From sequence record PZ445448.1: DNA of 64,000 bases. One strand, given 5' to 3'. A program made the position numbers and the translations under genes. Position 1 is the stretch's first letter; the number at the start of each line of letters is the position of its first letter. The notes under the pieces were generated by a model that was not told where the DNA came from, made no database searches, and was given only the letters and a program-made list of their open reading frames with translations. This DNA is from a phage. This document shows, in pieces, positions 1-64,000 of this stretch.

Positions 1-151
1 AATGAAGTTTGTCATTGGGCAACACGCCAACAAATTTACCTAGACCCTGTGTGGCTGATTGAAAATAGTCGTTGACAAGAAGTAAGGTTAGATGTAAGAT
101 ACTCCTCACAAACAGAGTATTGATTGTTAAATAATTAAGGAGACCTCTAAG

Positions 152-406
152 ATGAAAATCATGTTGAAACCAGAATGCGTTGCAAACGACCGAGCTTTTA
201 AAGATTGCACACTTGGCGCTACTTATGAAGCAGAGTTTTGTGAGAACCCTTTGGTAAAAGCCCTTTTGGAAGAAGGGGCCCCTCTATCACAAGAAGAGCT
301 TGATGAGCTGGAAAACTCAGCACAGTGCCTTACCTTTAAAGATGATGAAGGAGACTCTGTCTGGTGCACTGTTAACGAAGTAGTTTTTGTAAAAACTGAA
401 CATTAA
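152..406 (+). CDS. hypothetical small acidic protein
   Basis: ORF starts 8 nt after AAGGAG; TTGACA-type promoter about 70 nt upstream. Confidence 0.55.
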   Translation: MKIMLKPECVANDRAFKDCTLGATYEAEFCENPLVKALLEEGAPLSQEELDELENSAQCLTFKDDEGDSVWCTVNEVVFVKTEH

Positions 407-469
407 TACTTGACAACAGCGATAGGACCTAATACAATGGTCCTATCAAAACGAAAGGGGACCACAGCA

Positions 470-730
470 ATGACCAAACAATATCAACGAATTAAAGCCA
501 AGGTTAAGCCAGACTATCTAGAGAAGGACTCTGCTTTTCGGGACTGCACAGCTGACAAAGTTTACACAGGGGCCGTCCTGTTGAACGATAAACTTGAAGT
601 AGATGTGCTGGGTAAAGAGGCCGTTATCGAGGATGACAACGGTGACTGTGTTTTCTGCACCACACGAGAGCTAGAAGTCTTAGAATATTTCGGTGAAATC
701 TTCAACTCCTTAGACGACGAGGAAGCGTGA
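470..730 (+). CDS. hypothetical protein (start moved to internal ATG, MTKQYQ...)
   Basis: ATG preceded by AAAGGGGA; promoter TTGACA..TAATACAAT with hairpin upstream. Confidence 0.5.
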   Translation: MTKQYQRIKAKVKPDYLEKDSAFRDCTADKVYTGAVLLNDKLEVDVLGKEAVIEDDNGDCVFCTTRELEVLEYFGEIFNSLDDEEA

Positions 731-1119
731 TGAAAAATATTTGGGATATCGATATCTTTGAAGCCTCTAAGCTTGACGGTGCTGATGGAGTGATTATGGT
801 GTCTGATGGCAAGGCAACACTAACTTCCGGAGATATCATCTATGCCTTGGACGAGCTGGCGCTTCTGAAATCTACCGGTAACACTTTGGAGGAGCGTCTT
901 CAAGGATTCGCTTTCAAAGAAGGTACAAATACAGCCATGATGTGCACCACACGGACAGTTCAGGTTGGTAACGGTGTCTATATGATTATTGCTGTGTGTC
1001 CTAAATTCAGCAACGTCAACAAAGATGATGCTGACGCGGTCAACGATGTGGTTGTTCTCTTCGTGGGTGACGCTATGGCAGATCTGATGAATGCAGGAGA
1101 AGCAGCAAATGAAGACTGA
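727..1119 (+). CDS. hypothetical protein
   Basis: ATGA stop-start overlap with upstream gene (translational coupling). Confidence 0.5.
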   Translation: MMKNIWDIDIFEASKLDGADGVIMVSDGKATLTSGDIIYALDELALLKSTGNTLEERLQGFAFKEGTNTAMMCTTRTVQVGNGVYMIIAVCPKFSNVNKDDADAVNDVVVLFVGDAMADLMNAGEAANED

Positions 1120-1411
1120 AAACATCACCCCAGCAGGGTTCTTAAAAGTATACCGTGAACTGCTATATACTACAGAGGACAGTGTTCTAGAGTATCCAGA
1201 ATATCTTTTGCTGTATAAGTATCTGCAGGAGGCTGGTGAAAATCTGCCAGTTAGTGCAGAAGGTGGTCCAAACTGGATATACAGCGCATGGAGAAAGGTT
1301 GACATTCTCCCAGACCCAGGTAAAGATATGGTAGTTTGGCAGCTTATCAACAACATCGGGATTCCAATCTTTGATGAAGCTGTTAAAATCTATTTTGAAC
1401 TTGACGATTAA
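1109..1411 (+). CDS. hypothetical protein (start at MKTENITP)
   Basis: ATG 8 nt after GCAGGAGAAG. Confidence 0.5.
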   Translation: MKTENITPAGFLKVYRELLYTTEDSVLEYPEYLLLYKYLQEAGENLPVSAEGGPNWIYSAWRKVDILPDPGKDMVVWQLINNIGIPIFDEAVKIYFELDD

Positions 1412-1428
1412 TATCAGGAGACCTTAAG

Positions 1429-1674
1429 ATGACTGAAGCAGTTGCTCGCGCAGGACAGAAAGTACGTTGTGTTGAAGTAGGTTTTGGTGGCAAAGGGTGT
1501 CAAAACTTGACTCAAGGCAAGGAATATGCTGTTATCTCTGGTGGTGGCGACGAAAGTATTGTGTTCGAGGGCCACATCCTGGATGCTGAAAACTTTGAAA
1601 TCTTTGACGACGATGGGGATCCGATCACCTGCCTGCTGGACGGGAATTGGGGAACTTTCGAAGTGATTGGCTAA
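1429..1674 (+). CDS. hypothetical small acidic protein
   Basis: ATG after CAGGAGACC SD. Confidence 0.5.
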   Translation: MTEAVARAGQKVRCVEVGFGGKGCQNLTQGKEYAVISGGGDESIVFEGHILDAENFEIFDDDGDPITCLLDGNWGTFEVIG

Positions 1675-1757
1675 CAAATACCTATTGTAATTTACAGAAG
1701 GGGATGCTAAAATAGTGTCTCCTTCTATGTTGTTCAAATAAAATCGGAGATTCCATA

Positions 1758-2126
1758 ATGGAACAAATGAACGATCAAGAGTCGGTTGCGATGAACGAGC
1801 AAGAACAACCTCAAGAATTTTTCTTAGGGTTAAGTAAAGATCAAGTGTCTCTTTTGCTAGTGCTTTCTTCTTTCATGGGAAGACTTCAGGAGCTCACACA
1901 ACAACCGGAGGCTGAACAATTATTTCAGGCTCTGCGTGAAGAAGAAAAATATCGTCGTTTGGACTATGCCTTAGGTTGGGTAGCTCAACAACGAGATATG
2001 CTGATGGCCCTCTCTGGGACCACAAGTTTTGCAATGGGCCTGTTGGCTCAAGTTCAGGACAAATTAATTCAAGCAGGGTTTGCACACACGGCAAACACTA
2101 ACGAAGAACAAGGAGACAAAGAATGA
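1758..2126 (+). CDS. hypothetical protein
   Basis: ATG after TCGGAGATT SD. Confidence 0.5.
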   Translation: MEQMNDQESVAMNEQEQPQEFFLGLSKDQVSLLLVLSSFMGRLQELTQQPEAEQLFQALREEEKYRRLDYALGWVAQQRDMLMALSGTTSFAMGLLAQVQDKLIQAGFAHTANTNEEQGDKE

Positions 2127-3349
2127 GCGTTATTCAACAATTCGCTAACCCGATGAATCCGCGTGAAACTGTTTTACTGGCTCACGGCATGATTAAACGC
2201 GTCAGCATCAAGCCTATCAAAGGTGCTGATCCTACAACAGGTATTAAAACCACTGTGTGGCAAGGTAAGAAAATTGAATCCAGCCACACCATCTCTTTAC
2301 TGATTTCTGAACTGGATTCCTCTGATAACCTACTTCAAGGTGGTGAAGAAGTTTGGATCAGTATGGGCGATAAGCTGCTTAAACCGGGTCATCAAGACTC
2401 TGTCTCTGTTAAAATTGATGACAAGTGGGAAACCGTAACGCCAGGATGGATCGTAAATATCCCTTTGAAGGCAAACGAGCATAACGGTAAGACCTACTAC
2501 AAAGGCTCACTGGCTAAGATGGTTAAGCTGGGTGCAGGAGAGGCTCCAGCAGCGACTCAGCAGCAAAAACAGCAACAAGGTGCACAATCACAAGGCCAGA
2601 AGCAGAAACCTCAGCAGAATGCCAATCAGGACGTTTTACGCATCTATGGTGATGTGACTCAGATTGTTGGCAACGTGGTTACTGTAAATGATCACAAGAT
2701 TGGCGAAGGTGCTATGGTTGTAACTGATGAGCAGCTTAAAGACCTGGTGGTAGGTGGTCGTGTTGCAGCCATTGTGGACAAAGACACCGGAAACATTATC
2801 AGTGGTTTCAAAGCCTACCCACCTAAGGCAGAGAACGGCACTCAAGGCCCTGGTGGCAAGCGTAAATCCTCTTACGACCCTATTGGTGTGGAGACGGGGC
2901 ATAGCATCAATGCGTTGCAGATCATCCTGGATCGTGGGTTTAAGGTAGACGACCCACTAGGCGTGGCTAAAACACTGCACGTAGTCACCATCGAGCTTAA
3001 GAAAGAGTATGCTCAAGCCACCAACCGAACTGAAGATGAAGTAGGTGCCAGTGTCGGTAATGCGGTGTTGAACGCTTGTCGCCGTATTGACAAGAAAACG
3101 AAAGTTGATGATTTTGCAGCGGCAATTACTGCAGAAGCAAAAGATGTCTTGACTAATCTGGCTGAGCCGTTGTACGATTGGATCAAGAACGGTGCTGGGT
3201 CAACTGACCATCAAGAACCTCAGGCTGCCAAACAGGAAGCAGCTCCACAGCAAAACACTGTAGACGCTCCTCCTGTAAATGATGGGGAAGATGACCCGAT
3301 GGATCAGAATCCAGCACAGTATGACTTCTGTGATGACATACCGTTTTAA
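2123..3349 (+). CDS. SSB-like protein with Gln-rich linker and C-terminal YDFCDDIPF tail
   Basis: C-terminus DFCDDIPF matches the conserved acidic tip of bacterial SSB (DFDDDIPF); ATGA overlap with upstream gene. Confidence 0.55.
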   Translation: MSVIQQFANPMNPRETVLLAHGMIKRVSIKPIKGADPTTGIKTTVWQGKKIESSHTISLLISELDSSDNLLQGGEEVWISMGDKLLKPGHQDSVSVKIDDKWETVTPGWIVNIPLKANEHNGKTYYKGSLAKMVKLGAGEAPAATQQQKQQQGAQSQGQKQKPQQNANQDVLRIYGDVTQIVGNVVTVNDHKIGEGAMVVTDEQLKDLVVGGRVAAIVDKDTGNIISGFKAYPPKAENGTQGPGGKRKSSYDPIGVETGHSINALQIILDRGFKVDDPLGVAKTLHVVTIELKKEYAQATNRTEDEVGASVGNAVLNACRRIDKKTKVDDFAAAITAEAKDVLTNLAEPLYDWIKNGAGSTDHQEPQAAKQEAAPQQNTVDAPPVNDGEDDPMDQNPAQYDFCDDIPF

Positions 3350-3363
3350 CAATTAGTTAACAT

Positions 3364-3393
3364 AGCCCTGCCCGAAAGGGTGGGGCATTTTTG
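3364..3393 (+). terminator. intrinsic terminator (GC stem, GAAA loop, T-run)
   Basis: GCCCTGCCC GAAA GGGTGGGGC followed by ATTTTT. Confidence 0.6.
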
Positions 3394-3411
3394 TATAAGG
3401 AGATCTGAAAA

Positions 3412-3828
3412 ATGACATTAGAAGATATCATTGTTAAACCTGAGAACTATGACCAATACAACCTGTCAACTCAATCTGTAGACCTTGGATGCGCCACAGT
3501 TAGTGCGTGGCTGGTTAATGGAAAAGAGCTGGACAAGTGCTTAGAAGCTCACATGTCTGTTAACAAGTTTCTGGATGAAAATACTCACTGGCTTGAGGGT
3601 GCTGGAGTATATGCTTCATGGTTGGAGAGCATGGGCTTTGACTATCAATCTGATGAAGGGTGGTGGAGCTATCTAGCTATCTGTCCAGAAACACTGCAAT
3701 GCTTCATGAAATACTCTGAAGATCTTGAGTACCGGGCGGTGGTTGATAGTGCTATTGCCCGTTATAGCCGTAAACCTTTTTCCCATGACATTAAAACTGT
3801 GGAAGAATTTGTTGAAGTTTTCTGTTGA
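3412..3828 (+). CDS. hypothetical protein
   Basis: ATG after AAGGAGATC SD. Confidence 0.5.
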   Translation: MTLEDIIVKPENYDQYNLSTQSVDLGCATVSAWLVNGKELDKCLEAHMSVNKFLDENTHWLEGAGVYASWLESMGFDYQSDEGWWSYLAICPETLQCFMKYSEDLEYRAVVDSAIARYSRKPFSHDIKTVEEFVEVFC

Positions 3829-3924
3829 CACAGGTTGAAAGGTGTGCAATTATAACTTCATAAAACGGGAGGACGTGATGAACGAAGAAAACTGGGATGT
3901 ATAACTAACAGGAGGCCACTGCCC

Positions 3925-4122
3925 ATGATTTATCGAATCCGTGTAAGAGAAGATGCACCAGGCTGTTACTTTGACTGGCGTGGGTGGTGGTTTCTCCACC
4001 CAATGGATGGACTCACAGATAGAATGCTGGATGCTGCCCTTTATACAGATACCGACATAGAGTATAATCTTTATCTGAAGGATGGTATAGATAACGGCCT
4101 GTTTGAAGCAATTCCTGTGTAA
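3925..4122 (+). CDS. hypothetical small protein
   Basis: ATG after ACAGGAGGCC SD; TTGACA promoter at about 3826. Confidence 0.45.
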   Translation: MIYRIRVREDAPGCYFDWRGWWFLHPMDGLTDRMLDAALYTDTDIEYNLYLKDGIDNGLFEAIPV

Positions 4123-4247
4123 GAGACTGTGATAGCCATGTTTTATGATCTTCCTGTAGCACCACCTGTTGAACCTGGAGAACTAAGATGATCTATGAAA
4201 TGCCAAAATTGATCCGTGACGATGCCTAAAACGCTCACACCATTATT

Positions 4248-4613
4248 ATGGGCAAACGCATGGATATTATTTGTCATAAAGATTTCTGGGAAGGAAGTTA
4301 CTTCACAGAATATTTTGGTAAACTGGACAATGGTCTGCTGATCCAGTTCTACACCGATGCGGAAAACAACATTCACTGGGAGTTCGAAACTGAAGATATC
4401 CATAAACTTTTCACCTTCCTCGGTATTAAGGTTGAGGCCAAGTTTGAAGAAGGTGAGTGCGACGATTGTGGATTCTATGAGGTAACAGATTTCTATCTCC
4501 CGAGTGGTGAGAACCTTTACTATGAGAGTCACTTCGGAAACACCAACATGCCTCAAAGCTGGGAAGAATTTTTCAGTATCGTAGAAGAGGAGCTGGCATA
4601 CCGTGATTATTGA
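4248..4613 (+). CDS. hypothetical protein
   Basis: ORF in plus-strand array; weak SD. Confidence 0.4.
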   Translation: MGKRMDIICHKDFWEGSYFTEYFGKLDNGLLIQFYTDAENNIHWEFETEDIHKLFTFLGIKVEAKFEEGECDDCGFYEVTDFYLPSGENLYYESHFGNTNMPQSWEEFFSIVEEELAYRDY

Positions 4614-5061
4614 TACTGTAAAGGGAGATTTAATCTCCCTTTTTAAGAGCGGTGCTGGTCACCTAATCCACGGTTGTAACTGCTTCCACACAATGGGTAA
4701 GGGCATAGCAAAACAGATTGCCCGTGAGTTTCCTCAAGCATTGTCAGCCGACAAAGAGACCAGACACGGTTGCCTAAGTAAACTGGGTGCGTTCTCCCGA
4801 TGGGAGCACTTATCTCCGAGAGGTATTGTCTACGGAATCAATCTGTATACTCAGTTCTACCCAGGGCCTAATGCTGAATATTTCTCAATCCTGAAAGGCT
4901 TTGAGCTAGTCAATGAGGTATTCGAGGGATCGACTTTACCATTCTACATCCCTAAGATCGGGTGCGGCATAGGCGGTTTGAAGTGGGAGCACGTAGAGGA
5001 CGTTATTAACCTCGCCACTTTTGATATAGATATTATCGTGGTGGAGTACAAAGAGTGTTGA
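4603..5061 (+). CDS. macro-domain protein (ADP-ribose binding/processing fold)
   Basis: motifs HGCNCFHTMGKGIA and IPKIGCGIGGL resemble macrodomain Gly-rich loops. Confidence 0.5.
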   Translation: MIIDTVKGDLISLFKSGAGHLIHGCNCFHTMGKGIAKQIAREFPQALSADKETRHGCLSKLGAFSRWEHLSPRGIVYGINLYTQFYPGPNAEYFSILKGFELVNEVFEGSTLPFYIPKIGCGIGGLKWEHVEDVINLATFDIDIIVVEYKEC

Positions 5062-5086
5062 CAGCCGACTTTTGAGATGGTATAGT
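5058..5086 (+). promoter_or_regulatory. sigma70-like promoter TTGACA-N17-TATAGT
   Basis: consensus -35 and near-consensus -10 with 17-nt spacer. Confidence 0.45.
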
Positions 5087-5117
5087 CACCACAACGATTG
5101 AGAGAGGGAGCACCACT

Positions 5118-5318
5118 ATGGAGACTAAAATCTTAATTCTGGCTGTGATAGATACGACCGAAGGGGCCGTGTTCGAATCTGCAGGAGGGTATTTCTACCT
5201 GCCCTACGGAAAAATAACTTCCGAACCGAGTAAAGATTCAATCCTTAAAGTGTTCCCTTGTGCTTTCTGGCTGGAGATTCTAGTAGAAGATTGCAGAGGA
5301 TTGGGGAGAGAATTATGA
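5118..5318 (+). CDS. hypothetical small protein
   Basis: ATG after GAGAGGGAGC SD. Confidence 0.4.
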   Translation: METKILILAVIDTTEGAVFESAGGYFYLPYGKITSEPSKDSILKVFPCAFWLEILVEDCRGLGREL

Positions 5319-5509
5319 GAAACAAGAAAGAGCTTTATTCTGGCGAGTGGATCAACGATCAACAGGTCGGAGAGGTAACCTGCTTCCGGTGTTTTACTCG
5401 GTACAATCTTAAAACTGCACCAAAAAGTGTTCCAAAGACTGACGGTTATTACATAAAAGAACCTCATTGCCCAAAATGTAAATGCCGATTGTACTGGAGC
5501 AATCTATAA
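5315..5509 (+). CDS. zinc-ribbon small protein (CxxC...CxxC)
   Basis: ATGA overlap with upstream gene; TCFRCF and HCPKCKC motifs. Confidence 0.45.
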   Translation: MRNKKELYSGEWINDQQVGEVTCFRCFTRYNLKTAPKSVPKTDGYYIKEPHCPKCKCRLYWSNL

Positions 5510-5513
5510 GAGG

Positions 5514-5541
5514 TTGACATCTGAAAACTGCAGTGTATAGT
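5514..5541 (+). promoter_or_regulatory. sigma70-like promoter TTGACA-N16-TATAGT
   Basis: -35/-10 hexamers. Confidence 0.45.
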
Positions 5542-5572
5542 ATACGCATAAACTAACAGAGAGCGATGTATT

Positions 5573-5764
5573 ATGGTAATTTTTAACCGGGATGGTATCA
5601 TAGTTAGACAGCACCCGTTCCTTGAATACTATCAAATTGAGCAATGGTGCTACGGGGATTGCAGTCACTCCTATGGGCAAAGTTGGGGATATCGCACAGT
5701 TTTTGAATCAACAGACCTTGACAAAGTAAGACAGAAAGTTTTAGAACTTATTAACAACAAGTGA
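5573..5764 (+). CDS. hypothetical small protein
   Basis: ORF downstream of promoter. Confidence 0.45.
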   Translation: MVIFNRDGIIVRQHPFLEYYQIEQWCYGDCSHSYGQSWGYRTVFESTDLDKVRQKVLELINNK

Positions 5765-5773
5765 GTATGATAT

Positions 5774-6106
5774 ATGGTAACATTAGAAAGACGTAAAGCT
5801 ATCGCCGCCACACTGGCAGACATCTTTTGGGATTGCAACTTAAAAGATACCAGAAATTGTGGCGCATCTGTAGATGTATTATTCCCACGGCCCACCATTG
5901 TTGCAATGGGAAACCTGTTAAACGTAGTGTACGGAGCATGGGACAAAGAAGGTGGATTCTATATCTGGCAACCTGACTACGGAGCCTGGAAAGAGGTAAG
6001 GGGTGCGGATGACTTTGGGCCTACAGTTGCTAAGATGGATGGCTGGGAAATTTATGTTGGAAACGACATGAAGCTGAAAGGCGAGATTGTTTACTGGTTA
6101 CCTTAA
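5774..6106 (+). CDS. hypothetical protein
   Basis: ORF in array. Confidence 0.45.
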   Translation: MVTLERRKAIAATLADIFWDCNLKDTRNCGASVDVLFPRPTIVAMGNLLNVVYGAWDKEGGFYIWQPDYGAWKEVRGADDFGPTVAKMDGWEIYVGNDMKLKGEIVYWLP

Positions 6107-6126
6107 GAAAGTGCAGGAGATAAAGT

Positions 6127-6372
6127 ATGAACAAAGGGTGGACATTTGTAGACGGCGTTAAAAACATGCCTCTAGGAAAGTATATCGTAGCCATGGCTGA
6201 TGAGGATGGCAATGTAGATTTCGGAGCTTGCGAGGTTGTTCTTGCAGGATCTGGTAACTATGTGAGTAAAACCGGGATAATTAACGGTCAGTTCTACTTT
6301 GATCACAACCCTGTTGTAGCGTATATGGCTATGCCAGAGTTCAAGTTCCCAAAGGAGGGTGCAGATGTTTAA
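6127..6372 (+). CDS. hypothetical protein
   Basis: ATG after GCAGGAGATAAAGT. Confidence 0.5.
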   Translation: MNKGWTFVDGVKNMPLGKYIVAMADEDGNVDFGACEVVLAGSGNYVSKTGIINGQFYFDHNPVVAYMAMPEFKFPKEGADV

Positions 6373-6562
6373 GCTTAAATCTGCATGGAACATCGCTGTG
6401 GGGGACGAGATCCGTATCCCAGGTGGAAAGACCATTATGAAGATATCTCGTATTGAGTACGAAGGTGACCGTGTATTCCACATCTTCGCAGAAGATGGTC
6501 GAGAAATTTATATACAGGCAGGTTCTCACATTTATATCCGTAAGAAAGGGGACGACAAATGA
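6359..6562 (+). CDS. hypothetical small protein
   Basis: ATG after AAGGAGGGTGCAG. Confidence 0.45.
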   Translation: MQMFKLKSAWNIAVGDEIRIPGGKTIMKISRIEYEGDRVFHIFAEDGREIYIQAGSHIYIRKKGDDK

Positions 6563-6888
6563 CAGAGATCATCATTTCAACTGCAGGGTATGTGTTCCTG
6601 ACAATCATTGCACTGACTATTTTGGTGACAGTGTATGGGTTTGTTATCCTTCCTATCCTTGAGACATTTAGTTTGTGTCGGTGTTGGAGAAAAGCTTACG
6701 GTCCACAACCATGGAAGGACTGGCCCCACCTGGTGCGCTTAGCGTTCTCTTATGCTTACGATCACTCCAGTAGTGCATGCATAACCGGATACCACGCCCA
6801 CAACTGGAGCTGGGAAGGATTGAGGAAATGGAATGTTACAAAGACCATACCTCTACGCATGTACAAACCTAAAAACAAAGACAGCTGA
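6559..6888 (+). CDS. hypothetical membrane protein
   Basis: N-terminal hydrophobic stretch; ATGA overlap. Confidence 0.45.
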   Translation: MTEIIISTAGYVFLTIIALTILVTVYGFVILPILETFSLCRCWRKAYGPQPWKDWPHLVRLAFSYAYDHSSSACITGYHAHNWSWEGLRKWNVTKTIPLRMYKPKNKDS

Positions 6889-6889
6889 T

Positions 6890-7480
6890 ACTTGAAAATT
6901 CCTGGCATATCAAGTGTAAGGGGGATTTCTAAAATGGATTTCCTCCTTTTGATATTTCACCGGGCTGGATATTTTAAAATTCTTAGAAAATCAGAAAATG
7001 GATCGAAAACTAAAATGGATTTTTCAGAGTAGGCGCGACAAGCTGAATAACTCATCCTATCGTTTGCACCATATTCCAGGCCACCATTATAGATTTCCCA
7101 CACATGCTAACCTCCCTCTACTAGAACTTCCTCCACTTGCCCTTAACCTTCTATGGTAACAATCTAACCACTATCTTGAAGTTGCGGTGCAGCTTTCCAA
7201 GTACTCGATCTACTTTTCATTTCATGGCTTGGATTTTCTGAAAATTTTTCTCGATAAATTTCTCAGTACTCGATCTGTTTTTCGTTTTCTGAATCGGATT
7301 TTCTGGAAATCGTTCCGGATCTCGACCTGAAATTTTTGGGGACGAAATCGATTTTTCGTTTTCAGAAATGGATTTTTAAAATTTCTATATGGGAATATTT
7401 TATGGGATACTGTTTTATAGGAAATTGTTACGGAGGGTAATTAGCATGCTAATTAAATTTATTAAATGCGAGGAGTTCTC
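6890..7480. repeat. gene-free AT-rich region with GGATTTT(C) repeats and duplicated AGTACTCGATCT
   Basis: at least 6 copies of (A)TGGATTTT and two copies of CAGTACTCGATCT; no ORF with SD. Confidence 0.5.
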
Positions 7481-7524
7481 ATTTAGAATTTTGAATGATA
7501 ATCATTCTCGTTTGCAGAATAACG

Positions 7525-7549
7525 GGCAGGCCCGGTGATTGTCTCCCCC
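7525..7549 (+). repeat. 25-bp core GGCAGGCCCGGTGATTGTCTCCCCC inside a longer hairpin; inverted partner at 17149-17173
   Basis: 24/25 identity to the reverse complement of 17149-17173. Confidence 0.6.
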
Positions 7550-7949
7550 GTCACCGGTGCCTGCCGTCCTTTCGATAGGTATATTGTGCCACCTGGCGGG
7601 GCCGCTGTCAACACTTTTCAAAAAATTTTTCTAACCTGATGCGCTAACCGCTGCAACCTGGCGGGGCCAGCCTGGCAGGACCTAACTGACCAGGTAGGAG
7701 AGAATGAAGGCTTGTAAACCTGGTGGGCCTATGCTATAGGACAGGTAACAATTGAAGAGGAGGTACAAAAATGAAAGGTAATGTGATCCCCTGGAAAATG
7801 TAGCTATTAATGACGCTGAGGCTATCGCCCTGGTTGAAAAGGCCATGGCGGGAGCGTTGGAACATAAAGAAGAGTACGAAAAAATGATGGTTAACCTGGT
7901 AGGGCGGCGGCAGGTGGATTCTATCATAAAAAATAATTTAAAATAATTG

Positions 7950-7977
7950 TTGACAACCGGGGGAGTCCTGCTATTCT
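7950..7977 (+). promoter_or_regulatory. sigma70-like promoter, first of the cassette array
   Basis: TTGACA and TATTCT 16 nt apart, followed by strong SD and ATG at 8030. Confidence 0.45.
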
Positions 7978-8029
7978 TACCCTACAAGGTGAACAACACC
8001 GCACTAACTAGTAAAGAGGATAAAAAATC

Positions 8030-8227
8030 ATGAACGCATACGGAATCAAAGTACGTCGCAACACTCGCCAGGTGGTCACCGATCAAGTGGTTTGCCTGGT
8101 GGATGTAACCATCAACAACGGGCAAGGCCTTTATAAATTTCGTCGCGGTCATAGCTATACCCTGCAACAGCTTAATCGTTGCGCCCTGACAAAAGGTCAG
8201 ATCAATCACTGGTTTAATAAAAAATAA
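8030..8227 (+). CDS. hypothetical small basic protein
   Basis: AAGAGGATAAAAAATC-ATG. Confidence 0.55.
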   Translation: MNAYGIKVRRNTRQVVTDQVVCLVDVTINNGQGLYKFRRGHSYTLQQLNRCALTKGQINHWFNKK

Positions 8228-8230
8228 GTA

Positions 8231-8259
8231 TTGACATACGCCCCGACACAAAATATACT
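8231..8259 (+). promoter_or_regulatory. sigma70-like promoter TTGACA-N17-TATACT
   Basis: hexamers with 17-nt spacer. Confidence 0.5.
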
Positions 8260-8291
8260 GAAATCACAAAAGACACTAAGAGGATAAAATC

Positions 8292-8690
8292 ATGAAAACC
8301 ACAACCTTTAATTTTGACAATGCCGACTTCTCTTTTTCTGATGTCAAGAACTGCCGCCGTGATCGTGGATTTTACAAGGCTTATAATCTGGTTGGCCTGG
8401 ACGATGATAATAATTTGCACGAAGTAGCGGAGATCCGGTACTATGCCGCCGCCAGCGGTAACACTAACTACTGCGTTTTTTGGATACACGACAACAAGAA
8501 CAATAAGTACGGTTATACTGGCGGCAAGGCGAGCGGTCACGGTTATGATAAAGCTAACGCAGCACTTGAGAGCGCATTAAATGCTATGGGGATCACTGCC
8601 AACGGCTGGATCTATGAAGAAGAGTTTTTGTCAGCACTTGCTGCCCACCTGGGGTATAAAAAGCACATTGTGACATGCGCCCACGAATAA
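8292..8690 (+). CDS. hypothetical protein
   Basis: AAGAGGATAAAATC-ATG. Confidence 0.55.
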   Translation: MKTTTFNFDNADFSFSDVKNCRRDRGFYKAYNLVGLDDDNNLHEVAEIRYYAAASGNTNYCVFWIHDNKNNKYGYTGGKASGHGYDKANAALESALNAMGITANGWIYEEEFLSALAAHLGYKKHIVTCAHE

Positions 8691-8782
8691 AAAAAAAAAA
8701 AATTATTGACACGCTGCAAAATTCAAGTAAACTATACACAAAAGGCGGGAATGTTTCCCGCCAACACAAAGGAAAAAAGATC

Positions 8783-9178
8783 ATGAATAAGAACGTACGC
8801 CGCATCATGAACGAACTGGCAAACGATGAAAAAATTATTGATATGCATTTGGTCAACATTTGCCGCCGTTGTGTAACATATAACAACCGCGCCGCAAAAG
8901 CGCGTGAGATGAACGCAAAAGGCACCTTAAAGCCCTTTCAGGTGGTTGTAAAATCTATAACCAGTGCAGCAGGCCAGGCGCATGACCACAACAACGGGAG
9001 CACTAATATTGATCCGTCTTACGTAATGAAACGGATCCGGACTTGCAAGAATAAAGAGCAGGTGTATAACGTCATAGATTGGCTGGACTCCCTGGGCGAT
9101 GTGGTTTATAATAGGTTTTCTGCAGCTATCGAGATCCAGCTTGACAGACTGGACGGGAAAGTACTGAAAACTTACTAA
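8783..9178 (+). CDS. hypothetical protein (start at MNKNVRR)
   Basis: promoter, GGCGGGAATGTTTCCCGCC hairpin, CA-rich leader, AAGGAAAAAAGATC-ATG. Confidence 0.55.
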   Translation: MNKNVRRIMNELANDEKIIDMHLVNICRRCVTYNNRAAKAREMNAKGTLKPFQVVVKSITSAAGQAHDHNNGSTNIDPSYVMKRIRTCKNKEQVYNVIDWLDSLGDVVYNRFSAAIEIQLDRLDGKVLKTY

Positions 9179-9180
9179 GT

Positions 9181-9228
9181 TTATTTTTAGATGGCCTTGA
9201 CGCCAGGGCCATCAATAAAGTAAACTAA
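9181..9228 (+). repeat. 45-bp palindromic element copy 1 (TTATTTTTAGATGGCCTTGAC.CCAGGGCCATCAATAAAGTAAAC)
   Basis: near-identical copies at 9800-9846 and 13511-13560; hairpin ATGGCC..GGCCAT overlapping TTGAC -35-like hexamer. Confidence 0.65.
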
Positions 9229-9257
9229 TCCCAGTTAAGCTAAAAGGAGGCTTGAAG

Positions 9258-9377
9258 ATGAGCACTACACGCCAGCACACAAAGGTAACTATTATCGTTT
9301 GCATCATTGGTTATATCCTGGCGCAAATGTTGATGGGTAGCGCCAACGGTGTCGCAAAATTTTTCTTAAACTTTTAA
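9258..9377 (+). CDS. small hydrophobic peptide (39 aa)
   Basis: AAAGGAGG SD 7 nt before ATG; single predicted TM helix; below ORF-track size cutoff. Confidence 0.45.
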   Translation: MSTTRQHTKVTIIVCIIGYILAQMLMGSANGVAKFFLNF

Positions 9378-9455
9378 TTGACAAGCTAACTTAGATCGGT
9401 ATACTAAACACATCAACGGGAAAACTTCCCAGAACACACAAAAGGAGAAAACACC

Positions 9456-9797
9456 ATGACCACTATGACCGCCGCAGAAAAAGCTATTCAGATCGCTGCC
9501 CTGAAAAAACAGATCGCAGACCTTGAGAATAAGATCGATAACTTTGAAATCGACGAGGACAAGTACGACGAAAACTATGATGAATGGTTAGACGAGATCT
9601 ACGGCGAAATTATGATCGGAAACATTTCTTTTCTTCCGTCGCGTATCCTCAAGGAGCTAGATCCTATCGCTTACCGCTGCGGATTTAGCGACTACATCGA
9701 CAGCCTGGATATTGAGGACGATGAAGAATACCAGGAATTACAGACAGAGTTGGAAGAAGCAAAAGAAGAGCTTGCGGAGCTGGAAGAAAACGAGTAA
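9456..9797 (+). CDS. hypothetical acidic coiled-coil protein
   Basis: AAAAGGAGAAAACACC-ATG; promoter and hairpin upstream. Confidence 0.55.
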   Translation: MTTMTAAEKAIQIAALKKQIADLENKIDNFEIDEDKYDENYDEWLDEIYGEIMIGNISFLPSRILKELDPIAYRCGFSDYIDSLDIEDDEEYQELQTELEEAKEELAELEENE

Positions 9798-9799
9798 GA

Positions 9800-9846
9800 T
9801 TATTTTTAGATGGCCTTGACTCCAGGGCCATCAATAAAGTAAACTT
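9800..9846 (+). repeat. 45-bp palindromic element copy 2
   Basis: sequence identity with 9181-9228. Confidence 0.65.
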
Positions 9847-9886
9847 TATACTGTTAACACTGAACTAATGCATAGGAGTTAAAACC

Positions 9887-10132
9887 ATGGCAGCACTAAT
9901 CACTAAATATTACGCCCCTACCAACACCAAAAGCGCCCGTATCATGGTAAAAGGCTTCGGACGTAAAAAGGTTTACACCTGGGATTATGCCTTAGACACG
10001 GAAGACAACTACACCAACGCGATGACAGATTTTATTAATGAGCTGAACACGCGGATCTTGACAAATTATAAAATTACCGATATTGCCTATATAGGGGAAG
10101 GCGGGATCTGTTTTGTCGGTATCGTCAAATAA
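9887..10132 (+). CDS. hypothetical protein
   Basis: AGGAGTTAAAACC-ATG. Confidence 0.55.
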   Translation: MAALITKYYAPTNTKSARIMVKGFGRKKVYTWDYALDTEDNYTNAMTDFINELNTRILTNYKITDIAYIGEGGICFVGIVK

Positions 10133-10208
10133 ACTGTTTTTTCGGTGGTCCTGGTAGCAGGGCCATCTATAAAGATAGTTTATCAATACAATGAAAGGAG
10201 AAAGTAAC

Positions 10209-10562
10209 ATGATCAGTGGGGCAAGTTTTATCATTGGCGCTATTGCTACGGCTTTAATTGTAAATAAGATCCAGGATAAAAAGGAAAGAGGAAGTACCGC
10301 CCTTGCAGAATATCCATTTTGGGCATTCAACGATAACGAAGATTATATTATAAAGTATAAAAATAAAGAAGGTGACCAAGTAACACCACGACCGATCCCG
10401 GCTTACAAAATGCAGGAAACACTATACCGCCTGGAGGCGGGTGGCGCAAAAATTGTAGACTTTTGGGGATACGACCACACAGATCAGGAAGTTATAAAGC
10501 GCCGTATCCGGGCTATTCAGGCCAATATTGAAGTTAGCAAGGGGGGAATATATGAAAATTAA
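10209..10562 (+). CDS. hypothetical membrane protein (start at MISGASF)
   Basis: AAAGGAGAAAGTAAC-ATG; N-terminal TM helix. Confidence 0.5.
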   Translation: MISGASFIIGAIATALIVNKIQDKKERGSTALAEYPFWAFNDNEDYIIKYKNKEGDQVTPRPIPAYKMQETLYRLEAGGAKIVDFWGYDHTDQEVIKRRIRAIQANIEVSKGGIYEN

Positions 10563-10749
10563 TTTCGAGAAAATTGTAAAGCGCCCTCATGATTCCGAAG
10601 AGCTGCCAGAACGCCGCCAGCGTAACAATAAACTGAATAAGCCAAAAAGGTTTGGGAAGATCTGGCGGAATCATTATGATCGTAAATTGCCGGGCCTACT
10701 TTTGGAACGTGAACGACAAGCGGAACGATACCGCCACAAAGACAAATAG
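10552..10749 (+). CDS. hypothetical small basic protein
   Basis: GGGGGAATAT-ATG; overlaps upstream stop. Confidence 0.45.
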   Translation: MKINFEKIVKRPHDSEELPERRQRNNKLNKPKRFGKIWRNHYDRKLPGLLLERERQAERYRHKDK

Positions 10750-10756
10750 CAACCAA

Positions 10757-10786
10757 CGCCCCGCCATTGTGCGGGGCTTTTTATTT
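10757..10786 (+). terminator. intrinsic terminator
   Basis: GCCCCGCCATTGTGCGGGGC followed by TTTTTATTT. Confidence 0.65.
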
Positions 10787-10966
10787 CTATCCTACGAATA
10801 GCGCCCCTGGTTGGCCCTGTAAGCGCCAAAAAGGCCCCCACCTATGCAATCGCCCCTTTAACCTGAAAACATCGCCCAGGGCCGTTTTATGGCGTTAAAA
10901 ATATCATTGACATCGTCAACAGGTTAGCTATACTAACCACATCAAAGAGAGAAAGGAGTAAACGCC

Positions 10967-11227
10967 ATGCGTAAATTAAAAAATTTTGATAAAGTTGATG
11001 TTATCCTGAATAATTTTTACTACTGCAACAACAAGGCTATTTGGTGGCGTGATAGTTCCACCGATAAAGTCAAAGCGCGCTTTCTTCAGGGGCACTGGCA
11101 AGGCCGCCCAGTGATTAAAATCATGGGGCAATTGGTAGCGTTTAAAAATTGCCGCCGTGTTGATGACGTTGAGGAGATTTTAAACATTTTGCGCCACAAT
11201 AATTTAAAAAATAGTGTTGACAAGTAA
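10967..11227 (+). CDS. hypothetical protein
   Basis: TTGACA..TATACT promoter; AAGGAGTAAACGCC-ATG. Confidence 0.55.
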   Translation: MRKLKNFDKVDVILNNFYYCNNKAIWWRDSSTDKVKARFLQGHWQGRPVIKIMGQLVAFKNCRRVDDVEEILNILRHNNLKNSVDK

Positions 11228-11244
11228 ATCTCAATAAGTATAAT
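11217..11244 (+). promoter_or_regulatory. sigma70 promoter TTGACA-N16-TATAAT
   Basis: consensus hexamers. Confidence 0.55.
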
Positions 11245-11301
11245 TAAACACACAGGCGGGAAAACTTCCCGCCACTAACAAAGAAAACAGGAGAAAATAT
11301 C

Positions 11302-11925
11302 ATGACCACCGTTAACATTACCACAGGTTACAATTTAGCTTTCGACGTGCTGACCGACGAACAAAAAGAAAAAGCCGTTGAAATGGTCCGCGAAAGAGAA
11401 GAACACAGCGGGGATAACTTTTTTGCAGAAAGTGTAATTGAAGACTATAAAGAATATATCTTTCCAGAGTATGGCCTTGAAGATACCGAAGTACATTGGT
11501 CCGGCTTTTGGTGCCAGGGCGACGGCGCATCAATCAGTGCGGAAAACGTGGATTTAGAAAAATTCTTGCGTAAAGTCAAGTCTCTGACTAAATTCCGCTC
11601 AATTCGTCACTTGTTCGGCACAATGCACGATGGCGAGCTATCCGCAAGTGTTGAGCGCGATCCATATAGCCGTTATAGTCACGAAAACACTGTAAGCGGG
11701 TACATCGATACTACATGGCTAGACCTGACCGCCAAACAAGAAAACAAAGTGGAAGACCTGGAAGAACTGATCACCGAGACGGTACGGGAGCTATCCCGCA
11801 AGGTTTACGTAGACCTGGAGGAGGCCTATCTAGAACAGTTCACCGCAGAAAACCTGATCGGCCTTATCGAGGCCAATGATTGGCGGTTTGATGTCGATGA
11901 ATATGGTGAGATGACTTTTTCATAA
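11302..11925 (+). CDS. hypothetical protein
   Basis: hairpin GGCGGGAAAACTTCCCGCC then AACAGGAGAAAATATC-ATG. Confidence 0.55.
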   Translation: MTTVNITTGYNLAFDVLTDEQKEKAVEMVREREEHSGDNFFAESVIEDYKEYIFPEYGLEDTEVHWSGFWCQGDGASISAENVDLEKFLRKVKSLTKFRSIRHLFGTMHDGELSASVERDPYSRYSHENTVSGYIDTTWLDLTAKQENKVEDLEELITETVRELSRKVYVDLEEAYLEQFTAENLIGLIEANDWRFDVDEYGEMTFS

Positions 11926-12015
11926 ATAAAGTGTTGCAATAACCTAAAAACCTGCTATATTAAAACTCAAGGGGGCAAGACGTTTGCCCCCACACAAAAC
12001 AAAGAGGAAAACATC

Positions 12016-12396
12016 ATGAAAAACACTACTAAAGCTATTGACACTGTTATGTTTAACCTGGTTACATTCCGTGAAGATATGAAAGATCTTCCACGTGAAA
12101 CAGTGTGCGATCACATTGAAAACTATCGCAAACTAATCAAAGAGTTGCCTTTAAAACGTGACCAGTATGCGGCTAACGCTATGCTTAACGCCATGATCAA
12201 AAAGATGATTCAGTGTGATTTAACTCTGGCCTATGATTATGCAGGTGGTCGTTTTGCAGTATACAATCAGCCCGTGCCTGGTATGAGCACCACCGAAGAA
12301 TTGCACGCGTTAAATCTGAAACAAGATGTATGGGATAACATGCCCCGCGTGGTGGTGTGGGCAGAAAGCGGAAAGATTTACGGCGATAATTTTTAA
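12016..12396 (+). CDS. hypothetical protein
   Basis: hairpin GGGGGCAAGACGTTTGCCCCC then AAGAGGAAAACATC-ATG. Confidence 0.55.
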   Translation: MKNTTKAIDTVMFNLVTFREDMKDLPRETVCDHIENYRKLIKELPLKRDQYAANAMLNAMIKKMIQCDLTLAYDYAGGRFAVYNQPVPGMSTTEELHALNLKQDVWDNMPRVVVWAESGKIYGDNF

Positions 12397-12460
12397 TCAG
12401 GTAACAGGCGGCATATTTGCCGCCTTATTGTTAAACAGAACTGCAAAAGAGGTACATAGA

Positions 12461-12832
12461 ATGGAATTTATTATTTTGGCTGTAGTAGTTGCCTTGTTCA
12501 ACGCCTGGATCGCTGGCAAGATAGGTAGATCCGCTTTTCTATGGTTTGTTATATCTATTTTCCTGGGAGTGGTTGCAACTATTGTATTGGTTATCCTTGC
12601 AATTGTTGACAAGGGCGATAATAGAAAGGGTAAAGTGTTTTCCGACCTGTATGACGCACAAACGTTTGTCAACGCCTATTATAGTGATCTTCCAGTCTCC
12701 CTACGCTGCAGCCTGGCACAACAGGTTTTTGATGAGGCTAAAACCAGAGACCAAGCCCATGAGATATGTTTAACTGAAGCGGATCGCCTATTTGAGAGGA
12801 ATAGAAAATATGTGGACCAGCCGTTTAAATAA
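12461..12832 (+). CDS. hypothetical membrane protein (start at MEFIILAV)
   Basis: terminator hairpin then AAGAGGTACATAGA-ATG; two hydrophobic segments. Confidence 0.5.
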   Translation: MEFIILAVVVALFNAWIAGKIGRSAFLWFVISIFLGVVATIVLVILAIVDKGDNRKGKVFSDLYDAQTFVNAYYSDLPVSLRCSLAQQVFDEAKTRDQAHEICLTEADRLFERNRKYVDQPFK

Positions 12833-12942
12833 CGCCACGTTAATTAATCCCTTTAGTGAAGATTTGAAGCCAGCCGCCTGGCGTGACGGATTCAATAACG
12901 AACGCTTTATTTTCAGGCCTGATCTTGAGGAATTTTATAACA

Positions 12943-13068
12943 ATGGATCGAACAACAGCGGAGATAATTTTTCTTGTGGTGTGCGTGGTGATAGGACTCC
13001 TGGGGGCCATTGTAAACCACGTCACTACTAACAGGAGGGAAGGGGGAGACGATGACAACCAAGGATAA
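12943..13068 (+). CDS. possible small TM peptide
   Basis: hydrophobic 41-aa ORF; competing overlapping ORF 12810-13031 in another frame. Confidence 0.25.
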   Translation: MDRTTAEIIFLVVCVVIGLLGAIVNHVTTNRREGGDDDNQG

Positions 13069-13170
13069 GCCATGCGCTGATAAGGTGCGCCGTGTTATGG
13101 TATGGCTTGAGATTATCGCCCTTGAAATATTGTTAGGCGTAGGGATGTACTTTATCGCTGTAAGTAACTA
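13052..13170 (+). CDS. small hydrophobic peptide (39 aa)
   Basis: GGGGGAG SD then ATG; followed by terminator. Confidence 0.4.
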
Positions 13171-13173
13171 AGA

Positions 13174-13203
13174 GCGGCCCCCGATCATGGGGGCCTATCT
13201 TTT
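13174..13203 (+). terminator. intrinsic terminator
   Basis: GGCCCCCGATCATGGGGGCC followed by TATCTTTT. Confidence 0.6.
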
Positions 13204-13309
13204 AAAAAATTTTTCTTCCGGGGTGTTGCAATCCGGTCCGGAATGTGGATAATAACAATCAACGGGGAGCTAATCCCCACCACCACAAAAACCAGAAAGG
13301 AGAAACAAA

Positions 13310-13510
13310 ATGAGCAACAATATCCGCGTTATTAACTTCAAAAAAGAAGAAAAAATTGCCGTGCTGATTGACGGTCAAGAAATCTTCAAGGGCGACTATG
13401 AAGATCATCAAACGGCGATTAGTATCACTCGCGTGATTGGTTATCATAATTTCTACCCCCAAGGCGCTGAGGCAGCAGTTAAACGAATCAAAGAGATTGT
13501 AGGCCTGTAA
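13310..13510 (+). CDS. hypothetical small protein
   Basis: hairpin GGGGAGCTAATCCCC then AAAGGAGAAACAAA-ATG. Confidence 0.55.
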   Translation: MSNNIRVINFKKEEKIAVLIDGQEIFKGDYEDHQTAISITRVIGYHNFYPQGAEAAVKRIKEIVGL

Positions 13511-13560
13511 AATTTATTTTTAGATGGCCTTGACTTCAGGGCCATCGATAAAGTAAATTT
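13511..13560 (+). repeat. 45-bp palindromic element copy 3
   Basis: sequence identity with 9181-9228. Confidence 0.65.
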
Positions 13561-13603
13561 AAACCCTGTTAAAATACCACGCAGTTAACAAGGAGTGATA
13601 GAC

Positions 13604-13903
13604 ATGTTTATCCAGGCTAATAATCTTTATTTCTTTGATGGTCAGATCGTAGATGGTGTGGAAGTGGAGATCACCGGGTGCCCTGGCGGTCAGGCTATGA
13701 CTTTTCGGAATAATGCCTTTGATGATTCTCATATCGTTATGAGAATGGAAGTTACGAAGCTGGACGACAAGAAAACACTTATTGACTATTCTGTGAAAGA
13801 TCATCCAGACTACCGCATGATCCATGGTGATTTGTGCATTGTTGACCGTGACAAGGTGGGCGGCATTGTGATCGCTATTGTGAACGATGTTTTCTCAAAC
13901 TAA
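13604..13903 (+). CDS. hypothetical protein (start at MFIQANN)
   Basis: AAGGAGTGATAGAC-ATG. Confidence 0.5.
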   Translation: MFIQANNLYFFDGQIVDGVEVEITGCPGGQAMTFRNNAFDDSHIVMRMEVTKLDDKKTLIDYSVKDHPDYRMIHGDLCIVDRDKVGGIVIAIVNDVFSN

Positions 13904-13920
13904 TTTCAGCAGGCGATTTT

Positions 13921-14271
13921 ATGAAAGTCAAACTATATTACCTTAATGAGCTTAACCCCCTTGCCCAGGTCCGCGCCCTAGCTAATACCTTGATTTGTGA
14001 GAAATCTGTATATTGTGTTGAGCTTAACGCCATGCGTGAACGTCTCAAAGGTGGTTACTTTGACATCCATGCTGCAATCAACGGCCTGAATATGGAATTT
14101 ATACGCTTACGTAACAGCCGCCGGAATCTGGCAAGAATGGAACAAGATCCGGCCCACCTTCGTAAGCTGGTTATTGAAAATCATCTGATGTTTAATGCCG
14201 AGGGTGATTATTACCATTTTCACCGCAAACGCTGGTACCGTGGCGGCAATACAGGCAAGAATGCAAAATAA
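13921..14271 (+). CDS. hypothetical protein
   Basis: ORF in array. Confidence 0.5.
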   Translation: MKVKLYYLNELNPLAQVRALANTLICEKSVYCVELNAMRERLKGGYFDIHAAINGLNMEFIRLRNSRRNLARMEQDPAHLRKLVIENHLMFNAEGDYYHFHRKRWYRGGNTGKNAK

Positions 14272-14308
14272 GGCCCCTAGCAGGGCCTGCAGCAATATAA
14301 TCACATAA

Positions 14309-14340
14309 AGGCCATGCGGTTGCATGGCCTTTATTATTTT
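14309..14340 (+). terminator. intrinsic terminator
   Basis: AGGCCATGCGGTTGCATGGCCT followed by TTATTATTTT. Confidence 0.65.
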
Positions 14341-14473
14341 GGCGTTACAACGGCATACGGGGCGCTTAAAAAATTTTTAAAGAAGTACTTGCATCATTCC
14401 CGACAATATGGATAATAAGAGTTGTCGAGGGGGAGGCCCCCAATCGTTGACCAGATAGATAGGAGTTAAAATC

Positions 14474-14758
14474 ATGGCTATTGTTACCGCTGGCGATGTA
14501 GTAGAAATGGAAGCAAAATACTTAAAAGCGGGTATGCACATCCTACGGAATGATCAAGAGTTATTATTAACGATGGTTGACTATAATCACGGCCAGGATT
14601 ATCCAAGCATCGACTACTTTTTTGAGTATGTTGATGAAGAGTTGAAAGAGGATGAGGCCTATTGCGGTGAGTTCTGCAACTTCTTTTGTCCTGATGAGGT
14701 TGTAAAGGTTATTTATCAACCTGGCGTAGCTTTCCCGCTGCACGCTATCAATAAATAA
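14474..14758 (+). CDS. hypothetical acidic protein
   Basis: hairpin GGGGGAGGCCCCC then AGGAGTTAAAATC-ATG. Confidence 0.55.
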   Translation: MAIVTAGDVVEMEAKYLKAGMHILRNDQELLLTMVDYNHGQDYPSIDYFFEYVDEELKEDEAYCGEFCNFFCPDEVVKVIYQPGVAFPLHAINK

Positions 14759-14813
14759 ACCTGGCGGGGCCGAAAAGGCCCCCAATTATGAAAATAAAGA
14801 GAGGCAAATCATC

Positions 14814-15047
14814 ATGATGGAACAAATTAAACGCGCCGAGGCTATTAATGGCAACGTGATCTATTTTGTCAGCAAAAACGAAAAAGGCGTACCATATGCG
14901 GCAGTAATAGTACAACCTGACGGCGATTATTGGTTTACTGTGTACGGCGCTTATTCTTTTGGGCGTCCAGTGCATGATAAAATTTTGAAAGTAGCGAACC
15001 CTACCGGGAAGAATATCACAGCAGAAAAATTTTTTGAAAATAGTTGA
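14814..15047 (+). CDS. hypothetical protein
   Basis: AAGAGAGGCAAATCATC-ATG. Confidence 0.5.
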   Translation: MMEQIKRAEAINGNVIYFVSKNEKGVPYAAVIVQPDGDYWFTVYGAYSFGRPVHDKILKVANPTGKNITAEKFFENS

Positions 15048-15122
15048 CATGACCATATAAGACTGTAATATATAAATCAAAGGGGGCAACTAACCCCACC
15101 AACTACAAAGAGGATAAAAATC

Positions 15123-15302
15123 ATGGCTATTATTGCAAAGACTGAGATCGTAGGCTTAGATTCTATTCTCCTCGCATATGAGGAAGCTATAGAAATGTAT
15201 GTGGTTTCCTATGGTGAGTATATCCGTGAATATAAATCTATTGATCTGGCTTTTGAATGTTATATCCGCCAGGTTAATAAAGCGTACGATGATTATCGTT
15301 AA
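15123..15302 (+). CDS. hypothetical small protein (59 aa)
   Basis: promoter, hairpin GGGGGCAACTAACCCC, AAGAGGATAAAAATC-ATG; below ORF-track size cutoff. Confidence 0.5.
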   Translation: MAIIAKTEIVGLDSILLAYEEAIEMYVVSYGEYIREYKSIDLAFECYIRQVNKAYDDYR

Positions 15303-15389
15303 AATAGTTTGACAACAGCCATCTTACAAAGCATAATACATAAGGCGGTGGAATGGTCCGCCACCTGGAACAAAGAAGAGGTAAACACC

Positions 15390-15635
15390 ATGAAAAGCAA
15401 TAAAGGTTATAACGGTTACAAAAACAAAACTCATTGGAATGTAAGCCTTTGGATTAATAACGATGAGTCATTGTACCGGTTGGCCCAAGGCTTTATTAAC
15501 GCCAATGCTAATCGTAATGATGCGGCGCGGGATATGATGCTTTTTCTGGAGCTAACCGGACAAGATAAGACCCCGGACGGCTTCAAGTACAGCACTACGG
15601 CGATCCGTGCCGCGATGGTTGGAATGAAACACTAA
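15390..15635 (+). CDS. hypothetical protein (start at MKSNKGY)
   Basis: promoter, hairpin GGCGGTGGAATGGTCCGCC, AAGAGGTAAACACC-ATG. Confidence 0.55.
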   Translation: MKSNKGYNGYKNKTHWNVSLWINNDESLYRLAQGFINANANRNDAARDMMLFLELTGQDKTPDGFKYSTTAIRAAMVGMKH

Positions 15636-15712
15636 AAGCACATAGCTGCCTTACCCTGGGGCTGTGGTAGCGGCCCCATGAATAAGGTTACTAACAGAAG
15701 AGAATAAACACC

Positions 15713-15817
15713 ATGAAACAGAAATTAATCGATGCAGTGATCTTGGTTATTGCCCTGGGTATTGGCCTGATTGCAACCATGTCTAATATGATCTTGTCTT
15801 CCAACGGTATCGGGTGA
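15713..15817 (+). CDS. small hydrophobic peptide (34 aa)
   Basis: AGAGAATAAACACC-ATG; single TM helix. Confidence 0.4.
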   Translation: MKQKLIDAVILVIALGIGLIATMSNMILSSNGIG

Positions 15818-15826
15818 GGTTGGCAA

Positions 15827-16042
15827 ATGATCACTAACAAAACAGGCAAAACGGAATTTTTACGCAACTTACAGATCGGCAAGCCTGAGATCTGGTACTG
15901 CACTAAAACACCACGTGACGAAATGAAAGACTTCACCGCCACGCTGCAACGGGTAAAGATATCTATCACGCAGAAAAAGGCCTTACTAGTGGTGGAAGGG
16001 GAGATCCCCCAAACCGTTGTTATAGTTGAGCGTACAGCATAG
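15827..16042 (+). CDS. hypothetical protein
   Basis: GGTGAGGTTGGCAA-ATG. Confidence 0.45.
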   Translation: MITNKTGKTEFLRNLQIGKPEIWYCTKTPRDEMKDFTATLQRVKISITQKKALLVVEGEIPQTVVIVERTA

Positions 16043-16133
16043 TTTAATTTATACAGATACCTGAAAATTAACCAACAAAGCATAAACAGGCGGTTACCGC
16101 CGCCTTAAACGTAGCAGAAAGAGGATAGACACA

Positions 16134-16418
16134 ATGAAAAAGATGATCGCAGTGGTTACCCTGGTTGTTGGACTTAATGCGCCTGTAATGGCTAAAGAGC
16201 TGGCAAAAGAGGTTAATCTAACGGATATTCATGCCGTCAATCAAATCGGGGTTACTTATCGCTTATGCCTTGCCGCTAAAACTTTTAAGGACGGCACAAC
16301 AGAGTACTACGGATTCGAGGGTATCCGGTGCGGTGAGCTTGCTCGCGACCTTAAGGAAGATCCAGACCTGGAGGATCTGCCCATAACCGTGAACGGAAAA
16401 ACTTACGTGAACCGTTAA
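16134..16418 (+). CDS. hypothetical secreted protein with signal peptide
   Basis: hairpin GGCGGTTACCGCCGCC, AGAAAGAGGATAGACACA-ATG; N-terminus MKKMIAVVTLVVGLNAPVMA. Confidence 0.55.
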   Translation: MKKMIAVVTLVVGLNAPVMAKELAKEVNLTDIHAVNQIGVTYRLCLAAKTFKDGTTEYYGFEGIRCGELARDLKEDPDLEDLPITVNGKTYVNR

Positions 16419-16420
16419 CC

Positions 16421-16555
16421 ATGAGAAAGATAATTATTACCATGGGGATCGTGGCGGCAATGTTGGCGATCTTTCCCTTTATGGTTAGGTATGTGCTGAT
16501 TAATGTTGTCCTGGTAGTCAGCGATCTGGTGTTATATATTAACTCATTGTTTTAG
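16421..16555 (+). CDS. small hydrophobic peptide (44 aa)
   Basis: ATG 2 nt after upstream stop; strongly hydrophobic. Confidence 0.35.
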   Translation: MRKIIITMGIVAAMLAIFPFMVRYVLINVVLVVSDLVLYINSLF

Positions 16556-16563
16556 GCGCGATA

Positions 16564-16755
16564 ATGACAGCGGAAGAAGTTAAAAAAGTACTGGCGGTAC
16601 TGCGTTATCATAATCATTGCAAGGTGAAGAATGATCCTGATTATCTTGATTCATCCCTTGAAGAGGATACACTACAAGCCATAAGCAACATGCAAGAATT
16701 GCTTAAGCGTATGACAGAGAAAAACCGACCGGACTACATAGGGGGTAAAATATGA
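16564..16755 (+). CDS. hypothetical protein
   Basis: ORF in array. Confidence 0.45.
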   Translation: MTAEEVKKVLAVLRYHNHCKVKNDPDYLDSSLEEDTLQAISNMQELLKRMTEKNRPDYIGGKI

Positions 16756-17063
16756 TCGCTATTACGCCAACCGTTTTAGATTGGTATCGGCAACGCATAG
16801 CGCCTCCGCTGGCTATCTTCAAAGATGCGGAAGCAAAACAACGCCGGATCTCAATACATGAGATCATCAACCTTAACGCTGGAGGCACACCATACCGCCC
16901 AGGACCTGGCCGTGAGATGGACAATACATTGGCGATCCTGAAGATACGCCGTAAACGGTCCTCCCTTACGCTGGATTCATTACACACAATGCAGTCCCCG
17001 TTCCAGGTGACTGGGAAACGGATCGCCAGGTCCTGGACAAAGGCCAATGACCGGACCGTATAA
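16752..17063 (+). CDS. hypothetical protein
   Basis: ATGA overlap with upstream gene. Confidence 0.45.
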   Translation: MIAITPTVLDWYRQRIAPPLAIFKDAEAKQRRISIHEIINLNAGGTPYRPGPGREMDNTLAILKIRRKRSSLTLDSLHTMQSPFQVTGKRIARSWTKANDRTV

Positions 17064-17148
17064 ATAAAAAGTGTTTTGGTACTGATTTTGGGGTTGACTT
17101 GTTCGGCCCCTTTTGCTATTCTTATTAAACGGGCGGCACTTGGGAACA

Positions 17149-17173
17149 GGGGGAGACAATCACCAGGCCTGCC
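17149..17173 (-). repeat. inverted copy of the 25-bp core at 7525-7549
   Basis: reverse complement GGCAGGCCTGGTGATTGTCTCCCCC. Confidence 0.6.
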
Positions 17174-17281
17174 TGTCATATAAGAACTATAAAAACCGTT
17201 GACATCTGCCAGGGGGTGGGGTAACATTTATCTTGAAGGGGCAAAGGTGCCCACACAACAACCAGAAGAGAGGAAAACACT

Positions 17282-17554
17282 ATGTCAAGCTGGATTAATC
17301 AAGAAGTCGAATCACGTTTTAATGCTATTTGGGATCTCATCGAAAAAGAAGACGGCACATCAAGCCCCTACCTCAACAATTTGGAATTCCATTTTGTGGA
17401 AGCGATGAACGCAGAACATGATCACGAAGGTGGTGCGGACGAGTTCGCTAAAGGGTATGGCTTCAACAATGCCAACGAAATGATCGAGGCGGTTGTACTC
17501 CAGGCTGAGGAAGATTATCAATTAAAAACGCTTGAATTCTGCCGCCGTAAGTAA
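17282..17554 (+). CDS. hypothetical acidic protein
   Basis: TTGACA promoter, hairpin, AGAGAGGAAAACACT-ATG. Confidence 0.55.
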   Translation: MSSWINQEVESRFNAIWDLIEKEDGTSSPYLNNLEFHFVEAMNAEHDHEGGADEFAKGYGFNNANEMIEAVVLQAEEDYQLKTLEFCRRK

Positions 17555-17614
17555 TAAGATAATGACACGGGCCGGGAGGCCCACTAATCAGAACCACACA
17601 AAGAGGTAAACATC

Positions 17615-17878
17615 ATGAAACGTCTTGATCAGCTTAAACTAGTTCAGTACATGGCCTACAAAGTTCTTGAAGTCCAAAAAGGTAGCAAAAAAGAGGTTTG
17701 CGAGAAAGCATATAAGATCTTTACCCGTAAAAAAGATGATTGGATGTTACGCCAGACCAAAAAAGCCGATATCCTGGGATACCTGGAAGAAGAGATCCGA
17801 CTTGAAGAACAAGAAGAGATCCGCCGTAGTGAGGCAGATTATCAGGCAGCTTGGGAAAACTGGATGAGCAACAAATAA
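17615..17878 (+). CDS. hypothetical protein
   Basis: hairpin GGGCCGGGAGGCCC then AAAGAGGTAAACATC-ATG. Confidence 0.55.
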   Translation: MKRLDQLKLVQYMAYKVLEVQKGSKKEVCEKAYKIFTRKKDDWMLRQTKKADILGYLEEEIRLEEQEEIRRSEADYQAAWENWMSNK

Positions 17879-18022
17879 TACAACAAGTTACATGGTCAGG
17901 GGCAATAAAGCCCCTTGATCACATAAAAATTATGCTATCCCTGGTTGACAGGGATCGGCAGTTTTGCTATATTCTTTTTTGAAGGGAAGTTGTAAGAAAA
18001 TTAACTAAGAGGTAAAAACACC

Positions 18023-18442
18023 ATGAACATTAAATCTAATAATCCGGCATATAGCTTTGATAACGCTTTTTGTCACGGTCCGGCGGCGAAAGGATTCGAA
18101 ATCGATGGTAAACTAATTATTGTCAATGTTGACGGGGAAGAGGTTGCAGTATATCCGGTGGCAGACGTAAAAAGCCGTTTACAATGCCGCATGGATGTTA
18201 CCGCCTATCAGCTTGATCCGGTCCGCATAGTTGCCCTGGTCCTGGAAGAAGAAATTAAAGCCATGCACCATAGCAACAGATTTATTGGTGACGCGCAGGA
18301 TAATATGAAAGTATGCCGCCATAAAGTTAATGAAGTGCTTAAAGAGTACGGCTATAAAGATCTTATGATCAAACGTGAGGAAAAATTCCGCTACCGTAAC
18401 GACCTGGCAAATCGGATTTTTGAAATATACGAATCATTATAA
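18023..18442 (+). CDS. hypothetical protein
   Basis: TTGACA..TATATT promoter; AAGAGGTAAAAACACC-ATG. Confidence 0.55.
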   Translation: MNIKSNNPAYSFDNAFCHGPAAKGFEIDGKLIIVNVDGEEVAVYPVADVKSRLQCRMDVTAYQLDPVRIVALVLEEEIKAMHHSNRFIGDAQDNMKVCRHKVNEVLKEYGYKDLMIKREEKFRYRNDLANRIFEIYESL

Positions 18443-18461
18443 TTTTTTAACTGAATTATCA

Positions 18462-18486
18462 AGGGGCTTAGGCCCCTTTCTTTTTG
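18462..18486 (+). terminator. intrinsic terminator closing the plus-strand array
   Basis: AGGGGCTTAGGCCCCT followed by TTCTTTTTG. Confidence 0.65.
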
Positions 18487-18489
18487 TCT

Positions 18490-20950
18490 GCTCTTCCTCC
18501 TACCACAAACGGCCCAGCCTGGCAAGTGGAATAATTGACTAGCCATCAATCCCACACACTGTACAAATATACATGGAAAATAACTATTGCATAATTTTTC
18601 ATTGTGTGGTAGCAGGTCCATTTTTACCCGTTTTCTCTCTCAAAATTGCACGTAATGCCGCTATTGCACAAAATTTAACCTGATGCACATCTTCAATATC
18701 TTGTCAACAACTAAAAATCTTTATAAGTCATACACTTACACACTCACAAAAGCGTGTTCTACGTGAAAAATCGAGTATAACTATAGCCGCCAGATCTCAG
18801 AATTTACGTACGCTCACCATTCTATAGTCTGCTAAGTATTTATTCCAACCATGGAATAACGGAATAGTCAATACCTGCATAAAATAATTATTCGTGTAAA
18901 CTGCATAACATAAATCAGCTCAGGTGTCAACATTTTTCGTAAACAGTCCGAAATTGTCACGGTGAGTTATCATAAACAGAGAAATATTTAGTCGTCTAAT
19001 GTTTACTGTACATTACTATACTGACTGGAATCATTAGATGACTAAGAGAAAGATAAGAAATAATTAACAATACAATTATTTTATCTGTAACAATAAGGCA
19101 ACTATGCAAACGAATGGCATGGCGCGACGGAGTCGCGACATAATATAAAAGCAGTAACCATCACCCCCGTGATAGTTTGTCTGCAAACTATTAATCAGAT
19201 CATAGTTGCCTTGTATTTAGTTAATCATGACATAACAAGCAAGGCAACTATAGATCTTCTAATAGTTGCCCTGCTTTTATATTATGTCATAGAAACACCC
19301 GAAGGGGTGACCAAAGGTCACCTGGCATGGCCAGTGAAAGATTATTAACTTGTTAATTGTTAACTTGCTAATTGTTTTCATGCAAACGAATGTCATGGCT
19401 TATCCTATCTGTGTAAACAGTCAAGGTGTAAACTATCCAGGCGTAAACAATCTATACGTGAACAGTGAAACATGAAATAATAACAGTCGTTATTGTGTCG
19501 AAAGTGTATAAGGTGTCATAGTATGTCAGACAAGTTTTTCTCCTCTTTGTCAAGTGCTGCATGAAAAATTTACAAGCTTGTATGGTAGCATTTTTGCTGC
19601 CCTGTTTACATTCAGTTGTGTATGTATAACCCTTGTTGTGTGGGCGTTTAGACGTCTAGACGGTTGGAAGTCCGCAGGTTAATATCTAATCTATTGGCTG
19701 CTAACTATATCCCACACAAATAGTAAGAAATATAATTGTTATGTGCGTAAACAGTAACTCATGTTATCAATCCCTGTATGTATCGCCAGTGGTGCGCATA
19801 ATGGGTATTATGTTAAATTGCCCGTAATGATAACTATTCTCACAATGATAGGTATTCTCATTCACTCCCACAAGATAGGTTGCAAATGTTGTGCCACTGT
19901 GTGAACGGCCTCACCTATTAATTTGCCTCACTGCCTCGATATTTGAGAATTGTTATAAGAATGAGAAGTATTCCCATTTCGTCCGCCTGGCAGCACTCCA
20001 GTCGCTACCGCTCATGACAGGGCAGAACTAGACCCTCTTCAGATATTTCTGGCTGACTCTTCAGGCCTGTGTGGGAAAAGCCAACCTCTCCGGCGGCGGG
20101 GAGGGGTTTGTCAGGAAAATTGCAGGTCAATTAAAAAATTTACGTGGTATATGAAGCGCTCTTCAGGTAAGGCATGTATTATGGGATGAAACCCTCTTCA
20201 GGCAATGATATTTGTGGGTGTGATATTTGCTGGAAAGCCAGATATGACGGGACTCCCGGCGGGGCAGGGGTAGTACAGACAGGGGAAATATGGAGGATGT
20301 AGTTGGGGGAGTTGATCAAACAGGTAGAGTATGGAATATGTTACAAGTATGTTAAATATGGAGGGTGGATATCTGTAGGATTTATGTGTAAAATCAAAGA
20401 CTTAAGTGGTGTTGTGGTATTTTCTATAAATAATTCAAGTTTAATAGGTAATATTTGTCTCTATCCGCTTTGTGTGGTAAACAAATTCAGATGGTGTTGG
20501 TTTACAAGTGTATACATAATATACAAATTAAAGATACAAGAAACCCCCCTCCCCCTTCGGCTACCATTCACCTTTTCCTCTGACTGGTACTTAAACACTT
20601 ATTCAGACTCTTCAGGTTATCACCCATATATCATATGGCAGTGACTGGTGTCCTCCGGCCCCTCTTTCGTCACCCGTCCGCTTCGCCATGCTAATGCCAT
20701 AGCCAATGGTTCGGTTGTTCACCCTGTTCACTCAGGTGTATCTCCATACCCCTTCAAACCGAAGAGAACAGAAAACCCGAATTACTCGGTAAAAGAAAAG
20801 AGAAGAACTTAATTTTATCAGGATAGGCAAGAATGTCAAGGCATGACTGCTCACTAAACAAGCAAACAGTCATGTGTGGGAGGTAAGTGATTGTGGTGGT
20901 AGGAAATTTAGTTGAAAGATGTGTTATAGGTGCTCCCAGCACTTTAGCCG
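18490..20950. repeat. 2.4-kb gene-free repeat-dense region (GTAAACAG iterons, AAGGCAACTAT sites, CTCTTCAGG repeats)
   Basis: no ORF with SD on either strand; multiple short repeat families. Confidence 0.6.
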
Positions 20951-20966
20951 GGTAGCTAATTGTGTG

Positions 20967-21182
20967 TCAGTCCAGTGGTTCATCACCTACTTCACTGAAA
21001 TCAATGTTCATGGTCTCCTCCCAACCATCAATCTCAGCACCAGAGTAGAGATCTTTAGGACTTACTCCCAAAGCATCAGCAACAGAGTCCATATTTAACA
21101 CCTCTGGCAGGTATGATTTATCGAATTCAAGGTAAATCAGGCCACGAGTATTGTCAGCTCCACCAAATATTTCTATCTTCAT
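20967..21182 (-). CDS. hypothetical small acidic protein
   Basis: AGAGGAGATTTC-ATG on minus strand. Confidence 0.45.
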   Translation of the reverse strand: MKIEIFGGADNTRGLIYLEFDKSYLPEVLNMDSVADALGVSPKDLYSGAEIDGWEETMNIDFSEVGDEPLD

Positions 21183-21303
21183 GAAATCTCCTCTGGAAAT
21201 GAGAGTGTGAACAGGGTTTTATACGTTCCGATGCACAGGAATTATGCACGTTTTCCTCTTCAGGCCATGCTTTAGCATGAGGAACCTGTGTGGGCTCGGT
21301 GCT

Positions 21304-21516
21304 TCATAGTCTACCACCCCTGAACTCTTCGTGCTCAGGCATAATAGAGAACCAGATATCTACGATGTCTTCCCACGTTAGGTCATCAGCCTCAGGATCT
21401 ACCTGGAGCAAAGATGGAGAATCTTCAGAATCGAAGTTTTCCTCTTGCACTGGCTCAGTCAAGGGACATATAGTCACTCCTTTGGATGTCTCTTCAGATG
21501 CATGCGTGTTTATCAT
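21304..21516 (-). CDS. hypothetical acidic protein (internal start of a longer ORF)
   Basis: acidic C-terminal half; upstream half has atypical composition. Confidence 0.3.
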   Translation of the reverse strand: MINTHASEETSKGVTICPLTEPVQEENFDSEDSPSLLQVDPEADDLTWEDIVDIWFSIMPEHEEFRGGRL

Positions 21517-21876
21517 GTTCCACCCGTGAGTATTCCGGCAACAGCCGCTATGGACGTAATGATCATCAGAATAACCACCAAAACCTCTGACAATGTTTTC
21601 ATTGTGTATCCCATATTCTCCAAACGATGTGTGGATACTATCACTGGAGCGGCAATGTGTCAACAGAAACGCCGCGAGGGTTTGGTTAAAATCCGAGCGT
21701 ATGGTGATTTGGGTCAAAACGGACGTGCGTTCTCGCTACGCTCGAAATATAGAGTTGTTTGTAGGAAGCTCTTAAACGCTCTGTAACGAGATTATCTGTC
21801 CAAGGTATGCAATCGTGCACCAGATAAAGAAAAGGACGCCACAGAGCGTCCTAGGTGTCTTAAATTTGATATTTTG

Positions 21877-22176
21877 TTATACCCATGAGGGTTTATCAAG
21901 GTTGGAGTAGCTGAAAGGTGTCAAAAGGTGATTGTCAAAATCTCTCAAACTATCCAGATCTTTCTCCTCGTCCTGACACCATCTGTGCCTACATTTATTG
22001 TTGTAGTGCATAGAATGCATAGCGTTCTGCAACTTAACAGGTACAAGTGATTCAGGAGTAGATAGTATTGTTGGGTATGCCAGAACCACCTCAAACAGTG
22101 GAAACACATCGAAACTAAAGTCTACCTCTGCAGAGGTTGATGGCATGTAAGAGTATTTAGCCGCCTTTGTAGACAT
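21877..22176 (-). CDS. hypothetical protein (start at MSTKAAKY)
   Basis: GAGGTGG SD then ATG. Confidence 0.4.
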   Translation of the reverse strand: MSTKAAKYSYMPSTSAEVDFSFDVFPLFEVVLAYPTILSTPESLVPVKLQNAMHSMHYNNKCRHRWCQDEEKDLDSLRDFDNHLLTPFSYSNLDKPSWV

Positions 22177-22184
22177 AATCCACC

Positions 22185-22511
22185 TCACACAGGTTTGATA
22201 ATACCTTTACCGAATAATTCTTCGTATCTAATCTTATCCGGATCCCACTCCTGGATAATTTCGAAGACAATATCCAACCCAGGGATAATCACTTCTCCAG
22301 TGTCAAGTTTGGCAAGAACAAAACCAGAAGGCTGAATGGTTTCCCAGTTGCGCCGATTGGAATAGAAGACCTCGAAAATATCGCCGACCTTTATCTGTTG
22401 ATCAAGATGTTCAAGATTCTCTTTCATATAGACGCAGCGGATTTTTCGTGCAGGCCATAGACCACCTGCATCACGTTCATTTAGCTCTTTTACAGTAATC
22501 GGTATACCCAT
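22185..22511 (-). CDS. hypothetical protein
   Basis: ORF in minus-strand array. Confidence 0.45.
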   Translation of the reverse strand: MGIPITVKELNERDAGGLWPARKIRCVYMKENLEHLDQQIKVGDIFEVFYSNRRNWETIQPSGFVLAKLDTGEVIIPGLDIVFEIIQEWDPDKIRYEELFGKGIIKPV

Positions 22512-22532
22512 CTCAAATCTCCTTCATAGATA

Positions 22533-22560
22533 GTAAAAAGAGGGGCCCAAGCCCCCCTCT
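22533..22560 (-). terminator. intrinsic terminator (minus strand)
   Basis: AGAGGGGGGCTTGGGCCCCTCT followed by TTTTTA on the minus strand. Confidence 0.55.
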
Positions 22561-22566
22561 TTGTCA

Positions 22567-22872
22567 TTATTCTACAGAGCGTTTGAACAGAATGTCTGCC
22601 TCAGACATGTGCTCAACCTCTTCTTCGATTTTAGCGCGACGTTTTTCAGCCTCATAGCGAATATCGAACTCGGTAGCCACCAGAGATTTGATGAATTTAG
22701 GAGAATACAGGTGATCCTGCTTCTCAACGAGAATGATATCCTTAATGGCATCTTTCAGATCTTTAATCTGAAGTTGGAGTTCTACCAGTTCTTCGATTGT
22801 TTTGCGAAGGCGATCACGCTCTGCAGTGTCAGAAGGAAGAGAGGTGAACAGTTCAACTTTAGATTTAGCCAT
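22567..22872 (-). CDS. hypothetical coiled-coil protein
   Basis: ORF with charged heptad-like sequence. Confidence 0.45.
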   Translation of the reverse strand: MAKSKVELFTSLPSDTAERDRLRKTIEELVELQLQIKDLKDAIKDIILVEKQDHLYSPKFIKSLVATEFDIRYEAEKRRAKIEEEVEHMSEADILFKRSVE

Positions 22873-22900
22873 AGTAAGAGTCTCCTTATGTTGTTTTAAA

Positions 22901-23152
22901 TTAACGTTCTACAAAAATACCGTTCAGTTCAATAACCAGGAATTTCTGGTCTTCACTATCGTCTCGTGCCAGCACCTCACAGACGTATCGGTCATCCCCA
23001 TCATCATCGCAGTCAAATACAAGACTGAGGACTTTATCATGGTAAACCTTCGCAACTACCGCCTCGTAAGTATTGCCGATTGTGAATCCAAGATAATCTC
23101 CGATGCATTTGACAACAACATGGTCTCCAGCATTTAAGTCAATCTTCGTCAT
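22901..23152 (-). CDS. hypothetical protein (start at MTKIDLN)
   Basis: AAGGAGCGCAGTA-ATG. Confidence 0.45.
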   Translation of the reverse strand: MTKIDLNAGDHVVVKCIGDYLGFTIGNTYEAVVAKVYHDKVLSLVFDCDDDGDDRYVCEVLARDDSEDQKFLVIELNGIFVER

Positions 23153-23307
23153 TACTGCGCTCCTTGGGTAATAATACTGTATGTAAAACTTTAACCAGAG
23201 ATGTGAATAACGCCCCAAAACACACCGATAGCGCTAAAACAGACAAGGCCATCATTAAAGCTTCAGTAAAATCAGTCATTCCTCACCTCTTGTTAGTCAC
23301 TATACTA

Positions 23308-23571
23308 TCATTTATCCTTGTCGTCAAGAACTTTTTTAAATCTTTCAGGGATATCTCCCGTTCTTAGATAGTTCATGACCTCGCAAGGTTCCCACTTGAA
23401 TTTCTTACAGAGCAGGGCGGCTGAGATTGTTTCATTGCGAAAAGAAAGGATATTAATATCCCACTCTGAGAACCCCAACTTCCGAAGGGTAGCTACAGAA
23501 ATCCTCACCGCAACCCAGCAGCAAAAACATGCAACAAACGCCACTGCTACAACCCACATCAGGATGTTCAT
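23308..23571 (-). CDS. hypothetical membrane protein
   Basis: N-terminal TM helix. Confidence 0.45.
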   Translation of the reverse strand: MNILMWVVAVAFVACFCCWVAVRISVATLRKLGFSEWDINILSFRNETISAALLCKKFKWEPCEVMNYLRTGDIPERFKKVLDDKDK

Positions 23572-23580
23572 ATAAGCACC

Positions 23581-23664
23581 TTACTGAAATACAAGACACA
23601 GTGTTAAGGTTACTGACCAGCAAATAATTAACAGTGCCGTTGCAACCTTGGCAAGATTTATCAT
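23581..23664 (-). CDS. small hydrophobic peptide (27 aa)
   Basis: ATGA overlap with upstream stop; AGAGG SD. Confidence 0.35.
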   Translation of the reverse strand: MINLAKVATALLIICWSVTLTLCLVFQ

Positions 23665-23948
23665 AGTGCCTCTAAGATTTCATATCCTTCGGGTCGGAAT
23701 ACAAGCCACTCCGTGGCTCCGTTTGGTCGATACGCTTTATACAGAACAACCTGGTCTCGGCACATGCACATGGCTACATAGTTTTCATCCACACCTGCAG
23801 CCTGCATTGCATCTTCTTCTCCGGCAACTGCTTTGCTTACAACTTCCTTGGTAGGCAGGTGTGCGATCAGCTCGTCACCATCATTAATTCCAAAATGGCT
23901 GAGTTCGCCGTTGGTATCTTTAATCTTAATCTTAACCAGATCTTTCAT
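23661..23948 (-). CDS. hypothetical protein
   Basis: ORF in array. Confidence 0.45.
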   Translation of the reverse strand: MKDLVKIKIKDTNGELSHFGINDGDELIAHLPTKEVVSKAVAGEEDAMQAAGVDENYVAMCMCRDQVVLYKAYRPNGATEWLVFRPEGYEILEAL

Positions 23949-24277
23949 TAGTCTTCCCCCAGGTTCAAAGGTCCTAAGATTTCATATGCCAGATTAGAAG
24001 TTACAAGAGGGTCTTCTGCGTCTTTAGTATTATACCACCCGTGAATAACCAGAGTCCCACTTTGTTTCATGTCCAACTGGAACTCTTCTGCCGTTTCCTC
24101 ATCCAGCTCCAAGATTTCCATAAGGTATTTGATGTTAGGGAGGTATGCAGCTGTTACAGTCCCCTCTACCAGACCTTCAGGCCAACCTACATCTGGATGA
24201 CAAGTAGGAACCAGATTGGTCAGCTTAATGGTGTACGCTTTTTCTGCACGAGCCTTCAGTAACGGGTCAATCTTCAT
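23948..24277 (-). CDS. hypothetical protein
   Basis: ORF in array. Confidence 0.45.
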   Translation of the reverse strand: MKIDPLLKARAEKAYTIKLTNLVPTCHPDVGWPEGLVEGTVTAAYLPNIKYLMEILELDEETAEEFQLDMKQSGTLVIHGWYNTKDAEDPLVTSNLAYEILGPLNLGED

Positions 24278-24627
24278 TATTCGTCCTCCTCTTCGGTACC
24301 TGCTTCCAGTAATAAGTTAAGAATATCTTCTGCACAAGGCTCATAGAACTCTTGGCCTTCATTATCGATGATTTTGTAGTCATCTCCGCGAATAATCAGA
24401 GGATCACTCTCAAAATTATCGAGACCTTTAACAACGACAACACGATCGATTGCCATCATTGTAAGAACTTTATCGACATCTTCCTCTGCTACACCATACT
24501 GCAGCAGAATGTCTTTGGTAGGAGGAACAGCATCCACCACAACACCGTTACCAAAACCTTCCGGTAAGTTAGCTAAAATATCTTCCGGAACCACACTAAC
24601 ATCAAAACCAGTAATTTCTACTTTCAT
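24277..24627 (-). CDS. hypothetical acidic protein
   Basis: ORF in array. Confidence 0.45.
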   Translation of the reverse strand: MKVEITGFDVSVVPEDILANLPEGFGNGVVVDAVPPTKDILLQYGVAEEDVDKVLTMMAIDRVVVVKGLDNFESDPLIIRGDDYKIIDNEGQEFYEPCAEDILNLLLEAGTEEEDE

Positions 24628-24888
24628 TTACAGCACCTCTTCGTCAACTACTTCATAAAAATGGCCTGGGATTGCAATAGCGTTCTCACCTTCACCTACA
24701 AACACAGTTCCGTCAAGAATCAACATCATAAGAGTTTCTGGAATATCCTCTTCCTGAACGTTGCCAAAACCTTTAATCAGCTCGTAGGTTGGAAGATTTA
24801 CCTCTAAGATGTCACCATCTTTAGAGCGGAAATCAACACCATCCTGAATCTCTGCCATTTCAAGGTTTTTCAGTTTAATCTTCATCAA
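24628..24888 (-). CDS. hypothetical small protein (MKIK family-like)
   Basis: N-terminus MKIKLKNLE similar to neighbouring small proteins. Confidence 0.45.
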   Translation of the reverse strand: MMKIKLKNLEMAEIQDGVDFRSKDGDILEVNLPTYELIKGFGNVQEEDIPETLMMLILDGTVFVGEGENAIAIPGHFYEVVDEEVL

Positions 24889-24964
24889 TCAGTCTCCCGT
24901 CTTGTTAAGATGAAGGTATTATTTCACACAGGGTTGGCGTTGTCAACACCTGTGTGCAAGAAAA

Positions 24965-25360
24965 TTACTGAAACAGTGCGGATAAATTACCTTCTGGTGG
25001 GAACTTATCTGCCAAAAACGGTGTTAGCACAGTAGCCTTCTGAAGATCTGGGGTCCACTCGTTGTTCAGAACATCCCAGTAGTACGCAATGTTGCTGTGT
25101 GGGTGCCGCATTACGAACTTTTTCCCTTCGTAGTCATCTGAAACCTCTACAGAAGAAATAACAACAGAATCTTCAAGGGTTTCTTCATAGAAAGATCCAC
25201 CTTCAAATTTCCAACGAGATGCAAGAGCTCCTGCCTTGAACGCTGCAGATAACGGACTGTCTGCAAGAACATACATTTCTTGCACTCTGTCGCTGCGATC
25301 TTTGCTTCTTACGTTGTATACAGTATCTGAGCTATACTCAACACGGTATAGGCTTACCAT
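24965..25360 (-). CDS. hypothetical protein, paralogue of 27167-27565
   Basis: shared segments HP.S...YW......WTP with 27167-27565. Confidence 0.45.
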   Translation of the reverse strand: MVSLYRVEYSSDTVYNVRSKDRSDRVQEMYVLADSPLSAAFKAGALASRWKFEGGSFYEETLEDSVVISSVEVSDDYEGKKFVMRHPHSNIAYYWDVLNNEWTPDLQKATVLTPFLADKFPPEGNLSALFQ

Positions 25361-25719
25361 TACCGCACCTCCTCAATAACTTCCACATCTGAGCCCACCA
25401 CAAATGCAAAAGGACAGGTTTCATGAAAGACATCCGGATCGCCGCCAAGCTTGCTAACAATCTCTCCACCACTAATAAACACAAGCTCACCGATATTCAT
25501 CAGATTGCTGAAATAGTACCCATAATGATTAAAGAATGCAGCAGGGTCAGGTAGACTAGTAGCCTCAAGCACTACATCAGTTGAGGTTACTTTCTTATCA
25601 TAACCTCTCGCCTTTTGAGATGCAAGATCTGCAGAATCCTCAGGCGACCGGAGATGCACAGGAATTGTTTCACCAATAAAGCGTACTTTCATATTATCAC
25701 CCAACAACCATAGCTTCAA
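25360..25719 (-). CDS. hypothetical protein
   Basis: ORF in array. Confidence 0.45.
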   Translation of the reverse strand: MKLWLLGDNMKVRFIGETIPVHLRSPEDSADLASQKARGYDKKVTSTDVVLEATSLPDPAAFFNHYGYYFSNLMNIGELVFISGGEIVSKLGGDPDVFHETCPFAFVVGSDVEVIEEVR

Positions 25720-25960
25720 AAGGGGTCATGAACGAATAAACGGCATCATCATCTGCTTCAGGGAATGCTCCCAAAGACTTCATGTCTGAGCCCTTGACAA
25801 ATACAAGGTTTTGATCAAAAGCTTCTTGAGGATCAATCCGATACATATTTCGTAGAATATCGCCTACCTCCTCATCAAGAGGTGAGTATGCTGTGCACGT
25901 TTTTCCGATCAAGCTTTGAGAATCAGGGTATCCACCTGAAGTTTTAAAATAAACAATCAT
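25697..25960 (-). CDS. hypothetical small protein (divergent member of MKVK family)
   Basis: shared VKG.D...GA motif. Confidence 0.4.
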   Translation of the reverse strand: MIVYFKTSGGYPDSQSLIGKTCTAYSPLDEEVGDILRNMYRIDPQEAFDQNLVFVKGSDMKSLGAFPEADDDAVYSFMTPFEAMVVG

Positions 25961-26051
25961 ATAGTATCACCTCTGGTAAGAGATTGGGATTCCTTTCCCA
26001 CAAATAATTACAAACCTTCCTTATCGAGGAAGTATGCTAATCCAAGCAGGA

Positions 26052-26321
26052 TTATTCCTCTACAATCTCATACACATCCGGAGTTACAATCAACTCTTCT
26101 CCGTTACCCGGTGCAACAAACACCACCATGCCTTCAGGTGTGTGCTTTTTAGCCATCTCGATAACATCTTCTCGCAGAGCTGGCTCCATCAGATCAAAAC
26201 CTTCACCCAGGGCATCACGAACCACCTTCATATAGTCAACTGGTTGTGCTTCGACAATCATACCTTCAACCAGTCCACAGTTTTTGTCTGCCAGCTCAGT
26301 TTTGAATAATTTAATTTTCAT
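26052..26321 (-). CDS. hypothetical small acidic protein
   Basis: ORF in array. Confidence 0.45.
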   Translation of the reverse strand: MKIKLFKTELADKNCGLVEGMIVEAQPVDYMKVVRDALGEGFDLMEPALREDVIEMAKKHTPEGMVVFVAPGNGEELIVTPDVYEIVEE

Positions 26322-26458
26322 TTAGAGGTCTCCTCAATTATTTGATATTAATAGCCGTAACCTAACACATTAACTACAACTGCGATTGCAAACATAATTT
26401 CAAAGCATGCAATCTCTACATTTGGAACTAATTTCTTGATCACACCCATTGTAGCACC

Positions 26459-26776
26459 TCATTCTCTAAAGTCAATCTTTACTTTGCCTTTCCCCTTACC
26501 TTTCTTTCCACCGCATTTAGCCAGTTGACGTGCTGCAACATCTACCATACGGTCAGTTGCCTCGTAAGCATCACTGCCTTTAGCTTTGGCAATAACTTCT
26601 TTTCCAGAATTGTCAAAAATGAACGCCATAACTTCCTGGTGATCATTTTCAACTTTTACACTCACACGTGCATAGTTGGCAGAGGGATGCAAACGCTCCA
26701 GCTTAGACATTTTGTGGGAAATGAAAGACACCATACCTTCAGTGATTTCTACGTTGCCAGTGATTTCAATTTGCAT
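26459..26776 (-). CDS. hpf: ribosome hibernation promoting factor homologue (HPF/YfiA/RaiA family)
   Basis: MQIEITGNVEITEG...KVE...DAYEATDRMVDVAARQLAK aligns with E. coli HPF MQLNITGNNVEITEA...KVEK...DMYAAIDGLIDKLARQLTK. Confidence 0.65.
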   Translation of the reverse strand: MQIEITGNVEITEGMVSFISHKMSKLERLHPSANYARVSVKVENDHQEVMAFIFDNSGKEVIAKAKGSDAYEATDRMVDVAARQLAKCGGKKGKGKGKVKIDFRE

Positions 26777-26858
26777 AACGTGTTCCTTTTAAAGAAGAGG
26801 GAACCAAACCCTCTTTGAAAACAATGATACTAAATCTGAAGCGTTGTGTCAACAGTTT

Positions 26859-27149
26859 TTACAGATTGTTGTCGATAGTTTTTAAAATATCCACAGCAAG
26901 ATCTGCCATTTTTCGAACATACTCTGCAAACTCAACAGGATCCTTGATCAAAGAATTCACAGGGTCGTACCCTAGAGCGTTCAAAATGGCTGCAGCATCT
27001 ACAACCTTCTCATCATTTGCGAAGATCTCTCCATCAAACTTGTAGGTCCATTTTGAGTCAATCTTGGCAGGGAATGATTGGTCAACGCTTGTTACACCAT
27101 CCTTTTTAAACGCTCCGGTGTTATCAGTGTCTAGAACTAAATCCATCAT
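26859..27149 (-). CDS. hypothetical protein
   Basis: ORF in array. Confidence 0.45.
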   Translation of the reverse strand: MMDLVLDTDNTGAFKKDGVTSVDQSFPAKIDSKWTYKFDGEIFANDEKVVDAAAILNALGYDPVNSLIKDPVEFAEYVRKMADLAVDILKTIDNNL

Positions 27150-27166
27150 GTTAGTACCTCACCGTT

Positions 27167-27565
27167 TCAGTTTAGCTTTTCTTCAACAACCCCATAGCTC
27201 GGGACAGAGTCAAGAGCTTTCTGGTTTAAAAGTGGTGTAGCAGAATCTGCAAACGGTGTCCAAGTTTTTGTTCTGGCATTCCAGTAATGCTTCACTCTGG
27301 AATCTGGATGCACTATAACAAAAACTTTTTCACTTGTCAACACATTAATTTCTTCTACACCCTTGCTGATAATTTCTCCGTCATAGCCACCAGTCTGGTA
27401 TCCTTCGTACCAGGTTCTTGCATATGCATAGCCAGCCTGCCAGCATGCAGCCTCCTCCGAGGTGGAGACTACGTAGAAGTCTTTCTCAAATTCTGGGATA
27501 CGCCCTTGCTTTACGCTCCAAGCTCCGCGAATTTTCATTGTAACTTTGAACAGTTTATTTTTCAC
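27167..27565 (-). CDS. hypothetical protein, paralogue of 24965-25360
   Basis: shared motifs with 24965-25360. Confidence 0.45.
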   Translation of the reverse strand: MKNKLFKVTMKIRGAWSVKQGRIPEFEKDFYVVSTSEEAACWQAGYAYARTWYEGYQTGGYDGEIISKGVEEINVLTSEKVFVIVHPDSRVKHYWNARTKTWTPFADSATPLLNQKALDSVPSYGVVEEKLN

Positions 27566-27577
27566 AACGGTTACCCA

Positions 27578-27832
27578 TCACAGCTCTACAATCTCTGCAT
27601 CTGACCCTGCCCCAAAGGCATAATAGGATTCTTCCCCGAAATAATATTCCGGTGCACCAGCAGCGATCAGGTCTGATCCCAAGATAAACACCACGTTGTG
27701 GCCTACATAACTGTGATGTTGCCGCACAGGATCATCCCACGGCAACCCTTCAAAGTATACCGCAGGAACGACCTTTCCCTTCAGGAAGGATTGTCCCAAG
27801 TAGACGTTAGAATCAAGAATTTTAACCTTCAT
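27578..27832 (-). CDS. hypothetical small protein, MKVK family
   Basis: MKVKILDSNVYLGQ..LKGKVV....ILGSDLIAAGA..E.VEL paralogous to 27822-28049 and 31469-31702. Confidence 0.5.
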   Translation of the reverse strand: MKVKILDSNVYLGQSFLKGKVVPAVYFEGLPWDDPVRQHHSYVGHNVVFILGSDLIAAGAPEYYFGEESYYAFGAGSDAEIVEL

Positions 27833-28049
27833 TCTCGTCCTCCACTATCTCTACATCCTCACCAAGGGCAAAGTTGTAGGTCCACTGGCTGTCAAAGCAG
27901 TCCTGAGATGCACCAGCGGAAATAAGATCTGCACCTTTTATTTTTAAAAGGTCAGGATAATCTTCGTTAGGGATAGCGGTAAACACTTTCCCCACTAAGG
28001 GCTCCTGACCAATATAGAAGCTTGAATCTAAAACTTTAACTTTCATCAA
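27822..28049 (-). CDS. hypothetical small protein, MKVK family
   Basis: MMKVKVLDSSFYIGQ..LVGKVF....IKGADLISAGA. Confidence 0.5.
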   Translation of the reverse strand: MMKVKVLDSSFYIGQEPLVGKVFTAIPNEDYPDLLKIKGADLISAGASQDCFDSQWTYNFALGEDVEIVEDENEG

Positions 28050-28333
28050 CGGTCTCCCTCAGGCGGTTGTGGGACGTAAACACTGTTACGAATATCGTCA
28101 GCAGTGTAGTAATAAGTGGTTCCAACCCTATCTCGGGCTGCAATGTACTCTGCTATACCAATAAGTGCCATTGATTTGGTGGCGTATCTTCCCCACTCGT
28201 TAGCTCCCCAGTAGAATTTAGACCAGTAGGGAATAATACCGAACAAATATACCTTTTGACGAACTTCCCAGTAAGTGCCTTTTCCGACAAGTTTAAACTC
28301 TACTTCACTACTGTTAATCTTTTTCATTATCAA
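28046..28333 (-). CDS. hypothetical protein
   Basis: ORF in array. Confidence 0.45.
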   Translation of the reverse strand: MIMKKINSSEVEFKLVGKGTYWEVRQKVYLFGIIPYWSKFYWGANEWGRYATKSMALIGIAEYIAARDRVGTTYYYTADDIRNSVYVPQPPEGDR

Positions 28334-28626
28334 TCTCCCTCTACCGTGGTCGGATTGTCAGTAAGAAATTGAGCATTGGCTGGAGGCACGCCTGACATTT
28401 TCCACACAACCATAAGTTTGTAACCAGGAACTCTATTAAGTGCAGATCGAGTAGAGTTTGTGCACGTATACTTTCGCTTTCCAAACCCGTTCTCCATCAT
28501 AATCCAGTACCCAGTATCTTTGTCACCAGGTATCGGTAGACCACCTTCATCAACCCACTGAATGGACCACGGCACGATGGCTACAGCTTTATATTTAAAC
28601 TTTTTAAACCACTCAAAAAGTTTCAT
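28330..28626 (-). CDS. hypothetical protein
   Basis: ORF in array. Confidence 0.45.
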   Translation of the reverse strand: MKLFEWFKKFKYKAVAIVPWSIQWVDEGGLPIPGDKDTGYWIMMENGFGKRKYTCTNSTRSALNRVPGYKLMVVWKMSGVPPANAQFLTDNPTTVEGD

Positions 28627-28721
28627 AATTCAGCCTCGCATAGACATAATCACTATAAACAGGCAAACAATGAATCCGAATGCCACGCCACCCATAAACG
28701 TTAATATTGATGCAATCATAG

Positions 28722-28907
28722 TCAATCAGCCTCGCTTGGCAACTCTTCTACCTTAACATGCCGAAAAGTGTTACCGTAATGGTTGATCCATGACATCAGC
28801 TCGCTTTCTTGCTCTTCCTCTGGGATGAACTCTCGAATGCTGACAAGTTTTAAGAAAACCCAATCACAATCTGCACCCATTCTACCAGACAGGCAATAGT
28901 GCTTCAT
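28722..28907 (-). CDS. hypothetical small protein (start at MKHYCLS)
   Basis: AGGTGGGGG SD before internal ATG. Confidence 0.4.
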   Translation of the reverse strand: MKHYCLSGRMGADCDWVFLKLVSIREFIPEEEQESELMSWINHYGNTFRHVKVEELPSEAD

Positions 28908-28923
28908 AAAACCCCCACCTGGT

Positions 28924-29118
28924 TTAGAATATTGCTTCTTCCATTGCACCTGAGAGCAACAAAGAGGTGATCTGGCTAACATTCATCTCAGACTCTACTT
29001 CCTCCCCTTTGAAAGGTTCGCGGCAGAATAGGACTGTTTCAGGACTTTTACTTCGAACAATATAATACAAATCATTCAATGTGTTGTAGTAATAAGTGTT
29101 AAAACGTAAGTTTTTCAT
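28924..29118 (-). CDS. hypothetical small protein
   Basis: ORF in array. Confidence 0.4.
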   Translation of the reverse strand: MKNLRFNTYYYNTLNDLYYIVRSKSPETVLFCREPFKGEEVESEMNVSQITSLLLSGAMEEAIF

Positions 29119-29402
29119 TTTCTAGTCCCCTTCTTAGATTTTTGTGTAGAAACGCTTTCTGCAATACGAGACAAACGTTCTTCTGAAGCCTTGCCTATTC
29201 CAGGTTTTTTGAGTGGGTTATCTTTATGACCACAATCCAATTGGATATTGGATACCTCTCCAACCTTGTAAGTCAATTCTAGCAAAAGGTTGTCGTCCTT
29301 GTCAAATGTTCTTACGATAAATTTTTTATCGTTCTCCTGAACTTCGTATCGGGTACCCGCAGTATACAGCATGGTGCCATCCGCATAGGATATCCAGATC
29401 AT
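29115..29402 (-). CDS. hypothetical protein
   Basis: ORF in array. Confidence 0.45.
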   Translation of the reverse strand: MIWISYADGTMLYTAGTRYEVQENDKKFIVRTFDKDDNLLLELTYKVGEVSNIQLDCGHKDNPLKKPGIGKASEERLSRIAESVSTQKSKKGTRK

Positions 29403-29746
29403 TGAACCTCCTTCTGCTGCAACAGCATTAACTCTTTGTTGGAGATTTTTACTGCTGTTTTTATTGTTCCATCTTCACGAAACCACGACCAGAACTCTAC
29501 AGTGTCCCCACTGTCAAGCAAAGCATACCCGTGGTAGAAGTCTTTGTCCTTAGACAGTTTCTCATCTATGTCTGCATCGACACATTCGTGATCCATAGCA
29601 TTTTGCCTGAATGCATCGGTTATACCAATGCACGCCTTGCTCTCAAGACTGGTATATCCGATATCTTTTAATTCAGTTTCCCAAGTCCAGTACCCTATAA
29701 AAGCTAAAACAGCTACCCACATTAATAACGTTTTAATCTTTGGCAT
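29399..29746 (-). CDS. hypothetical exported or membrane-anchored protein
   Basis: N-terminal hydrophobic segment LLMWVAVLAFIGYW. Confidence 0.45.
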   Translation of the reverse strand: MPKIKTLLMWVAVLAFIGYWTWETELKDIGYTSLESKACIGITDAFRQNAMDHECVDADIDEKLSKDKDFYHGYALLDSGDTVEFWSWFREDGTIKTAVKISNKELMLLQQKEVQ

Positions 29747-29808
29747 TCTCTCTACCTCTTTCTTAGTTTATTTCACTATGGCACATCCTTTGTGCCATAT
29801 CTCAACCA

Positions 29809-30270
29809 CTACTTAAATAGTAGTCCAAAATAGTGCAAAATTAACAGAAGTTGAACTACACCTAGTGCAACGGCGAGTATGTTAATCTTAGAATCGAAAA
29901 ACTTCTTAACTTTTACTCTAAAAGGTTCCTTAATGTCCTTTACGATCCTATTTATAGATGATTTCATATCCCTGATTACCATCCTAAACATTAGAGACGG
30001 ATCTTCCTTCTCTGTAATAGAATCGAAAACATACTCTCTTCGGTCATAAGGACCTCCAGATCTGCGTATTAACCTCTCCACAGAGACCTCGTACGACACA
30101 CCTGTAACGTAATCATCTATGATAAGTAGTGACGGGTCTTTATCGTCCAAGGGTATTAAAGTTATCTTTCCAGATTTTGTTAAAATTTCCCCTTTTTCAA
30201 GCAAGGTGTACCAATGCTCTCTGCCAAGACTGTTGAGGCACGTTTTTACATATTTAACAAACATCGTCAC
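29809..30270 (-). CDS. hypothetical protein with C-terminal TM helix
   Basis: C-terminus ILAVALGVVQLLLILHYFGLLF. Confidence 0.45.
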   Translation of the reverse strand: MTMFVKYVKTCLNSLGREHWYTLLEKGEILTKSGKITLIPLDDKDPSLLIIDDYVTGVSYEVSVERLIRRSGGPYDRREYVFDSITEKEDPSLMFRMVIRDMKSSINRIVKDIKEPFRVKVKKFFDSKINILAVALGVVQLLLILHYFGLLFK

Positions 30271-30452
30271 CCCTCATCGCACGTCTGATATAACCACTCT
30301 ATAAAATCTTGATACCATTCGCCCTCTGAGCGCTCCGTAGGCCAATAATCTTCACCCTCTCGTGCATTAAAATCTGAGTATTCAACTTTCCACTCCTTTA
30401 CCAGCTCGTGGAGAAGGTTTTCAGCCTGCTCTAAAGATTTATTTTTTACCAT
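30267..30452 (-). CDS. hypothetical small acidic protein (start at second ATG)
   Basis: AAGGAG SD before second ATG. Confidence 0.4.
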   Translation of the reverse strand: MVKNKSLEQAENLLHELVKEWKVEYSDFNAREGEDYWPTERSEGEWYQDFIEWLYQTCDEG

Positions 30453-30671
30453 TGCTGTCTCCTTTTTCAAGATAGTTATACATCAGAACTGCACCACCTA
30501 AGATGGCTACCAGTAACAATACCCCAGATAGCATCTCAATAAACATGGCTTGAAACACTGGAAGGCCTCCCTAAATTAACGCACCATTTTAAATACATGC
30601 TCTTTTCCCATAAAGGTGCCTGGCTAAGATCTGCGTAGAACGCAATCTCTTTAAGAACAGTATAAACAGTT

Positions 30672-30908
30672 TTAGGTGCGGTCTCCATCCCTACCCTCCT
30701 TTTTCTCCTTACGGATATTCTTGTAGTAATCAACCAAGCACATTATCACGATGAAGATAACAACAGGCCAAAAAGGTGCAGCAGTGATGATGGTGATAAA
30801 ATCATCAAACTTCACCCTTCGTCTGGACACGATGCATACACCTGTCAAGAATACCGCTGTTATAACGGACATTACCAGGTAACCTATTAGCACAACATTT
30901 ATACTCAT
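30672..30908 (-). CDS. hypothetical membrane protein (2 TM)
   Basis: two hydrophobic segments. Confidence 0.4.
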   Translation of the reverse strand: MSINVVLIGYLVMSVITAVFLTGVCIVSRRRVKFDDFITIITAAPFWPVVIFIVIMCLVDYYKNIRKEKKEGRDGDRT

Positions 30909-30938
30909 TGGTCCTCCCTTTGTAGGTTAAATTGTATA

Positions 30939-31472
30939 CTACAAATGGTCGCTGAGGGTGTCAAGAAAATTATCCCGTTCTTTCTCAGAGTTTTCATGTG
31001 TGTAGCTGAAAAACATATCGAGAATAACCTTATTGATATATTCCAGCTCCTCTGTGTTCAGATGCTTAGCAGGATCTACAATGACATCCCAAATATCATA
31101 CAGACCGCACTCATGATACCCATAACGCCACTCAATTGTCAAGCTGAGCGGCAAATCTTTACCTTCACAAACAACCTTCCATCTACATATGTTGGTATCT
31201 GGTCGTACCTGTGCACGGTACACCTGCACAAAATCCAATTTGAATTTGAGGTACTCGTCATACAATTTAAGCACAAAGCTCTCGATTTGTGGAGACACTT
31301 TTGCAGCAAACTGTGCGTATTTGTACTTGCACTGGATGATCTTTCTGCGTTTTGCAGTTAAATTTTTTGCCGCCAGTTGTTCTTCAGTGTATCTCCACCT
31401 ACGATCAACAAACGCAACAGGGTCTTTGTCCCCATAGAGGTCTTCCCAGTTAATCAGAAGCATACCTGTCAC
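30939..31472 (-). CDS. hypothetical protein
   Basis: ORF in array. Confidence 0.45.
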   Translation of the reverse strand: MTGMLLINWEDLYGDKDPVAFVDRRWRYTEEQLAAKNLTAKRRKIIQCKYKYAQFAAKVSPQIESFVLKLYDEYLKFKLDFVQVYRAQVRPDTNICRWKVVCEGKDLPLSLTIEWRYGYHECGLYDIWDVIVDPAKHLNTEELEYINKVILDMFFSYTHENSEKERDNFLDTLSDHL

Positions 31473-31702
31473 TCCTCCACAACTTCAAGGCCTTTACCGC
31501 CTCGCTCTGGCAGATTACTTAAAGATAGGTAATACATATAATCAGGAGAGATCCTGCCAGACTCTGCACCTGCAGCTAGTAAATCCTTCCCTTTAACCAG
31601 GACAACATTCTCGTTTGCAGATAGCCGTTTTGCTTCCACAATTTTACCAACACAGTCAACCAAGGAAGGGTACCCTAAATCTGTAAGAAATTTAACTTTC
31701 AT
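31469..31702 (-). CDS. hypothetical small protein, MKVK family
   Basis: MKVKFLTDLGYPSL..VGKIV....VKGKDLLAAGA..LEVVEE. Confidence 0.45.
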   Translation of the reverse strand: MKVKFLTDLGYPSLVDCVGKIVEAKRLSANENVVLVKGKDLLAAGAESGRISPDYMYYLSLSNLPERGGKGLEVVEE

Positions 31703-31739
31703 GCTACCTCCTACCTACCGTCCCTGGTAAGATAAATTA

Positions 31740-32138
31740 TTACTGAACAGAGCGCGGTGCTGGGAAGGATAACTCTTCTAAAGAGAAGATTTCATTTCCT
31801 ACCACCCAAGTTGCTGGGTCATCTGGATCAACAGGTTGGATAATCATTACCTCATCCGCCTCGCACACACGTTTCCCACCCATAGTAGCGTCAGCCACTA
31901 ACATACGCGGCTCTTCAGAAATGCACAGGTAGCCACCTCGGCCCACTGTTCCTTCCACGGGATCCTGCCCTTTGACCACAATGAATACCTTCTCTCCTGT
32001 GGAGATATTACTTTTCACACTAACAGTTTGACCAACTTTAGATGTACCGATCTTGGTGGCTTCAAACATTAAATCCCGAATTACTGTTGCATAGTTGCCG
32101 GACACTTTCTTACCTTCTTTAGTAATCTCAATCTTCAT
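31740..32138 (-). CDS. hypothetical protein
   Basis: ORF in array. Confidence 0.45.
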   Translation of the reverse strand: MKIEITKEGKKVSGNYATVIRDLMFEATKIGTSKVGQTVSVKSNISTGEKVFIVVKGQDPVEGTVGRGGYLCISEEPRMLVADATMGGKRVCEADEVMIIQPVDPDDPATWVVGNEIFSLEELSFPAPRSVQ

Positions 32139-32410
32139 AATCTAGGCTCCTTAAATGAATCTATGTAATCAATTAAATCCCAAGCATCGCGATGGGCTGT
32201 CAGAGGGTATACTTCTCCGAGAGGGATCATAGCAATAAGTCTATCAAAAACCCAGTCTGGACGCAACATTTTATGGTGATATTCCCACTCACCTTCCACA
32301 GATTTTTTCTGAGTGATCAGGATCTCTGTGTAGTGTTTCGCCTGTCTTGAGTAGATTGAAAATGACTTGTACATAAATGACCCCCTCTTGTTGAAAACAA
32401 CAATACACAA
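32135..32410 (-). CDS. hypothetical protein
   Basis: ORF in array. Confidence 0.45.
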   Translation of the reverse strand: MCIVVFNKRGSFMYKSFSIYSRQAKHYTEILITQKKSVEGEWEYHHKMLRPDWVFDRLIAMIPLGEVYPLTAHRDAWDLIDYIDSFKEPRL

Positions 32411-32725
32411 CTACCAGGTTACTGTCAAGTAGGCAACCGTATTATTTTTCTCTGGGGAGATGCCAACAACATCTACCTGCAGACCTCCTGCTCTTAAATC
32501 TCCAACAATGTGCGGGAAGTAATCTGAGAGATGCGAGGGTAGATTTATCGAAAATCCGCACCCCAGAAAGCCTGCTAACGCTTTATTTTGTATCTCCCCT
32601 ACAATCGCATCATAAATGGAGTTAAGCTCGTCAGGGAGCGTTACAGGGCGTTTTAGCGCTAGCTGGTGTAATTTGTCCTTAGCACTCATTTTCATTTCAG
32701 GTCTACCTCTGGGGGTGCCAACCAC
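32411..32725 (-). CDS. hypothetical protein
   Basis: ORF in array. Confidence 0.45.
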   Translation of the reverse strand: MVGTPRGRPEMKMSAKDKLHQLALKRPVTLPDELNSIYDAIVGEIQNKALAGFLGCGFSINLPSHLSDYFPHIVGDLRAGGLQVDVVGISPEKNNTVAYLTVTW

Positions 32726-33225
32726 ATAAACGGCGGCAAGTCTAAACGGTTTTTCTTATCCCACACAAAATATGCATATGCTTGCCCGTCAGTTCTGCCG
32801 TTTGATTGAAATGATGGACGCTTAGATATTGTGATCACAGTAGTAGGTGCATTATCAAGCCACCATTCAAATCTGGCTTTGCTTTCCAGAAAATTAAGAC
32901 GCAAAAGCATAATAACTACGTCAGCATCTTTCAACGCCTTGTCTACAAACTCACGAGCCAGGCTGTATGGTGGGTTGGTGATAATACAGTCAACATGGTT
33001 GTATTCTGTATTCAGATAGTCAACACCTTCTTGTATTTCTCCCCATGCAGATCCTAACGGCATACGGGAGTAGAACACACCTGAGGCACTATTCCTGCAA
33101 GGCTCTAAGTAGGTCCAGTCTTCTGGGAACGGAATAAGGTCATACAGCCCTTCTGCACACCACTCCGGTGTCACATACTCATCGTAGGCGTTACGTTGTT
33201 CATCAGGTTTTCTAGCACAAGTCAT
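32692..33225 (-). CDS. putative small N6-adenine methyltransferase-like protein
   Basis: catalytic-type motif ITNPPYS. Confidence 0.4.
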   Translation of the reverse strand: MTCARKPDEQRNAYDEYVTPEWCAEGLYDLIPFPEDWTYLEPCRNSASGVFYSRMPLGSAWGEIQEGVDYLNTEYNHVDCIITNPPYSLAREFVDKALKDADVVIMLLRLNFLESKARFEWWLDNAPTTVITISKRPSFQSNGRTDGQAYAYFVWDKKNRLDLPPFMWLAPPEVDLK

Positions 33226-33240
33226 GCAAATCTCCAGATC

Positions 33241-33264
33241 ATAAAAGCCCTCCGAAGAGGGCTT
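33241..33264 (-). terminator. intrinsic terminator (minus strand)
   Basis: AAGCCCTCTTCGGAGGGCTT followed by TTAT on minus strand. Confidence 0.5.
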
Positions 33265-33276
33265 TAGAATTAATGT

Positions 33277-34326
33277 TTAAGCTTCTTCGACAATTCCTGC
33301 ACCCAGGATTTTTTCATTGAGCTCTTTTGCTGTTTTAATAATATTGTCCACCAGACGCTTGCGAGTCTTATCTTTCACCTTAACCTCTTCACCGCCGTTC
33401 AGAGTAGTCTTCAATTGAGACAGAATATCCTGAAGTTCAACGACAGAGAATCTCTGCAGATCTTCTGAAGTAATCTCACTCAGGGCAATTCTGACGGTCT
33501 CGCCACTTTCCATCTGCAGATTCAGGAACACAGTGTGAACATCACCTTTCGAACCACCCGCTTTTGCAGATTCAACAGCATGAACTAACTCATCTAAAGA
33601 TGTGCACTGGTGAATCTCCGGAAGACCTGCTTCACCTAACACGCCTTCTTCATCACCTTTTGCCAGAAGCTTTTTCGGTTTTTGTCCGTTCTGGATGCGT
33701 TGTATGTTGCCTTCATCCAGAATAATAGCTCCAGTGCGTGCTGCCAGCTCTTCTCCGTCCAACCACACTTCGCCACCAGCTGTGATGGATGCGATCTCAT
33801 CTTCTGTCAGCACCCCACCGTAGTATTTTTCGATCAGGCGTTCAAAACGTTTTTTCCAGTAGCTGACCTGAGTATTCATGTTCACACCGTTACCATAAGT
33901 GCCACCTTGATAGTAGTGGAACATAAACTCTGTGTCCGGAGCCACAGTACGTTCTTTACAACCAAGCCATAAGATTGTTCCAGCAGAGCAGCACATCCCT
34001 TCAGCATGTGCAACAACGCTTGCCTGAGACTCTCGGAATGCCTGCAGATAAGCCATTGCAATGTTCACGCAACCCCCAGGGCTATTGATGATCACCCGAA
34101 TGCTTTCTTCCGGCTGAGCCATACGGATCGTCTGCAGACGAGACATATGATCTTGTAAGTCTTCCAAATCGTCGATATAAAGAACGTGGTCAACAACAGG
34201 TGTTGGGTAGCTGTATGTTTCCATGATACCGCCCGGCATACCAAACATTTTATTACTCATAGGTTCGAAACCGTTCTGTTTTTCTTTCATGCCGTGTACC
34301 ATGGTTCTGCGAGGTGTTAAATTCAT
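33277..34326 (-). CDS. ClpP-family serine peptidase with about 150-aa C-terminal extension
   Basis: INSPGG and MCCSAG(T) align with ClpP INSPGG and AASMG; downstream His in FHYYQ. Confidence 0.55.
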   Translation of the reverse strand: MNLTPRRTMVHGMKEKQNGFEPMSNKMFGMPGGIMETYSYPTPVVDHVLYIDDLEDLQDHMSRLQTIRMAQPEESIRVIINSPGGCVNIAMAYLQAFRESQASVVAHAEGMCCSAGTILWLGCKERTVAPDTEFMFHYYQGGTYGNGVNMNTQVSYWKKRFERLIEKYYGGVLTEDEIASITAGGEVWLDGEELAARTGAIILDEGNIQRIQNGQKPKKLLAKGDEEGVLGEAGLPEIHQCTSLDELVHAVESAKAGGSKGDVHTVFLNLQMESGETVRIALSEITSEDLQRFSVVELQDILSQLKTTLNGGEEVKVKDKTRKRLVDNIIKTAKELNEKILGAGIVEEA

Positions 34327-34386
34327 GAGAAATCCTTAATATTGGAAGTTGAAAGCTATTTATTTAAACCTGATTCACATTTACCT

Positions 34387-34698
34387 TTATTTAGCAATCA
34401 CTATGGAATACTTACGATTGTCAGAAGCATCACAACTCAATGATTGCCAGTCTACCACATACCACGTATCATTGTCAACAATTACTTTATCGCCTGTTCT
34501 GTAGCAGGTACTGCTTTCAATAATCCGAGACTCGATAAAGAATCTGTGTCGGCGCTCACGTAGCAACGCTAAGTTGATTATATTACCACCACTGTCCTTG
34601 ATCCACACATTCTTGGATCCTTTATTTGCCAAAATTGTCTCGCCGTTGTAGACAAACAGGCAGTATATTTTATTCAGTTTCTCTTGTATTGTAGCCAT
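34387..34698 (-). CDS. hypothetical protein
   Basis: TTGACA..TATTAT promoter on minus strand upstream. Confidence 0.45.
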   Translation of the reverse strand: MATIQEKLNKIYCLFVYNGETILANKGSKNVWIKDSGGNIINLALLRERRHRFFIESRIIESSTCYRTGDKVIVDNDTWYVVDWQSLSCDASDNRKYSIVIAK

Positions 34699-34799
34699 AC
34701 TGTCCTTCTCTCTGTTTTGTCCGATAATAATATCTAAAGCTTACCTATTTGTCAACAACTGTTTTAGATATTTAAGGGTGGAATAACCACCCTTCTGTA

Positions 34800-35588
34800 T
34801 TACTCGGAAACAGGGGTCCAAATATGATTTGCACGATCCTCAATAAGATTGAGTGCGATCTGACGACCCAACCCGGAACGAACGACATCGTCTGGACTAT
34901 CAAAGCTGATCATTCCAACCTCAGGATCTGGATGACGAGTAAAGAAATCCGTCACCCATGCAAGGCCAGATTTACCAGGGATGTCACGTTGGCTATTATC
35001 ACCCATAATTACAAGGGTGGCCTGATCAGAGATCCTTGTGATAATTGACAACATTTCTTCAGGGTTAGTTTGCTGTGCCTCGTCAATCAGGACAAAGCAT
35101 CGCTCATCGAAACTACGACCACGAATGCTTTCAACTTCACAAATCTCGATACGACTGTTCTGACCGTCTCCCAGCATTGCGGCAAAAGCACCTTTGCCAA
35201 CACGACGACAAATCGTGTCCATCATGCTTCGAAGATAGGGCCACAGTTTCTGCATTGCATTTCCGGGTTTAAATCCTGAAGTCTTTCCTGTCTGGACGTA
35301 AGGACGTGCAACAATGATCTTATCAATCTCGTTCTTACGCAGAAGATCACCTGCATATGCAGATGCCATAAATGTCTTACCGGATCCAAACACACCGTTT
35401 ACAATAATAATCTTACGTGACCCTAGATAATCAAGATACTTTTGCTGCTTCTTATTCATTGGTCGGAGAGCTGGAGCGGTGTGCTCTCTTTCGTCAGCAA
35501 ATTTCTCAGCAGCCTTACGCAGGCGATCAGATTTGCGAGCCTCTCTAGCTTCATCACGCATGCGTTTTGTTTCTTTAGCTCGACCCAT
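34800..35588 (-). CDS. phoH: PhoH-like ATPase
   Basis: Walker A GVFGSGKTF and overall PhoH-like layout. Confidence 0.75.
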   Translation of the reverse strand: MGRAKETKRMRDEAREARKSDRLRKAAEKFADEREHTAPALRPMNKKQQKYLDYLGSRKIIIVNGVFGSGKTFMASAYAGDLLRKNEIDKIIVARPYVQTGKTSGFKPGNAMQKLWPYLRSMMDTICRRVGKGAFAAMLGDGQNSRIEICEVESIRGRSFDERCFVLIDEAQQTNPEEMLSIITRISDQATLVIMGDNSQRDIPGKSGLAWVTDFFTRHPDPEVGMISFDSPDDVVRSGLGRQIALNLIEDRANHIWTPVSE

Positions 35589-35626
35589 GTTGGGACTCCT
35601 TTCAGATTGAGATGTGCCAAGTACTT

Positions 35627-35977
35627 TTACTGCAACAGTTTTTCAATAGCCGCTTCCATGCTGCTTGCAACAGCCTGAACTCGGATATTCATCTCTTCTT
35701 GGTGGATCAGCTCCTTAAGCTCTTTAATGGTAAATTCTTTAGAGAAACCTTCCACCATAATCTTGTGCAAAGATTCTTGCGTGTCTACTTGCAAGAACTT
35801 TTCCAGTTTGTTGGCAGAGGCTTCTAAATCAGCCCGAATACGAGGGTCATCTGTGCGATTCAGCATTAGGCGTAAGCCATCAAGATTAGTAGAAATAGCA
35901 TCTGCATGTTGAGTAACTAACCGTGGCAAAATGATGTCTACAAACTTATTAGCCAAATCGATACGTTCTTGTGTCAC
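35627..35977 (-). CDS. hypothetical protein (GTG start)
   Basis: ORF overlapping upstream stop. Confidence 0.4.
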   Translation of the reverse strand: MTQERIDLANKFVDIILPRLVTQHADAISTNLDGLRLMLNRTDDPRIRADLEASANKLEKFLQVDTQESLHKIMVEGFSKEFTIKELKELIHQEEMNIRVQAVASSMEAAIEKLLQ

Positions 35978-36087
35978 TGTTGCACCCCCTCTTCATCTTC
36001 ATGATGTTTCTTTTCACGCTTGTGTTTTTTCTTAAGCTCAAGCGCAATCTCTTTCTTGTACGCCTTCTTCAAGGCTTTTTTAGCCAT
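35974..36087 (-). CDS. small basic protein (37 aa, Lys-rich)
   Basis: GAGGAGGTGCCAA-ATG; below ORF-track size cutoff. Confidence 0.4.
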   Translation of the reverse strand: MAKKALKKAYKKEIALELKKKHKREKKHHEDEEGVQQ

Positions 36088-36118
36088 TTGGCACCTCCTC
36101 TGCTTTCATTTTACGATA

Positions 36119-36148
36119 ATTATACCTATCTAAACAAAGCTTTGTCAA
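36119..36148 (-). promoter_or_regulatory. sigma70 promoter TTGACA-N18-TATAAT (minus strand)
   Basis: consensus hexamers upstream of 36087 start. Confidence 0.5.
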
Positions 36149-36151
36149 CAA

Positions 36152-36625
36152 CTAGTCTACCTGAACCCAACCGCCTGATACTTTTTTAAACATTCTTTGG
36201 TTATCACTGCCTCGGAACGGTTTCTTGGTTGGTAAATCTTTTACATACTTACCGTCAATGATGATATCAGCCAGTTTAAGAACATCACTAGAGATATGGT
36301 CAAATGTGAACCCAGTATATACAAGAATAGTTTTCTTGTCACCAAATTTTTCCTTAATTTTCTCCATCAGGCTAATAATATCTGGCTCATTATAGTATGC
36401 TAAGGGTTCTCCACCCAGCAGAGAGATACCGCACACAGACGGGTTATCTAAATCTGACAAGATTTTTTGCAAGTCTTCTTCAGTGAACTCCCTCCCCTTA
36501 TCTTTTGACCAAAATGCCTGATTAAAGCAACCAGGGCAAGCGTGTGGGCACCCAGATACCCACAAGGCAGTTCTAATACCTGGCCCTTCGGTGTAAGATA
36601 TTTCTGTGTATCCGACAATGTTCAT
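36152..36625 (-). CDS. nrdG: anaerobic ribonucleotide reductase activating protein (radical SAM)
   Basis: CPHACPGC radical-SAM cysteine motif; adjacent to nrdD. Confidence 0.75.
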   Translation of the reverse strand: MNIVGYTEISYTEGPGIRTALWVSGCPHACPGCFNQAFWSKDKGREFTEEDLQKILSDLDNPSVCGISLLGGEPLAYYNEPDIISLMEKIKEKFGDKKTILVYTGFTFDHISSDVLKLADIIIDGKYVKDLPTKKPFRGSDNQRMFKKVSGGWVQVD

Positions 36626-36738
36626 AGATACTCCGCATCACATTTAGGGCAATGCCAAATAAAATCGTCTAGTGCCTTGCACCAACGAAGATTGCAACTA
36701 CATCCGCACTTGCAAATTTTATAAATACCTGATGACAT
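36622..36738 (-). CDS. Cys-rich mini-protein (38 aa), probable zinc ribbon
   Basis: AGGAGGTG SD; CKCGCSC...C...HCPKC; stop overlaps nrdG ATG. Confidence 0.45.
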   Translation of the reverse strand: MSSGIYKICKCGCSCNLRWCKALDDFIWHCPKCDAEYL

Positions 36739-36801
36739 ACTGCACCTCCTAGCTCACTGTGTGTCAATAATATGCCACATCCTTGTGGCTTTTGTCAAGA
36801 A

Positions 36802-38010
36802 TCAGCAACCACAACTTCCGTAGTGCTTAACTCGCTCGATAACTTCCGCTTGCTTACCTTTATTGTAAGGACGGGAGTTAGGACTGGAAAGATATCCAGA
36901 CACTCTTCGGATCACTGAGATATATTGTTCATCGTGGCATCCGCACGCAGGGCAGCAGAACCCTTTAGCTGTTGCACTGAACTCACCAGAGAAACCACAC
37001 TTGAGACATTTATCCACAGGTTGGTTAATACCAAAATACATAATGTGTTTATACCCGAAGTCAACAAGAGCCTCTAAAGCATCCAAGTTGTTTTTCAGGT
37101 TAGGTGTCTCTACGTATCCGATGTTGCCACCAGAGGAGATCATAGCAAAACCTTCCTCATACTCCCACTTATCAAAAGGAGAGCTATTTATCCATACTGG
37201 CTGATGGAAACTGTTGGTGAGATATTCATGCTCGTGCTTCAACACTTCCGGATATTCACGATCCAGACAGGTTGCAGCTTTATAGCATAGACTCTCAGAA
37301 GGAGTGCCGTACAAGCTAAACGCTAGTCTACTTTCCTTCTTGTATCGCTCACAAGCATCTCTCATGTGCTGAAGGATTCCAAGAGCTAAAGCCTTGTCAC
37401 CCTCTCTACCCAAAATCTGACAGGTTTCATACACACCAATATACCCAATACTGATGGAAGCGTACCCGTCATAGAAGAGTTTATCAATACTCTCTTCAGG
37501 ATCCAGGCGAGCAAGAGCTCCTTCACACCACATGATTGGGTTCTGCCCTGCCTTTGTTCCTTTTAGACGGTTAACCCTTACAAGGTGAGCCTCGTATGCA
37601 AGATCCAAGTATTCGTCAAGAACTGCAAAGAAATCAACACCTTCCGTCTTAGCTTTTGCCGCAATCATTGGTAGGTTAAGGCTAACAACGCCTAAGTTAA
37701 ATCTGCCAAGATATTTCTCCTCGCCTGTTTCCAAGTCACTGTATTTGCTAAGAAAACTCCGGCAACCCATGCTCGTTACTTTGCCATCTGTCGAGCCTGT
37801 CACTTTTCTATTTAGTGGTACAGATACGAAGTCAGGGTAGATACGTTCTGCACAGCATTCCAGAGCTAATCGTTTCAAATCATAGTTAGGATCCTCAGGG
37901 TTCATGTTGACACCCTCTTCTAGGAAGAACAGCACTTTAGGGAACACAGGTGTGATCCGTTCTTCACCAAGACCCATTTTGTGGACTTTCAAGTAATTTT
38001 TGGTAATCAT
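36802..38010 (-). CDS. nrdD: anaerobic ribonucleoside-triphosphate reductase, C-terminal exon (boundary approximate)
   Basis: C-terminal CCPACGC zinc site and glycyl-radical-type RRVSGYL motif. Confidence 0.7.
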   Translation of the reverse strand: MITKNYLKVHKMGLGEERITPVFPKVLFFLEEGVNMNPEDPNYDLKRLALECCAERIYPDFVSVPLNRKVTGSTDGKVTSMGCRSFLSKYSDLETGEEKYLGRFNLGVVSLNLPMIAAKAKTEGVDFFAVLDEYLDLAYEAHLVRVNRLKGTKAGQNPIMWCEGALARLDPEESIDKLFYDGYASISIGYIGVYETCQILGREGDKALALGILQHMRDACERYKKESRLAFSLYGTPSESLCYKAATCLDREYPEVLKHEHEYLTNSFHQPVWINSSPFDKWEYEEGFAMISSGGNIGYVETPNLKNNLDALEALVDFGYKHIMYFGINQPVDKCLKCGFSGEFSATAKGFCCPACGCHDEQYISVIRRVSGYLSSPNSRPYNKGKQAEVIERVKHYGSCGC

Positions 38011-38318
38011 TCTACCAAAGACCGAGGTATCCAGTCCTAAACTTAATGTGATAAAAGGGGTTTGCGGTCCCCACCCTTATGTTTCCACAAGGCCAGACTA
38101 TCTCTTGCCTGAAATCACACCGTGTGATTCTTAATCAGACCCCTGCGTTTCGGAATCTTCCATAATCCCTACACCAAAAGGTTAGTCGTTACAACCGCCT
38201 CACTCCTTGTGAAGCTAGTCACGGGATTGGCATAGCTTTCGCCTTAGCGTTCCCCGTTAGCCAGCGATCAGCTGACCCCTCATACTAAGGTTAGCAGAGT
38301 TTTAAAACGGCCAGTTTG
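38011..38318 (-). other. candidate self-splicing group I intron interrupting nrdD (exact splice sites not determined)
   Basis: about 308-bp ORF-less GC-rich hairpin-dense insert between two halves of nrdD; AGATAGTCTGG element; ACCTCGGT repeated at both flanks. Confidence 0.5.
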
Positions 38319-39182
38319 TTAACCGTTTACCGAGGTTAGTGTGTTGATCTGATAAAGCAACGTCTGCATGCTGTCAAACACGTCTTTATCTGTCATTTGC
38401 ATTGCAACAGTCTCAGCATCTGGCAACCAATGTTCCTGGCAAAATTTAAGGTTCTTCTCATAAGTCGCCTCAGCATACTGTGCCAAATAATGGTCAATAT
38501 GGCTCATAGTCTGACCCCCATATTGAGCACTAGCTACTGCACTAGAGATTTGGCTAAGGATTGTTGTTGCAACCCCTATTGACTTCGGCTTACTGACATG
38601 GGCGTTACCAATGTTGAATCCGTTTTCCAACATATCTGGATAATTTACCAAACAACAGTTTGTTAACGGACTGATCAAGTAGTCAAGATCATGCACATGG
38701 ATGAAGCCTTTATTGTGCTCTTCTGAAACACGGTCTGGCAGGATCTGTGTTGATGCAAGGTGTTTGCTAAGGATGCCTGCAAGCAGGTCACGATGAGTGT
38801 GTACATGATTGGTAGGCTTATTTGCGTTTTCTTTTGTAAATTCATCACAAGTTCGATCCAAGAAGCCACTAATATCTGCAAGCAGTTTTCCACCTGCCTC
38901 TCTGTTATTATCTCTTGTCTGTCTATACTGGATGTATTCTCTGGCTGCACATTTTAAACCCATATCCATAAGAGCATCTTCAACAAGGATATGGATATTT
39001 TTTACAGAGATCGTGCACTGGTCGGTTGGTAGATTGTTAGCAACAACTTCATTAACCGCGCAGGCGATCCGGTAAGCTTCTTCTTCAGTATGTCCAGACT
39101 CAAGTAAGGCGGACTCTGCCGCCTTGATCACCTTAATTCCGTTATAGAACTCTTCTCTACCGTCCCGTTTTACAACTTTCAC
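38319..39182 (-). CDS. nrdD: anaerobic ribonucleoside-triphosphate reductase, N-terminal exon (boundary approximate)
   Basis: N-terminal ATP-cone-like segment MKVVKRDGREEFYNGIKVIKA; in-frame stop lies inside the presumed intron. Confidence 0.7.
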   Translation of the reverse strand: MKVVKRDGREEFYNGIKVIKAAESALLESGHTEEEAYRIACAVNEVVANNLPTDQCTISVKNIHILVEDALMDMGLKCAAREYIQYRQTRDNNREAGGKLLADISGFLDRTCDEFTKENANKPTNHVHTHRDLLAGILSKHLASTQILPDRVSEEHNKGFIHVHDLDYLISPLTNCCLVNYPDMLENGFNIGNAHVSKPKSIGVATTILSQISSAVASAQYGGQTMSHIDHYLAQYAEATYEKNLKFCQEHWLPDAETVAMQMTDKDVFDSMQTLLYQINTLTSVNG

Positions 39183-39457
39183 TTTTTCTCTCCAAAACCA
39201 TTCTTAACAAAAGAGATGAAATCGTCGGCACCGCCTATATGGACACTGTCAAGATCGCTTTCTAAGAAGATCTGCGGCAACGTTCTGGGGACAATTGGAC
39301 TGCACTTCTCAATAAGCTCTTCTTTTGTGTAGCCCTCGCCAAGTGTCTTATATACAAAAGGCAGACCTTTGCTGATTGCAAATTCTTTTGCTCTGACACA
39401 ATGTGGGCAGTTATCCTTACCGTAAATGATGATGAAAAAAGATTTTTCGCAGCTCAT
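39179..39457 (-). CDS. glutaredoxin-like redoxin (CPHC)
   Basis: YGKDNCPHCVRAKEF active-site motif; between nrdB and nrdD. Confidence 0.7.
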   Translation of the reverse strand: MSCEKSFFIIIYGKDNCPHCVRAKEFAISKGLPFVYKTLGEGYTKEELIEKCSPIVPRTLPQIFLESDLDSVHIGGADDFISFVKNGFGEKK

Positions 39458-39460
39458 ATA

Positions 39461-40549
39461 TTAAAACTCCCAAATTTCTTCTTCAGCGTCGTTAACAGTT
39501 GTGTTGACGCGGTAGTCAGTGTTCGACATTTCTTGGTTCGCCGTCTGTTGTAATGAAGGTTTCATCCACACCTGCATAAACGGTAGCGGGTCCTTTGTTG
39601 GCGGCACAAAGTCTTTGTCGATGTCGTAGTAATCATAAATCGGTGAGCAGTTATAGTCAACCCACTCTTTAAGCAACGGTGAGTTAAGACCTATAATCGC
39701 TCTTCCTTCGCTGAAAATATAGTCACTCCAACCGTACTCTTTGGTTCGTACTTCATCAAGAATCTCTTTTAACTCCCCCTTTATCTCAAGGAAGCTTTTC
39801 TCCCATGCGGGATCATTAAGCAAGATATCAATGATGGCAAAATCACCTTTCGAATGTAGCATTTCGTCAAGCATGATTTTTTGAACAAGCTGCGCCACCT
39901 GAACAAAGATACCCTGTTCAGCTACTGCGAAAGTGCATGCAAAACTTGCAATAAACTCAATACTTTCCAGAGCTAAAAGCGCAAAAAGCGCTCTAAGAAT
40001 GCATTTCCGCACAATATCTTCTTCAACACTAGAAGGATCCAGGCGGTATTTTGCACCAATAACCTCAAGCTCTTGCATGTATTTGACAATAACGCCGGAT
40101 CTGCTCAGAACGTTTTGGTTTTCCTGAATCTCTTCTATAATCTCACGGGCATTGGGGAGGCATTGTCTAACAATCTCTGAGTAAGTTAGTGCGTGAAGAA
40201 CTTCAATCTCTGACTGTTTCATCAATAGAGTGAAAAGCTCACTATTAGTGATGAATGGTGAAAAGAGGCAGATGATCGATCTTGCCGCAACGCTATCAGC
40301 CTCCCATTGCCACATCAAGGTCTGCACCATCACGTCATAAGTTGACTTTGAGCATGTTACAAAATCTGAAATAGATTGCGACAAATCCACTTCATCCTCT
40401 GCCCAATCTTGCTCTTTTTGTTTTTTGTATAGTTCAAACAGTTGTGGATATTTTTTGTTGATAGAGTCGTACATACCCATTTGCTGTCCCAGAAACAGCG
40501 GATAGTCACCAGTTTTATGAGCGGTGTTCTCAGCATTAAATACAGCCAT
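39461..40549 (-). CDS. nrdB: ribonucleotide reductase class Ia small subunit
   Basis: ferritin-like di-iron protein immediately downstream of nrdA. Confidence 0.75.
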   Translation of the reverse strand: MAVFNAENTAHKTGDYPLFLGQQMGMYDSINKKYPQLFELYKKQKEQDWAEDEVDLSQSISDFVTCSKSTYDVMVQTLMWQWEADSVAARSIICLFSPFITNSELFTLLMKQSEIEVLHALTYSEIVRQCLPNAREIIEEIQENQNVLSRSGVIVKYMQELEVIGAKYRLDPSSVEEDIVRKCILRALFALLALESIEFIASFACTFAVAEQGIFVQVAQLVQKIMLDEMLHSKGDFAIIDILLNDPAWEKSFLEIKGELKEILDEVRTKEYGWSDYIFSEGRAIIGLNSPLLKEWVDYNCSPIYDYYDIDKDFVPPTKDPLPFMQVWMKPSLQQTANQEMSNTDYRVNTTVNDAEEEIWEF

Positions 40550-40560
40550 TATTCTACCTC

Positions 40561-40581
40561 TAAAATGGGGCCGGAAGCCCC
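40561..40581 (-). terminator. possible attenuator/terminator between nrdA and nrdB
   Basis: GGGGCTTCCGGCCCC followed by ATTTTA on minus strand. Confidence 0.35.
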
Positions 40582-40588
40582 TTTAAAA

Positions 40589-42904
40589 TTATAGTGCACA
40601 GCTTTCGCAATACGGATCTTCAACTGAACTATCTGCAATCAAAGGATAGTTCTTTCTGGTTTCATCTTCAGCCTGTTTCTTGGCATGAAGTTCCTCTGCC
40701 AAGGAGTCACCAGCACCAACCCTAGAGTTTAAATAATACCATGTCTTCATCCCGAATTTAGTGGCACGGATAAGGTACCCTAACTGCTCCTTCATTGAAA
40801 TTTTACCATCTTTCAACTTGGTGTAGTCTATGTATAAATCCGCGCTGATTGCCTGACCTGTGAATTTTTGAATCACGGCATACATATCGATCATGTCGTT
40901 AGTATCAACGTCCCAAGCCGAAGTGTAATACTCTTTCAACTCATCATAGTCAGGAACGATAAACAGCACCTGCCCTTGTGGCGACTTTTTAAAGATAATG
41001 TGCTCACGGACAGGATAAACCCCGTTAGTGGTGTTTGTTGCCAGCGAAGAGCTTTCATTAGGCATATATGCTTCAAGAACGCTATTACGTAGCCCACCAT
41101 TTTCAACGATTTCTTTACGTAACCCTTCCCAATCCTGTTTAAGAGAAGGATCTTTCACCACGCTATCGACCTCTTTGTTATAGGTGTCGATTGGTAACCA
41201 ACCTTCTGGATATTTTGTTTTATGCATCCACTCGCAGACACCACGCTCTTTTGCCAACCGTAAACTTGCCTTATGCAAGCTGTAGCTGTGAAGTTCTGCA
41301 AGATCGTGAACGAGCTGTTTACTTTCAGGAGATCCGTAAGTAACCTTGTGGCTGGCAATAAAATGTGCAACATTGGTAAGGCCAACCCCGATGGATCTGC
41401 GTTTTTTAACTGTGCTTTCCATATTTTCATACGGATATGTCATGATTTCCATAACATTGTCAATCATAAGCACCGTATAGTATGCAACATCCTCATACTC
41501 CTCTGGAGTAACCCTCCCAGCTACAAGAGATGACAGGAAGCACAATGCAACCTCTCCATCATCAGCATCGTACTTGAAGATATTACGCATATCTGAATAG
41601 CCTTTTGTCGGGAGGGCTATTTCTGCACACAGGTTACTTGAATAGATCACATCTTTAAAAGGTGTATGTCTATTCATCTCATCTGTCCAGTATACATACA
41701 GCCTTCCCACCTCAGTACGCTGCGTGATCAGTTCAACAGCAAGATCTCTGGCCCGGATCCATGTTTTAGGAATACTGTCATCTTTAGCAATACGATCAAC
41801 CTCTGCATCAAACTCCTCCATAGACATGGTGAAGATACCCTCATGCAGTTGAGGCGCGTGCTTATAAGAAACAAGCATCCAATCCAAATTCTTAGCCACA
41901 CGGTTGATAAACGACCTATTAATACCGATGGAGTAGTCCATGGTGTTGATTCTTTTTGAAGCAACAGTCATAGGGTTTCTCAAACGGATTAGCTCATCAA
42001 TCTGCGGGTCCAGTGCAAGGAATGATACTGTTGCAGAACCGCCACGTGATTGTTGTCTGTTCTCCTTAACACCAGCATCAATACCTCGATAATATGGAAT
42101 CTTACCCATATGTTTAATAGTGTTACCACGAACACCATCGCCTGCAGATCTTGAGGATAAATAGTAGCCGATACCTGCCTGGTTAACCGTCATTGTGTAC
42201 GCAACTTCACGTGCCACGCCAATAGATTTTGCTGTATCGTCAGCTTTTATTACACAACAAGATGCATACCCTGTCTTACCTGTGCGCAGCCCGTTTAAGT
42301 ACGGTGTCGGGGCATTGATTTTTAAGTCGGACAGATAAGTGTATAATTTTACAACATCGTTGATACGACGTTCTTTCGGCATATTCTTCATGACAGCCAT
42401 TGCTATCCCCATAAACATCATCTGGGGAGATTCAAACAAGGTGTCTTTAAGAGTATCCTTGATCCCGTATTTGTCGCGAAACTGTTTAAGGACTGCATAG
42501 CCATAACCGAGATCTTTACTGTGGTCAATAACAGCGTCTAAAGTGTTTAGCTCGGTAAAGCTATAACCCATATCCTCCCAATACCCTTTCTCAACCATGG
42601 TATTGTAAAATGATGGTAAGGAAGGGATCTTTGTAAACCCTCCAAAAGCCTCTTTATAAATCTGACCAATAAGAACACGACCAGCCATACGGGAATGTGC
42701 TTCGTCTTTACGGCTAACACATGAGTCTATGATAGCTTGGTTAACTTCTTTGGTTGTACATCCATCATACAGTCGTTTGTATGCATCCAGTGCAATGTGT
42801 GACCAATTGCCGTTACCGTCGTCACCGAAAATAGCTGCCTTATTTAAACGTTCTGGATCGAATGCCACTTCACATCCGTTGCTTTTAATTACCTTGGTGA
42901 TCAA
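40589..42904 (-). CDS. nrdA: ribonucleotide reductase class Ia large subunit
   Basis: N-terminal ATP cone, NLCAEIALPT active-site region, C-terminal CESCAL. Confidence 0.85.
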   Translation of the reverse strand: MITKVIKSNGCEVAFDPERLNKAAIFGDDGNGNWSHIALDAYKRLYDGCTTKEVNQAIIDSCVSRKDEAHSRMAGRVLIGQIYKEAFGGFTKIPSLPSFYNTMVEKGYWEDMGYSFTELNTLDAVIDHSKDLGYGYAVLKQFRDKYGIKDTLKDTLFESPQMMFMGIAMAVMKNMPKERRINDVVKLYTYLSDLKINAPTPYLNGLRTGKTGYASCCVIKADDTAKSIGVAREVAYTMTVNQAGIGYYLSSRSAGDGVRGNTIKHMGKIPYYRGIDAGVKENRQQSRGGSATVSFLALDPQIDELIRLRNPMTVASKRINTMDYSIGINRSFINRVAKNLDWMLVSYKHAPQLHEGIFTMSMEEFDAEVDRIAKDDSIPKTWIRARDLAVELITQRTEVGRLYVYWTDEMNRHTPFKDVIYSSNLCAEIALPTKGYSDMRNIFKYDADDGEVALCFLSSLVAGRVTPEEYEDVAYYTVLMIDNVMEIMTYPYENMESTVKKRRSIGVGLTNVAHFIASHKVTYGSPESKQLVHDLAELHSYSLHKASLRLAKERGVCEWMHKTKYPEGWLPIDTYNKEVDSVVKDPSLKQDWEGLRKEIVENGGLRNSVLEAYMPNESSSLATNTTNGVYPVREHIIFKKSPQGQVLFIVPDYDELKEYYTSAWDVDTNDMIDMYAVIQKFTGQAISADLYIDYTKLKDGKISMKEQLGYLIRATKFGMKTWYYLNSRVGAGDSLAEELHAKKQAEDETRKNYPLIADSSVEDPYCESCAL

Positions 42905-43131
42905 TTTGCTTCCTCCACTTCACTAACGTATTTATCAAGGCAGGTATCAGTATCTTGCTGGATAAAAGTATCCTCTTCTACAGAGATATTTATAATTTTA
43001 CCTGTATACTCGTCATAATAGACATCATCATACATTTTAATATCGTTTGTCAGGCCATTGAACCAAAGCCAACCAACATACTCTGCCCGACTTGCAAAAC
43101 CAAGATCCTTCCACTTGGAGTTATGACTCAT
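42901..43131 (-). CDS. hypothetical protein (start at MSHNSKW)
   Basis: AAGGTGG SD before internal ATG. Confidence 0.4.
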   Translation of the reverse strand: MSHNSKWKDLGFASRAEYVGWLWFNGLTNDIKMYDDVYYDEYTGKIINISVEEDTFIQQDTDTCLDKYVSEVEEAN

Positions 43132-43141
43132 CTTCACCACC

Positions 43142-43603
43142 TTAGCTTTCAATACCGAATAATTTTTCCAGGCGATGCAGATCTTCAAAATTGAAAGGTT
43201 CATCAACAATATGAATATCTTCAGCCTTTTCAGATTGTTTTGTATACTTTCTTACATTAACACGATCCTCTACAGGGATATCATACGGGAGATCTTGAAC
43301 AAGCATTGCCTCACCAGGTGCTTTATCTACATCTAAAATATCTACACCGTTATACATTTGTGGGTATCTAAAGTCTGCACGCATGACACCAGCAAATACA
43401 TCTGCCTTTCGATAATGTGTTGGCTTATTTTTGCATCGAACGTTTTTTCCACGAAGAACATCAATACTTTTTAAATCAAACCCTACGGCAAAGAGTGCAG
43501 CTCGGAGACCGTTTCGTGTGCGAACGTTAAACCCGGGGACGGTAGATAGAAAATCTAAAGTAACTGAAATAAATGTCTTTTTAGGAATCATAACATTACT
43601 CAT
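43142..43603 (-). CDS. hypothetical protein (start at MSNVMIP)
   Basis: GGAGACAGAT-ATG; TTGACT..TATAAT promoter upstream. Confidence 0.4.
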   Translation of the reverse strand: MSNVMIPKKTFISVTLDFLSTVPGFNVRTRNGLRAALFAVGFDLKSIDVLRGKNVRCKNKPTHYRKADVFAGVMRADFRYPQMYNGVDILDVDKAPGEAMLVQDLPYDIPVEDRVNVRKYTKQSEKAEDIHIVDEPFNFEDLHRLEKLFGIES

Positions 43604-43701
43604 ATCTGTCTCCATTTCTGGCTCACCAACAAAGTGAGCCATTATTATAGATTATCTAATACTATTAGTCAACACAAAAGTTACCTATCGCTGTGATAGG
43701 A

Positions 43702-44685
43702 TTAACCTTTCACGAAGTGGTTATTAAGCAGTTGTCTGTGCTGAACCCACCCACAAAAGTTGGCAGACCAGAATTTACCATCACGGTCTTGATGGGTTAC
43801 ACCTTCCTGCCAAGTACTGATGTCTTGTGTGATTTCACATGAAGACAGGTAGTAGTTTAAACGTTCCATTGCATTATCGTGATCCATAGGTGTTGCCTGG
43901 TGCTCGTAAGGGCTTGCATGAATACGATCCCCACCAATCAATTTTTTAGCAACACTATCTGCCTTTTCAAACGTGCTGTCAATATTTCGATAAGATACTT
44001 GTGCACAGCAACTAGCACTGATAGACAGAGCTTCTTTAGTATCGAGAATGCAAAGCTTTCCTTCTGTGTCACGTACAGCGTAGTTAAACTCTCCGTCCAA
44101 ATAAACGTGCTCTACATATGGGGTGTGCCATTGACCCGGTTTAAGGATTTCAGGAGTGCTATTCTCAAGAGCCTCCCACATACAATTAGCTAACATCTGA
44201 ATCGTAGGATCCGCATCGTGCCAGCAACGGAGGTGGAAAAAATTATTCCACTCGGTGCTTGTTACAACTGTTTTCATGCGCTGGAACGGCTCCACTAAGC
44301 GGTTACATACTTGCTTATGGTAACCAGCAAGGGCGAACTTCTCTGCATGCCAAGCGGCGTTTTTTGCAGCTTCTTTCCAAAACTCTTCAGGAGTTAGCTC
44401 CATGTCAGTGTACTCTACACGGATCTTTTGATCGTGTTCCCCACCATCTTCCATTCCTCGCTTATTTACACCGAAGCGAACTGGCATTGCCGGATTCTCC
44501 ACAATCTGTTGCAGCATCTTTCCGACAGGCACTGCACGGGAAGACATGGCGTTTCGGCTGAACACTCGGTGCGTCATAAGCTCTGAGTGAATAATTCGAG
44601 GATACTCTAGCTCAAAAGTGGTGATGCGCTTACCTTTCTCGGAAATGCTGTCAGCAATGATCTTTGCAGTGCACAGTTTTAGCAT
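43702..44685 (-). CDS. thyX: flavin-dependent thymidylate synthase family protein
   Basis: THRVFSRNAMSSRA matches the ThyX RHRxxSxNxxSxR signature. Confidence 0.65.
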   Translation of the reverse strand: MLKLCTAKIIADSISEKGKRITTFELEYPRIIHSELMTHRVFSRNAMSSRAVPVGKMLQQIVENPAMPVRFGVNKRGMEDGGEHDQKIRVEYTDMELTPEEFWKEAAKNAAWHAEKFALAGYHKQVCNRLVEPFQRMKTVVTSTEWNNFFHLRCWHDADPTIQMLANCMWEALENSTPEILKPGQWHTPYVEHVYLDGEFNYAVRDTEGKLCILDTKEALSISASCCAQVSYRNIDSTFEKADSVAKKLIGGDRIHASPYEHQATPMDHDNAMERLNYYLSSCEITQDISTWQEGVTHQDRDGKFWSANFCGWVQHRQLLNNHFVKG

Positions 44686-44885
44686 TATTTAGCTCTCCTT
44701 GTTTTAATTTTGGAAATTTCGTCTGGGTTTATGTTGGCCTTAAATGCAAGGTATCTGTTGAACATATCGGAGCACATGTCTTGGGTGATCCTGGAGGCAT
44801 ACACCAGCTTACCTCCCAGATCATACACCTCTAGCCAGTCACCGTATCTGACTACAGGATCGCCACCTTTAGAACATCTGCCCAT
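44685..44885 (-). CDS. hypothetical small protein
   Basis: ORF in array. Confidence 0.4.
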   Translation of the reverse strand: MGRCSKGGDPVVRYGDWLEVYDLGGKLVYASRITQDMCSDMFNRYLAFKANINPDEISKIKTRRAK

Positions 44886-44886
44886 T

Positions 44887-45480
44887 TCAAATACCTTCTA
44901 AAAACTTTCCTATTTTATACCAGCTATTAGCGGTATAGTCAACACTGACCTTTAACTCCTCAAATTGCTCATAAGGCGTATCTTTTAGGATTTTAATAAC
45001 TTCAGGGCGTGAAGCGAATTGGTTCAGGTATTCATGCCTGTCGTCAATTATAACATCTACAGCCACATTTCCCTTGAAATGCGTGGCGTAGAAGCCGTGA
45101 CCCTGGGTGTGATCGTCCAGATCCATAAAATCACTAGTCCAACGCTTTAAGAACCTTGATTTAGATGCAAGGTGACCTTTCTTGCATACCGAGATAAATG
45201 CAAGCTTGTGACCACGAGCCACCAAATCTTTCATAACCTCAATAGCCCCCTCTTCAGGCTTAAGAAAGTCGTAGAGGAACGGGTCACTCCAGAAATCAAA
45301 AGGCCCTATGATGTTTTCTTTGGGGCGATCAGGCCAATACTTTGACAGATCGTAATACATTAACCCATTAGAAGGTTTAGTGACTGTCTTACTGGCTGGA
45401 CCATATAAACGCTCCAACCACTCCCACCATGCTGTTCCTGAATCTACCAGTGTCAAATCTACATCAATACCGATTAACAT
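44887..45480 (-). CDS. putative HAD-like phosphatase / deoxyribonucleotidase
   Basis: N-terminal IGIDVDLTLVDS resembles HAD motif I. Confidence 0.35.
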   Translation of the reverse strand: MLIGIDVDLTLVDSGTAWWEWLERLYGPASKTVTKPSNGLMYYDLSKYWPDRPKENIIGPFDFWSDPFLYDFLKPEEGAIEVMKDLVARGHKLAFISVCKKGHLASKSRFLKRWTSDFMDLDDHTQGHGFYATHFKGNVAVDVIIDDRHEYLNQFASRPEVIKILKDTPYEQFEELKVSVDYTANSWYKIGKFLEGI

Positions 45481-46088
45481 TCTTCTTGGGCCTCTTTAGC
45501 ATCAATATACTTGCACACAATCTCCGATGCACATTCCCAAGGTGCACCTTCAGGGTTTACAACATCGAACTCAATTCCTTTTATTCCGTTCTTTTCCAGA
45601 CTTAGATAGGTTCTGGAATCATTTCCCCAGTCATATCCGACACGGTGAATACGGAACAACAACAGATCTCCACCTGTGCTGTACGCGTACTCGCTAAGGC
45701 ATGCCAGCTCCTCTTTGAATCCACCATCGGAGTAAACAACAACCCCTTTACCTTTAGGGAAATCTTTCTTCAAAGATGCGACTGCGGCTTTACCGAAAGC
45801 ATCTTCACCAAAGATAGGTTTAATCAGATTTTCACTACAATGGATCATCCATTCTCGCGGAGAAACATGCTTGCCGTCTATCATTAAGAAAGGGCAAGGC
45901 TCTTCTTTGTAGTGGCGGTCATAAAGTGCATTCCAGAGTTGAGGAGTTACACCAGCTGCCTTAATTGCCACACTGAAGAGCATCTCCTTAACCTCACGGT
46001 GGTGTGAGTTAGGAATAGCTTCCAACAAGAGATCTGCAATGTGATCCTTACCACTGCTGGGTGGGGCGTTAAGAACAATAATATCCAT
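45474..46088 (-). CDS. putative deoxynucleoside monophosphate kinase (T4 gp1-like P-loop)
   Basis: P-loop NAPPSSGKD with GKD variant as in T4 dNMP kinase; GGAGGT SD. Confidence 0.45.
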   Translation of the reverse strand: MDIIVLNAPPSSGKDHIADLLLEAIPNSHHREVKEMLFSVAIKAAGVTPQLWNALYDRHYKEEPCPFLMIDGKHVSPREWMIHCSENLIKPIFGEDAFGKAAVASLKKDFPKGKGVVVYSDGGFKEELACLSEYAYSTGGDLLLFRIHRVGYDWGNDSRTYLSLEKNGIKGIEFDVVNPEGAPWECASEIVCKYIDAKEAQEEC

Positions 46089-46291
46089 CAAAAACCTCCG
46101 TGGTATTCTTCAACTGCATCAATAATACTTTTACACTTATCTACCAGCTCGTTAGCCACTACAGCATCGTCTTCCCAAACAGCTTCCTCGATCTGATCAA
46201 GCAATGATCGCATCTTACCCATCATTTCTGGGATAAAGTCTTCTGAAAAGCTGTCTGGAATTGTTAACTTTAGTGTCATTGCGTTCTCCAA
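46088..46291 (-). CDS. hypothetical small acidic protein
   Basis: ORF in array. Confidence 0.4.
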   Translation of the reverse strand: MENAMTLKLTIPDSFSEDFIPEMMGKMRSLLDQIEEAVWEDDAVVANELVDKCKSIIDAVEEYHGGF

Positions 46292-46306
46292 TCATACTAT
46301 GCGTTA

Positions 46307-46765
46307 TTAGAAGTTTGTTTTTACACGTCCCTTTTCATCAACCTCGTTGTTGGCTAGAAGCGTTACAAAGTCTGTGAAACGGACATGAAGAACTCTTTTC
46401 TTATCAAGGTATCCTAAAGCCACCCCTGAGAAATTTAGCATCAAAGGGGCTAAAGAAGCTCTGGCACTGAAATGCTGTTGTTCTACCCTTCCAACACCCT
46501 TAGTGTAGGATGGGTTAAGATTGTAAGTTCTGAATCCCAGTTTTGTTGGAGCTTTAGAATTAAAAACAACTTTATAGCGTTTCTTACTCAACTTATGCTC
46601 CAGGATAAGCATTCCCTTATCACCCTTGATAAGTTGAAAATCTGTAAAGTGCTCTTTTAATACGAAAGGTAATGCCAGTCCCATCGCCTGCCCCCTTTGT
46701 ACCGCTGTCTCACCAAAAGCTTTTGCATCAGTAAGTTCTTTGGTCAAGTCTATGCTTTTGATCAT
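46307..46765 (-). CDS. hypothetical protein
   Basis: GGAGAC SD. Confidence 0.45.
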   Translation of the reverse strand: MIKSIDLTKELTDAKAFGETAVQRGQAMGLALPFVLKEHFTDFQLIKGDKGMLILEHKLSKKRYKVVFNSKAPTKLGFRTYNLNPSYTKGVGRVEQQHFSARASLAPLMLNFSGVALGYLDKKRVLHVRFTDFVTLLANNEVDEKGRVKTNF

Positions 46766-47546
46766 ACCTAGTCTCCAAAATGTATTGTAGTTCTTTCTTA
46801 CCTATACTCTTCATTCCGGCAGTCTTACCTGCTTCTTCTTGAAAAGAAGAATAGCATTCAGCAAACACTCTGTCAACACCGTCAACTAAAGATTTTATGA
46901 AATATGTTGATTCTTCAGATTTTGGGTCATCCTCCCCCAATACTTTTCCAGCATTATACCCAACACGTCTTACACAGAAGTCGTAGTCATCTGGAGTGCT
47001 AAAAGAAAATAACTTATTCTCCCCAATCTCTACAGGATCCCTGTTGCACGCCTTTTTCTCCCAAATTTGGAAAACACACGGCACGTCATAAGGTTTGCCA
47101 TTAAGTAGAAACGAGTTCTTAGGGCACCTTTCACTGTAGACAAGGTGCATCGACATGTCCAGTTTGTTTGCAAAAAATATTTTTTCAAATGTCCGTGGCA
47201 AGATGAAGGCTATAGCCCCTCCAAGCTCTAGCAATGATGCACAATGGTTGAAGAATTTGCAAGCTAAAGATGAATTCTTGCCAAATGGTGGGTTACCTAT
47301 GAAGACATCTGCCTTGGGATGAACCTCCAAGAAGTTTGCCTGAATGCACGGTGTTGGTCCTTCAAATTCAGGATCTGGTACTAAATCGTACGACAGTATC
47401 TCTGAAAATAGTTTTGAAAAAGAACCCCTTCCAGCAGAAGGCTCAACGTATGCACAATTCCCATACTTATCTTTTACTTTACCAACAAGATATTCTGCAT
47501 ACTCAGGGTTTGTGTAATATTTGTCGTTGGACTCTTTCTTACTCAA
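46728..47546 (-). CDS. DNA methyltransferase (amino-MTase, NPPF motif)
   Basis: motif I VEPSAGRGSF and motif IV FIGNPPFG. Confidence 0.55.
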   Translation of the reverse strand: MSKKESNDKYYTNPEYAEYLVGKVKDKYGNCAYVEPSAGRGSFSKLFSEILSYDLVPDPEFEGPTPCIQANFLEVHPKADVFIGNPPFGKNSSLACKFFNHCASLLELGGAIAFILPRTFEKIFFANKLDMSMHLVYSERCPKNSFLLNGKPYDVPCVFQIWEKKACNRDPVEIGENKLFSFSTPDDYDFCVRRVGYNAGKVLGEDDPKSEESTYFIKSLVDGVDRVFAECYSSFQEEAGKTAGMKSIGKKELQYILETRYDQKHRLDQRTY

Positions 47547-47559
47547 AGTGCCTCCAAAA

Positions 47560-47583
47560 GGAAAAGGGAGGCTTGCGCCTCCC
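47560..47583 (-). terminator. intrinsic terminator (minus strand)
   Basis: GGGAGGCGCAAGCCTCCC followed by TTTTCC on minus strand. Confidence 0.5.
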
Positions 47584-47592
47584 TATACTTGA

Positions 47593-48576
47593 TTAGATTA
47601 TCTGAATCAGGGTGTTTTTCATTTCTTCTCTGGTACGGATGTTGTTACGGTCACGAACAACAGATCCACAACCTTCGCAGCGATATGTTTTAAATGCACT
47701 CAGTTGAGTATACGCCAAAGCTTCTTCCTCGTGAAGGTGTTCTCCACCACAGCGTGGGCAACGAACCTTTGGCTCCTCGTCCTGGTAGTACAATGACATG
47801 TTTGGGTGCTGCTTAGCAAACGGGCGAGCCAGCAAATACAGTCCTTCCAGAGACAGGATATCACCAACATTATACTCCCGCATCTGTTTAAATGCCTCAA
47901 GATCGCCATGGACACACTTGATCCACATTTCAAATGTGTGATCAATCAGTTTCTGTCTGGCCAGTTGGAAGTATTTGCATGCATACTCCAAAGTGTTTGC
48001 ATTCAAACGGAATGCCTTCTTGATCATTTTAAGGGTGTCAACCTCTTTGTAGGGGCTTGTTGGAGGCAACCCGTGAAATGCAAATCGTTGGTTGGCCCAC
48101 CCGCAGTCAAAACCTGAATTGTGGGCTACTGCGACATCGCATTTATCCAGATAATACCACAAATCCTGAATCAATTCGAGATCATTGTGAATATCCTCAT
48201 CCCACATTTTGTAATCGGGAAGAGCGCAGTCAACCACACTAGGGCTGTCTAACCACTTACCTGCGAAAGTTAGCATATAAGGCATAACTTCAATACCACA
48301 GGTTTGAATGTTGGTCTTATAGTGCCCAAAGAACCAGCCGTTTGTTGGGGATGTCTCTGTATCATACACCCAAACTTTAGCGCCTTTGTGCTCTTCAAGG
48401 AAGCGCTCCGTTGCTTCTCCTACAATCTCTGACATATTCTCTTGTGCACGTTTAAGCTGTAGTCGGATCCAGCTCTCACGTGACTCACGGCCTAAAAATT
48501 CACGAGCAATTTGTCTATTAGTGTATCCCTGTTGCTTTAGTGTTAAAATTTGCTCAAGAGTTAACTTTGTCATCAT
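47593..48576 (-). CDS. putative DEDD-type 3'-5' exonuclease with N-terminal HTH and C-terminal zinc ribbon
   Basis: VWVYDTETS exonuclease motif I-like; CPRCGG...CEGCG. Confidence 0.4.
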   Translation of the reverse strand: MMTKLTLEQILTLKQQGYTNRQIAREFLGRESRESWIRLQLKRAQENMSEIVGEATERFLEEHKGAKVWVYDTETSPTNGWFFGHYKTNIQTCGIEVMPYMLTFAGKWLDSPSVVDCALPDYKMWDEDIHNDLELIQDLWYYLDKCDVAVAHNSGFDCGWANQRFAFHGLPPTSPYKEVDTLKMIKKAFRLNANTLEYACKYFQLARQKLIDHTFEMWIKCVHGDLEAFKQMREYNVGDILSLEGLYLLARPFAKQHPNMSLYYQDEEPKVRCPRCGGEHLHEEEALAYTQLSAFKTYRCEGCGSVVRDRNNIRTREEMKNTLIQII

Positions 48577-48588
48577 CGTTAAGATTCC

Positions 48589-48810
48589 TTAGTAAAACTG
48601 AAGAATGTCTTTTAAAGCGAAGTCACGATATTCGCCCTTGTCTACATCGAAGGCACGCATCAACCACTGCTCTTCTTTATGATACTCTGTAGAGCCAAAC
48701 CATAAATTAGGCTCAGTAACGCAGCGATCTGCAACAACACCTTTCCAGTTACGGTATTTCATCCTGATCAGGACTGAGTCGCAAGGATTGAATACCTTTT
48801 TCATCCCCAT
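48589..48810 (-). CDS. hypothetical small protein
   Basis: ORF, partially overlapping next gene. Confidence 0.35.
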   Translation of the reverse strand: MGMKKVFNPCDSVLIRMKYRNWKGVVADRCVTEPNLWFGSTEYHKEEQWLMRAFDVDKGEYRDFALKDILQFY

Positions 48811-49354
48811 AGAAATCTCTCTCCTCAGTTTTCTTTATAAACTCTTGCATGTAGAACTCAATAGCCTCATGCTTGGTGCACTCCGGATCAATGACAAGAT
48901 TGAGATCTGATTCTGCTCGTGCAATAATCGTAGCTTTAGAGCATCTCCTCAAGAACTTTGTCATATCATCTCTGTAGTTTTTGTGGAGCGGGAAGTCGCT
49001 GTAGTCTTTCTCCAAATAGTCAGCCATCCGGCGCAACGCCTCTGATAAACTGCAATCTGTATACTCGTTACAGTATTTCATCCAGTATTTAAGCACATAC
49101 CCCTCAAAGGTATTAGTGCATTGAGACAAAACACCCCTGCAACGACCAGTCAGATGATCATGATCTAAACAAGGCTTACGAAGTGGCTCGCACAAGATCG
49201 GATCAAGACCATCCTGCTCCTCTGACAATTCTTTTCGAAAGTTGGCTATGTCCTTAGAATCTTTTAACCACCCGTTATGAACTGGGGCTTTGACAGCTTT
49301 CTTTCTTATTTTACGCTTTGCGATAATCCCTCCAGATGAGCCCTGCCTATCCAA
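48749..49354 (-). CDS. endonuclease VII-family protein (Holliday junction resolvase-like)
   Basis: CEPLRKPCLDHDHLTGRCRGVLSQCTN matches the endo VII zinc/His-Me finger signature. Confidence 0.55.
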   Translation of the reverse strand: MDRQGSSGGIIAKRKIRKKAVKAPVHNGWLKDSKDIANFRKELSEEQDGLDPILCEPLRKPCLDHDHLTGRCRGVLSQCTNTFEGYVLKYWMKYCNEYTDCSLSEALRRMADYLEKDYSDFPLHKNYRDDMTKFLRRCSKATIIARAESDLNLVIDPECTKHEAIEFYMQEFIKKTEERDFYGDEKGIQSLRLSPDQDEIP

Positions 49355-49935
49355 TAAGCATCTGCGAGATCGGCCTTACCTTGTACCAAATTGATCCCGT
49401 CTAGGAACCCAGGTTCAGATACTTCGCAGGCCTTAACCATCAACTTTTTATCCATTGTAACAGGTTTCTTCACAGTATGCTCTTTACCTGTCTTTTTGTC
49501 AAGCTTTTTCTTCTCCTCAAAAGCAAGTTCTTCAGGAAGATGACTACGAGCAAACTTTTTGGCAGTTGTTGGTGTCACTGTGTGGACCTTAAACAGGCCG
49601 TCATTTTCACAATCAGCTAAGGCATCCCAAAGCATAATTTCAAGACCGTAAAACAACCCAGCCAGTTCACGTGTGGCATCCCCGCGTGATCCAAAGGAAA
49701 GCCCTTCCATAACCACGGTGTCAACGTGATGCGTGTGGATATAATATCTGACCTGTTTGCAGATCCAGTCAATACGCTCAGCAGCTGTTGCAAAAGAAAC
49801 CGTCCCTGGTTTCTTCTCTTTTGCAGATGAGCTTTGAGTTCGTAACACAACCTTATGAACAGGCTTTCCATCGTCCCATACAACGCAAGCTGTGTGTGTC
49901 AACGACTGGTCTATGGATAATAGACGCTCTCTCAT
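49306..49935 (-). CDS. putative RuvC-like nuclease
   Basis: N-terminal LLSIDQSLTHTACVVW resembles RuvC-fold first strand; weak. Confidence 0.3.
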   Translation of the reverse strand: MRERLLSIDQSLTHTACVVWDDGKPVHKVVLRTQSSSAKEKKPGTVSFATAAERIDWICKQVRYYIHTHHVDTVVMEGLSFGSRGDATRELAGLFYGLEIMLWDALADCENDGLFKVHTVTPTTAKKFARSHLPEELAFEEKKKLDKKTGKEHTVKKPVTMDKKLMVKACEVSEPGFLDGINLVQGKADLADAYWIGRAHLEGLSQSVK

Positions 49936-50267
49936 GCTTCCTCATCCTCCTCTCCTTCATCAGGAGCATAAGCCTTATCTTTGAACAAGACGAGAGAGCA
50001 AAGCTTAACATCTGTTTCCACACTGGTGAACATGCATAACCGCTCGCCCTCAATCAACTCACAATCCTCTTTTAAAACAGCAGACCATACACGGTCATCT
50101 GCGTAATCATCTGTGTACAGGATGTATGAAATAGTGTCATCTTCATACAACCGCCACATACCTGTGGCAACAATAAATGTATTTTTTGTTTTAATGGTCC
50201 CTGTTGTATGATCATCCTCAAAAACAGCTTCCATAATTGCACTATCTACAGAATTTTTAGTCATCAA
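49932..50267 (-). CDS. hypothetical protein
   Basis: ORF in array. Confidence 0.4.
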   Translation of the reverse strand: MMTKNSVDSAIMEAVFEDDHTTGTIKTKNTFIVATGMWRLYEDDTISYILYTDDYADDRVWSAVLKEDCELIEGERLCMFTSVETDVKLCSLVLFKDKAYAPDEGEEDEEA

Positions 50268-51403
50268 ATTGCTCCAACATTTCTAAGAACGTTAACAAGT
50301 TTTGTTTGATCATTGAATGTTCGCTTCATATACAAACAGTCAAAAATTATACTCATCCATTGACCTACGGAAATTCTACGATCAATACCATTGAAGTCAG
50401 TATACTTAACAACACCTTTCGGGAACCACTTCTTGTACTGATCAATAATAGCCATCCACATCTCCTTTGGAGTGCTGCACTGAGACAGTAGGTAGAATGC
50501 TGAGGCATCTCCGAACTTACCCTTACCGATAAGTCCCTGATACGGCTTGATGTTGTCAGCAGAGTCACCACACAGCATTTGGTATCCGAAGAACAGCATT
50601 CCGTAACCACCAACCTCTCCATTAGGCTTCATGAAGATGTTCCCCATACCGTTATCGATCAGCATAGGGGTTTCTCTTACAAAATCTCCCTTATCGTTTC
50701 GCATGGGATCGAACACAAGCCCCGGTAGTGTTCTTTGGTCCTTATCAATAGAGATAATAAACTTGTTGAACTTACCTGTTTTTTGGTAGTGGTTCCAACC
50801 TTCAAATTGCTGGATAGCTAACCAGTCGTCAGCCTCGATACCGTTGATCACTTGAGCATTATACTGCTTTTGGAGATACTGTCTTGCATCTCCAAGCAGC
50901 AGTGGTCGAAGAGTATTGTTACGGTTGGCTTTATATCTTTCCGGCATGGGAAGATCTAGTCTGAAATTACCTGTGCCTCCAAGTACCCCCACGCACCGAT
51001 CTTCCGGAATACCGAGATAATTAAGGACTGCATTAGCTTTACACTTAATTGTGTGCAAGCAGTTCTCTACAGGATCAGGGGTTTGGATATCTAAGACATC
51101 GAAATCTTCTCGTGTCCACGGAATAAACTCCTTGCCAGCCTTTTTACATGCAGCTTCACGGTTGGTATTCTCAGCTTTTAACCAACCACCAACGGTGTTC
51201 TTCTGCCGCCCCCAGAACTCTGTTCGTGTTTTAAACATCTTCTTACGTCCGGAGGCTTTGTGTGTTACCTCAATTGTCCTTTTTTCACAACTTGCTGCAG
51301 CTTGATATGCAACCTGATCGAAGTCATAATAAACTATAGCGTCAGGTTCAAGAAGATCAGCCAGACAATCTATGGACTCAATAAGTGGATATTCTCTACT
51401 CAA
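50264..51403 (-). CDS. putative flap endonuclease / 5'-3' exonuclease (RNase H-like)
   Basis: NGIEADDWLAI matches the G.EADD.IA motif of the 5' nuclease family. Confidence 0.5.
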   Translation of the reverse strand: MSREYPLIESIDCLADLLEPDAIVYYDFDQVAYQAAASCEKRTIEVTHKASGRKKMFKTRTEFWGRQKNTVGGWLKAENTNREAACKKAGKEFIPWTREDFDVLDIQTPDPVENCLHTIKCKANAVLNYLGIPEDRCVGVLGGTGNFRLDLPMPERYKANRNNTLRPLLLGDARQYLQKQYNAQVINGIEADDWLAIQQFEGWNHYQKTGKFNKFIISIDKDQRTLPGLVFDPMRNDKGDFVRETPMLIDNGMGNIFMKPNGEVGGYGMLFFGYQMLCGDSADNIKPYQGLIGKGKFGDASAFYLLSQCSTPKEMWMAIIDQYKKWFPKGVVKYTDFNGIDRRISVGQWMSIIFDCLYMKRTFNDQTKLVNVLRNVGAI

Positions 51404-51704
51404 AGACCCTCCTGTTAGTTATTCTGCAAGATGGTTGGATGCTGTAATGGAAGGCATCATCACTCTCTGCAATAAGTGACTCAACATCCCAATACTTTTC
51501 AAAAAGGAACGGATTAGACCCCCAGTGGTGGGTTATTTTCATCAAGGAGTCTGGTATCATATAACCACAGATCTTAATTACATCGCCAGGTTGAATTGTG
51601 TTTTCATGAAGGTTGCTTGCCTTCTTCAGAATCATACCTTTATGATTCTCGTTTGCATACAACTGGACAATATCTTTATCTTCAACAATAAAAATTTTAA
51701 GCAT
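51396..51704 (-). CDS. hypothetical protein
   Basis: ORF in array. Confidence 0.4.
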   Translation of the reverse strand: MLKIFIVEDKDIVQLYANENHKGMILKKASNLHENTIQPGDVIKICGYMIPDSLMKITHHWGSNPFLFEKYWDVESLIAESDDAFHYSIQPSCRITNRRVFE

Positions 51705-51763
51705 ATCTAGTTCTCCTAGTTTATAGATATCTTACCGATAATATCAGATTAATAACACTTTTG

Positions 51764-52057
51764 TCAAGACTTTTTAGTCTTTCTTGGAGAGCTTTTTGTT
51801 GATCTTTTCCTTTTGTGGTAGATTCCAAGTGCAGCGTTTTCTTGGGCGCACGTTTTAACAGTTCTCAGACAAGAACTTTCAGCTTTAGGCAGGTTTAACT
51901 CCCACCAACCAAGCCAGTAAAGTTCTGATTCAGACAACTGCTCAGATTCAGCCTTCCGATACAAGGCTTGCATACCTCTGATGATATCGTCCAGAGGTGT
52001 ATCGAATACAAAAGCTGTCTTATCGAATTTCTCTTTTACAGGTTTCTTATCCATCAA
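51764..52057 (-). CDS. hypothetical basic protein
   Basis: TTGACA promoter upstream on minus strand. Confidence 0.4.
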   Translation of the reverse strand: MMDKKPVKEKFDKTAFVFDTPLDDIIRGMQALYRKAESEQLSESELYWLGWWELNLPKAESSCLRTVKTCAQENAALGIYHKRKRSTKSSPRKTKKS

Positions 52058-52511
52058 GGTAACCCTCTATCCACGAAAAGTCAGTCTTCCACTCTGGAAC
52101 TTTACTAAGCTCACGCCACTCTGCAAAGCAGTCTCGGTAATACTCCTCTGCCATACCTTTGGTGATCTTATTCACCTTAGCCAACTGATTAACTGCCTGA
52201 GCATACTTTCCACGAATATTTGCTAACCCAGGATGCACCGATGTGTGACAATCTGGGCACAACGCTATCAGTCCGACAAGCCGGATCACTCCCTCTTCGA
52301 AAGTGTAAAGTTCATGACACTCCACTGGGTGTTTGCTGCCTTTACCGCCGCACACCTCACAGGTGTAGTTGGCTTCTCTATAGCACTTCTTGCGGATCTT
52401 ATCCCACTCACTCTTCTTTACAGCGTTTCGGAGGTTATTATACCAAGCTGTTTCTGGGATCAGTTGCACAATAAGCCTGCGTTCAGACTTCATTAAACGT
52501 CCGTCTTCCAC
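52047..52511 (-). CDS. putative HNH-like zinc-finger nuclease
   Basis: CEVCGG...HPVECHE...CPDCH arrangement. Confidence 0.35.
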   Translation of the reverse strand: MEDGRLMKSERRLIVQLIPETAWYNNLRNAVKKSEWDKIRKKCYREANYTCEVCGGKGSKHPVECHELYTFEEGVIRLVGLIALCPDCHTSVHPGLANIRGKYAQAVNQLAKVNKITKGMAEEYYRDCFAEWRELSKVPEWKTDFSWIEGYLDG

Positions 52512-52520
52512 GTATCCTCC

Positions 52521-52727
52521 TCATTCAAAGAAATGGGTACGAGGGCAGGAACCTGCCTCTCCTTGTTTCACAAGTTCGTAGAGCTCACCTTGGCTTGTCT
52601 CATAAAGGCAAATACGTTTACCATTGTCCCGATATACATCGACAAGATACGCTGTTTCACCTGCAAACACTACACCACAGGCCAGACATGCTGCCATGAA
52701 CAAAATTGCCAACAGAAAATCTTTCAT
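52521..52727 (-). CDS. small putative lipoprotein / secreted protein
   Basis: N-terminus MKDFLLAILFMAACLAC signal-peptide-like with Cys. Confidence 0.45.
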   Translation of the reverse strand: MKDFLLAILFMAACLACGVVFAGETAYLVDVYRDNGKRICLYETSQGELYELVKQGEAGSCPRTHFFE

Positions 52728-52790
52728 GGTTAAACCCTCCTAAACATTTTATGAGGCAACAATACCACGTCCGTGTGGTTATGTCAATGA

Positions 52791-53261
52791 TCAATCAAGG
52801 ACAACACCGCCTGCCTTTTTAAACACCTCGATCAACTTCTCAATCTTCTGTTCATGCTGACCATATCCAGCACCAGGTAACGAAGCCCAGCGGGAACGGC
52901 ATTTATGGATAGCCTCGTGGATACGCCCTTCGTCAATGTCGGCGAGAGCCTTGCACTCACGGATCAGTTGCAACGCAATCTTGTCCTGACTGGCAGGGCC
53001 AAAATCTGGCAATCCTAACTGTTCCATGTAGTGTTTAGCAAACTTCTCCAAAACCTGGTAACGCCCAGCAGCGGAGGAGGTAAGTTTAGCATTTAGCTTA
53101 ACGTACACACCTGGATGCTTGCTGTAATCGCTAAACAGCTTGCCACCAACTATGACATCATAGCCCCGATCCTTGGTGGGTTGTCTACCATTATCTGTGC
53201 CTTCTGAATATGCGATCATATCCAAGAAAGCTTTTCGTTGAACATTTTTATCAAGTTTCAT
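52791..53261 (-). CDS. endolysin, lambda R-like lytic transglycosylase
   Basis: QRKAFLDMIAYSEGTDNGRQPTKDRGYDVIVGG closely matches lambda R N-terminus. Confidence 0.75.
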   Translation of the reverse strand: MKLDKNVQRKAFLDMIAYSEGTDNGRQPTKDRGYDVIVGGKLFSDYSKHPGVYVKLNAKLTSSAAGRYQVLEKFAKHYMEQLGLPDFGPASQDKIALQLIRECKALADIDEGRIHEAIHKCRSRWASLPGAGYGQHEQKIEKLIEVFKKAGGVVLD

Positions 53262-53385
53262 TTTTCATACTCTCCAGTTTACTCATAACTAACCAGATCA
53301 ACAACACTACACAGTGTGGTTATGTAGGTGCCAATTGAAAAACCATCATTCGATTGGCTACCGTTACCTACTAAACCTTCCTACA

Positions 53386-54669
53386 TCATTCCAGAACCTC
53401 CCAAGTGTCTGGGTCAACATTTCGGACGCAGATACCGACAGGGAATTGGTAGTTGTTGTCTTCTGTCCTTGATTGATATTTGAAGGTGACAAACTTGCCG
53501 ATCATTTCCTGCATCCTGTCATAGCTACGCTCCTCGTGCGTGCCTTTCATCTTCATTTTAACAATAACACCTTCCTTGTCAACACAGATAAGAACACCTT
53601 CATCATTCTTATCTTTCTCAACGTCAATAACTTTCACCTCTGCGTCGTTGAACTTTTTCCATTTCAATGCTTCAGATGTTCGCTGACCGTACTCGTATTT
53701 ACCGCAGAAATTACGCATGATAGTACCTTCATATCCTTCGGACATGAATATACCAACAGATTCTTCGCAATGATCAACTGTGTACGCAAGCTCTGCGTCA
53801 ACAACCTTGATATGGTCAAGCATCAGAGTGGTAACGGTATCCTCTGCATCCATAAGATCCTTGCAGCGTCCAGACTCTGTTTCTGGATCCCACCACACCT
53901 TGTCGCTAGGAATATCAAAAATGTGATACTCCAGATCGTAGCTACAGTACCCACCGTAACGCAAATCATCACGAACAGGCTCAACATCGACAGGAATATC
54001 TACCTTGTTGAAGTTTTTGTATGTTGATAAGCCTGCCTTAATTGCTGCATGACGGCGTTTTTTATCTGCCTCATAGTCTTTATCGATCTCGGCCTGAATC
54101 TCTTCCTGTGTGCGCCACCGTTTAGCAAGAGACACTATTTTCTGCAAAGGAAGACCATGAATGTATAGTTCCCCATCAAGTTGTTTAATCCCAGTGGTAG
54201 AATGGAAAGAACGAAGTTGCTCTAAAAGCTTTCCTTGAATAGGGTAGGACTTATTACCACGGGAAATAAATTTAGGCTCACCATTTTGGAAAACAACAAG
54301 CAGACGAAGGCCATCTAACTTACGCAAGATCCAGCAAGGTAATTTAAGTGCCTTGCCACGCTTCAGGTAGTCATGCACCAGCATGGGTAAAAGATCAACA
54401 CCCTGCTCGCAATCTTCCATGTTTTCAACATACCCCAGACGGACTTGTTTTTCCCACTTGCTGATAGCCTCAAGCTCGGCCTGTTGCTCAGCTGTAGTCT
54501 CGTTGGCACGACCTACGTTCTTAGGTGTGCATACCGTCTCTTTGTACTGCAGTTTACCATCAAGCTTGCCAAACTCTACGATAACCTTATCACCATCCGT
54601 GAATACTTTCCACTGTTGGTAGCTGCCATCTTTATTCAGTGCGTACAGTGTTGTTTTGATCTGATGCAT
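53386..54669 (-). CDS. ATP-dependent polynucleotide ligase (DNA ligase-like)
   Basis: nucleotidyltransferase motif I KLDGLR; later EGTIMRN and KWKKF motifs. Confidence 0.55.
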   Translation of the reverse strand: MHQIKTTLYALNKDGSYQQWKVFTDGDKVIVEFGKLDGKLQYKETVCTPKNVGRANETTAEQQAELEAISKWEKQVRLGYVENMEDCEQGVDLLPMLVHDYLKRGKALKLPCWILRKLDGLRLLVVFQNGEPKFISRGNKSYPIQGKLLEQLRSFHSTTGIKQLDGELYIHGLPLQKIVSLAKRWRTQEEIQAEIDKDYEADKKRRHAAIKAGLSTYKNFNKVDIPVDVEPVRDDLRYGGYCSYDLEYHIFDIPSDKVWWDPETESGRCKDLMDAEDTVTTLMLDHIKVVDAELAYTVDHCEESVGIFMSEGYEGTIMRNFCGKYEYGQRTSEALKWKKFNDAEVKVIDVEKDKNDEGVLICVDKEGVIVKMKMKGTHEERSYDRMQEMIGKFVTFKYQSRTEDNNYQFPVGICVRNVDPDTWEVLE

Positions 54670-54938
54670 TACTCGGCCTCTTCCTTAAAAATTTTAAACA
54701 TCTCTTCTTTACTCATTACCAACCAGTCTCCCATAAAGTCAACTAGCCAATCTCCCTGGTACAAGACAAGGTTACCAAAAGGCTCGACAAGCTCACACAT
54801 GCGACGAAGATCTCTGGTCCGAACAGGTGACGATGTAAACACACCTGTATCAATCCACCGTTGCAGATCAGATACTGATGAAGAGCTTCCGTCAAACTGA
54901 TGTGCTTCTACAGGTTTAGCAAGATTAAATAACGGCAT
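54669..54938 (-). CDS. hypothetical protein
   Basis: ORF in array. Confidence 0.4.
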   Translation of the reverse strand: MPLFNLAKPVEAHQFDGSSSSVSDLQRWIDTGVFTSSPVRTRDLRRMCELVEPFGNLVLYQGDWLVDFMGDWLVMSKEEMFKIFKEEAE

Positions 54939-55233
54939 TGCAGTCCTCCTTCTGTAGTAGGTCTTTTATAGGATAAACAAGTAAGTGTGGGTCGTAATAA
55001 CGTATAGTCCTATTCTGCCACACTATGAACTTTATTACAACCAAATTTACAATATCTTTATCACCATGTAGCCCAACACACACATTTGTCCATATTTTGT
55101 GGTTGAAGACCTTGCTATCGATGTAGATTTTAGTGTCAAACTTATCCTCCATTCTACCAATAAGTTTGATCAGCTCCTTCATCTGGTCGCCAAACACAGC
55201 ATCTTTTTCAAGATCTCTGGAATGCTTGTACAT
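54925..55233 (-). CDS. hypothetical protein
   Basis: ORF in array. Confidence 0.4.
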   Translation of the reverse strand: MYKHSRDLEKDAVFGDQMKELIKLIGRMEDKFDTKIYIDSKVFNHKIWTNVCVGLHGDKDIVNLVVIKFIVWQNRTIRYYDPHLLVYPIKDLLQKEDCNAVI

Positions 55234-55295
55234 AACTGACTACCTCACTGCATACTTTCCATAGTAAGTAAAGCCGGGTAATCCCGGCTATGTTG

Positions 55296-56009
55296 TTAAA
55301 TATACTCTGTTACATCCTTGAAGCTCGAAGGCTTCATAATCTTACCTTTACTGTCAAGGAATATAATAACTTTATTGCCGTTGTAGAACTCCTCTTTAGC
55401 AACGAAACCTTCGTAGCGACCACCAAAACGACGCTCAAGATCTTTAATCTCCAACTCGATGAGTTGTTCAGCAGGCATATCTGCACTGGCACCGTGTGAA
55501 TGCCGTAGATGGTTGATCCGTGCAAACTTACTGTCATTAGATTTTAGAACCTTCCGCATCATCCCACACACATCCCCGCTAAGCTGGAACAGCAAAGCTG
55601 TTGATAACTCCGCTAGTCGGTAAGCTGACGCTCTTTGCTTGGATGTGTTTTTCGCAGCGATCAGTGTATCATAGAACTCACCGATCTTGAACTTAAGACC
55701 TCGCGGATTATCAAACAGGTTTGACCACTTTTCGTGGTTATCATTAACAAGATAAGCTGCATAACTTGTGACAACGTGAAGATCGCAGGCCTCTTTTAGC
55801 AGGTGATCTCCACCATCACCTTTCTCCAGCTCTTCCAAAACCTCATTGAACTCTTCCTCAATGAAGCTAAGCTGTAATTCGAATGGTGTGTATGATTTTT
55901 TCACTTTAGCTGCCACACGGTTCCAGTTTTCCACCCAGTTGGCAGACCAAAGGTAGTTTTCAGGCTGGGACAGTTTTTCCAGGTTGTCGATCAGTTTAGT
56001 ATTCAGCAT
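55296..56009 (-). CDS. putative MazG-like nucleotide pyrophosphohydrolase
   Basis: IEEEFNEVLEELEKGDGGDHLLKEACDL resembles the MazG EExxE...D metal-binding helix. Confidence 0.4.
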   Translation of the reverse strand: MLNTKLIDNLEKLSQPENYLWSANWVENWNRVAAKVKKSYTPFELQLSFIEEEFNEVLEELEKGDGGDHLLKEACDLHVVTSYAAYLVNDNHEKWSNLFDNPRGLKFKIGEFYDTLIAAKNTSKQRASAYRLAELSTALLFQLSGDVCGMMRKVLKSNDSKFARINHLRHSHGASADMPAEQLIELEIKDLERRFGGRYEGFVAKEEFYNGNKVIIFLDSKGKIMKPSSFKDVTEYI

Positions 56010-56022
56010 TAAAGGTCTCCTT

Positions 56023-56784
56023 TTAAAGTTCCATAAAGTTTTCTACAGTTTCAATAAATGCTTTATCAGAGAAAGCGTCAACAGCACCGTTAAACCATAC
56101 AGGGATCCCGCGATCCTCATATTGATAAAGGTCGCTACGTGAAATGCCACTTCCATCTGCACTCTGCGAATCATACTTGTTTACAATCAGCAGTTTTGTG
56201 CCTTTACAAGTAGCAGGAAACAATTCCCAGTTAAAATTAATAACTGTGTTAGAACAACCTACCAGGATCACCATATCATTGCTTGTGAGAGATGTCAACA
56301 GGTCATACATGTCTGTATACTTAGGAGCAACCTCACCGAAGAACACTACATTGGGCTTAACCCAGGTATACTTGCCTGTATCTACCTCCGTGTATCCGAT
56401 ATTTTTAATTACATCATTACCTTCAGCATCTTCGTAGGTGATTTCAGGCAAATACCCGTGGACATGTAAAATATCTTCATGTTTTACACCAGCACGCTCC
56501 AGCAAATCATCTACATTGGTAGTAAGGTTGATCACACGACCAGACCAGCGGGAATACCACTCAGCGATCCGAAGATGTGCAAGGTTAGGATCAACACTGC
56601 CCAGAGCTACACGACGTGCATTGTAAAAGTCATGCACCTTATAGTAGTTCTTGGCAAAGGTGTGGATGTTGCACACCTCATCGATGCTGAAATTCTCCCA
56701 CATTGCAGTGCTACCAGATCGGAAAGTGGGAATACCAGATTCAGCGCTCAAACCAGCACCGGAGATAATAATCAGTCGTCGCAT
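56023..56784 (-). CDS. Sir2-family NAD-dependent deacylase / ADP-ribosyltransferase
   Basis: GAGLSAESGIPTFRSG Rossmann/NAD motif at N-terminus. Confidence 0.75.
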   Translation of the reverse strand: MRRLIIISGAGLSAESGIPTFRSGSTAMWENFSIDEVCNIHTFAKNYYKVHDFYNARRVALGSVDPNLAHLRIAEWYSRWSGRVINLTTNVDDLLERAGVKHEDILHVHGYLPEITYEDAEGNDVIKNIGYTEVDTGKYTWVKPNVVFFGEVAPKYTDMYDLLTSLTSNDMVILVGCSNTVINFNWELFPATCKGTKLLIVNKYDSQSADGSGISRSDLYQYEDRGIPVWFNGAVDAFSDKAFIETVENFMEL

Positions 56785-56792
56785 AAGTGTCC

Positions 56793-57143
56793 TCAGTAGA
56801 TGTTTTGTTTAATCTCTATTCCAAACTTCTTGAATGAGTCAGCAGCAAGCATAAATTTACGAGCTGCCGATGGATTAGAAGTATGCACGAAAATAATCAC
56901 GTTGTCAATAAGTGGTGGCTTTCCGAATACAAGTTTCTCCTCTAGCGCAGAGAAGCAGTCGTACCCTTCAAGCACTTCACCTAGATCATTGTCAAAATGC
57001 CACTCAGAAACGCGCCTGTAGAGCTTTCTATTATCGTTAATAAAATCCATGAACTCAGAAGAGTTCTTCAGCCAAAGAGCATCTTGGATTCCGTAATTTG
57101 ACGGATCTCTCAAGTCATCTAGCCACACAATCAACTTCTTCAT
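56793..57143 (-). CDS. hypothetical protein (start at MKKLIVW)
   Basis: ATGA overlap with RNA ligase stop; GAGGA SD. Confidence 0.4.
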   Translation of the reverse strand: MKKLIVWLDDLRDPSNYGIQDALWLKNSSEFMDFINDNRKLYRRVSEWHFDNDLGEVLEGYDCFSALEEKLVFGKPPLIDNVIIFVHTSNPSAARKFMLAADSFKKFGIEIKQNIY

Positions 57144-58075
57144 TGCATATAGTCCTCGTTGTGAAAATAGCAATCAAGTATCTCACGGCGTTCCTGCTCC
57201 AGGAGGCAGTTCCACACATCTTCTGTGTAATTGCTACGAATGAAGTTTACCATGCCATAAAACTCTTCGTCAATACGTTTAAAGATATCATCATCCCAAA
57301 TCTTCCAAGCTTTACCCCTCATTACGGCCTTCCGTGCCAAATAGTATGGAGACTTGATCTTCAGCTGCAGGTCATAAGGGTAGTAAGGCTTACGGATCAT
57401 ATACCCTTCGCCCCTTGTTTCTGCAGCTAATTCTTTTGCATAGCTGAACGGGATTTCACGCAAAGTGTGAGGACGTTTTGCACCAAGGTATTTGGCAATC
57501 CCATCTAAAGCTGCTTCTGGTAGCATTATTCCAGAATCATTATATCTGCAACCTATCAAATATGCGCCATGGTCTTCTTGAACAATATGCGGATCTGAAG
57601 GGTGACAAATTTCAAACATGAATGTCATGTTTTCATTGCCCATAACCTTCTTGATAAGATCTAAATTACCACATTGCTCTTGGATGGTTTCCTTTGCAAG
57701 GTTACAATATGGAGAATCAAGAGACCCGGTTGTTGAGAACAATAGGTCACCTTTATGAGATGATACCACACCAAGGAATCCGTTCTTTTTCTCTACCGCA
57801 GTCACAAGCTTATTGTCAGGCAGGTTGGTGGAGTTTTCTCCCAAGTTAAACACTTTTGTGAAGGGCCATGCCACAACATTTCCTTCATTACCTACAACAA
57901 TGCCTCGGCACTCCAGTAAACGAGGGGACAAATGCCATAAATTGTTGTAAAATACTTTTCTAGCATATTTATAGATCTTTAACCCGAGATCTGGGTAATA
58001 CCTACTGGTTACAAGACCTTTGTCAACTAGGTCGTCTGCATTAAAATACTTCATCATACGTTCCTCATTTGTCAT
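57140..58075 (-). CDS. RNA ligase 1-like (T4 RnlA family)
   Basis: LLECRGIVV, KVFNLGEN and VEKKNGFL align with T4 Rnl1 ALECRGIMF, KFFNLNEN and TKEDGSL. Confidence 0.6.
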   Translation of the reverse strand: MTNEERMMKYFNADDLVDKGLVTSRYYPDLGLKIYKYARKVFYNNLWHLSPRLLECRGIVVGNEGNVVAWPFTKVFNLGENSTNLPDNKLVTAVEKKNGFLGVVSSHKGDLLFSTTGSLDSPYCNLAKETIQEQCGNLDLIKKVMGNENMTFMFEICHPSDPHIVQEDHGAYLIGCRYNDSGIMLPEAALDGIAKYLGAKRPHTLREIPFSYAKELAAETRGEGYMIRKPYYPYDLQLKIKSPYYLARKAVMRGKAWKIWDDDIFKRIDEEFYGMVNFIRSNYTEDVWNCLLEQERREILDCYFHNEDYMQ

Positions 58076-58175
58076 TTTGTCAGTCTATCCTGCCACACAA
58101 ATAACCTAGTGTCAACACTTGAAATTAACAAAACAGTTAGATATACTATCGTTGAAATTAAAACGGAGGGTCACT

Positions 58176-58586
58176 ATGTCTAAAATGCTATATATCGTGC
58201 GTGGTCTACCAGGGTCTGGCAAATCAACACTGGCAAATGCGCTATCTTTAGAGGGTCTGTATCCACATTTTGAGAACGACATGTTCTGGTATGACGATGA
58301 CGGCAATTACAACTGGGATGCAAGTAAAGTAACACTCGCAGCGAAATGGTGCAAAGATAACGTAGAAGATATGATGCGTATGGGATACGACCGTATCGTG
58401 GTAAGTAATACGTTTACAAAAGAAAAACATGTGCAGGAATATGTTGACATGGCAATCAGTCATGGGTATAGTTATACCGTGATCGTGGTTGAAAACCTCC
58501 ACGGTAATAAAAGCATTCATGATGTTCCAGACAAGGTTGTGGATCGTATGGAACGCCAGCTTAAAAACTGCATTAAACTTAAATGA
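58176..58586 (+). CDS. P-loop kinase (polynucleotide kinase-like)
   Basis: Walker A GLPGSGKST; GGAGGG SD; divergent from RNA ligase gene. Confidence 0.55.
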   Translation: MSKMLYIVRGLPGSGKSTLANALSLEGLYPHFENDMFWYDDDGNYNWDASKVTLAAKWCKDNVEDMMRMGYDRIVVSNTFTKEKHVQEYVDMAISHGYSYTVIVVENLHGNKSIHDVPDKVVDRMERQLKNCIKLK

Positions 58587-58593
58587 GGAATGT

Positions 58594-59148
58594 ATGAAAT
58601 ACTTTGTAACAAGCGACACACACTTTCTCCACCAGCGGGTCATGGAGTTTGATTCATGTCAAAAACACAGATCTCAGTATGATCACAATCTTGACAGTAT
58701 GAATGCGGGAATCATCGCCGAATGGAACTCTGTTGTGTCACCTGCAGACACTGTGTTCCACTTGGGAGATATTGCGTGCACTAATGATAAGAATATCAAC
58801 AACTTACTTCCAGATATTCTAAATATGTTGAACGGACATATTATTCTTGTTCGTGGCAACCATGACACACGGACGACTGTCAGAATTATGAAAGAGTTCG
58901 GTCATGAGGTTGTAGATTATTACGAGCTTCGCCACAACAAGAATTTGATCTGTATGAGCCATTACCAGTTTGCAAAGTGGAACAGAAAGCCTCACGGATC
59001 AGTCCAACTGTTCGGTCATGCTCACGGAACCACACAGCAGTTGTTTGGCAGGCAGTTTGATGTCGGTTGGGATGTGTGGGGGAGACTCTTACCATTAGAA
59101 GAGGCATACCGTATTGCAATGAGTCTTGCTATTGACAGCTGGGAGTAA
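58594..59148 (+). CDS. metallophosphoesterase (calcineurin-like phosphatase)
   Basis: motifs TSDTHF, GDIA and RGNHD. Confidence 0.6.
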   Translation: MKYFVTSDTHFLHQRVMEFDSCQKHRSQYDHNLDSMNAGIIAEWNSVVSPADTVFHLGDIACTNDKNINNLLPDILNMLNGHIILVRGNHDTRTTVRIMKEFGHEVVDYYELRHNKNLICMSHYQFAKWNRKPHGSVQLFGHAHGTTQQLFGRQFDVGWDVWGRLLPLEEAYRIAMSLAIDSWE

Positions 59149-59195
59149 TCCCTGCTATTTTAAAGAAAATTGCCACACAAGGAGAATCAGGAGAT

Positions 59196-59546
59196 ATGAA
59201 AGATGGGGATAAGCTGCTATATCTTAAAGTCCCCCTTGAAATACTGTCTATGTCAAAAGTTTTGAATGACACAACTGGGGAGGTTGTTGTTCTTGACTTG
59301 TATGACAAGATCGTATACTGCTACCTGCACAACTGGTATAAGCTTGGAGGAAGTTCACGCTTCACACCCAGCACAAGGAAAATTGCAGCAGATGTTGGGA
59401 TAAAGAAAACAAAAGCAGCAGCGTGCGTTAAAACTTTAGAATGTGCAGGAGTGGTTGAAATATCCACACAAGGGAGAGGTAAAAGATGCACATTTTCCAA
59501 AGTTTTGCCACCAGAAGAGGTTATTCGAATGTCAACAACTGGTTAG
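59196..59546 (+). CDS. putative DNA-binding protein (winged-helix-like)
   Basis: ORF with SD; C-terminal segment TRKIAADVGIKKTKAAACVKTLECAGVV; immediately upstream of hairpin repeat array. Confidence 0.4.
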   Translation: MKDGDKLLYLKVPLEILSMSKVLNDTTGEVVVLDLYDKIVYCYLHNWYKLGGSSRFTPSTRKIAADVGIKKTKAAACVKTLECAGVVEISTQGRGKRCTFSKVLPPEEVIRMSTTG

Positions 59547-59620
59547 ACCAGTAAAAACTTAAATATCTGTACTATAAGGATTCGTATGTTTTATGTTCGC
59601 TCTGGAACAGAGGTTAGTAA

Positions 59621-59703
59621 CTGTCCGTGATACGGACACTACTGTCCGTCACGCGGACACATCTGCCCGTAATACGGACACTAACTGTCCGTGATACGGA
59701 CAC
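59621..59703. repeat. four tandem 21-22-bp units each holding a 7-bp-arm hairpin (CTGTCCGTGATACGGACAC)
   Basis: units start at 59621, 59642, 59663, 59685; TGTCCGT / ACGGACA arms. Confidence 0.7.
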
Positions 59704-59850
59704 ATAAAGAATATAACTAAAATAACTAAATAATAAAAAATAAAAGATCTAGTACTTATGGTACTAAGTACATATACTTAACTTATGTAGAATATACTAG
59801 ATCCTAAGTACCATGTTTTAAATTTATTACTTACTATGGGTAGTGTCGGC

Positions 59851-60100
59851 CCTTCATTGGCACTCGCCTACGAGGGGCGAGATGCCGGGCCTCCCTGGTG
59901 CACACAATAACAGAAGTGCATACATGCAGGTCTGGTAACATGTGTGGGAGCGAAGCGATAGCGCAGGCCAAAGGCCGAGCACTGATGTGGACCACCGACG
60001 AAAGCTTGCCAGCGCCGTAAGGAGTCGGTTGAGAGTCTCCCGCGCGAGCTTGGATGAAGTTTATGTGTGGAAACGGACAAGAAGGCCCCTAAATCGCTCC
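59851..60100. ncRNA. candidate structured RNA or regulatory element (GC-rich island)
   Basis: abrupt GC rise; nested hairpins such as GGCACTCGCC-TACGAG-GGGCGAGATGCC; no credible ORF. Confidence 0.25.
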
Positions 60101-60206
60101 ACAGCTATATAAACTATACCAGGTAAGGCAATCGCACCAGTTTGATAGAAAAGCTCGTTACAAAGCGATACAGTGAGTTTTTCTATAACTTGAAGAGGAG
60201 GTAGTT

Positions 60207-60785
60207 ATGAGTCCACGCAAAGATGACCGTGAAAAGATTGCAAAACGTTATCAGAATGAAGAACAGATGGAGAAAACTTTCAAGTGGAAGCCAGGTTTCC
60301 AGCGTAATCATTCTAACGCTCGTGATCGTAAGCATCCGGATAAGTGGTTAACACCGCCAAATGATGGCATTCAGGTTGGTGATGAGAAGGAGCTGTCACC
60401 TGGAAAAGATGGCAACTACATTCGAACTAAGGAAGCAGGTCCAAAGGATGACAGCTATCTTGTAGATAAGGTTCTTGACGGTGTTGATGTAGGTGTTGAC
60501 ACTGTACGAAACCTTTTTCTTGGTTGGTATCGCACAGGGTTTTTCGACATCAAGGCTATTCGTCGTGTTTGTGATATTAAAAAGTCTGCCTACGATGATG
60601 ATTCCCTACATCGCACTCTGAGACAATACTCAGAGAGATACGGTCATCCAGTTATCACTCTTGACGATATTAACGAAGTTATGTATCATGTAGAGGTTGT
60701 TGCAGGTAGGTTCGGTGATGCATATCTCGGTATTCTCTCTGCAAAGGATGAGGTAATGTTAAATAAGATTTACTATGAACGCTGA
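60207..60785 (+). CDS. hypothetical protein
   Basis: GAAGAGGAGGTAGTT-ATG. Confidence 0.5.
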   Translation: MSPRKDDREKIAKRYQNEEQMEKTFKWKPGFQRNHSNARDRKHPDKWLTPPNDGIQVGDEKELSPGKDGNYIRTKEAGPKDDSYLVDKVLDGVDVGVDTVRNLFLGWYRTGFFDIKAIRRVCDIKKSAYDDDSLHRTLRQYSERYGHPVITLDDINEVMYHVEVVAGRFGDAYLGILSAKDEVMLNKIYYER

Positions 60786-60795
60786 GGGGCGATTA

Positions 60796-60984
60796 ATGAA
60801 CAATCCGGTAGCAAAGAACTGTAATAAATTCAACAAGTCTGCGATTCACACTGACAGGAAAAAGAGTTGGTTTCCTGACATTGACGAGGAGCTTGAGAGT
60901 TACTTTGAAGATTTAGTCACCAATGCAGAGGAGGTTGCGATTAAAGAATACGCAGACAGGAGGGATAAGGCCGGAATCTGTTGA
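60796..60984 (+). CDS. hypothetical small protein (start at MNNPVAK)
   Basis: GAGGGG SD. Confidence 0.4.
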   Translation: MNNPVAKNCNKFNKSAIHTDRKKSWFPDIDEELESYFEDLVTNAEEVAIKEYADRRDKAGIC

Positions 60985-61060
60985 CAAAAATAATGTTACC
61001 TGATAAGATCTGCAATATGATGTGATACAATTTTAACTTACGAGGTCTACAGGTAATGCT

Positions 61061-61303
61061 ATGTTTAAGGTTAAGCTCGTTTTTCGTTCCATGAATGAGG
61101 ATTATTTAGAAGATGAAGGTGAATTTCGTGCACTGGATGATGCAATAGATTTTGCCAACGACTTAGCTTGTATGAATACGGGTTATGGGCTATGCTGTTG
61201 GGATGGTGGTGTTCAGATCGGTGATAGCAAGATCTTCTACTTCTACCCTGAGCCCGATAACAAACAAATTAAGTATGTTTTATTTATTTGTGCTTTACAA
61301 TGA
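61061..61303 (+). CDS. hypothetical protein
   Basis: TTGACA promoter at 60973; ORF. Confidence 0.45.
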   Translation: MFKVKLVFRSMNEDYLEDEGEFRALDDAIDFANDLACMNTGYGLCCWDGGVQIGDSKIFYFYPEPDNKQIKYVLFICALQ

Positions 61304-61329
61304 GGTTGTTTTCGTGTATCATGATGAAT

Positions 61330-61620
61330 ATCCAATTTAAAGATGAATTTGATGGCTTTATCTCCGGATGCTTTGAAACAGGGTTCGGAGAAGACTGAGT
61401 TCCCCTTAGAGGGCTTGATAGTGCACCACACTTAAAATGGTAGGGGCAGCCAGCACATGACGATGTGACTCCAGCCAACCTGTAACAAGGTCGAGCCGAA
61501 GCGCGGGTAATAGGCCTCTGGTAACCCACTTGTTGGGTCTTGCTGGTCCAGGACGCTGGACAAGTCGCAGGGAACACCACCCTGCGGCGAACTTGACAAT
61601 CAGTATTTGCTATGATAAAA
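61330..61620. ncRNA. candidate structured RNA or leader (second GC-rich island)
   Basis: GC-rich with perfect hairpin CGCAGGG-AACACCAC-CCTGCG and others; no credible ORF. Confidence 0.2.
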
Positions 61621-61649
61621 TCCACCTATCACGTGATAATGGAGGAAAC

Positions 61650-61988
61650 ATGGCGGATACAACTAAAAAGCGTCGCCGTAGAGGCAGACCTCTGAAAGAG
61701 GAGTCCAACGCCATTCAGCTAGAGAAGAACATCCTTGATATGAAGGAATCTTTTATAGCGATGGTTCCAGAAGCTCACAAAGTTTTAAGAGAGCTGATGT
61801 TGGACCCGAAAACCAAACAAAATATTCGTCAAAGCATTGCAGAGTATGTTCTTGATAAGGCAGACCGAATGCAGGAAGAATATGATGAGATGTTTGGTGA
61901 AGAGGAAGAGGTGGTAGTAGAAGAGGCTGAAAAACCAGCACCTTTTATGCCATTCACCACAGAAATACAGCCTGTTGGCAATAGTTAA
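61650..61988 (+). CDS. hypothetical protein with AT-hook-like KKRRRRGRP motif and acidic C-terminus
   Basis: TGGAGGAAAC-ATG; TTGACA-N17-TAAAAT promoter upstream. Confidence 0.5.
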   Translation: MADTTKKRRRRGRPLKEESNAIQLEKNILDMKESFIAMVPEAHKVLRELMLDPKTKQNIRQSIAEYVLDKADRMQEEYDEMFGEEEEVVVEEAEKPAPFMPFTTEIQPVGNS

Positions 61989-61997
61989 AATATTTTC

Positions 61998-62026
61998 TTG
62001 ACAAACTTTGCTTAACAGTGTAATAT
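61998..62026 (+). promoter_or_regulatory. sigma70 promoter TTGACA-N17-TAATAT ahead of tRNA cluster
   Basis: consensus hexamers about 60 nt upstream of first tRNA. Confidence 0.5.
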
Positions 62027-62084
62027 TGTAAACATGGTCTCCCACCTTTTCTGGCGGCTAAGGTGTAAAAGAAAGCCACCCAGT

Positions 62085-62159
62085 GCCCTGTTAGCTTAGT
62101 GGATAAAGCAGCGGCCTTCTAAGCCGTTGACACTGGTTCGAGTCCAGTACGGGGTGCCA
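62085..62159 (+). tRNA. tRNA-Arg (anticodon TCT)
   Basis: cloverleaf folded by hand: acceptor GCCCTGT/ACGGGGT, anticodon loop CTTCTAA, T-loop TTCGAGT, encoded CCA. Confidence 0.75.
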
Positions 62160-62163
62160 AATT

Positions 62164-62250
62164 GGGGAGTTATCCCGTAGAGGTAGCGGTGTAGACTGTA
62201 AATCTATTGTCATTGCGACTCGGGTGGTTCGACTCCACCACTCCCCACCA
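62164..62250 (+). tRNA. tRNA-Tyr (anticodon GTA), long variable arm
   Basis: acceptor GGGGAGT/ACTCCCC, anticodon loop CTGTAAA, T-loop TTCGACT, CCA. Confidence 0.7.
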
Positions 62251-62364
62251 AATTTATATTTTTAGATGCATAAATAATACAGATAATGGCATTGATATTT
62301 ATCGTCGTTTATACTAGTCACTAACTGCTCGAAAATCAGTGTCATTATCAGTATAATTTATAAA

Positions 62365-62455
62365 GGAGGGTAGGGAGCAATGGTGCTCAAGCGGTCTTGA
62401 AAACCGTCCCGTTGAGGATGACTCGATGATGGTTCGATTCCATTACTCTCCGCCA
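62365..62455 (+). tRNA. tRNA-Ser (anticodon TGA), long variable arm
   Basis: acceptor GGAGGGT/ACTCTCC, anticodon loop CTTGAAA, T-loop TTCGATT, CCA. Confidence 0.65.
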
Positions 62456-62553
62456 CATTGTTGACCTTGTAATTAAGCGAAAGCCGGAAGCAGAACCGGA
62501 TTATCAAATGTTACAGTCGTCATCGCCGACTAGCAACATGGTCAACATACTGA

Positions 62554-62650
62554 GCTAGGTAAGCCCTTTGGCAAGGGCGAGGATTTTTAATCCTGAAAAT
62601 AGACGAGGTAGTCGTTGAATACATAGGTGGTTCGATTCCATCACCTAGCA
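62554..62650 (+). ncRNA. 97-nt tRNA-like element with irregular anticodon region
   Basis: perfect 7-bp acceptor GCTAGGT/ACCTAGC, D-arm, T-loop TTCGATT, but about 10-24 nt too long and no clean anticodon stem. Confidence 0.35.
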
Positions 62651-62657
62651 CCTTTTT

Positions 62658-62733
62658 GCTGATGTAGCACAATCGGTAGTGCAATTGATTTGTAATCAAT
62701 AGGTTGTAGGTTCAAGTCCTGCCATCAGCACCA
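62658..62733 (+). tRNA. tRNA-Thr (anticodon TGT)
   Basis: acceptor GCTGATG/CATCAGC, anticodon stem ATTGA/TCAAT loop TTTGTAA, CCA. Confidence 0.8.
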
Positions 62734-62734
62734 A

Positions 62735-62809
62735 GGCCCTGTAGCTGGAAGGTTCAAGCAAGCGACTCATAATCGCCAGACGGTGGTTCAATTCCACCCA
62801 GGGCCACCA
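62735..62809 (+). tRNA. tRNA-Met or Ile2 (anticodon CAT), elongator type
   Basis: acceptor GGCCCTG/CAGGGCC with G1-C72, anticodon loop CTCATAA, CCA. Confidence 0.7.
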
Positions 62810-62820
62810 AATAGTAAATA

Positions 62821-62897
62821 CTCCGCGTAGCTCAGCTTGGTAGAGCGCCTGATTTGGGATCAGGAGGTCGAGTGTTCGAATCACTCCGTGGAGACCA
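62821..62897 (+). tRNA. tRNA-Pro (anticodon TGG)
   Basis: D-arm GCTCAGCTTGGTAGAGC, anticodon stem CCTGA/TCAGG loop TTTGGGA, T-loop TTCGAAT, CCA. Confidence 0.8.
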
Positions 62898-62943
62898 CTT
62901 TCAGTTATACTTTAAACATATATAAACAAAAGGAACCTTTAAA

Positions 62944-63213
62944 ATGTATACACTTAAAATTGTAGAGCGTGTAAATCCAACTCATACCGTAGATTTTCGT
63001 GACGATTTCAATCCTCTGGCTGTAAATCTTCGAGAGTCATATCATGAACTCAGCTGCGATGCAGTGGTGGTCTTTTTTGAAGACAACTCTGAAGGGGCGG
63101 TAGCTTGTGTTGTTGATAGTGAGCAGAAGTTTTATATTTACAGAGATGTAGATGCATACTTGATGAATGAAAACGCAGTTACTGTTAGAATCATCCACCG
63201 AGTGCCTCGATAA
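62944..63213 (+). CDS. hypothetical protein
   Basis: AAAGGAACCTTTAAA-ATG. Confidence 0.45.
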   Translation: MYTLKIVERVNPTHTVDFRDDFNPLAVNLRESYHELSCDAVVVFFEDNSEGAVACVVDSEQKFYIYRDVDAYLMNENAVTVRIIHRVPR

Positions 63214-63266
63214 GTATTAGTCTCCTTTTAGTTAGTTTCGATCTATTTAGGTTACTCAATTTTAAC

Positions 63267-63300
63267 CCGCCCCGTTAGCTGTATAGCTGCGGGGTTTTTT
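63267..63300 (+). terminator. intrinsic terminator
   Basis: CCGCCCCG...CGGGG followed by TTTTTT. Confidence 0.6.
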
Positions 63301-63318
63301 CGTTTCTGGAGCCTTAAA

Positions 63319-63717
63319 ATGATTTCAGGTTTAACATGGCTGAGTAGGTATAGAGGGATCATAAAAGGTTTAGTTTTTGCAGCGGCTATAGGTACAGCTT
63401 ATCTTGGGGCCGTGTATTGGTTTAACTCTAAGCTTAATGAAGCCTACCAAGAAGGTGTGTTAGCAACAGAGTTGAAGTGGGAACGGATCCTTGATCAGCA
63501 ACAAAAGCAGGCCGACAAAATTAAAATGGGCCACGCAGAGGAGGTTAAAAACCTTGAAAAATCCCTTTCTGATCTACAGGATAAATTAAATATAGCTGAG
63601 AGGGCAGGTAGAGAAAAGCAGATTATCTACCTCCAATCACCTGAAGGTAAGAAGTCAACACTTCCTGATCAGCTTATAGATATTTATAATGAGAGTATCA
63701 ATCAGGAGGATCGATGA
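63319..63717 (+). CDS. putative inner-membrane spanin (Rz-like)
   Basis: N-terminal TM helix then long charged coiled coil; o-spanin gene starts at its stop. Confidence 0.5.
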   Translation: MISGLTWLSRYRGIIKGLVFAAAIGTAYLGAVYWFNSKLNEAYQEGVLATELKWERILDQQQKQADKIKMGHAEEVKNLEKSLSDLQDKLNIAERAGREKQIIYLQSPEGKKSTLPDQLIDIYNESINQEDR

Positions 63718-64000
63718 GAGTTGCCACACTGTTTATTGCGTGCTTGTTATTATGTGGGTGTGCAACCAGCGTTGAGAGAGAATACAAGATTGACCCTCCG
63801 GATGTAGGAAGGTTGATTGTTAAACCCCCAGAAGGTGCCATGAAACCACCTGCTAAGGCTATGCCTTTGAAGAAAGGTGCGCCAGATGCAGTGAATTCTG
63901 GCATTATGAGGGATAATAATCTGTCTTGTAGCAATGATAGAGCTAAATTGATCATTTTGCAAGACTATATTAGAACACTGTTTCCAAAGGAGAGAGGTTA
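63714..64000 (+). CDS. putative outer-membrane lipoprotein spanin (Rz1-like), 3'-partial at window end
   Basis: signal peptide with lipobox-like LLCGC; Pro-rich mature part; ATGA overlap with i-spanin. Confidence 0.5.
   Translation, partial: MRVATLFIACLLLCGCATSVEREYKIDPPDVGRLIVKPPEGAMKPPAKAMPLKKGAPDAVNSGIMRDNNLSCSNDRAKLIILQDYIRTLFPKERG

Follow-up and report, generated by a model that had tools for sequence, protein, structure and literature searches.

The small-gene block and its promoters

The window analysed here (64,000 nucleotides of sequence record PZ445448.1) comes from an rV5-like Vequintavirus and matches sequenced E. coli phages at 98%. Gene calling placed 30 plus-strand genes (34-207 aa) in the region 7950-18490, spanning 8030-18442 (Table 1). 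Each product matched one PHROG end to end, and all of these PHROGs are annotated as 'unknown function'. A Pfam search of all 30 proteins left 28 without a family, the only matches lying at 10552-10749 (PF08200, T7 gp1.1-like) and 15390-15635 (DUF7249). NCBIfam and PDB sequence searches of the block proteins returned zero matches, and the largest protein, despite a confident model (pLDDT 87), found no match in a PDB fold search. The block is thus essentially uncharacterised, in line with a sequence-only reading that saw no recognisable fold in these proteins, and a TM-like hydrophobic segment in 7 of them agrees with its view that several are transmembrane peptides. The same reading had called the gene set hypervariable; this was overstated, since about 60-90 Vequintavirus genomes share the block at 91-98% identity and in largely the same gene order, with single-gene indels. 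The GC content of the block, a comparison it had proposed, equals that of the remaining window, indicating that the block is not a foreign island.

The block is strongly enriched in near-consensus sigma70 promoters, and these are strand-specific: sites matching at least 10 of 12 consensus positions number 12 on the plus strand and 0 on the minus strand, against 2.0 +/- 1.4 in 300 dinucleotide shuffles. AT-rich tracts lie upstream of the promoters (78% AT vs 57% for the window). Rather than nearly every gene having its own promoter, as had been supposed, 17 of the 30 do; eight others are translationally coupled or lack a spacer, and five have no recognisable promoter. Likewise, canonical intrinsic terminators (hairpin plus T-tract) do not follow most genes, there being only six on the plus strand of the block.

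Table 1. Features of the small-gene block, numbered by position in the window
Feature	Position	Strand	Description
Small-gene array	8030..18442	+	30 genes (34-207 aa); gene calls
Starts, genes 1-10	8030, 8292, 8783, 9258, 9456, 9887, 10209, 10552, 10967, 11302	+	
Starts, genes 11-20	12016, 12461, 12810, 13052, 13310, 13604, 13921, 14474, 14814, 15123	+	
Starts, genes 21-30	15390, 15713, 15827, 16134, 16421, 16564, 16752, 17282, 17615, 18023	+	
Class A cassette, gene 3	8706..8782	+	TTGACA-16-TAAACT 8706-8733; hairpin GGCGGGAATGTTTCCCGCC 8744-8762; leader aacacaAAGGAAAAAAGATC; MFE -14.6, z -4.2; covariance-model score 44.8 bits
Class A cassette, gene 5	9378..9455	+	TTGACA-16-TATACT; decayed hairpin GGGAAAACTTCCC 9418-9430; CA-rich leader; family D4; 18 bits
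Class A cassette, gene 10	11217..11301	+	TTGACA-16-TATAAT (12/12); hairpin GGCGGGAAAACTTCCCGCC 11255-11273; z -5.4; 35.4 bits
Class A cassette, gene 11	11934..12015	+	TTGCAA-16-TATATT; hairpin GGGGGCAAGACGTTTGCCCCC 11971-11991; z -4.3
Class A cassette, gene 15	13226..13309	+	TTGCAA-16-GATAAT; hairpin GGGGAGCTAATCCCC 13264-13278
Class A cassette, gene 18	14389..14473	+	TTGCAT-16-GATAAT; hairpin GGGGGAGGCCCCC 14429-14441; leader not CA-rich
Class A cassette, gene 20	15044..15122	+	TTGACA-16-TAATAT; hairpin GGGGGCAACTAACCCC 15082-15097
Class A cassette, gene 21	15309..15389	+	TTGACA-17-CATAAT; hairpin GGCGGTGGAATGGTCCGCC 15344-15362, with U.G pair
Class A cassette, gene 28	17199..17281	+	TTGACA-17-TAACAT; hairpin GGGCAAAGGTGCCC 17239-17252
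Class A cassette, gene 29	17532..17614	+	Weak TTGAAT-17-TAAGAT; hairpin GGGCCGGGAGGCCC 17569-17582
Promoter-leader without 5' hairpin, gene 1	7950..8029	+	Folding z about 0
Same hairpin-less type, genes 2, 9, 30	8231-8291, 10907-10966, 17945-18022	+	
Promoter-less GC hairpins, upstream of genes 19, 22, 24	14766-14782, 15658-15677, 16088-16105	+	
Class B copy 1	9176..9226	+	T-rich tract, hairpin GATGGCCTTG/CAGGGCCATC carrying -35 (TTGACG), then TAAACT -10; family D1; begins at gene 3 stop codon; fold -25.0 kcal/mol, z -7.9; antisense just -16.8
Class B copy 2	9795..9845	+	96% identical to copy 1; fold -21.1
Class B copy 3	13509..13559	+	Fold -24.7
Class B copy 4, degenerate	10130..10180	+	Promoter hexamers lost; fold -27.0, z -7.7; antisense -10.1
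Intrinsic terminators	10758-10777, 12406-12425, 13176-13195, 14305-14334, 17090-17110, 18461-18478	+	Hairpin + T-tract

Hairpin cassettes of two classes

At 10 of the 17 promoters a GC hairpin starts 6-12 nt past the -10 (class A), compared with a background of 6% of random 9-nt spans. The automated count was 9/17 (p = 1.8e-7), gene 18 being added once its -10 was set at 14411-14416. Strong promoters elsewhere in the window had such a hairpin in 0 of 10 cases (Fisher p = 0.009), and seven block promoters likewise have none, indicating that early expression as such does not require the hairpin. The hairpin is followed by an A/C-rich, G/T-poor leader (A 56%, C 33%, G 7%, T 4%, compared with 32, 20, 23 and 25% across the block) and then by a stereotyped AAGAGG-N8-ATG site. 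Spacing from the -10 is tight (9-12 nt in 54 of 77 cassettes from six phages), while the distance from hairpin to ATG varies from 20 to 33 nt. Folding z-scores of the 5'UTRs range from -1.0 to -5.4 in the hairpin class and are about 0 in other leaders, with the SD and AUG predicted to be open. A repeat finder independently aligned leader-SD-ATG segments (families D2, D3, D6) and hairpin segments (D4, D9), so the upstream regions align beyond generic promoter hexamers. All six hairpins quoted in the sequence-only reading are present where it placed them, and its promoter/hairpin/leader/SD unit is real; its array of about 30 cassettes was over-counted, since about half of the 30 genes carry one.

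The two arms of the hairpins covary. Arms were more complementary to their own partners (4.66 of 5 positions) than when cross-paired (3.35 of 5; permutation p <= 5e-5), and in a model-fitted alignment 97% of cells pair and both sides change in 5 of 8 pairs, which 0 of 500 shuffles reached. Between orthologous hairpins the stems are kept and the loops drift, and the gene 11 ortholog in phage WM shows compensatory arm changes. Stems kept by changes on two arms while loops drift imply selection on pairing. Rfam holds no family matching the hairpin module.

The early block is convergent with a minus-strand late-gene block at 22-57 kb, and GC skew places the meeting point of the convergent blocks at about 18.5-22 kb. 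The hairpins might terminate antisense transcription from the late block and shield early promoters from collision; three of them had terminator-like scores in the minus-strand orientation, such as GGCGGGAAACATTCCCGCC with TTTTGTGTAT after it. We consider this extremely improbable, as minus-strand T-richness simply reflects the A-rich start region, most tails have poor T-tracts, the block lacks minus-strand promoters at the threshold used above, and about 3 kb of non-coding DNA plus the terminator at 18461 intervene.

A second element (class B), absent from the sequence-only reading, is a different kind of cassette: a 51-nt repeat in four copies, in which a promoter lies within a long RNA hairpin of the plus strand. 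A small asymmetric internal loop separates the lower from the upper stem of the fold, which a tetraloop caps. The promoter would lie inside a two-tier hairpin of about 20 bp, at the 3' end of the preceding gene. Sense RNA is 6-17 kcal/mol more stable than antisense, owing to G.U pairs. Copy 4 retains the two-tier hairpin via changes on both arms, with two G.U pairs on the plus strand. The hairpin is most likely a processing or 3'-stabilising structure for the upstream RNA. Phage T7 carries RNase III processing hairpins between the cistrons of its early genes; class B resembles them, in geometry only, through its stem/internal-loop arrangement and intercistronic position in an early polycistronic region. 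The T7 sites, unlike class B, are not known to contain a promoter.

Resemblance to PeSLs and other leader structures

Among known systems the closest is the promoter-early stem-loop (PeSL) cassette, described in the T4-type phages RB49/phi1, PST and nt-1 (Arbiol et al. 2010, PMC2839356; Comeau et al. 2014, PMC4122927). The sequence-only reading did not mention this precedent. In both systems an AT-rich tract precedes a near-consensus sigma70 early promoter, a GC stem-loop ('polyG followed by polyC') is present, and the cassette ends in an SD and start codon; both form dense arrays among tiny orphan ORFs, and indels between close relatives join at the motif. RB49 leaders are similarly ACACACATACCGAAACGAA...AGGAGAATCAAA-ATG, and the PeSL subclasses with a stem-loop overlapping the -35 or downstream of the -10 correspond to our classes B and A, respectively. 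However, PeSLs occur in Straboviridae, and the present cassettes in Vequintavirinae and Stephanstirmvirinae. The RB49 stem-loop lies mostly in the -35/-10 spacer, hence outside its own transcript, whereas class A, the dominant form here, lies 9-12 nt past the -10, in the 5' UTR. Class A also has its own consensus, GGGCGGGAAATGGTTTCCCGCC, and lacks a T-tract, and a covariance model of its hairpin gave no hit on RB49 PeSLs. Terminator activity and mini-circles have been shown for RB49.

The function proposed for PeSLs would make the hairpins attenuators or terminators of transcription from upstream promoters, insulating cassettes and limiting the build-up of read-through. An RB49 PeSL stem-loop cut lacZ expression like a strong terminator (PMC2839356), successive block promoters lack intervening terminators, and class B and promoter-less hairpins are located at gene 3' ends. 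We nevertheless regard this as distinctly unlikely. The next 8 nt hold a mean of 5.7 T after the six terminators and 0.8 in the A/C-rich sequence after leader hairpins, which are thus not intrinsic terminators by sequence, and a constant spacing of 9-12 nt from the -10 is more than an attenuator would require.

The phage T7 gene 10 leader carries a 5'-terminal stabiliser hairpin. Similar 5' hairpins on the E. coli ompA and papA mRNAs impede RppH and the RNase E decay that depends on the 5' end (review PMC3997798). As in class A, a stable hairpin a few nt from the 5' end precedes an open leader and SD. Each of those examples is a single gene whose 5' end has been mapped and whose half-life has been measured, compared with 10 copies per genome and predicted starts here. 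Our literature searches found no transcriptomic study of these phages, so the '5'-terminal' position of the hairpin is a prediction.

Earlier work on this phage group predicted 33 promoters and 20 terminators for rV5 (Kropinski et al. 2013, PMC3606486), and a TTGAC-N19-TATAAT promoter with an UP element, concentrated in the early region, was reported for Certrevirus CB7 and CR3/8/9 (Buttimer et al. 2020, PMC7344957). These predicted sigma70 early promoters are the ones analysed here, and they likewise occupy a region of short ORFs. Word searches of both papers revealed no post-promoter hairpin, stereotyped leader, 51-nt repeat or link to PeSLs, and we found no description of the promoter-hairpin cassette in the literature on this group.

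Distribution, recombination and proposed function

In Justusliebigvirus, Phapecoctavirus, Certrevirus and the Salmonella relative SSBI34, the early blocks are filled with the same promoter-hairpin-leader module, with the consensus GGGCGGGAAATGGTTTCCCGCC. It was found in 127 phage records and is intergenic in nearly all among the matches listed. Five genera or lineages within Vequintavirinae and Stephanstirmvirinae conserve it, which supports the proposal of a shared module around unrelated small ORFs.

Hairpin promoters are confined to one contiguous subset of early promoters (8.7-17.6 kb here; a block of about 9 kb in ESCO9), the covariance model gave 54 distinct sense-strand hits in six phages, and two subfamilies share the GGGCGG consensus of the 5' arm, the CACATA before it and the AATGG/AATAG loops. 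Conservation of the arm and loops across subfamilies could reflect a specific binding partner rather than generic stability. The hairpin would then be a recognition element (RNA, or a DNA palindrome at +3 to +22) bound by a phage-encoded factor and defining an immediate-early regulon, the factor possibly acting by promoter shut-off, RNA polymerase modification, or selective mRNA protection or destruction. This is unlikely in our view: within the window stems (GGCGGGAA, GGGGGCAA, GGGGA, GGGCA, GGGCC) and loops (TGT, AAC, GACGT, GCTAA, AGG) differ freely, with no invariant base outside G/C pairing; no candidate binding protein was identified; and concerted evolution can account for the apparent consensus, given that orthologous genes of ESCO9 and tuntematon have different hairpin variants.

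Indel junctions fall within cassettes in only about 4 of 8 cases. Those of gene 21 and rV5 ORF166 lie in leader/SD repeats; in rV5 the gene 21 cassette is joined directly to gene 22, and the gene 29 leader is duplicated, flanking an extra gene. Vequintavirus FV3 contains, as a replacement, a Justusliebigvirus segment, 90-96% identical to ESCO9, fused exactly at the -35 hexamer of the gene 20 cassette. One ESCO9 cassette is an orphan with no gene attached, relatives carry the loop of the gene 24 hairpin in opposite orientations (TTACCG vs CGGTAA), and PeSL crossovers have been mapped in or beside the loop (PMC2839356). These observations would suit a hairpin without expression function, either a DNA-level feature (cruciform, recombination hot spot) or a hitch-hiker in a selfish mobile cassette spread by recombination. 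The strand comparisons for class A gave no significant difference (13 G.U pairs vs 8 A.C mismatches in sense rows, p = 0.38; sense vs antisense MFE, p = 0.11), and for a perfect GC palindrome a DNA-level role is equally compatible. However, the two-arm maintenance of stems beside drifting loops, the compositionally tuned flanking leader and the greater stability of class B sense RNA make a hairpin without expression function very unlikely.

On balance, we lean towards the early-gene region being built from PeSL-like composite expression cassettes, in which the hairpin protects or insulates mRNA and repetition drives gene shuffling. Counting against this reading are the promoters, in the block and elsewhere, that have no hairpin, the three hairpins with no promoter, and the share of indel junctions outside cassettes. 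The sequence strongly suggests that host sigma70 RNA polymerase starts at the 17 near-consensus promoters with AT-rich, UP-like tracts, giving nested and mostly unterminated early transcripts. Judging from the spacing, transcripts of the 10 class A cassettes would start 0-5 nt before a stable G-first GC hairpin, continuing into a non-pairing A/C-rich tract and the AAGAGG-N8-AUG ribosome site. By analogy with the ompA, papA and T7 phi10 leaders, a role for the hairpin as a 5' mRNA stabiliser is plausible: it may shield the 5' end from RppH and RNase E entry and mark a structural boundary within read-through RNA, while the unstructured leader would keep the SD open, so that any downstream tiny ORF could be expressed at a high, context-independent level. 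Because it is repeated, the cassette also serves, as a few cases show, as a homology patch for recombination, where single genes are inserted, deleted and swapped within and between subfamilies. In other phage work Srd has been linked to RNase E (PMC4980113), and rV5 has a Srd homologue (PMC3606486). Such expression would gain importance should the phage, as T4 does, use this homologue (rV5 gp11) to boost RNase E.

The small-gene block and its promoters

The repeated arrangement of promoter, hairpin and leader that the sequence-only reading noticed in this phage is real, statistically solid and wider than that reading knew, though its quantifiers were inflated. Across its whole length, the block that carries it (7950-18490) shares 98% identity with the Vequintavirus Escherichia phages vB_EcoM_366V and MaxTheCat; in the part compared (8690-15700), identity to phage rV5 is ~92%. 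Coverage of the block reaches ≥80% in at least 62 records, and relatives annotate it as 'hypothetical protein' only. In rV5 the corresponding block closes a transcription unit of small ORFs (164-196), and the genome paper predicts 33 sigma70 promoters and 20 terminators genome-wide, with no description of anything after the promoters (PMC3606486). By GC skew, plus-strand genes run to ~21 kb, where they meet a minus-strand block. A comparison of GC content proposed in the sequence-only reading gave 0.43 for the block, with no departure from the remaining window, and an origin of the block as a foreign island was rejected on this ground. About 20 GenBank records labelled 'Campylobacter phage' (e.g. 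MG065690, MG065647) share 93-95% identity with the block; probably these host labels are wrong, or the lysates were mixed.

Adjacent to the block, ~2.4 kb (18500-20900) contain no ORF of ≥60 aa on either strand and correspond to a box marked 'non-coding' on the rV5 map. This region, which may be an origin or control region, contains iteron-like ATAGTTGCC(T/C)TG copies at 19088-19279, some of them direct and others inverted, as well as an inverted repeat with two perfectly matching 18-nt arms (19137-19154 / 19271-19288).

All 30 gene calls in the block are on the plus strand and encode products of 34-207 aa. Each product matches one PHROG family near end to end, every one of 'unknown function'. 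Pfam families are assigned to only two, T7 gp1.1-like (10552-10749) and DUF7249 (15390-15635), and NCBIfam and PDB sequence searches with the block proteins returned no matches. The largest protein (11302-11925) gave an AlphaFold model of mixed alpha/beta structure from 20 homologues (pLDDT 87, pTM 0.78), for which Foldseek found no match in the PDB at E ≤ 0.001; its invariant positions are G-F-x-x-Q-G-D-G, R119 and H127. A confident model with invariant positions and no solved-structure match makes this protein a candidate new fold or enzyme. Earlier remarks that the proteins lack recognisable folds and that several are membrane peptides stand, with 28 of the 30 outside any Pfam family, no PDB sequence match for the block proteins, no PDB fold match for the largest and a TM-like hydrophobic stretch in seven. 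Homologues of the genes at 12016-12396 and 15390-15635 occur at 70-83% DNA identity in jumbo phages (BF17, 121Q-like) and in the 42-kb PGT2; on this distribution the two behave as accessory genes widely shared by unrelated coliphage groups. A match to the Felixounavirus-like Av-05 was also obtained with the neighbouring gene 10/11 region (query 2643-3691).

Twelve promoters with at least 10/12 matches were found on the plus strand of the block and none on the minus strand, while 300 shuffles gave 2.0 ± 1.4 (maximum 6). With weaker but well-placed sites included, 17 of the 30 genes have their own promoter, at 17 intergenic sites; the remaining genes either overlap or abut the previous gene (8) or have no recognisable promoter (5). 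AT content over the 22 nt ahead of the -35 is 78%, compared with 57% for the window. The sequence-only reading had given nearly every gene its own promoter, and here the enrichment is genuine but the quantifier too generous; its statement that most genes end in an intrinsic terminator was wrong, there being six sites of hairpin plus T-tract for 30 genes. Near-consensus sigma70 promoters are also present in the small-gene region at 1-7900 (at 72, 410, 5058 and 5514), where leaders are short and carry no hairpin, so that early promoters of this phage stand in two classes of context.

The class A cassette: hairpin, leader and pairing

At 10 promoters a GC hairpin of 4-9 bp lies 6-12 nt past the -10 and is followed by an A/C-rich leader and a Shine-Dalgarno sequence (SD), an arrangement termed class A. 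A hairpin starts in 6% of random 9-nt spans of the window (binomial p ~1e-7), and all 10 strong promoters in other parts of the window lack one (Fisher p = 0.009); the hairpin class is confined to 8.7-17.6 kb of the 64 kb. Predicted 5′ UTRs have folding z-scores of -1.0 to -5.4 in the hairpin class and ~0 for other leaders, with the SD and AUG unpaired by folding. Past the hairpin the leader consists of 56% A, 33% C, 7% G and 4% T. The ribosome site is stereotyped (e.g. AAGAGGTAAACACC-ATG-AAA), and every cassette has an AAGAGG/AAGGAG SD 7-9 nt ahead of the ATG. Hairpin segments and leader-SD-ATG segments both emerged from the repeat finder as repeat families (the latter D2, D3 and D6), so that the upstream regions align beyond the promoter hexamers, a point on which the sequence-only reading had staked its claim.

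The same module occurs in other phages. In the Justusliebigvirus ESCO9 it is more uniform, TTGACA-N16/17-TAnnnT-(t)atCACATA-GGGCGGGAAATGGTTTCCCGCC-A-rich-AAGAG-ATG, with ~17 copies within a 9-kb block and no hairpin at promoters outside that block; it was also found in the Phapecoctavirus phages tuntematon and ZCKP1, the Certrevirus F4M1E and Salmonella phage SSBI34. A 46-nt probe matched 127 phage records, in intergenic positions in nearly all rows listed. A covariance model of the hairpin, built from ten canonical copies (model R1), identified 54 distinct sense-strand sites in six phages; its scores in the window are tabulated below, the other hairpins there being too diverged for the model. 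Rfam 15 over 7000-22000 yielded no family, the sole sub-threshold match being RF03091 (33.5 bits against a gathering threshold of 94.4, E = 0.31). At ~7390-7500 of ESCO9, a promoter plus hairpin without an ORF is followed by a second consensus promoter, that of the homologue of window gene 20; this orphan cassette was probably left behind when a gene was deleted.

Class A hairpins scored by the covariance model, and copies of the class B repeat, in the window
Feature	Position	Strand	Source
Class A hairpin	8737		covariance model, 44.8 bits
Class A hairpin	11248		covariance model, 35.4 bits
Class A hairpin	9411		covariance model, 18 bits
Class A hairpin	15337		covariance model, 13.5 bits
Class B repeat (51 nt)	9176, 9795, 13509	+	repeat finder
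Class B repeat, degenerate copy	10130	+	repeat finder

Because MAFFT alone left the 3′ arms out of register (alignments A1 and A2), pairing was assessed by covariance-model alignment and an arm-swap permutation test. Across 42 hairpins the arm fit was 4.66/5 with the hairpin's own 3′ arm and 3.35/5 with the arms of other cassettes (permutation p ≤ 5e-5); for the window's 13 hairpins alone the values were 4.92 and 3.54. In the model-fitted alignment, which leans towards structure and joins related copies, 97% of cells pair, 5/8 pairs have changed in both arms (37 cells), and no shuffled or register-shifted version approaches this pairing. Orthologs in four relatives (rV5, FV3, WM and Murica) keep the stems and change the loops, with compensatory arm changes at gene 11 of WM. 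Upstream of gene 24 (16088-16105), the loop reads TTACCG in the window, rV5 and Murica and CGGTAA in FV3 and WM, between identical arms, and looks like a small inversion within an inverted repeat.

The G-rich arm comes first in 40 of the 42 hairpins, a polarity that says nothing about the strand, since a G-first hairpin still reads G-first on the opposite strand. On sense rows, 13 G.U pairs stood against 8 A.C mismatches (p = 0.38), and sense and antisense folding stability did not differ significantly (p = 0.11). That the hairpins act as antisense terminators is extremely improbable. The case for a 5′ RNA role comes from position: the hairpin is locked to the -10 (gap of 9-12 nt in 54/77 cassettes) and not to the ATG (variable gap of 20-33 nt). 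With the predicted start assumed ~7 nt past the -10, the 6-12 nt gap leaves 0-5 unpaired nt before the hairpin. Judged by its composition, the sequence past the hairpin can neither terminate transcription nor pair.

Two other kinds of phage hairpin were set aside: promoters of the N4 virion-RNAP type, as the promoters here are plain sigma70, and the antitermination sites lambda nut and HK022 put, as the loops here vary within the window and the stem is single and short. Sites of the nut type consist of a boxA/boxB pair, and put of two stems.

Class B repeats, PeSLs and recombination

Class B is a 51-nt repeat in which the promoter itself lies inside the hairpin. Its plus-strand RNA is predicted to fold into a two-tier hairpin of ~20 bp, with a lower stem of 10-12 bp, an internal loop of 2x3 nt, an upper stem of 10 bp and a tetraloop; the -10 region is paired with a T-rich tract that precedes the -35, and the -35 itself sits on the inner 10-bp stem beside the tetraloop. 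In all, 3-4 hairpins enclose the -35. The fold has an energy of -21 to -27 kcal/mol (z -6 to -8), compared with only -10 to -17 for the antisense, the sense fold being 6-17 kcal/mol more stable through G.U pairs. In the degenerate copy both promoter hexamers are gone but the fold persists through changes on both arms, which argues that class B RNA structure is selected independently of promoter activity. Class B starts at, or no more than a few nt from, the stop codon of the gene before it, and is kept in Murica, rV5, FV3 and WM; it was absent from the Stephanstirmvirinae loci compared. Its two-tier, sense-specific helix of ~20 bp resembles T7 early RNase III sites, a likeness of predicted geometry. 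RNase III sites lie between T7 early genes.

Among known elements, the closest in design is the promoter-early stem-loop cassette (PeSL) of T4-type phages. A PeSL has an early promoter of consensus sigma70 type, preceded by an AT-rich tract; it also contains a stem-loop, in many cases 'polyG followed by polyC', and carries an SD and ATG at its 3′ end. PeSLs crowd between orphan ORFs, mediate indels and mini-circles, and fall into five subclasses by stem-loop position; in one of these the stem-loop overlaps the -35, and in another it lies past the -10 (PMC2839356, PMC4122927). The present cassettes resemble PeSLs in structure and genomic setting, having a near-consensus sigma70 promoter, an AT-rich upstream tract, a stable stem-loop in or beside the promoter, a 3′ SD and start codon, and small orphan ORFs in a plastic region with about 4 of 8 junctions in the motif. 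They differ from those of T4-type phages in lineage, dominant stem-loop position, hairpin consensus and the lack of a terminator-like tail. In the T4-type phage RB49, PeSLs read from the sequence as TTGACA-GGGGATCnnnGATCCCC-TATAAT-ACACACATACCGAAACGAA-AGGAGAATCAAA-ATG, with the stem-loop GGGGATCnnnGATCCCC mostly in the -35/-10 spacer, whereas the present stem-loops lie mostly in the 5′ UTR; the RB49 leader is similar in style. Homology to the RB49 stem-loops was rejected, as model R1 had no match on the RB49 PeSLs and found in that genome only a weak site (10979-11010, E = 0.005) and its opposite-strand echo, beside the tail-tube gene.

A PeSL stem-loop may also terminate or attenuate upstream transcription, and the present hairpins could be read as attenuators of this style. 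However, the 8 nt after real terminators contain 5.7 T and those past leader hairpins 0.8, and in this sequence test none of 10 leader and 4 class B hairpins has a U-tract directly after the GC hairpin; attenuation is thus quite unlikely. The cassette is a variant form of a known phage regulatory cassette, with ingredients that are each already known and no new principle. Papers on rV5 (PMC3606486) and Certrevirus (PMC7344957) describe promoters only, and literature searches found neither PeSLs tied to rV5-like or phi92-like phages nor transcriptomes or start-site maps for Vequintavirinae or Stephanstirmvirinae.

Comparison with rV5, FV3, WM and Murica revealed single-gene indels, and ~4 of 8 indel or replacement junctions (a small sample) fall inside the motif. 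rV5 lacks gene 21, and the promoter-hairpin cassette of that gene is joined to gene 22 via a shared AGAAGAG-TAAACACC-ATGAAA; its extra gene, ORF166, is flanked on both sides by a duplicated 35-nt leader. The junctions of both events lie within leader/SD repeats. A gene 30 deletion, counted among the four, has its junction between two terminator hairpins, and the other four junctions, at genes 17, 25 and 27 and of a WM replacement, lie outside cassettes. For FV3, the point where homology ends coincides with the -35 hexamer that serves gene 20 (15044-15049); from there the FV3 sequence runs on with GTATCACATAGGGCGGCAATAGT, part of a ~0.7-kb foreign segment (10031-10800 of FV3) that is 90-96% identical to ESCO9, replaces window genes 20-22 and carries a phi92-type promoter-hairpin cassette with its gene. 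This segment was transferred from one subfamily to another, and the crossover lies in the promoter. In ESCO9 and tuntematon, orthologous genes carry different hairpin variants, each genome favouring its own, which points to exchange among cassettes. A purely DNA-level role for the hairpin, as a recombination element, is very unlikely.

Proposed roles and significance

The architecture, enrichment, conservation and covariation of the cassettes, and the junctions located in them, are direct observations; the mechanism proposed here builds on predicted transcripts. Host sigma70 RNA polymerase very probably uses the block promoters early, with transcripts predicted to start just before the class A hairpin. 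The 5′ stem-loops of ompA and papA limit 5′-end-dependent decay (PMC3997798), and by analogy the class A hairpin would limit the same decay of phage mRNA, while the A/C-rich tract would keep the SD accessible. A homologue of T4 Srd has been reported in rV5 (gp11; PMC3606486), and T4 Srd stimulates RNase E against host mRNA (PMC4980113); speculatively, phage early mRNAs would therefore benefit from 5′ protection.

That the hairpin is a specific regulatory binding site is improbable. Unlikely, too, is a reading in which CACATA-GGGCGGGAAAUGGUUUCCCGCC and its covarying variants form a dedicated, uncatalogued cis-regulatory RNA motif, common to rV5-like and phi92-like early regulons and read by a phage or host factor, with class B a promoter inside an RNase III-type processing site. 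If such a motif were real, the hairpin would be more than a generic stabiliser, serving for example in selective escape from Srd-boosted RNase E or in timed shut-off.

The module is a compact natural promoter/5′ hairpin/leader/RBS part for expression design in E. coli. Among the myoviruses often considered for therapy and biocontrol are the rV5-like and phi92-like phages, whose early genes are almost wholly uncharacterised; for these the cassette provides a sequence rule to find where early transcription units lie and where very small genes truly start, and suggests a concrete route by which robust phage early mRNAs might be made. The PeSL idea, in which cassettes for gene regulation also act as sites of recombination where genes are shuffled, is extended from T4-type phages to two further subfamilies, including one documented exchange between them.

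Follow-up and report, generated by a model that had tools for sequence, protein, structure and literature searches.

Four copies of an intercistronic element were found in a 64-kb stretch of DNA (64,000 nucleotides, referred to as the window) from an rV5-like phage (Vequintavirus) infecting E. coli. Its fold, strand specificity, covariation, position between cistrons and close likeness to T7 sites are shown here, and point to an RNA structure of the sense strand. Reasoning by analogy to phage T7, we consider it probable that the copies are intercistronic hairpins which are processed by host RNase III and stabilise the resulting messages. All four are located within 4.4 kb:

Copy 1, 9178..9226, + strand: bipartite hairpin 3' of the stop codon of gene 8783-9178; lower stem 9178-9187/9217-9226 and upper stem 9190-9199/9204-9213 (from folding); internal loop UA (9188-9189) / AAU (9214-9216); terminal loop ACGC (9200-9203); scissile bond predicted at 9216/9217 by analogy to T7.
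Copy 2, 9797..9845, + strand: 3' of the stop codon of gene 9456-9797; upper stem 9809-9818/9823-9832; loop ACTC; internal loop UA / AAU (9833-9835); predicted cut 9835/9836.
Copy 4 (diverged), 10129..10183, + strand: 13-bp lower stem 10129-10141/10171-10183, which includes the stop codon; upper stem GGUGGUCCUG/CAGGGCCAUC at 10144-10153/10158-10167; loop GUAG; internal loop UC / UAU (10168-10170); predicted cut 10170/10171.
Copy 3, 13510..13560, + strand: 3' of the stop codon of gene 13310-13510; upper stem 13523-13532/13537-13546; loop ACTT; internal loop UA / GAU (13547-13549); predicted cut 13549/13550.

The original prediction described three copies of a 45-nt palindrome. These three are real (GATGGCCTTGACNNCAGGGCCATC has perfect + strand matches at 9190, 9809 and 13523, while shuffled sequences are expected to contain no match), but the list was incomplete, as the diverged fourth copy shares only 67% identity with the others. 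The 45-mer starts at 9181 and 9800 as proposed, the third at 13514 rather than at 13511, which is the first base past the stop codon. With stops ending at 9178, 9797 and 13510, the element begins 1-3 nt past them instead of 2-3 nt, and the next start codons (9258, 9887 and 13604) follow 32-45 nt after the 45-mer, not 40-70 nt. A search for further copies in a complete relative, the whole 138-kb isim genome, yielded none beyond the four.

The proposed stem of about 10 bp is present as the upper stem, but the T-rich 5' flank also pairs with the A-rich 3' flank, so that the whole forms a two-part hairpin some 50 nt long. Each copy is composed of a lower stem, a 2x3 internal loop, a 10-bp G·C upper stem with G·U wobbles and a tetraloop. 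Folding energies range from -22 to -28 kcal/mol, with z-scores of -5.5 to -8.2 on the + strand and about -2.5 for the antisense (copy 1: -25 kcal/mol, z -6.4 on + and -2.2 on -; copies 2 and 3: z -5.5 and -6.5 on +; copy 4: -28.2 kcal/mol, z -8.2 on +). The same bias appeared with our covariance model R1, which gave 76-83 bits on the + strand and 31-45 bits on the - strand (81 and 44 for copy 1). Owing to a T·G wobble inside the 10-bp stem, the + strand RNA likewise makes a better helix than the DNA palindrome does. In an alignment of 17 distinct variants, all 20 pairs were maintained and 98.8% of the cells were paired, compared to 35-57% when the partners were slid. Four lower-stem pairs displayed compensatory double changes (pair 9/55, for example, is A-U in seven cases, G-C in six and G-U in three), and four upper-stem pairs varied solely by wobble-preserving changes. 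Copy 4 differs from copies 1-3 at three upper-stem pairs and keeps the pairing at each (A-U to G·U, C-G to U·G, U·G to C-G). The 3' arm CAGGGCCATC was invariant in 17 of 17 variants; the arm together with its flank, CAGGGCCAUC-N-AUAAAG, was invariant in all copies.

Consensus promoters at one boundary and U-tract terminators at the other delimit the operons holding the four copies:

8706..8733, + strand: sigma70-type promoter TTGACA-16-TAAACT, listed as P194 in Table S4 for rV5.
9378..9405, + strand: sigma70-type promoter TTGACA-16-TATACT; the rV5 homologue is P192.
10758..10777, + strand: canonical intrinsic terminator GCCCCGC...GCGGGGC followed by TTTTTATTT, closing the operon with copies 2 and 4.
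13176-13195: terminator upstream of the promoter-like site below.
13226..13253, + strand: weaker promoter-like site TTGCAA-16-GATAAT, upstream of gene 13310-13510 and copy 3.
14305..14334, + strand: palindromic hairpin with U-tract, closing the operon with copy 3.

The first promoter drives gene 8783-9178, copy 1 and gene 9258-9377, and the second drives gene 9456-9797, copy 2, gene 9887-10132, copy 4 and genes 10209-10749. As the genes past copy 4 lack a promoter of their own, transcription must pass through the hairpin. Functions of the neighbouring genes are unassigned, with no candidate regulator among them; a homologue of T7 gene 1.1 (PF08200, 44 bits) is encoded within the same operon.

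In T7, signals of this kind are cut by host RNase III, which splits long early transcripts into stable single-gene messages. We compared the four copies with R0.3, R0.5, R1, R1.1, R4.7 and R18.5, folded from NC_001604 at the positions attributed to Dunn & Studier 1983, which are not annotated in that record. Both sets share a G·C-rich upper stem of 9-10 bp with G·U pairs, a loop of 3-5 nt, a 2x3 internal loop and an A/U-rich lower stem. Even the letters of the internal loop agree (5' U(A/C), 3' NAU): that of T7 R1, UA/AAU, is identical to copies 1 and 2, that of R1.1, UC/UAU, to copy 4. Each of the four copies begins directly at a stop codon or no more than 3 nt from one, which also holds for R0.5, R1, R4.7 and R18.5, and E. 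coli is the host of T7 and of the rV5-like phage alike. A sequence-blind descriptor, which was composed after both sets had been viewed, retrieved R0.3, R0.5, R1, R4.7 and R18.5 plus one terminal-repeat hairpin from T7, and exactly the four copies from both the window and the whole isim genome; the opposite strands gave no match, and shuffled sequences gave about 0.2 per genome. A second covariance model, R2, trained on the six T7 sites only, ranked the copies 2nd, 4th, 5th and 6th over 128 kb (15.9-19.1 bits, E 0.02-0.17; copy 1 19.1 bits, E 0.019; copy 2 17.5; copies 3 and 4 15.9 each), with full-length alignments and every pair canonical, whereas the highest background score was 12.8 bits in the window and, over 100 kb of PVP-SE1, 11.4 bits. 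Conversely, the top three matches of model R1 in the T7 early region were R0.3, R1 and R1.1. These cross-model scores are weak one by one (E 0.02-4) and, given that the copies are paralogous to each other, count as roughly a single independent observation. Neither BLAST nor model R1 with default filters detected primary-sequence homology to T7. The lower stem is longer than in T7 (10-13 bp, nearly all A-U), there are only four sites, all of them inside 4.4 kb, their transcripts would come from the host polymerase in a 137-kb myovirus, and cleavage is a prediction here.

Measured against the substrate rules for RNase III (Pertzev & Nicholson 2006, PMC1540722), the helix comprises 20-23 bp where about two helical turns are expected. 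The predicted cut is separated from the tetraloop by eleven positions (10 bp plus one non-canonical), as in R1.1, and pb2 is A-U and db2 U·G in copies 1-3, at the same stem positions as in R1.1. Other determinants deviate from the T7 consensus, namely pb1 (U-A, preferred G-C), pb3 (G-C, preferred A-U) and db1 (C-G, preferred A-U), and in copy 4 also pb2 (G·U) and db2 (C-G). Verified E. coli sites as well as T7 R4.7 and R18.5 violate the same consensus.

How might such a device operate? Host RNA polymerase would produce early polycistronic transcripts in which each copy is a sense-strand RNA element that folds into about two helical turns of duplex broken by the 2x3 internal loop. Host RNase III would bind it as it binds the T7 early signals R0.3, R0.5, R1 and R1.1, and nick only the 3' side of the internal loop, after CCAUC-NAU (9216/9217, 9835/9836, 10170/10171 and 13549/13550). 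The upstream cistron would end in a stable G·C hairpin, located about 35 nt beyond the stop codon and blocking 3'-to-5' exonucleases, while the downstream cistron would be freed as a separate mRNA. As a side effect, the near-identical DNA copies offer joints for homologous recombination, by which early-gene cassettes are lost or exchanged. The enzyme, the cut position and the effect on stability are what we infer from T7; our literature search found no transcriptome of an rV5-like phage.

A hairpin that works without RNase III would lead to the same outcome, an upstream mRNA ending in a hairpin: the G·C stem would bar 3' exonucleases and RNase E would cut the 3' flank after the ribosome terminating at the adjacent stop codon has melted the weak lower stem and exposed the A/U-rich sequence. 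The A/U-rich flanks suit the preference of RNase E, and the lower stem is weak (A-U, G·U) and begins at the stop codon, inside the footprint of the terminating ribosome. We regard this as unlikely, as the four compensatory double changes that keep the lower stem indicate selection for pairing and not for a single-stranded site, and as the exact 2x3 loop and the NAU letters common to T7 sites would go unexplained.

Originally, a hairpin occluding a -35 hexamer, acting as an operator or switch, had been envisaged. The underlying match exists in copies 1-3 (TTGAC(G/T)-18 nt-TAAACT/TAAATT, 9 of 12 positions), and transcription of the downstream gene from a weak sigma70 promoter (TTGACN, 18 nt, TAAAYT), whose use the hairpin or a protein bound to the palindrome would modulate, would fit with TAAACT also being the -10 of the predicted rV5 promoter P194, with the genes past copies 1-3 having no other promoter, and with a conserved C(A/T)GTTAA at the would-be transcription start. 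But, copy 4 carries CCTGGT in place of TTGAC although the remaining element is conserved, and the proposed spacer is the invariant 3' arm, the most conserved part, which is the opposite of promoter conservation. TAAACT forms the 3' arm of the lower stem, and its position 5 covaries with the base just past the stop codon. The 18-nt spacer is suboptimal, matches of 9/12 occur at about chance frequency here (64 promoter-like sites vs 43.5 +/- 6.9 in shuffles), and the authors of the rV5 study called no promoter at the element. Moreover, the T·G and C·A asymmetry makes it less likely that a DNA cruciform is extruded, and there is no alternative pairing with the SD from which a switch could be built. 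The occluding switch is thus unsupported and the modulated promoter quite improbable, while the original view that the element is neither a canonical terminator nor a simple promoter was borne out and an RNA-level role had rightly been considered.

A primarily recombinational module, comparable to a mobile PeSL-like regulatory cassette without specific RNA function, appears very unlikely to us. Recombination at the copies is evident: L012, ECP32 and magaca carry a fusion of copies 1 and 2 and lack window positions 9227-9796, and KKE7M, a phi92-like phage, has a promoter-gene-hairpin cassette (9377-9849) in common with the window at 93.7% identity; the left edge of this cassette is promoter 9378..9405 and its 3' end copy 2, where homology stops. 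Yet such a module requires sequence identity only, and does not account for the strand-specific wobble pairs, for the compensatory changes in copy 4 or for the constant placement at stop codons. We give just as little weight to a protein binding site, either a dimeric DNA operator (GATGGCC...GGCCATC) or a target of an RNA-binding translational regulator. The half-site letters of the inverted repeat are invariant in copies 1-3, as is the 3' arm with flank in all copies, but in copy 4 two of the seven half-site positions depart from the DNA palindrome, whereas every RNA pair is retained via G·U, which argues against the operator; in addition, the sites number just four, each following a stop codon on the sense strand at a distance of 18-30 nt from the SD, and no regulator gene is apparent nearby. 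An intrinsic terminator or attenuator, suggested by the G·C-rich 10-bp hairpin right after a gene and by 45-nt 'terminator' annotations on the copy 3 and copy 4 homologues in Murica (KT001917), is hardly plausible, as no U-tract follows (AAUAAAGUAAAC on +, UAAAAAUAA on -), a scan that detected true terminators nearby missed the element, the promoterless downstream genes require read-through, and the 20 terminators of the rV5 paper do not include it.

A few very similar intercistronic hairpins on early transcripts of a large virulent phage are also found in the Bacillus phages SP82/SPO1, whose early-mRNA RNase III sites were reportedly studied by Panganiban and Whiteley in 1983, although there the host enzyme is Bs-RNase III and the sequences are unrelated. 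REP and other operon-stabilising hairpins of E. coli likewise form a stable hairpin just past a stop codon and may shield the upstream cistron from 3' exonucleases, but REP elements are imperfect palindromes without two-stem geometry or internal loop, and occur on the chromosome in hundreds rather than as four phage copies. PeSL (promoter-early stem-loop) cassettes of T4-type phages (PMC2839356, PMC4122927) resemble the copies as repeated intergenic regulatory motifs among small early ORFs of unknown function, between which recombination deletes or exchanges ORFs. They differ in combining a short terminator stem-loop with a downstream near-consensus sigma70 promoter, where our element has no U-tract terminator and merely a 9/12 promoter-like match that is lost in copy 4, and in numbering tens per genome.

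We found no counterpart in the sister genus Seunavirus, which means that the subfamily as a whole does not share the device, and rV5_ev146 still grows after loss of copies 1 and 3. The repeats also act as recombination joints, as the copy 1/2 fusions and the KKE7M cassette show. Considering the analogy as a whole, the element is most likely another instance of the known T7-type device rather than a promoter switch.

The window region is 90–98% identical to more than 100 genomes of Vequintavirus (rV5-like) E. coli myophages, the closest being that of phage isim (MN850597, 98.4%). Up to about position 18,500, the window is a plus-strand block of small early genes whose function is unknown. Near-consensus sigma70 promoters (TTGACA-16/17-TATACT) divide it up, as do canonical terminators with a U-tract. 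In this block, the core GATGGCCTTGACNNCAGGGCCATC occurs on the plus strand at 9190, 9809 and 13523 (0 expected from shuffles), and a repeat search yielded a fourth, diverged copy with 67% identity at about 10130-10180. The following hairpins of the block are referred to here:

9178-9226, plus strand, copy 1 of the element
9797-9845, plus strand, copy 2 of the element
10129-10183, plus strand, copy 4 of the element (diverged)
13510-13560, plus strand, copy 3 of the element
8734-8782, leader with 5' hairpin
9406-9455, leader with 5' hairpin
11245-11301, leader with 5' hairpin
15338-15389, leader with 5' hairpin
17228-17281, leader with 5' hairpin (others occur)
14297-14340, perfectly palindromic hairpin AUAAAGGCCAUGC-GGUU-GCAUGGCCUUUAU with a U-tract behind it, closing the operon after gene 13921-14271

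Searching the complete isim genome (138,289 bp) with a covariance model of the element (model R1) and with a sequence-blind geometric descriptor gave precisely these four sites in each case and no others, all on the coding strand within a span of 4.4 kb. The wider search for copies that the original prediction had called for adds none to the four of the window. By BLAST, the element is present in about 120 Vequintavirus records, usually in three detectable places per record, and outside this genus it was matched only in KKE7M, a phi92-like phage (Justusliebigvirus). In 50 kb of PVP-SE1 (L033, NC_016071), a member of the sister genus Seunavirus, neither the strict descriptor nor model R1 nor a covariance model built from six T7 RNase III sites (model R2) found a counterpart, and matches of a relaxed descriptor were mostly 5'-leader hairpins of another class. 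A pattern scan of IMG/VR returned mostly chance matches in coding sequences and three relevant loci (L009, L012 and L013). Tracing orthologous intergenic regions in other genera by tblastn with the flanking 81-aa gene and the gp1.1-like gene gave none that was useful, because the homologues came either from the same genus or from unrelated phages. Rfam, in E-value mode, had no significant match in 8000-15000; the best overlap was the rhtB sRNA, whose score of 23 bits (E = 2) is far from the family's gathering score of 55.

Several observations were made alongside these searches. PVP-SE1 carries, at about 27880-27925 on the minus strand and directly 3' of the gp195 stop codon, a bipartite hairpin with a 6-bp lower stem, a 3x3 internal loop and a 10-bp upper stem (z -5.1), overlapping a promoter-like TTGACT-N17-TAAGAT; it may be a sister-genus analogue of unrelated sequence. 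A conserved C(A/T)GTTAA lies 5-10 nt 3' of copies 1-3 (9231-9237, 9850-9856 and 13565-13571) and is missing downstream of copy 4 and of the KKE7M copy; possible explanations are a leftover of the duplicated unit, a region where transcription starts and a site for a nuclease. Downstream of nearly all consensus sigma70 promoters of the early block, the leader opens with a short G·C hairpin, e.g. GGCGGGAAnnTTCCCGCC, and has a C/A-rich tract between hairpin and SD, an arrangement that looks like a standard 5' stabiliser and translation enhancer. PVP-SE1 leaders are alike, with GGCCGGG...CCCGGYC hairpins (24435-25475, minus strand). The stretch 7033-8029, about 1 kb without ORFs, matches the box marked 'non-coding' on the rV5 map and contains three tandem-like repeats of 65-74 bp (7191-7376) as well as recurring CCTGGCGGGGCC motifs, seen again at 14759. 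At 59618-59703, four head-to-tail repeats of 21-22 bp (TAACTGTCCGTGATACGGACAC), each with an inverted repeat GTCCGT...ACGGAC, resemble an iteron or operator-like arrangement. Within a cluster of seven tRNA genes, ARAGORN reports at 62554-62652 a tRNA of 99 nt to which it assigns no identity and whose anticodon has four bases (atcc); its counterpart is labelled tRNA-OTHER in the isim record. Finally, 17 GenBank MG0656xx 'Campylobacter phage' records (e.g. MG065644, L026; flagged UNVERIFIED and with C. jejuni as host) share 94-100% identity with rV5-like coliphages over this region, and their host assignment looks doubtful.

The 10-bp stem described in the original prediction exists, but folding revealed it to be just the upper half of a larger structure. 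A T-rich 5' flank, starting at or inside the stop codon, pairs with an A-rich 3' flank that includes the TAAACT proposed as a -10 hexamer. Each copy consists of a lower stem of 10-13 bp, an internal loop, an upper stem of 10 bp and a tetraloop, giving 20-23 bp of helix in total; the internal loop is 2x3 in all four, with UA or UC on the 5' side facing AAU, GAU or UAU on the 3' side. As plus-strand RNA, the copies fold with -22 to -28 kcal/mol (z -5.5 to -8.2). The complementary strand folds more weakly (z about -2.5) because U·G wobbles turn into C·A mismatches, and model R1 scored the plus strand about 40 bits above the minus strand for every copy.

To follow pairing across the genus, we assembled 17 distinct variants from the window, seven GenBank genomes and three IMG/VR loci. 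Standard pairs occupy 98.8% of the pair cells, compared with 35-57% when partners are slid by 1-3 columns. Two-sided changes occur at four lower-stem pairs (A-U/G-C, U-A/C-G, U-A/G-U/A-U and A-U/U-A) and one-sided changes, always to or from a wobble, at four upper-stem pairs, while the final two loop positions vary freely. Independent covariation events are few since the genus is just 5-10% divergent. The IMG/VR locus L013 (IMGVR_UViG_3300010279_000001, about 2766-2830, minus strand) holds a copy 1 variant with a loop 1 nt longer (TTGATAACC) and the lower 3' arm AAATAAAATAAAT; here, G-to-A and C-to-T changes convert U·G to U-A and G-C to G·U, so that pairing is kept though the '-35' becomes TTGAT. 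Both strand-specific pairing and compensatory change were thus found, indicating selection on the RNA helix.

The original prediction regarded the element as a hairpin occluding the -35 of a sigma70 promoter and serving as a protein operator or RNA-level switch. A promoter-like match (9 of 12 positions, 18-nt spacer) is indeed present in copies 1-3, but the hexamers are not conserved across the copies, and copy 4 has CCTGGT in place of TTGAC and hence no -35. The putative spacer CAGGGCCATC is invariant in all variants and more conserved than the hexamers it would separate. The fifth position of the putative -10, which belongs to the lower stem, covaries with the base after the stop codon. Promoter-like matches at the 9/12 level moreover occur at about chance density in the region, and the element is absent from the 33 promoters listed by the rV5 authors. 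An intrinsic terminator is also hard to reconcile with the data, even if the Murica record labels two copies in this way: the tail AAUAAAGUAAAC has no U-tract after the G·C hairpin, which leaves that label unjustified. The tables of the rV5 genome paper list the element neither among promoters nor among 20 terminators, and a terminator scan reported the neighbouring terminators and not the element. Furthermore, no promoter-like site serves the genes 3' of copy 4 (10209-10749), which must therefore depend on read-through of transcripts that start at the 9378 promoter. The earlier view that the element is neither a canonical terminator nor a simple promoter accordingly holds, the U-tract being absent and the -35/-10 unconserved. 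Its proposed mechanism is not supported: operator, riboswitch and thermometer readings were rejected, as copy 4 has lost the DNA dyad symmetry with all RNA pairs kept and the SD has no alternative pairing.

A different parallel emerged when we folded the intercistronic gaps of T7 that hold RNase III sites. The site positions are those of Dunn & Studier 1983, since the T7 RefSeq record used here lacks their annotation. Sites R0.3, R0.5, R1, R1.1, R4.7 and R18.5 have the same 2x3 internal loop as all four copies and share their general plan, i.e. a 3-5-nt loop on a G·C-rich upper stem of 9-10 bp with G·U pairs, above an A/U-rich lower stem. The letters of the internal loop agree as well, with UC/UA on the 5' side and UAU/AAU/CAU on the 3' side in T7. 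Like the copies, R0.5, R1, R4.7 and R18.5 start inside the upstream stop codon or at most 2 nt away. The descriptor (9-11 bp in the upper stem, at least 4 of them G-C; 3-5 nt in the loop; 2-3 nt facing 3 nt in the internal loop; no fewer than 6 pairs out of 7 in the lower stem), which was written after both the T7 and the window set had been seen, returned five known sites and one terminal-repeat hairpin in T7 and exactly the four copies in the window. On the opposite strand of T7 or the window it had no match, shuffles gave about 0.2 per genome, and among its matches in 190 kb of other loci were just three unrelated structures.

Model R2, which contains T7 sites only, was run unfiltered on both strands of the window (128 kb) and ranked the copies 2nd, 4th, 5th and 6th (19.1, 17.5, 15.9 and 15.9 bits) at modest E-values of 0.02-0.17, with full-length alignments and all pairs canonical. 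The background reached at most 12.8 bits in the rest of the window, and 100 kb of PVP-SE1 gave no more than 11.4 bits. The best match on both strands was the palindrome at 14297-14340 (25.6 and 19.1 bits), which looks like an intrinsic terminator and tops the ranking because of its T7-like AAGGCC...GGCCUUUAU core. In the reverse direction, model R1 found nothing in T7 with default filters; when run without filters over the T7 early region (8 kb), it had R0.3, R1 and R1.1 as its three best matches, each individually weak (E 0.8-4).

E. coli RNase III substrates typically comprise two helical turns, with an 11-bp helix as the minimum between cut and tetraloop, and internal loops limit cleavage to one strand, leaving a protective 3' hairpin (Pertzev & Nicholson 2006, PMC1540722). 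The T7 early precursor of roughly 7000 nt carries five RNase III signals, and single-strand cuts leave stabilising hairpins (review by Nicholson, PMC3867540). With 20-23 bp, the copies span about two turns (about 20 bp or more). Above the predicted cut they have 10 pairs and, as an eleventh position, a non-canonical one (A·A, A·G or C·U), the same count as in R1.1 (10 bp and a U·C pair). The preferred boxes are pb1 G-C, pb2 A-U or U-A, pb3 A-U, db1 A-U and db2 U·G, of which pb2 (A-U or U-A) is required and db2 strongly prefers U·G (PMC1540722). Copies 1-3 match at pb2 (A-U) and db2 (U·G), at the same stem positions as R1.1, and differ at pb1 (U-A), pb3 (G-C) and db1 (C-G); copy 4 is off consensus with G·U at pb2 and C-G at db2. 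T7 R4.7 and R18.5 also deviate from the box consensus, and none of the verified cellular RNase III sites of PMC5371410 matches it perfectly.

Every copy lies between a stop codon and the next SD within a promoter-to-terminator unit and would thus be transcribed. We propose that host RNA polymerase reads through each hairpin and that host RNase III may then nick the internal loop on its 3' side, the predicted cut following NAU (9216/9217, 9835/9836, 10170/10171 and 13549/13550). This would leave the upstream message ending in a G·C hairpin, with a presumed effect on its stability, and the downstream cistron as a separate mRNA. The analysis shows the structure, its strand specificity, covariation, position and likeness to T7 sites, from which the enzyme, the cut and the stability effect are predicted. 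We consider it likely that the element acts between cistrons at the RNA level, in some form of processing or stability, and its being a site for RNase III specifically is our favoured, if less secure, prediction. Among the searchable papers, none links RNase III with rV5-like phages, and no transcriptomic or biochemical data turned up for this group. The element is best classed as a T7-type RNase III signal in rV5-like phages: a known kind of signal in a new instance that is so far only predicted.

A further link to T7 lies in the same operon as copies 2 and 4. The 65-aa ORF at 10552-10749, two genes 3' of copy 4, is a genuine member of PF08200 (Bacteriophage 1.1 protein, T7 gp1.1; 44.2 bits, cutoff 21), a relationship that required the Pfam profile, as pairwise BLASTP against T7 gp1.1 was not significant (E 0.11). 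An rV5-type early operon thus contains a homologue of a T7 early gene.

The copies also coincide with rearrangements. In the IMG/VR contig L012 and in phages ECP32 and magaca, 9227-9796 is missing exactly and a single hybrid of copies 1 and 2 remains. The only segment shared with KKE7M is 9377-9849 (93.7% identity); it begins with the -35 of the 9378 promoter, takes in gene 9456-9797 and stops where copy 2 ends on its 3' side. Together, these cases indicate that the repeats mark joints of exchangeable early-gene cassettes. Phage rV5_ev146 lost copies 1 and 3 by deletions whose junctions (8775/9270 and 10697/17158) lie off the repeats, so that repeat-mediated events were rejected in this case; the loss shows these copies and their neighbours to be dispensable for growth. 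PeSLs of T4-type phages likewise mark cassette joints and are tied to indels and ORF exchange (PMC4122927). However, a PeSL is a terminator stem-loop directly upstream of a near-consensus sigma70 promoter and SD, an architecture that the element lacks: it has no U-tract, and its promoter-like match overlaps the stem instead of lying downstream. More speculatively, and in our view rather improbably, the hairpin could be a portable 3' module, i.e. a T7-type RNase III signal carried along by self-contained early-gene cassettes (each with a promoter, a 5' leader hairpin, an ORF and the processing hairpin) as they pass between unrelated coliphage lineages, and at once the homology joint for their gain and loss. 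The lineages concerned would be Vequintavirinae, Stephanstirmvirinae and possibly Autographiviridae, the last because of the gp1.1 homologue in the same operon. If true, this would constitute an RNA-processing-based counterpart of the T4 PeSL system.

Our proposal is a prediction and introduces no new principle. If it is confirmed, 'terminator' annotations in deposited genomes would be corrected, a compact, sequence-distinct insulator/stabiliser hairpin would become available for synthetic operons, and an RNA-processing signal would be tied to the edges of exchangeable early-gene cassettes. T7-style maturation of early mRNA by RNase III would then extend to E. coli myoviruses that form a large group in therapeutic use and whose RNA processing had no earlier description.

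Follow-up and report, generated by a model that had tools for sequence, protein, structure and literature searches.

Five small hydrophobic open reading frames of an rV5-like phage look like conserved genes for bitopic membrane peptides, one of them new

The stretch of phage DNA analysed here (64,000 nucleotides of PZ445448.1, hereafter the window) belongs to an rV5-like Vequintavirus of E. coli and shows 98% nucleotide identity to phage MaxTheCat, and likewise to other Vequintavirus genomes. Five short ORFs of the window, denoted c1 to c5, sit in tightly packed polycistronic operons with sigma-70-type promoters at the head, within a block for which the rV5 paper (Kropinski et al. 2013, Virol J 10:76) gives the description "88 mainly small ORFs". 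Taken together, the promoters and the small-ORF block fit early or accessory genes transcribed by the host RNA polymerase. Each of the five occupies a gap between genes on the same strand, and around c3, c4 and c5 the neighbouring start or stop codons are only 0–9 nt away. None of the adjoining genes has an assigned function. All five ORFs, which a sequence-only reading had proposed as unannotated single-helix peptides, exist with the lengths it gave; only the end of c2, at 13171, had been placed one base short, at 13170. Their hydrophobicity was borne out as well, each having a hydrophobic core of 19–22 residues and the best 19-residue Kyte-Doolittle windows scoring 2.08–2.56.

The first of these ORFs, c1 (9258..9377, plus strand), encodes 39 aa, MSTTRQHTKVTIIVCIIGYILAQMLMGSANGVAKFFLNF, and is the ortholog of rV5 gp193 (ORF193). 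It is predicted to span the membrane once with the N-terminus inside, and its C-terminal tail, AKFFL(N/D)F, is conserved. The Shine-Dalgarno (SD) sequence is strong (AAGGAGG, 7 nt upstream of the ATG; anti-SD duplex −11.6 kcal/mol). Annotated as a CDS both in MaxTheCat (bas57_0104) and in rV5, c1 matches PHROG 16391 (E = 1.8e-31), occurs in 112 phage records and is intact at 10/10 loci carrying it; the in-frame pN/pS is 0.30, with an excess of synonymous changes (p = 0.037). One base past its stop begins a near-consensus sigma-70 promoter (9378..9405, plus strand; TTGACA-16-TATACT, 11/12 matches in the promoter scan), the equivalent of rV5 P192, the Table S4 sequence of which takes in the end of gp193 (Kropinski et al. 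2013). The placement of this promoter directly downstream of the stop codon implies that c1 is the final gene of its own transcription unit.

The second ORF, c2 (13052..13171, plus strand; 39 aa, MTTKDKPCADKVRRVMVWLEIIALEILLGVGMYFIAVSN), is the ortholog of rV5 gp181, is annotated as a CDS in MaxTheCat and rV5, and matches PHROG 13629 (E = 7.6e-32). Its TM core, VWLEIIALEILLGVGMYFI, is invariant at 15/15 loci, including two embedded Glu residues, and the basic N-terminal tail varies among loci. The ORF is present in 118 records and intact at all 15 loci, one of which carries an in-frame insertion of 3 nt; the stop is TAA or TGA at the same site, pN/pS is 0.24 and the synonymous excess is significant (p = 0.0012). 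Here too the SD is strong (anti-SD duplex −10.8 kcal/mol), and the SDs of c1 and c2 rank among the top 1% of the ATGs of the region, stronger than those of 35 of the 36 accepted genes. A Rho-independent terminator lies 4 nt past the c2 stop (13176..13195, plus strand; GGCCCCCGATCATGGGGGCC followed by a T-rich tail; 8-bp stem with 7 GC pairs in the terminator scan). It is the equivalent of rV5 t181, with a reported energy of −16.7 kcal/mol (Table S4, Kropinski et al. 2013), and its position just downstream implies that c2 likewise closes its own unit.

The third ORF, c3 (15713..15817, plus strand; 34 aa, MKQKLIDAVILVIALGIGLIATMSNMILSSNGIG; PHROG 14631, E = 8.1e-23), is the ortholog of rV5 gp173, the annotation of which runs 12 codons further upstream than the 34-aa core common to all relatives. 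At 17/17 loci, including three contigs of more distant relatives, c3 is exactly 34 aa long. Its N-terminal half comes in two alleles, and the periplasm-proximal end, with the C-terminal motif ATM(A/S)N(M/V/I)(I/V)(L/I)SS(N/H), is conserved across genera. It is annotated in MaxTheCat and Murica and lacks annotation in isim, inoa and APCEc02. The SD is weak in the window (−2.9 kcal/mol), with GAGGG in the other allele; pN/pS is 0.40 and the synonymous excess has p = 0.0023. The stop codon of c3 is contained in the SD of the next gene (ATG at 15827).

The fourth ORF, c4 (16421..16555, plus strand; 44 aa, MRKIIITMGIVAAMLAIFPFMVRYVLINVVLVVSDLVLYINSLF), is the ortholog of rV5 gp170 and matches PHROG 16005 (E = 1.5e-26). 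Its ATG lies 2 nt past the stop of an upstream 94-aa gene and its end 8 nt before the next ATG, and no SD was detected (anti-SD duplex +0.3 kcal/mol). The N-terminus of the 94-aa product resembles a signal peptide. The ORF is intact at 14/14 loci (43–46 aa, with in-frame indels only) and deleted in isim and Murica, where the flanking genes remain adjacent. There are two C-terminal alleles, and the polar or special residues T7, G9, P19, S34 and D35 are invariant, the S34-D35 pair among them. Selection is least evident here, with pN/pS of 0.51 in frame vs 0.59 in the +1 frame and the weakest synonymous excess of the five (p = 0.052). Both c3 and c4 are found in other genera as well, the c4 homologs being confined to Vequintavirus and Phapecoctavirus-like phages; a search of 1.84 billion proteins with the c4 profile returned just 3 cluster representatives and nothing outside the phage's own lineage. 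The single helix proposed earlier fits c1, c2, c3 and c5. In c4 there are two hydrophobic stretches, which leave some room for a membrane hairpin, but the AlphaFold2 model is one unbroken helix (residues 2–43, pLDDT 95).

The fifth ORF, c5 (23581..23664, minus strand; 84 nt, 27 aa, MINLAKVATALLIICWSVTLTLCLVFQ), consists of little beyond a bare TM helix and had no previous call. Translational coupling links it to both neighbours: the start codon shares an ATGA with the TGA of the upstream gene, and the TAA stop belongs to the SD (TAAGGTG) of the next gene, which follows 9 nt on. Its own SD is moderate (−5.8 kcal/mol), in the top 11% of the ATGs of the region and at the weaker quartile of the 36 accepted genes. 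The locus was found by blastn in 117 records and the full-length ORF by tblastn in 117, so that c5 is intact in all of them. The 22 loci compared yield 11 variants of the peptide, each 27 aa long, with one ATG to GTG start swap and either TAA or TGA as the stop. Among 26 substitution events, 14 were synonymous against 7.5 expected (p = 0.0065), compared with p = 0.39 and 0.66 in the other frames. The RNA gave no Rfam match and its fold is not unusual (z = −0.5). The upstream neighbour, a 95-aa protein (23661..23948, minus strand; PHROG 12794), is confined to the same 117 records at an amino acid identity of at least 95.8% and evolves under strong purifying selection (p = 1e-16). Downstream lie a protein of 87 aa whose N-terminus contains a TM segment (23308..23571, minus strand; MNILMWVVAVAFVACFCCWVAV...; PHROG 13956) and a 46-aa ortholog of rV5 gp156 (23139..23279, minus strand; 'membrane protein, 1 TMD'; PHROG 16755), so that, counting c5, three membrane proteins stand in a row.

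Only c5 is new. The sequence-only reading had called all five unannotated and missed by the ORF track; they do escape a track with a 60-aa threshold, but c1 to c4 are called as CDS in MaxTheCat and rV5, belong to PHROGs and are present as exact sequences in NCBI/UniRef, and Table S3 of Kropinski et al. (2013) enters each of their rV5 counterparts gp193, gp181, gp173 and gp170 as 'membrane protein, 1 TMD'. For c5, by contrast, annotation was found in 0 of the 20 annotated records inspected, no PHROG matched, and four sequence variants were absent from a collection of 15 billion proteins. A small TM ORF of the same kind with 29 aa (90 nt) is catalogued, whereas the four 27-aa variants of c5 are not; c5 was probably overlooked because its 84 nt fall below the minimum of about 90 nt used by common gene callers. 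The earlier list of small TM ORFs was itself incomplete. In addition to the gp156 ortholog, the minus strand of the window holds a peptide of 33 aa, or 29 aa from a second ATG (21513..21614; MaxTheCat bas57_0135; PHROG 34195), and comparable ORFs at 26348–26449 and 28630–28719.

Several lines of evidence indicate that c1 to c5 look real, that is, conserved protein-coding genes, each for a predicted bitopic membrane peptide of 27–44 aa. In every relative examined, the start, frame and length are maintained, all indels are multiples of 3, and the stop codons switch among TAA, TGA and TAG at one position. The pN/pS minimum falls in the proposed frame for 5/5 ORFs (0.24–0.51), and for each ORF the synonymous excess is confined to that frame (p = 0.001–0.05; pooled p = 1.7e-7 for the first round of five tests). 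The neighbouring genes are under stronger selection, at a pN/pS of 0.06–0.27. T-rich sequence readily yields hydrophobic peptides. Among coding-strand ATG ORFs of 25–59 aa that fill gaps between genes, 5/8 are this hydrophobic vs 4/50 small ORFs overlapping longer genes, an enrichment above chance (Fisher p = 0.0013). The start signals differ among the five: the credible SD that had been claimed for most of them is only partly borne out, with strong SDs at c1 and c2, a moderate one combined with the ATGA overlap at c5, a weak one at c3 and none at c4.

We consider it very unlikely that some of the ORFs, chiefly c5, c4 and c3, which have no strong SD, stay open merely by chance within non-coding spacers, with the DNA conserved on account of something else, for example the ribosome-binding sites of neighbours or RNA elements. 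With so few substitutions, the lack of stops is by itself uninformative (probability under neutrality about 0.3–0.4), hydrophobic small ORFs are found among the clearly spurious overlapping ones as well (4/50), and no pipeline has ever called c5. Against this stand a synonymous excess in the proposed frame only, for every candidate, together with in-frame indels, starts that are either retained or exchanged for another valid start, and a c5 intact at 117/117 loci. The c3 frame stays at 34 aa across genera despite the swap of its N-terminal half between alleles, no Rfam hit was obtained, and the RNA is no more stable than expected (z of −0.5 to +1.35). Another possibility is that c4 and c5 serve mainly as translational-coupling relays that hand ribosomes downstream, the peptide itself being inert. 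The tight junctions of both ORFs, with no SD at c4, are what such relays would look like, and both evolve faster than their neighbours (for c5, 0.32 vs 0.21–0.23 events per site). Yet an open frame would suffice for a relay, whereas fewer amino acid changes occurred than expected, those that did are conservative, hydrophobic residues staying hydrophobic, and five residues of c4 never change. Moreover, genes elsewhere in these operons join directly without such spacers, and isim and Murica dispense with c4 altogether. We therefore regard the relay explanation as quite unlikely.

We also consider it unlikely that the direct target is the membrane, with no specific protein partner involved, in the manner of holins, antiholins, pinholins, viroporins or type I toxins; in that case, oligomers of the peptides would depolarise or permeabilise the inner membrane to time lysis or to shut off the host. 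Type I toxins (TisB, ShoB, DinQ, Ibs, Ldr, Hok) are hydrophobic single-helix peptides of 19–50 aa, so that size and composition agree, and c5, barely more than its helix, equals DinQ and ShoB in size; furthermore, the TM segment of c2 has the two conserved Glu, and c2 lies two genes past a 2-TMD protein, the rV5 gp183 ortholog, labelled 'putative holin' in the BASEL annotation. Against this, holin and toxin HMMs in Pfam, NCBIfam, PHROGs and PADLOC match none of the five. Type I toxins are stand-alone loci with an antisense RNA, whereas c1 to c5 are embedded and translationally coupled in phage operons and show no structured RNA signal. The charged C-terminal tail usual in holins is absent from all five, none of them adjoins the endolysin gene, and the rV5 lysin (gp89) and the holin proposed by its authors (gp129) are encoded elsewhere. 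The promoters that precede the five are of the sigma-70 type and do not have the late-promoter motif, and an early membrane-killing peptide would damage the phage's own interests.

Among known systems, rV5 provides the direct orthologs of c1 to c4, with full-length HMM matches, the same gene order and, for c1, c2 and c4, the same lengths without material difference; neither the rV5 annotation nor the PHROGs contain a counterpart of c5. Like c1 to c5, the T-even early-region proteins Imm, Sp and Ac are small membrane proteins that a large virulent myovirus encodes among its early or accessory genes, but no homology to these or to holins and antiholins was detected, and Imm, Sp and typical holins are longer. 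The Pfam family DUF7396 (PF24129) and phrog_3595, both of 46 aa, align with c4 over almost all of its length, residues 2–43 pairing with profile positions 3–44; 9/14 family members give weak hits, the score of 16.1 bits stays below the curated cut-off of 27 bits (best E = 0.004), and neither family has an assigned function. Curated-family searches, including Pfam and NCBIfam, produced a match for none of the five, and family, structure and defence-system searches gave no match that supplies a function. The literature searched held no transcriptome, ribosome-profiling, mass-spectrometry or functional data on these ORFs, and nothing in it or in the present analysis points to host membrane machinery, which the sequence-only reading had named as a frequent target of such phage peptides. 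A functional parallel may be the bacterial small inner-membrane regulators of 29–49 aa (AcrZ-AcrB, MgrB-PhoQ, MgtS-MgtA, KdpF, CydX), which c1 to c5 resemble in size, single TM helix and short basic N-terminus. There is no sequence similarity to them (no hits in Pfam or NCBIfam), c1 to c5 are phage-encoded, and the parallel extends only to how the peptides might work.

The N-terminal tails carry 1–5 Lys/Arg (net charge +1 to +3) and the C-terminal tails 0 to +1, so that, by the positive-inside rule, the basic N-terminus would lie in the cytoplasm, with one helix across the inner membrane and a periplasmic tail of 0–11 residues, or up to 22 in c4. From the analogy with the bacterial regulators, which work in this way, we infer that the peptides probably act by sequence-specific helix-helix pairing with a larger membrane protein. 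The invariant Glu-bearing core of c2 and the conserved periplasm-proximal end of c3 point to specific intramembrane contacts, and conservation is concentrated at TM and membrane-proximal residues, as helix-helix binding predicts. We put the probability of this reading as a whole, real genes for bitopic peptides that probably act through such contacts, at about 0.72. The partner could be a host membrane protein or one encoded next door in the phage, and the conceivable outcomes for these phages include host takeover, exclusion of other phages and remodelling of the envelope.

The five hydrophobic ORFs shorter than 60 aa that were proposed by the sequence-only reading, each encoding a predicted membrane peptide, are all present: c1 (9258-9377, plus strand, 39 aa), c2 (13052-13171, plus strand, 39 aa), c3 (15713-15817, plus strand, 34 aa), c4 (16421-16555, plus strand, 44 aa) and c5 (23581-23664, minus strand, 27 aa). 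The coordinates originally assigned to them were correct except for the end of c2, which had been placed at 13170, one base short. The best 19-residue Kyte-Doolittle window of each ORF scores 2.08-2.56. High hydrophobicity is not rare by itself, as a value of 2.0 is reached by 9 of the 73 small ORFs of this region that start with ATG, and what makes the five stand out is their placement more than their hydrophobicity. Among ORFs of 25-59 aa on the coding strand that fill gaps between longer genes, 5 of 8 are hydrophobic to this degree, compared to 4 of 50 ORFs overlapping longer genes (Fisher p = 0.0013). All five are packed as genes of a polycistronic unit. The ATG of c4 lies 2 nt past the upstream stop codon, the ATG of c5 overlaps the upstream TGA (ATGA), and both the TGA of c3 and the TAA of c5 are located inside the Shine-Dalgarno (SD) sequence of the next gene.

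The strength of the SD was estimated as the anti-SD duplex energy for each start, with 36 accepted genes of the region (median -7.1 kcal/mol) serving as the reference. The SD sequences of c1 (-11.6 kcal/mol) and c2 (-10.8 kcal/mol) both rank in the top 1% of 568 regional ATGs and are stronger than those of 35 of the 36 accepted genes. That of c5 is moderate (-5.8 kcal/mol), within the top 11% of ATGs and at the weaker quartile of accepted genes. The SD of c3 is weak (-2.9 kcal/mol) and c4 has none (+0.3 kcal/mol), so that the expectation of a credible SD in most of these ORFs is borne out only in part.

The ORFs had also been described as unannotated, which is accurate for c5 alone. The other four are annotated CDS in the related phage MaxTheCat (bas57_0104, 0114, 0122 and 0125) and, at the same positions in the gene order, in the 2006 record of rV5 (ORF193, 181, 173 and 170). 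The rV5 products gp193 (39 aa), gp181 (39 aa), gp173 (46 aa) and gp170 (44 aa) are each listed as "membrane protein, 1 TMD" (Kropinski et al. 2013, Table S3). Furthermore, c1 to c4 match PHROGs 16391 (E = 1.8e-31), 13629 (E = 7.6e-32), 14631 (E = 8.1e-23) and 16005 (E = 1.5e-26), respectively, with the whole profile covered in each case and all four profiles labelled "unknown function"; their exact sequences are found in NCBI and UniRef as hypothetical or uncharacterized Vequintavirus proteins. Annotation is uneven among the relatives: c3 is missing from the records of isim, inoa and APCEc02, c4 from those of ECP26 and ECP2303, and c2 from that of phiWec189. The original observation is real but mostly not new: four of the five ORFs have been published as membrane proteins with a single transmembrane domain (TMD).

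The case of c5 is different. This ORF has no PHROG match, is un-annotated in all 20 annotated records that we inspected, where the locus is invariably an 89-nt gap, and four of its sequence variants do not occur in a collection of 15 billion proteins. With tblastn, c5 is recovered at full length from 117 records, the same 117 in which the locus was found with blastn (117/117). Its length most simply explains why it was omitted: gene callers usually apply a minimum of about 90 nt, and c5 spans 84 nt. Unlike c5, an ORF of the same kind encoding 29 aa (28630-28719, minus strand, 90 nt) is catalogued; relatives in its 90%-identity cluster are also present in records labelled E. coli, on contigs of up to 5.2 Mb. 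We consider c5 a credible new gene of 27 aa that is present throughout the genus and has been missed systematically. The 95-aa gene immediately upstream (23661-23948, minus strand) corresponds to rV5 DQ832317 15621-15891, where it is split into the overlapping ORF153 and ORF154 and differs in length by 1 nt from every other genome in the alignment. Judging from this alignment, the split is probably due to a frameshift or a sequencing error in the 2006 sequence.

Evidence for coding comes from alignments of orthologs from up to 22 loci. The comparative data derive mostly from GenBank phage records, with IMG/VR contributing 5 related loci, and the relatives of c1, c2, c3 and c5 were identified by tblastn against phage records combined with exact sequence look-ups. 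The start and the frame are kept in every copy, all indels are multiples of three, and the length is closely maintained: 39 aa in 10/10 copies of c1 (with the ATG moved by one codon in one contig), 39-40 aa in 15/15 copies of c2, 34 aa in 17/17 copies of c3, 43-46 aa in 14/14 copies of c4 and 27 aa in 22/22 copies of c5. The stop codons interchange in place among TAA, TGA and TAG, and one copy of c5 starts with GTG instead of ATG. At this divergence, stop-free frames alone are weak evidence (P about 0.3-0.4). The pairwise pN/pS ratios in the proposed frame are 0.30, 0.24, 0.40, 0.51 and 0.37 for c1 to c5, the lowest among the frames for all five; those of neighbouring accepted genes range from 0.06 to 0.54. 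In addition, with every variable site entered a single time, the number of synonymous events was compared with the neutral expectation under the same mix of transitions and transversions. An excess of synonymous events was detected in the proposed frame only (c1, p = 0.037; c2, p = 0.0012; c3, p = 0.0023; c4, p = 0.052). For c5, 14 of 26 events in the 22 loci, a modest sample, are synonymous compared to 7.5 expected (p = 0.0065), and the other two frames yield p = 0.39 and 0.66. First-round tests pooled over the five ORFs amounted to 100 synonymous events where 63 were expected (p = 1.7e-7). The apparent frame-0 stops in c3 and c4 are an artefact of scoring single changes against the consensus codon, and the actual translations contain no internal stops.

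Records containing c1 number 112 and those containing c2 number 118. c3 and c4 extend to more distant relatives, c3 with its 34 aa in three contigs (L005-L007) and c4 in one of these (L005) as well as in phages of about 150 kb, one with a record name beginning Phapecoctavirus. When c5 was searched for outside the genus by way of its upstream neighbour, this gene proved to be confined to the same 117 records. The alternative that these conserved segments are structured RNAs was rejected: Rfam yields no match within the five ORFs, and their folds have no greater stability than those of shuffled sequences (z from -0.5 to +1.35). Searches of the literature on rV5 and Vequintavirus transcriptomics, ribosome profiling and accessory-gene screens returned nothing about these genes. 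We have high confidence that c1, c2 and c3 are genes, and we regard c4 and c5 as very probable genes.

The segment 9000-17000 aligns over its full length, at 98% identity, with MaxTheCat and other Vequintavirus (rV5-like) genomes, and 302 phage records match it. About 18-24 of the matching records, identical at 94-96% to this E. coli Vequintavirus region, are named 'Campylobacter phage' (MG0656xx, labelled as C. jejuni phages), and these host labels look doubtful. The gene blocks converge, with the plus-strand block extending to about 18.4 kb and the minus-strand block starting from about 20.9 kb, and are separated by an ORF-less stretch of lower GC content. This ORF-poor stretch (18500-20900, GC 38%) is the counterpart of the rV5 region with 'no observable ORFs'; in some records, scattered small ORFs are annotated in it, and isim carries repeat_regions there. 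The gene at 15390-15635 (plus strand) shows 80-87% nucleotide matches, over approximately 15394-15629, to JP4, Sharanji and vB_Ec-M-J, which are unrelated large and jumbo phages (350-380 kb) of E. coli and Salmonella, and to the 43-kb phage PGT2. These matches suggest recent horizontal exchange of this single small gene. Elsewhere in the window, seven tRNA genes are clustered at 62085-62897 (plus strand), and at 62554-62652 ARAGORN calls a tRNA with no identity given and a four-base anticodon (atcc).

Many promoters of the sigma-70 type are present in the region. A near-consensus one (TTGACA-16-TATACT), already listed for rV5 as P192, begins with the very next base past the stop of c1; the promoter heading the unit that includes c5 (24946-24918, minus strand) is equivalent to rV5 P150; and a strong intrinsic terminator, likewise listed for rV5 (t181), lies 4 nt past c2. 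The late-promoter motif of rV5 is limited to the structural-gene region. From this distribution of motifs, early or host-polymerase-dependent expression of the small ORFs is a reasonable inference.

Two repeated elements were also detected. A 51-nt intergenic element, TAAGTTTATTTTTAGATGGCCTTGAC.CCAGGGCCATCAATAAAGTAAACT, occurs at 9176-9226, 9795-9845, 10130-10180 and 13509-13559 (plus strand), and its copies are 67-96% identical to one another. Three of the four start at a gene's stop codon. The distance from the element to the next start codon downstream is 11-45 nt, and one copy directly precedes c1. It contains a GATGGCC/GGCCATC hairpin with no T-run downstream, and a promoter-like match (TTGAC-N18-TAAACT) spans the loop; the element is not included in the rV5 promoter and terminator table. 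A second repeat of about 38 nt, TAAACACA..GGCGGGAA..TTCCCGCC..ACAAA, is found at 8733-8770, 9405-9442 and 11245-11282 (plus strand), directly following the -10 box of strong sigma-70 promoters, and looks like a conserved 5'-UTR stem-loop common to several early transcripts.

With respect to the peptides themselves, the N-terminal tails, with 1-5 Lys/Arg, have net charges of +1 to +3 and the C-terminal tails 0 to +1, which predicts an N-in orientation. The transmembrane core of c2, VWLEIIALEILLGVGMYFI, with its two Glu residues (E20 and E25), is invariant in 15/15 loci, including the most divergent contig, whereas the cytoplasmic tail is variable. The N-terminus of c3 comes in two alleles, MKQKLIDAV... 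and MLEKIFTVV..., and its membrane-proximal C-terminal motif ATM(A/S)N..SS(N/H) is kept across genera. Also kept are the C-terminal AKFFL(N/D)F of c1 and residues T7, G9, P19, S34 and D35 of c4. The AlphaFold2 model of c4 is one long helix (pLDDT 95), and a membrane hairpin is possible. With conservation focused on transmembrane and membrane-proximal positions, specific contacts between helices would be likelier than bulk damage to the membrane. c3 and c4 each exist in two allelic versions, which diverge over one half of the peptide, suggesting recombination within these genes. Clean deletions of c4 are seen in isim and Murica, and ECP26 and phiWec189 lack c1 together with the 342-nt gene that follows it (loci L002, L018, L011 and L017); at least c1 and c4 are dispensable accessory genes. 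Apart from the ORF at 28630-28719, three conserved small hydrophobic ORFs on the minus strand were absent from the original list: 21513-21614 (33/29 aa), 23139-23279 (46 aa) and 26348-26449 (33 aa). All four are catalogued as hypothetical proteins.

None of c1-c5 could be assigned to a curated family, defence model or solved structure in searches of Pfam, NCBIfam, PADLOC and PDB sequences; PADLOC matched none of seven small peptides, and ten flanking genes, scanned with PHROGs and Pfam, all proved to be of unknown function. As for holins and antiholins, no holin model in Pfam, NCBIfam or PHROGs matches any of the five peptides. Furthermore, they have neither the lysis-cassette context (endolysin or spanin) nor the charged C-terminal tail of holins, the net charge of this tail being 0 to +1, and gp89, the lysin of rV5, and gp129, its putative holin, are encoded elsewhere. 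The likeness of the 33-aa ORF at 21513-21614 to holin_phiLC3 is at chance level (E = 0.08; 13 vs 39.7 bits). For single-helix type I toxins (Hok, Ldr, Ibs, TisB, ShoB, DinQ), we obtained no Pfam or NCBIfam match at E <= 1. With regard to the antisense or overlapping regulatory RNA of such systems, the scans yielded no Rfam match and no unusual RNA fold, and antisense RNAs of a novel type may still exist.

Several assignments of c4 were considered and rejected. The similarity to DUF7396 reaches 16.1 bits compared to the Pfam gathering threshold of 27, with 9 of 14 family members giving weak hits (best E = 0.0042); an exhaustive profile search run with the c4 family recovered three cluster representatives from within its own phage lineage, ruling out a wider family; and the label 'DUF3096 domain-containing', given in UniRef to one variant of c4, was not reproduced by a Pfam scan. 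A possible parallel is offered by regulators of the AcrZ, MgrB and MgtS type, which bind a larger membrane protein through the transmembrane helix; the invariant helix and variable tail of c2 and the membrane-proximal motif of c3 would be indirect hints of such binding. By analogy, the idea put forward initially, that the peptides target host membrane machinery, is plausible.

The results presented here are incremental, in that small membrane proteins are already familiar from phages, four of the five date from a 2013 publication and no new mechanism is revealed. They do call for a correction of the records: the conserved c5 gene is missing from every Vequintavirus record inspected, and several other small genes are annotated inconsistently. 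Downstream of c5, an 87-aa protein with an N-terminal transmembrane segment is followed by a 46-aa protein with one TMD, the ortholog of rV5 gp156, making three consecutive membrane proteins. A tentative joint reading, to which we give about one chance in four, is that c5 is a never-annotated transmembrane micro-protein, universal in Vequintavirus and translated by coupling between two conserved genes, that would form with the 87-aa and 46-aa proteins a small membrane complex binding and re-tuning a host inner-membrane machine, and that rV5-like phages would deploy at least nine separate predicted single-TM peptides of no more than 46 residues against host membrane proteins. These phages are widely used as candidates for biocontrol and therapy, and carry a block of about 88 small ORFs without assigned functions. 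Conserved single-helix peptides, whether synthesized or expressed, are cheap probes for host membrane targets, and the clearest leads are c2, with its invariant helix and two Glu residues, and c3, which is conserved across genera.
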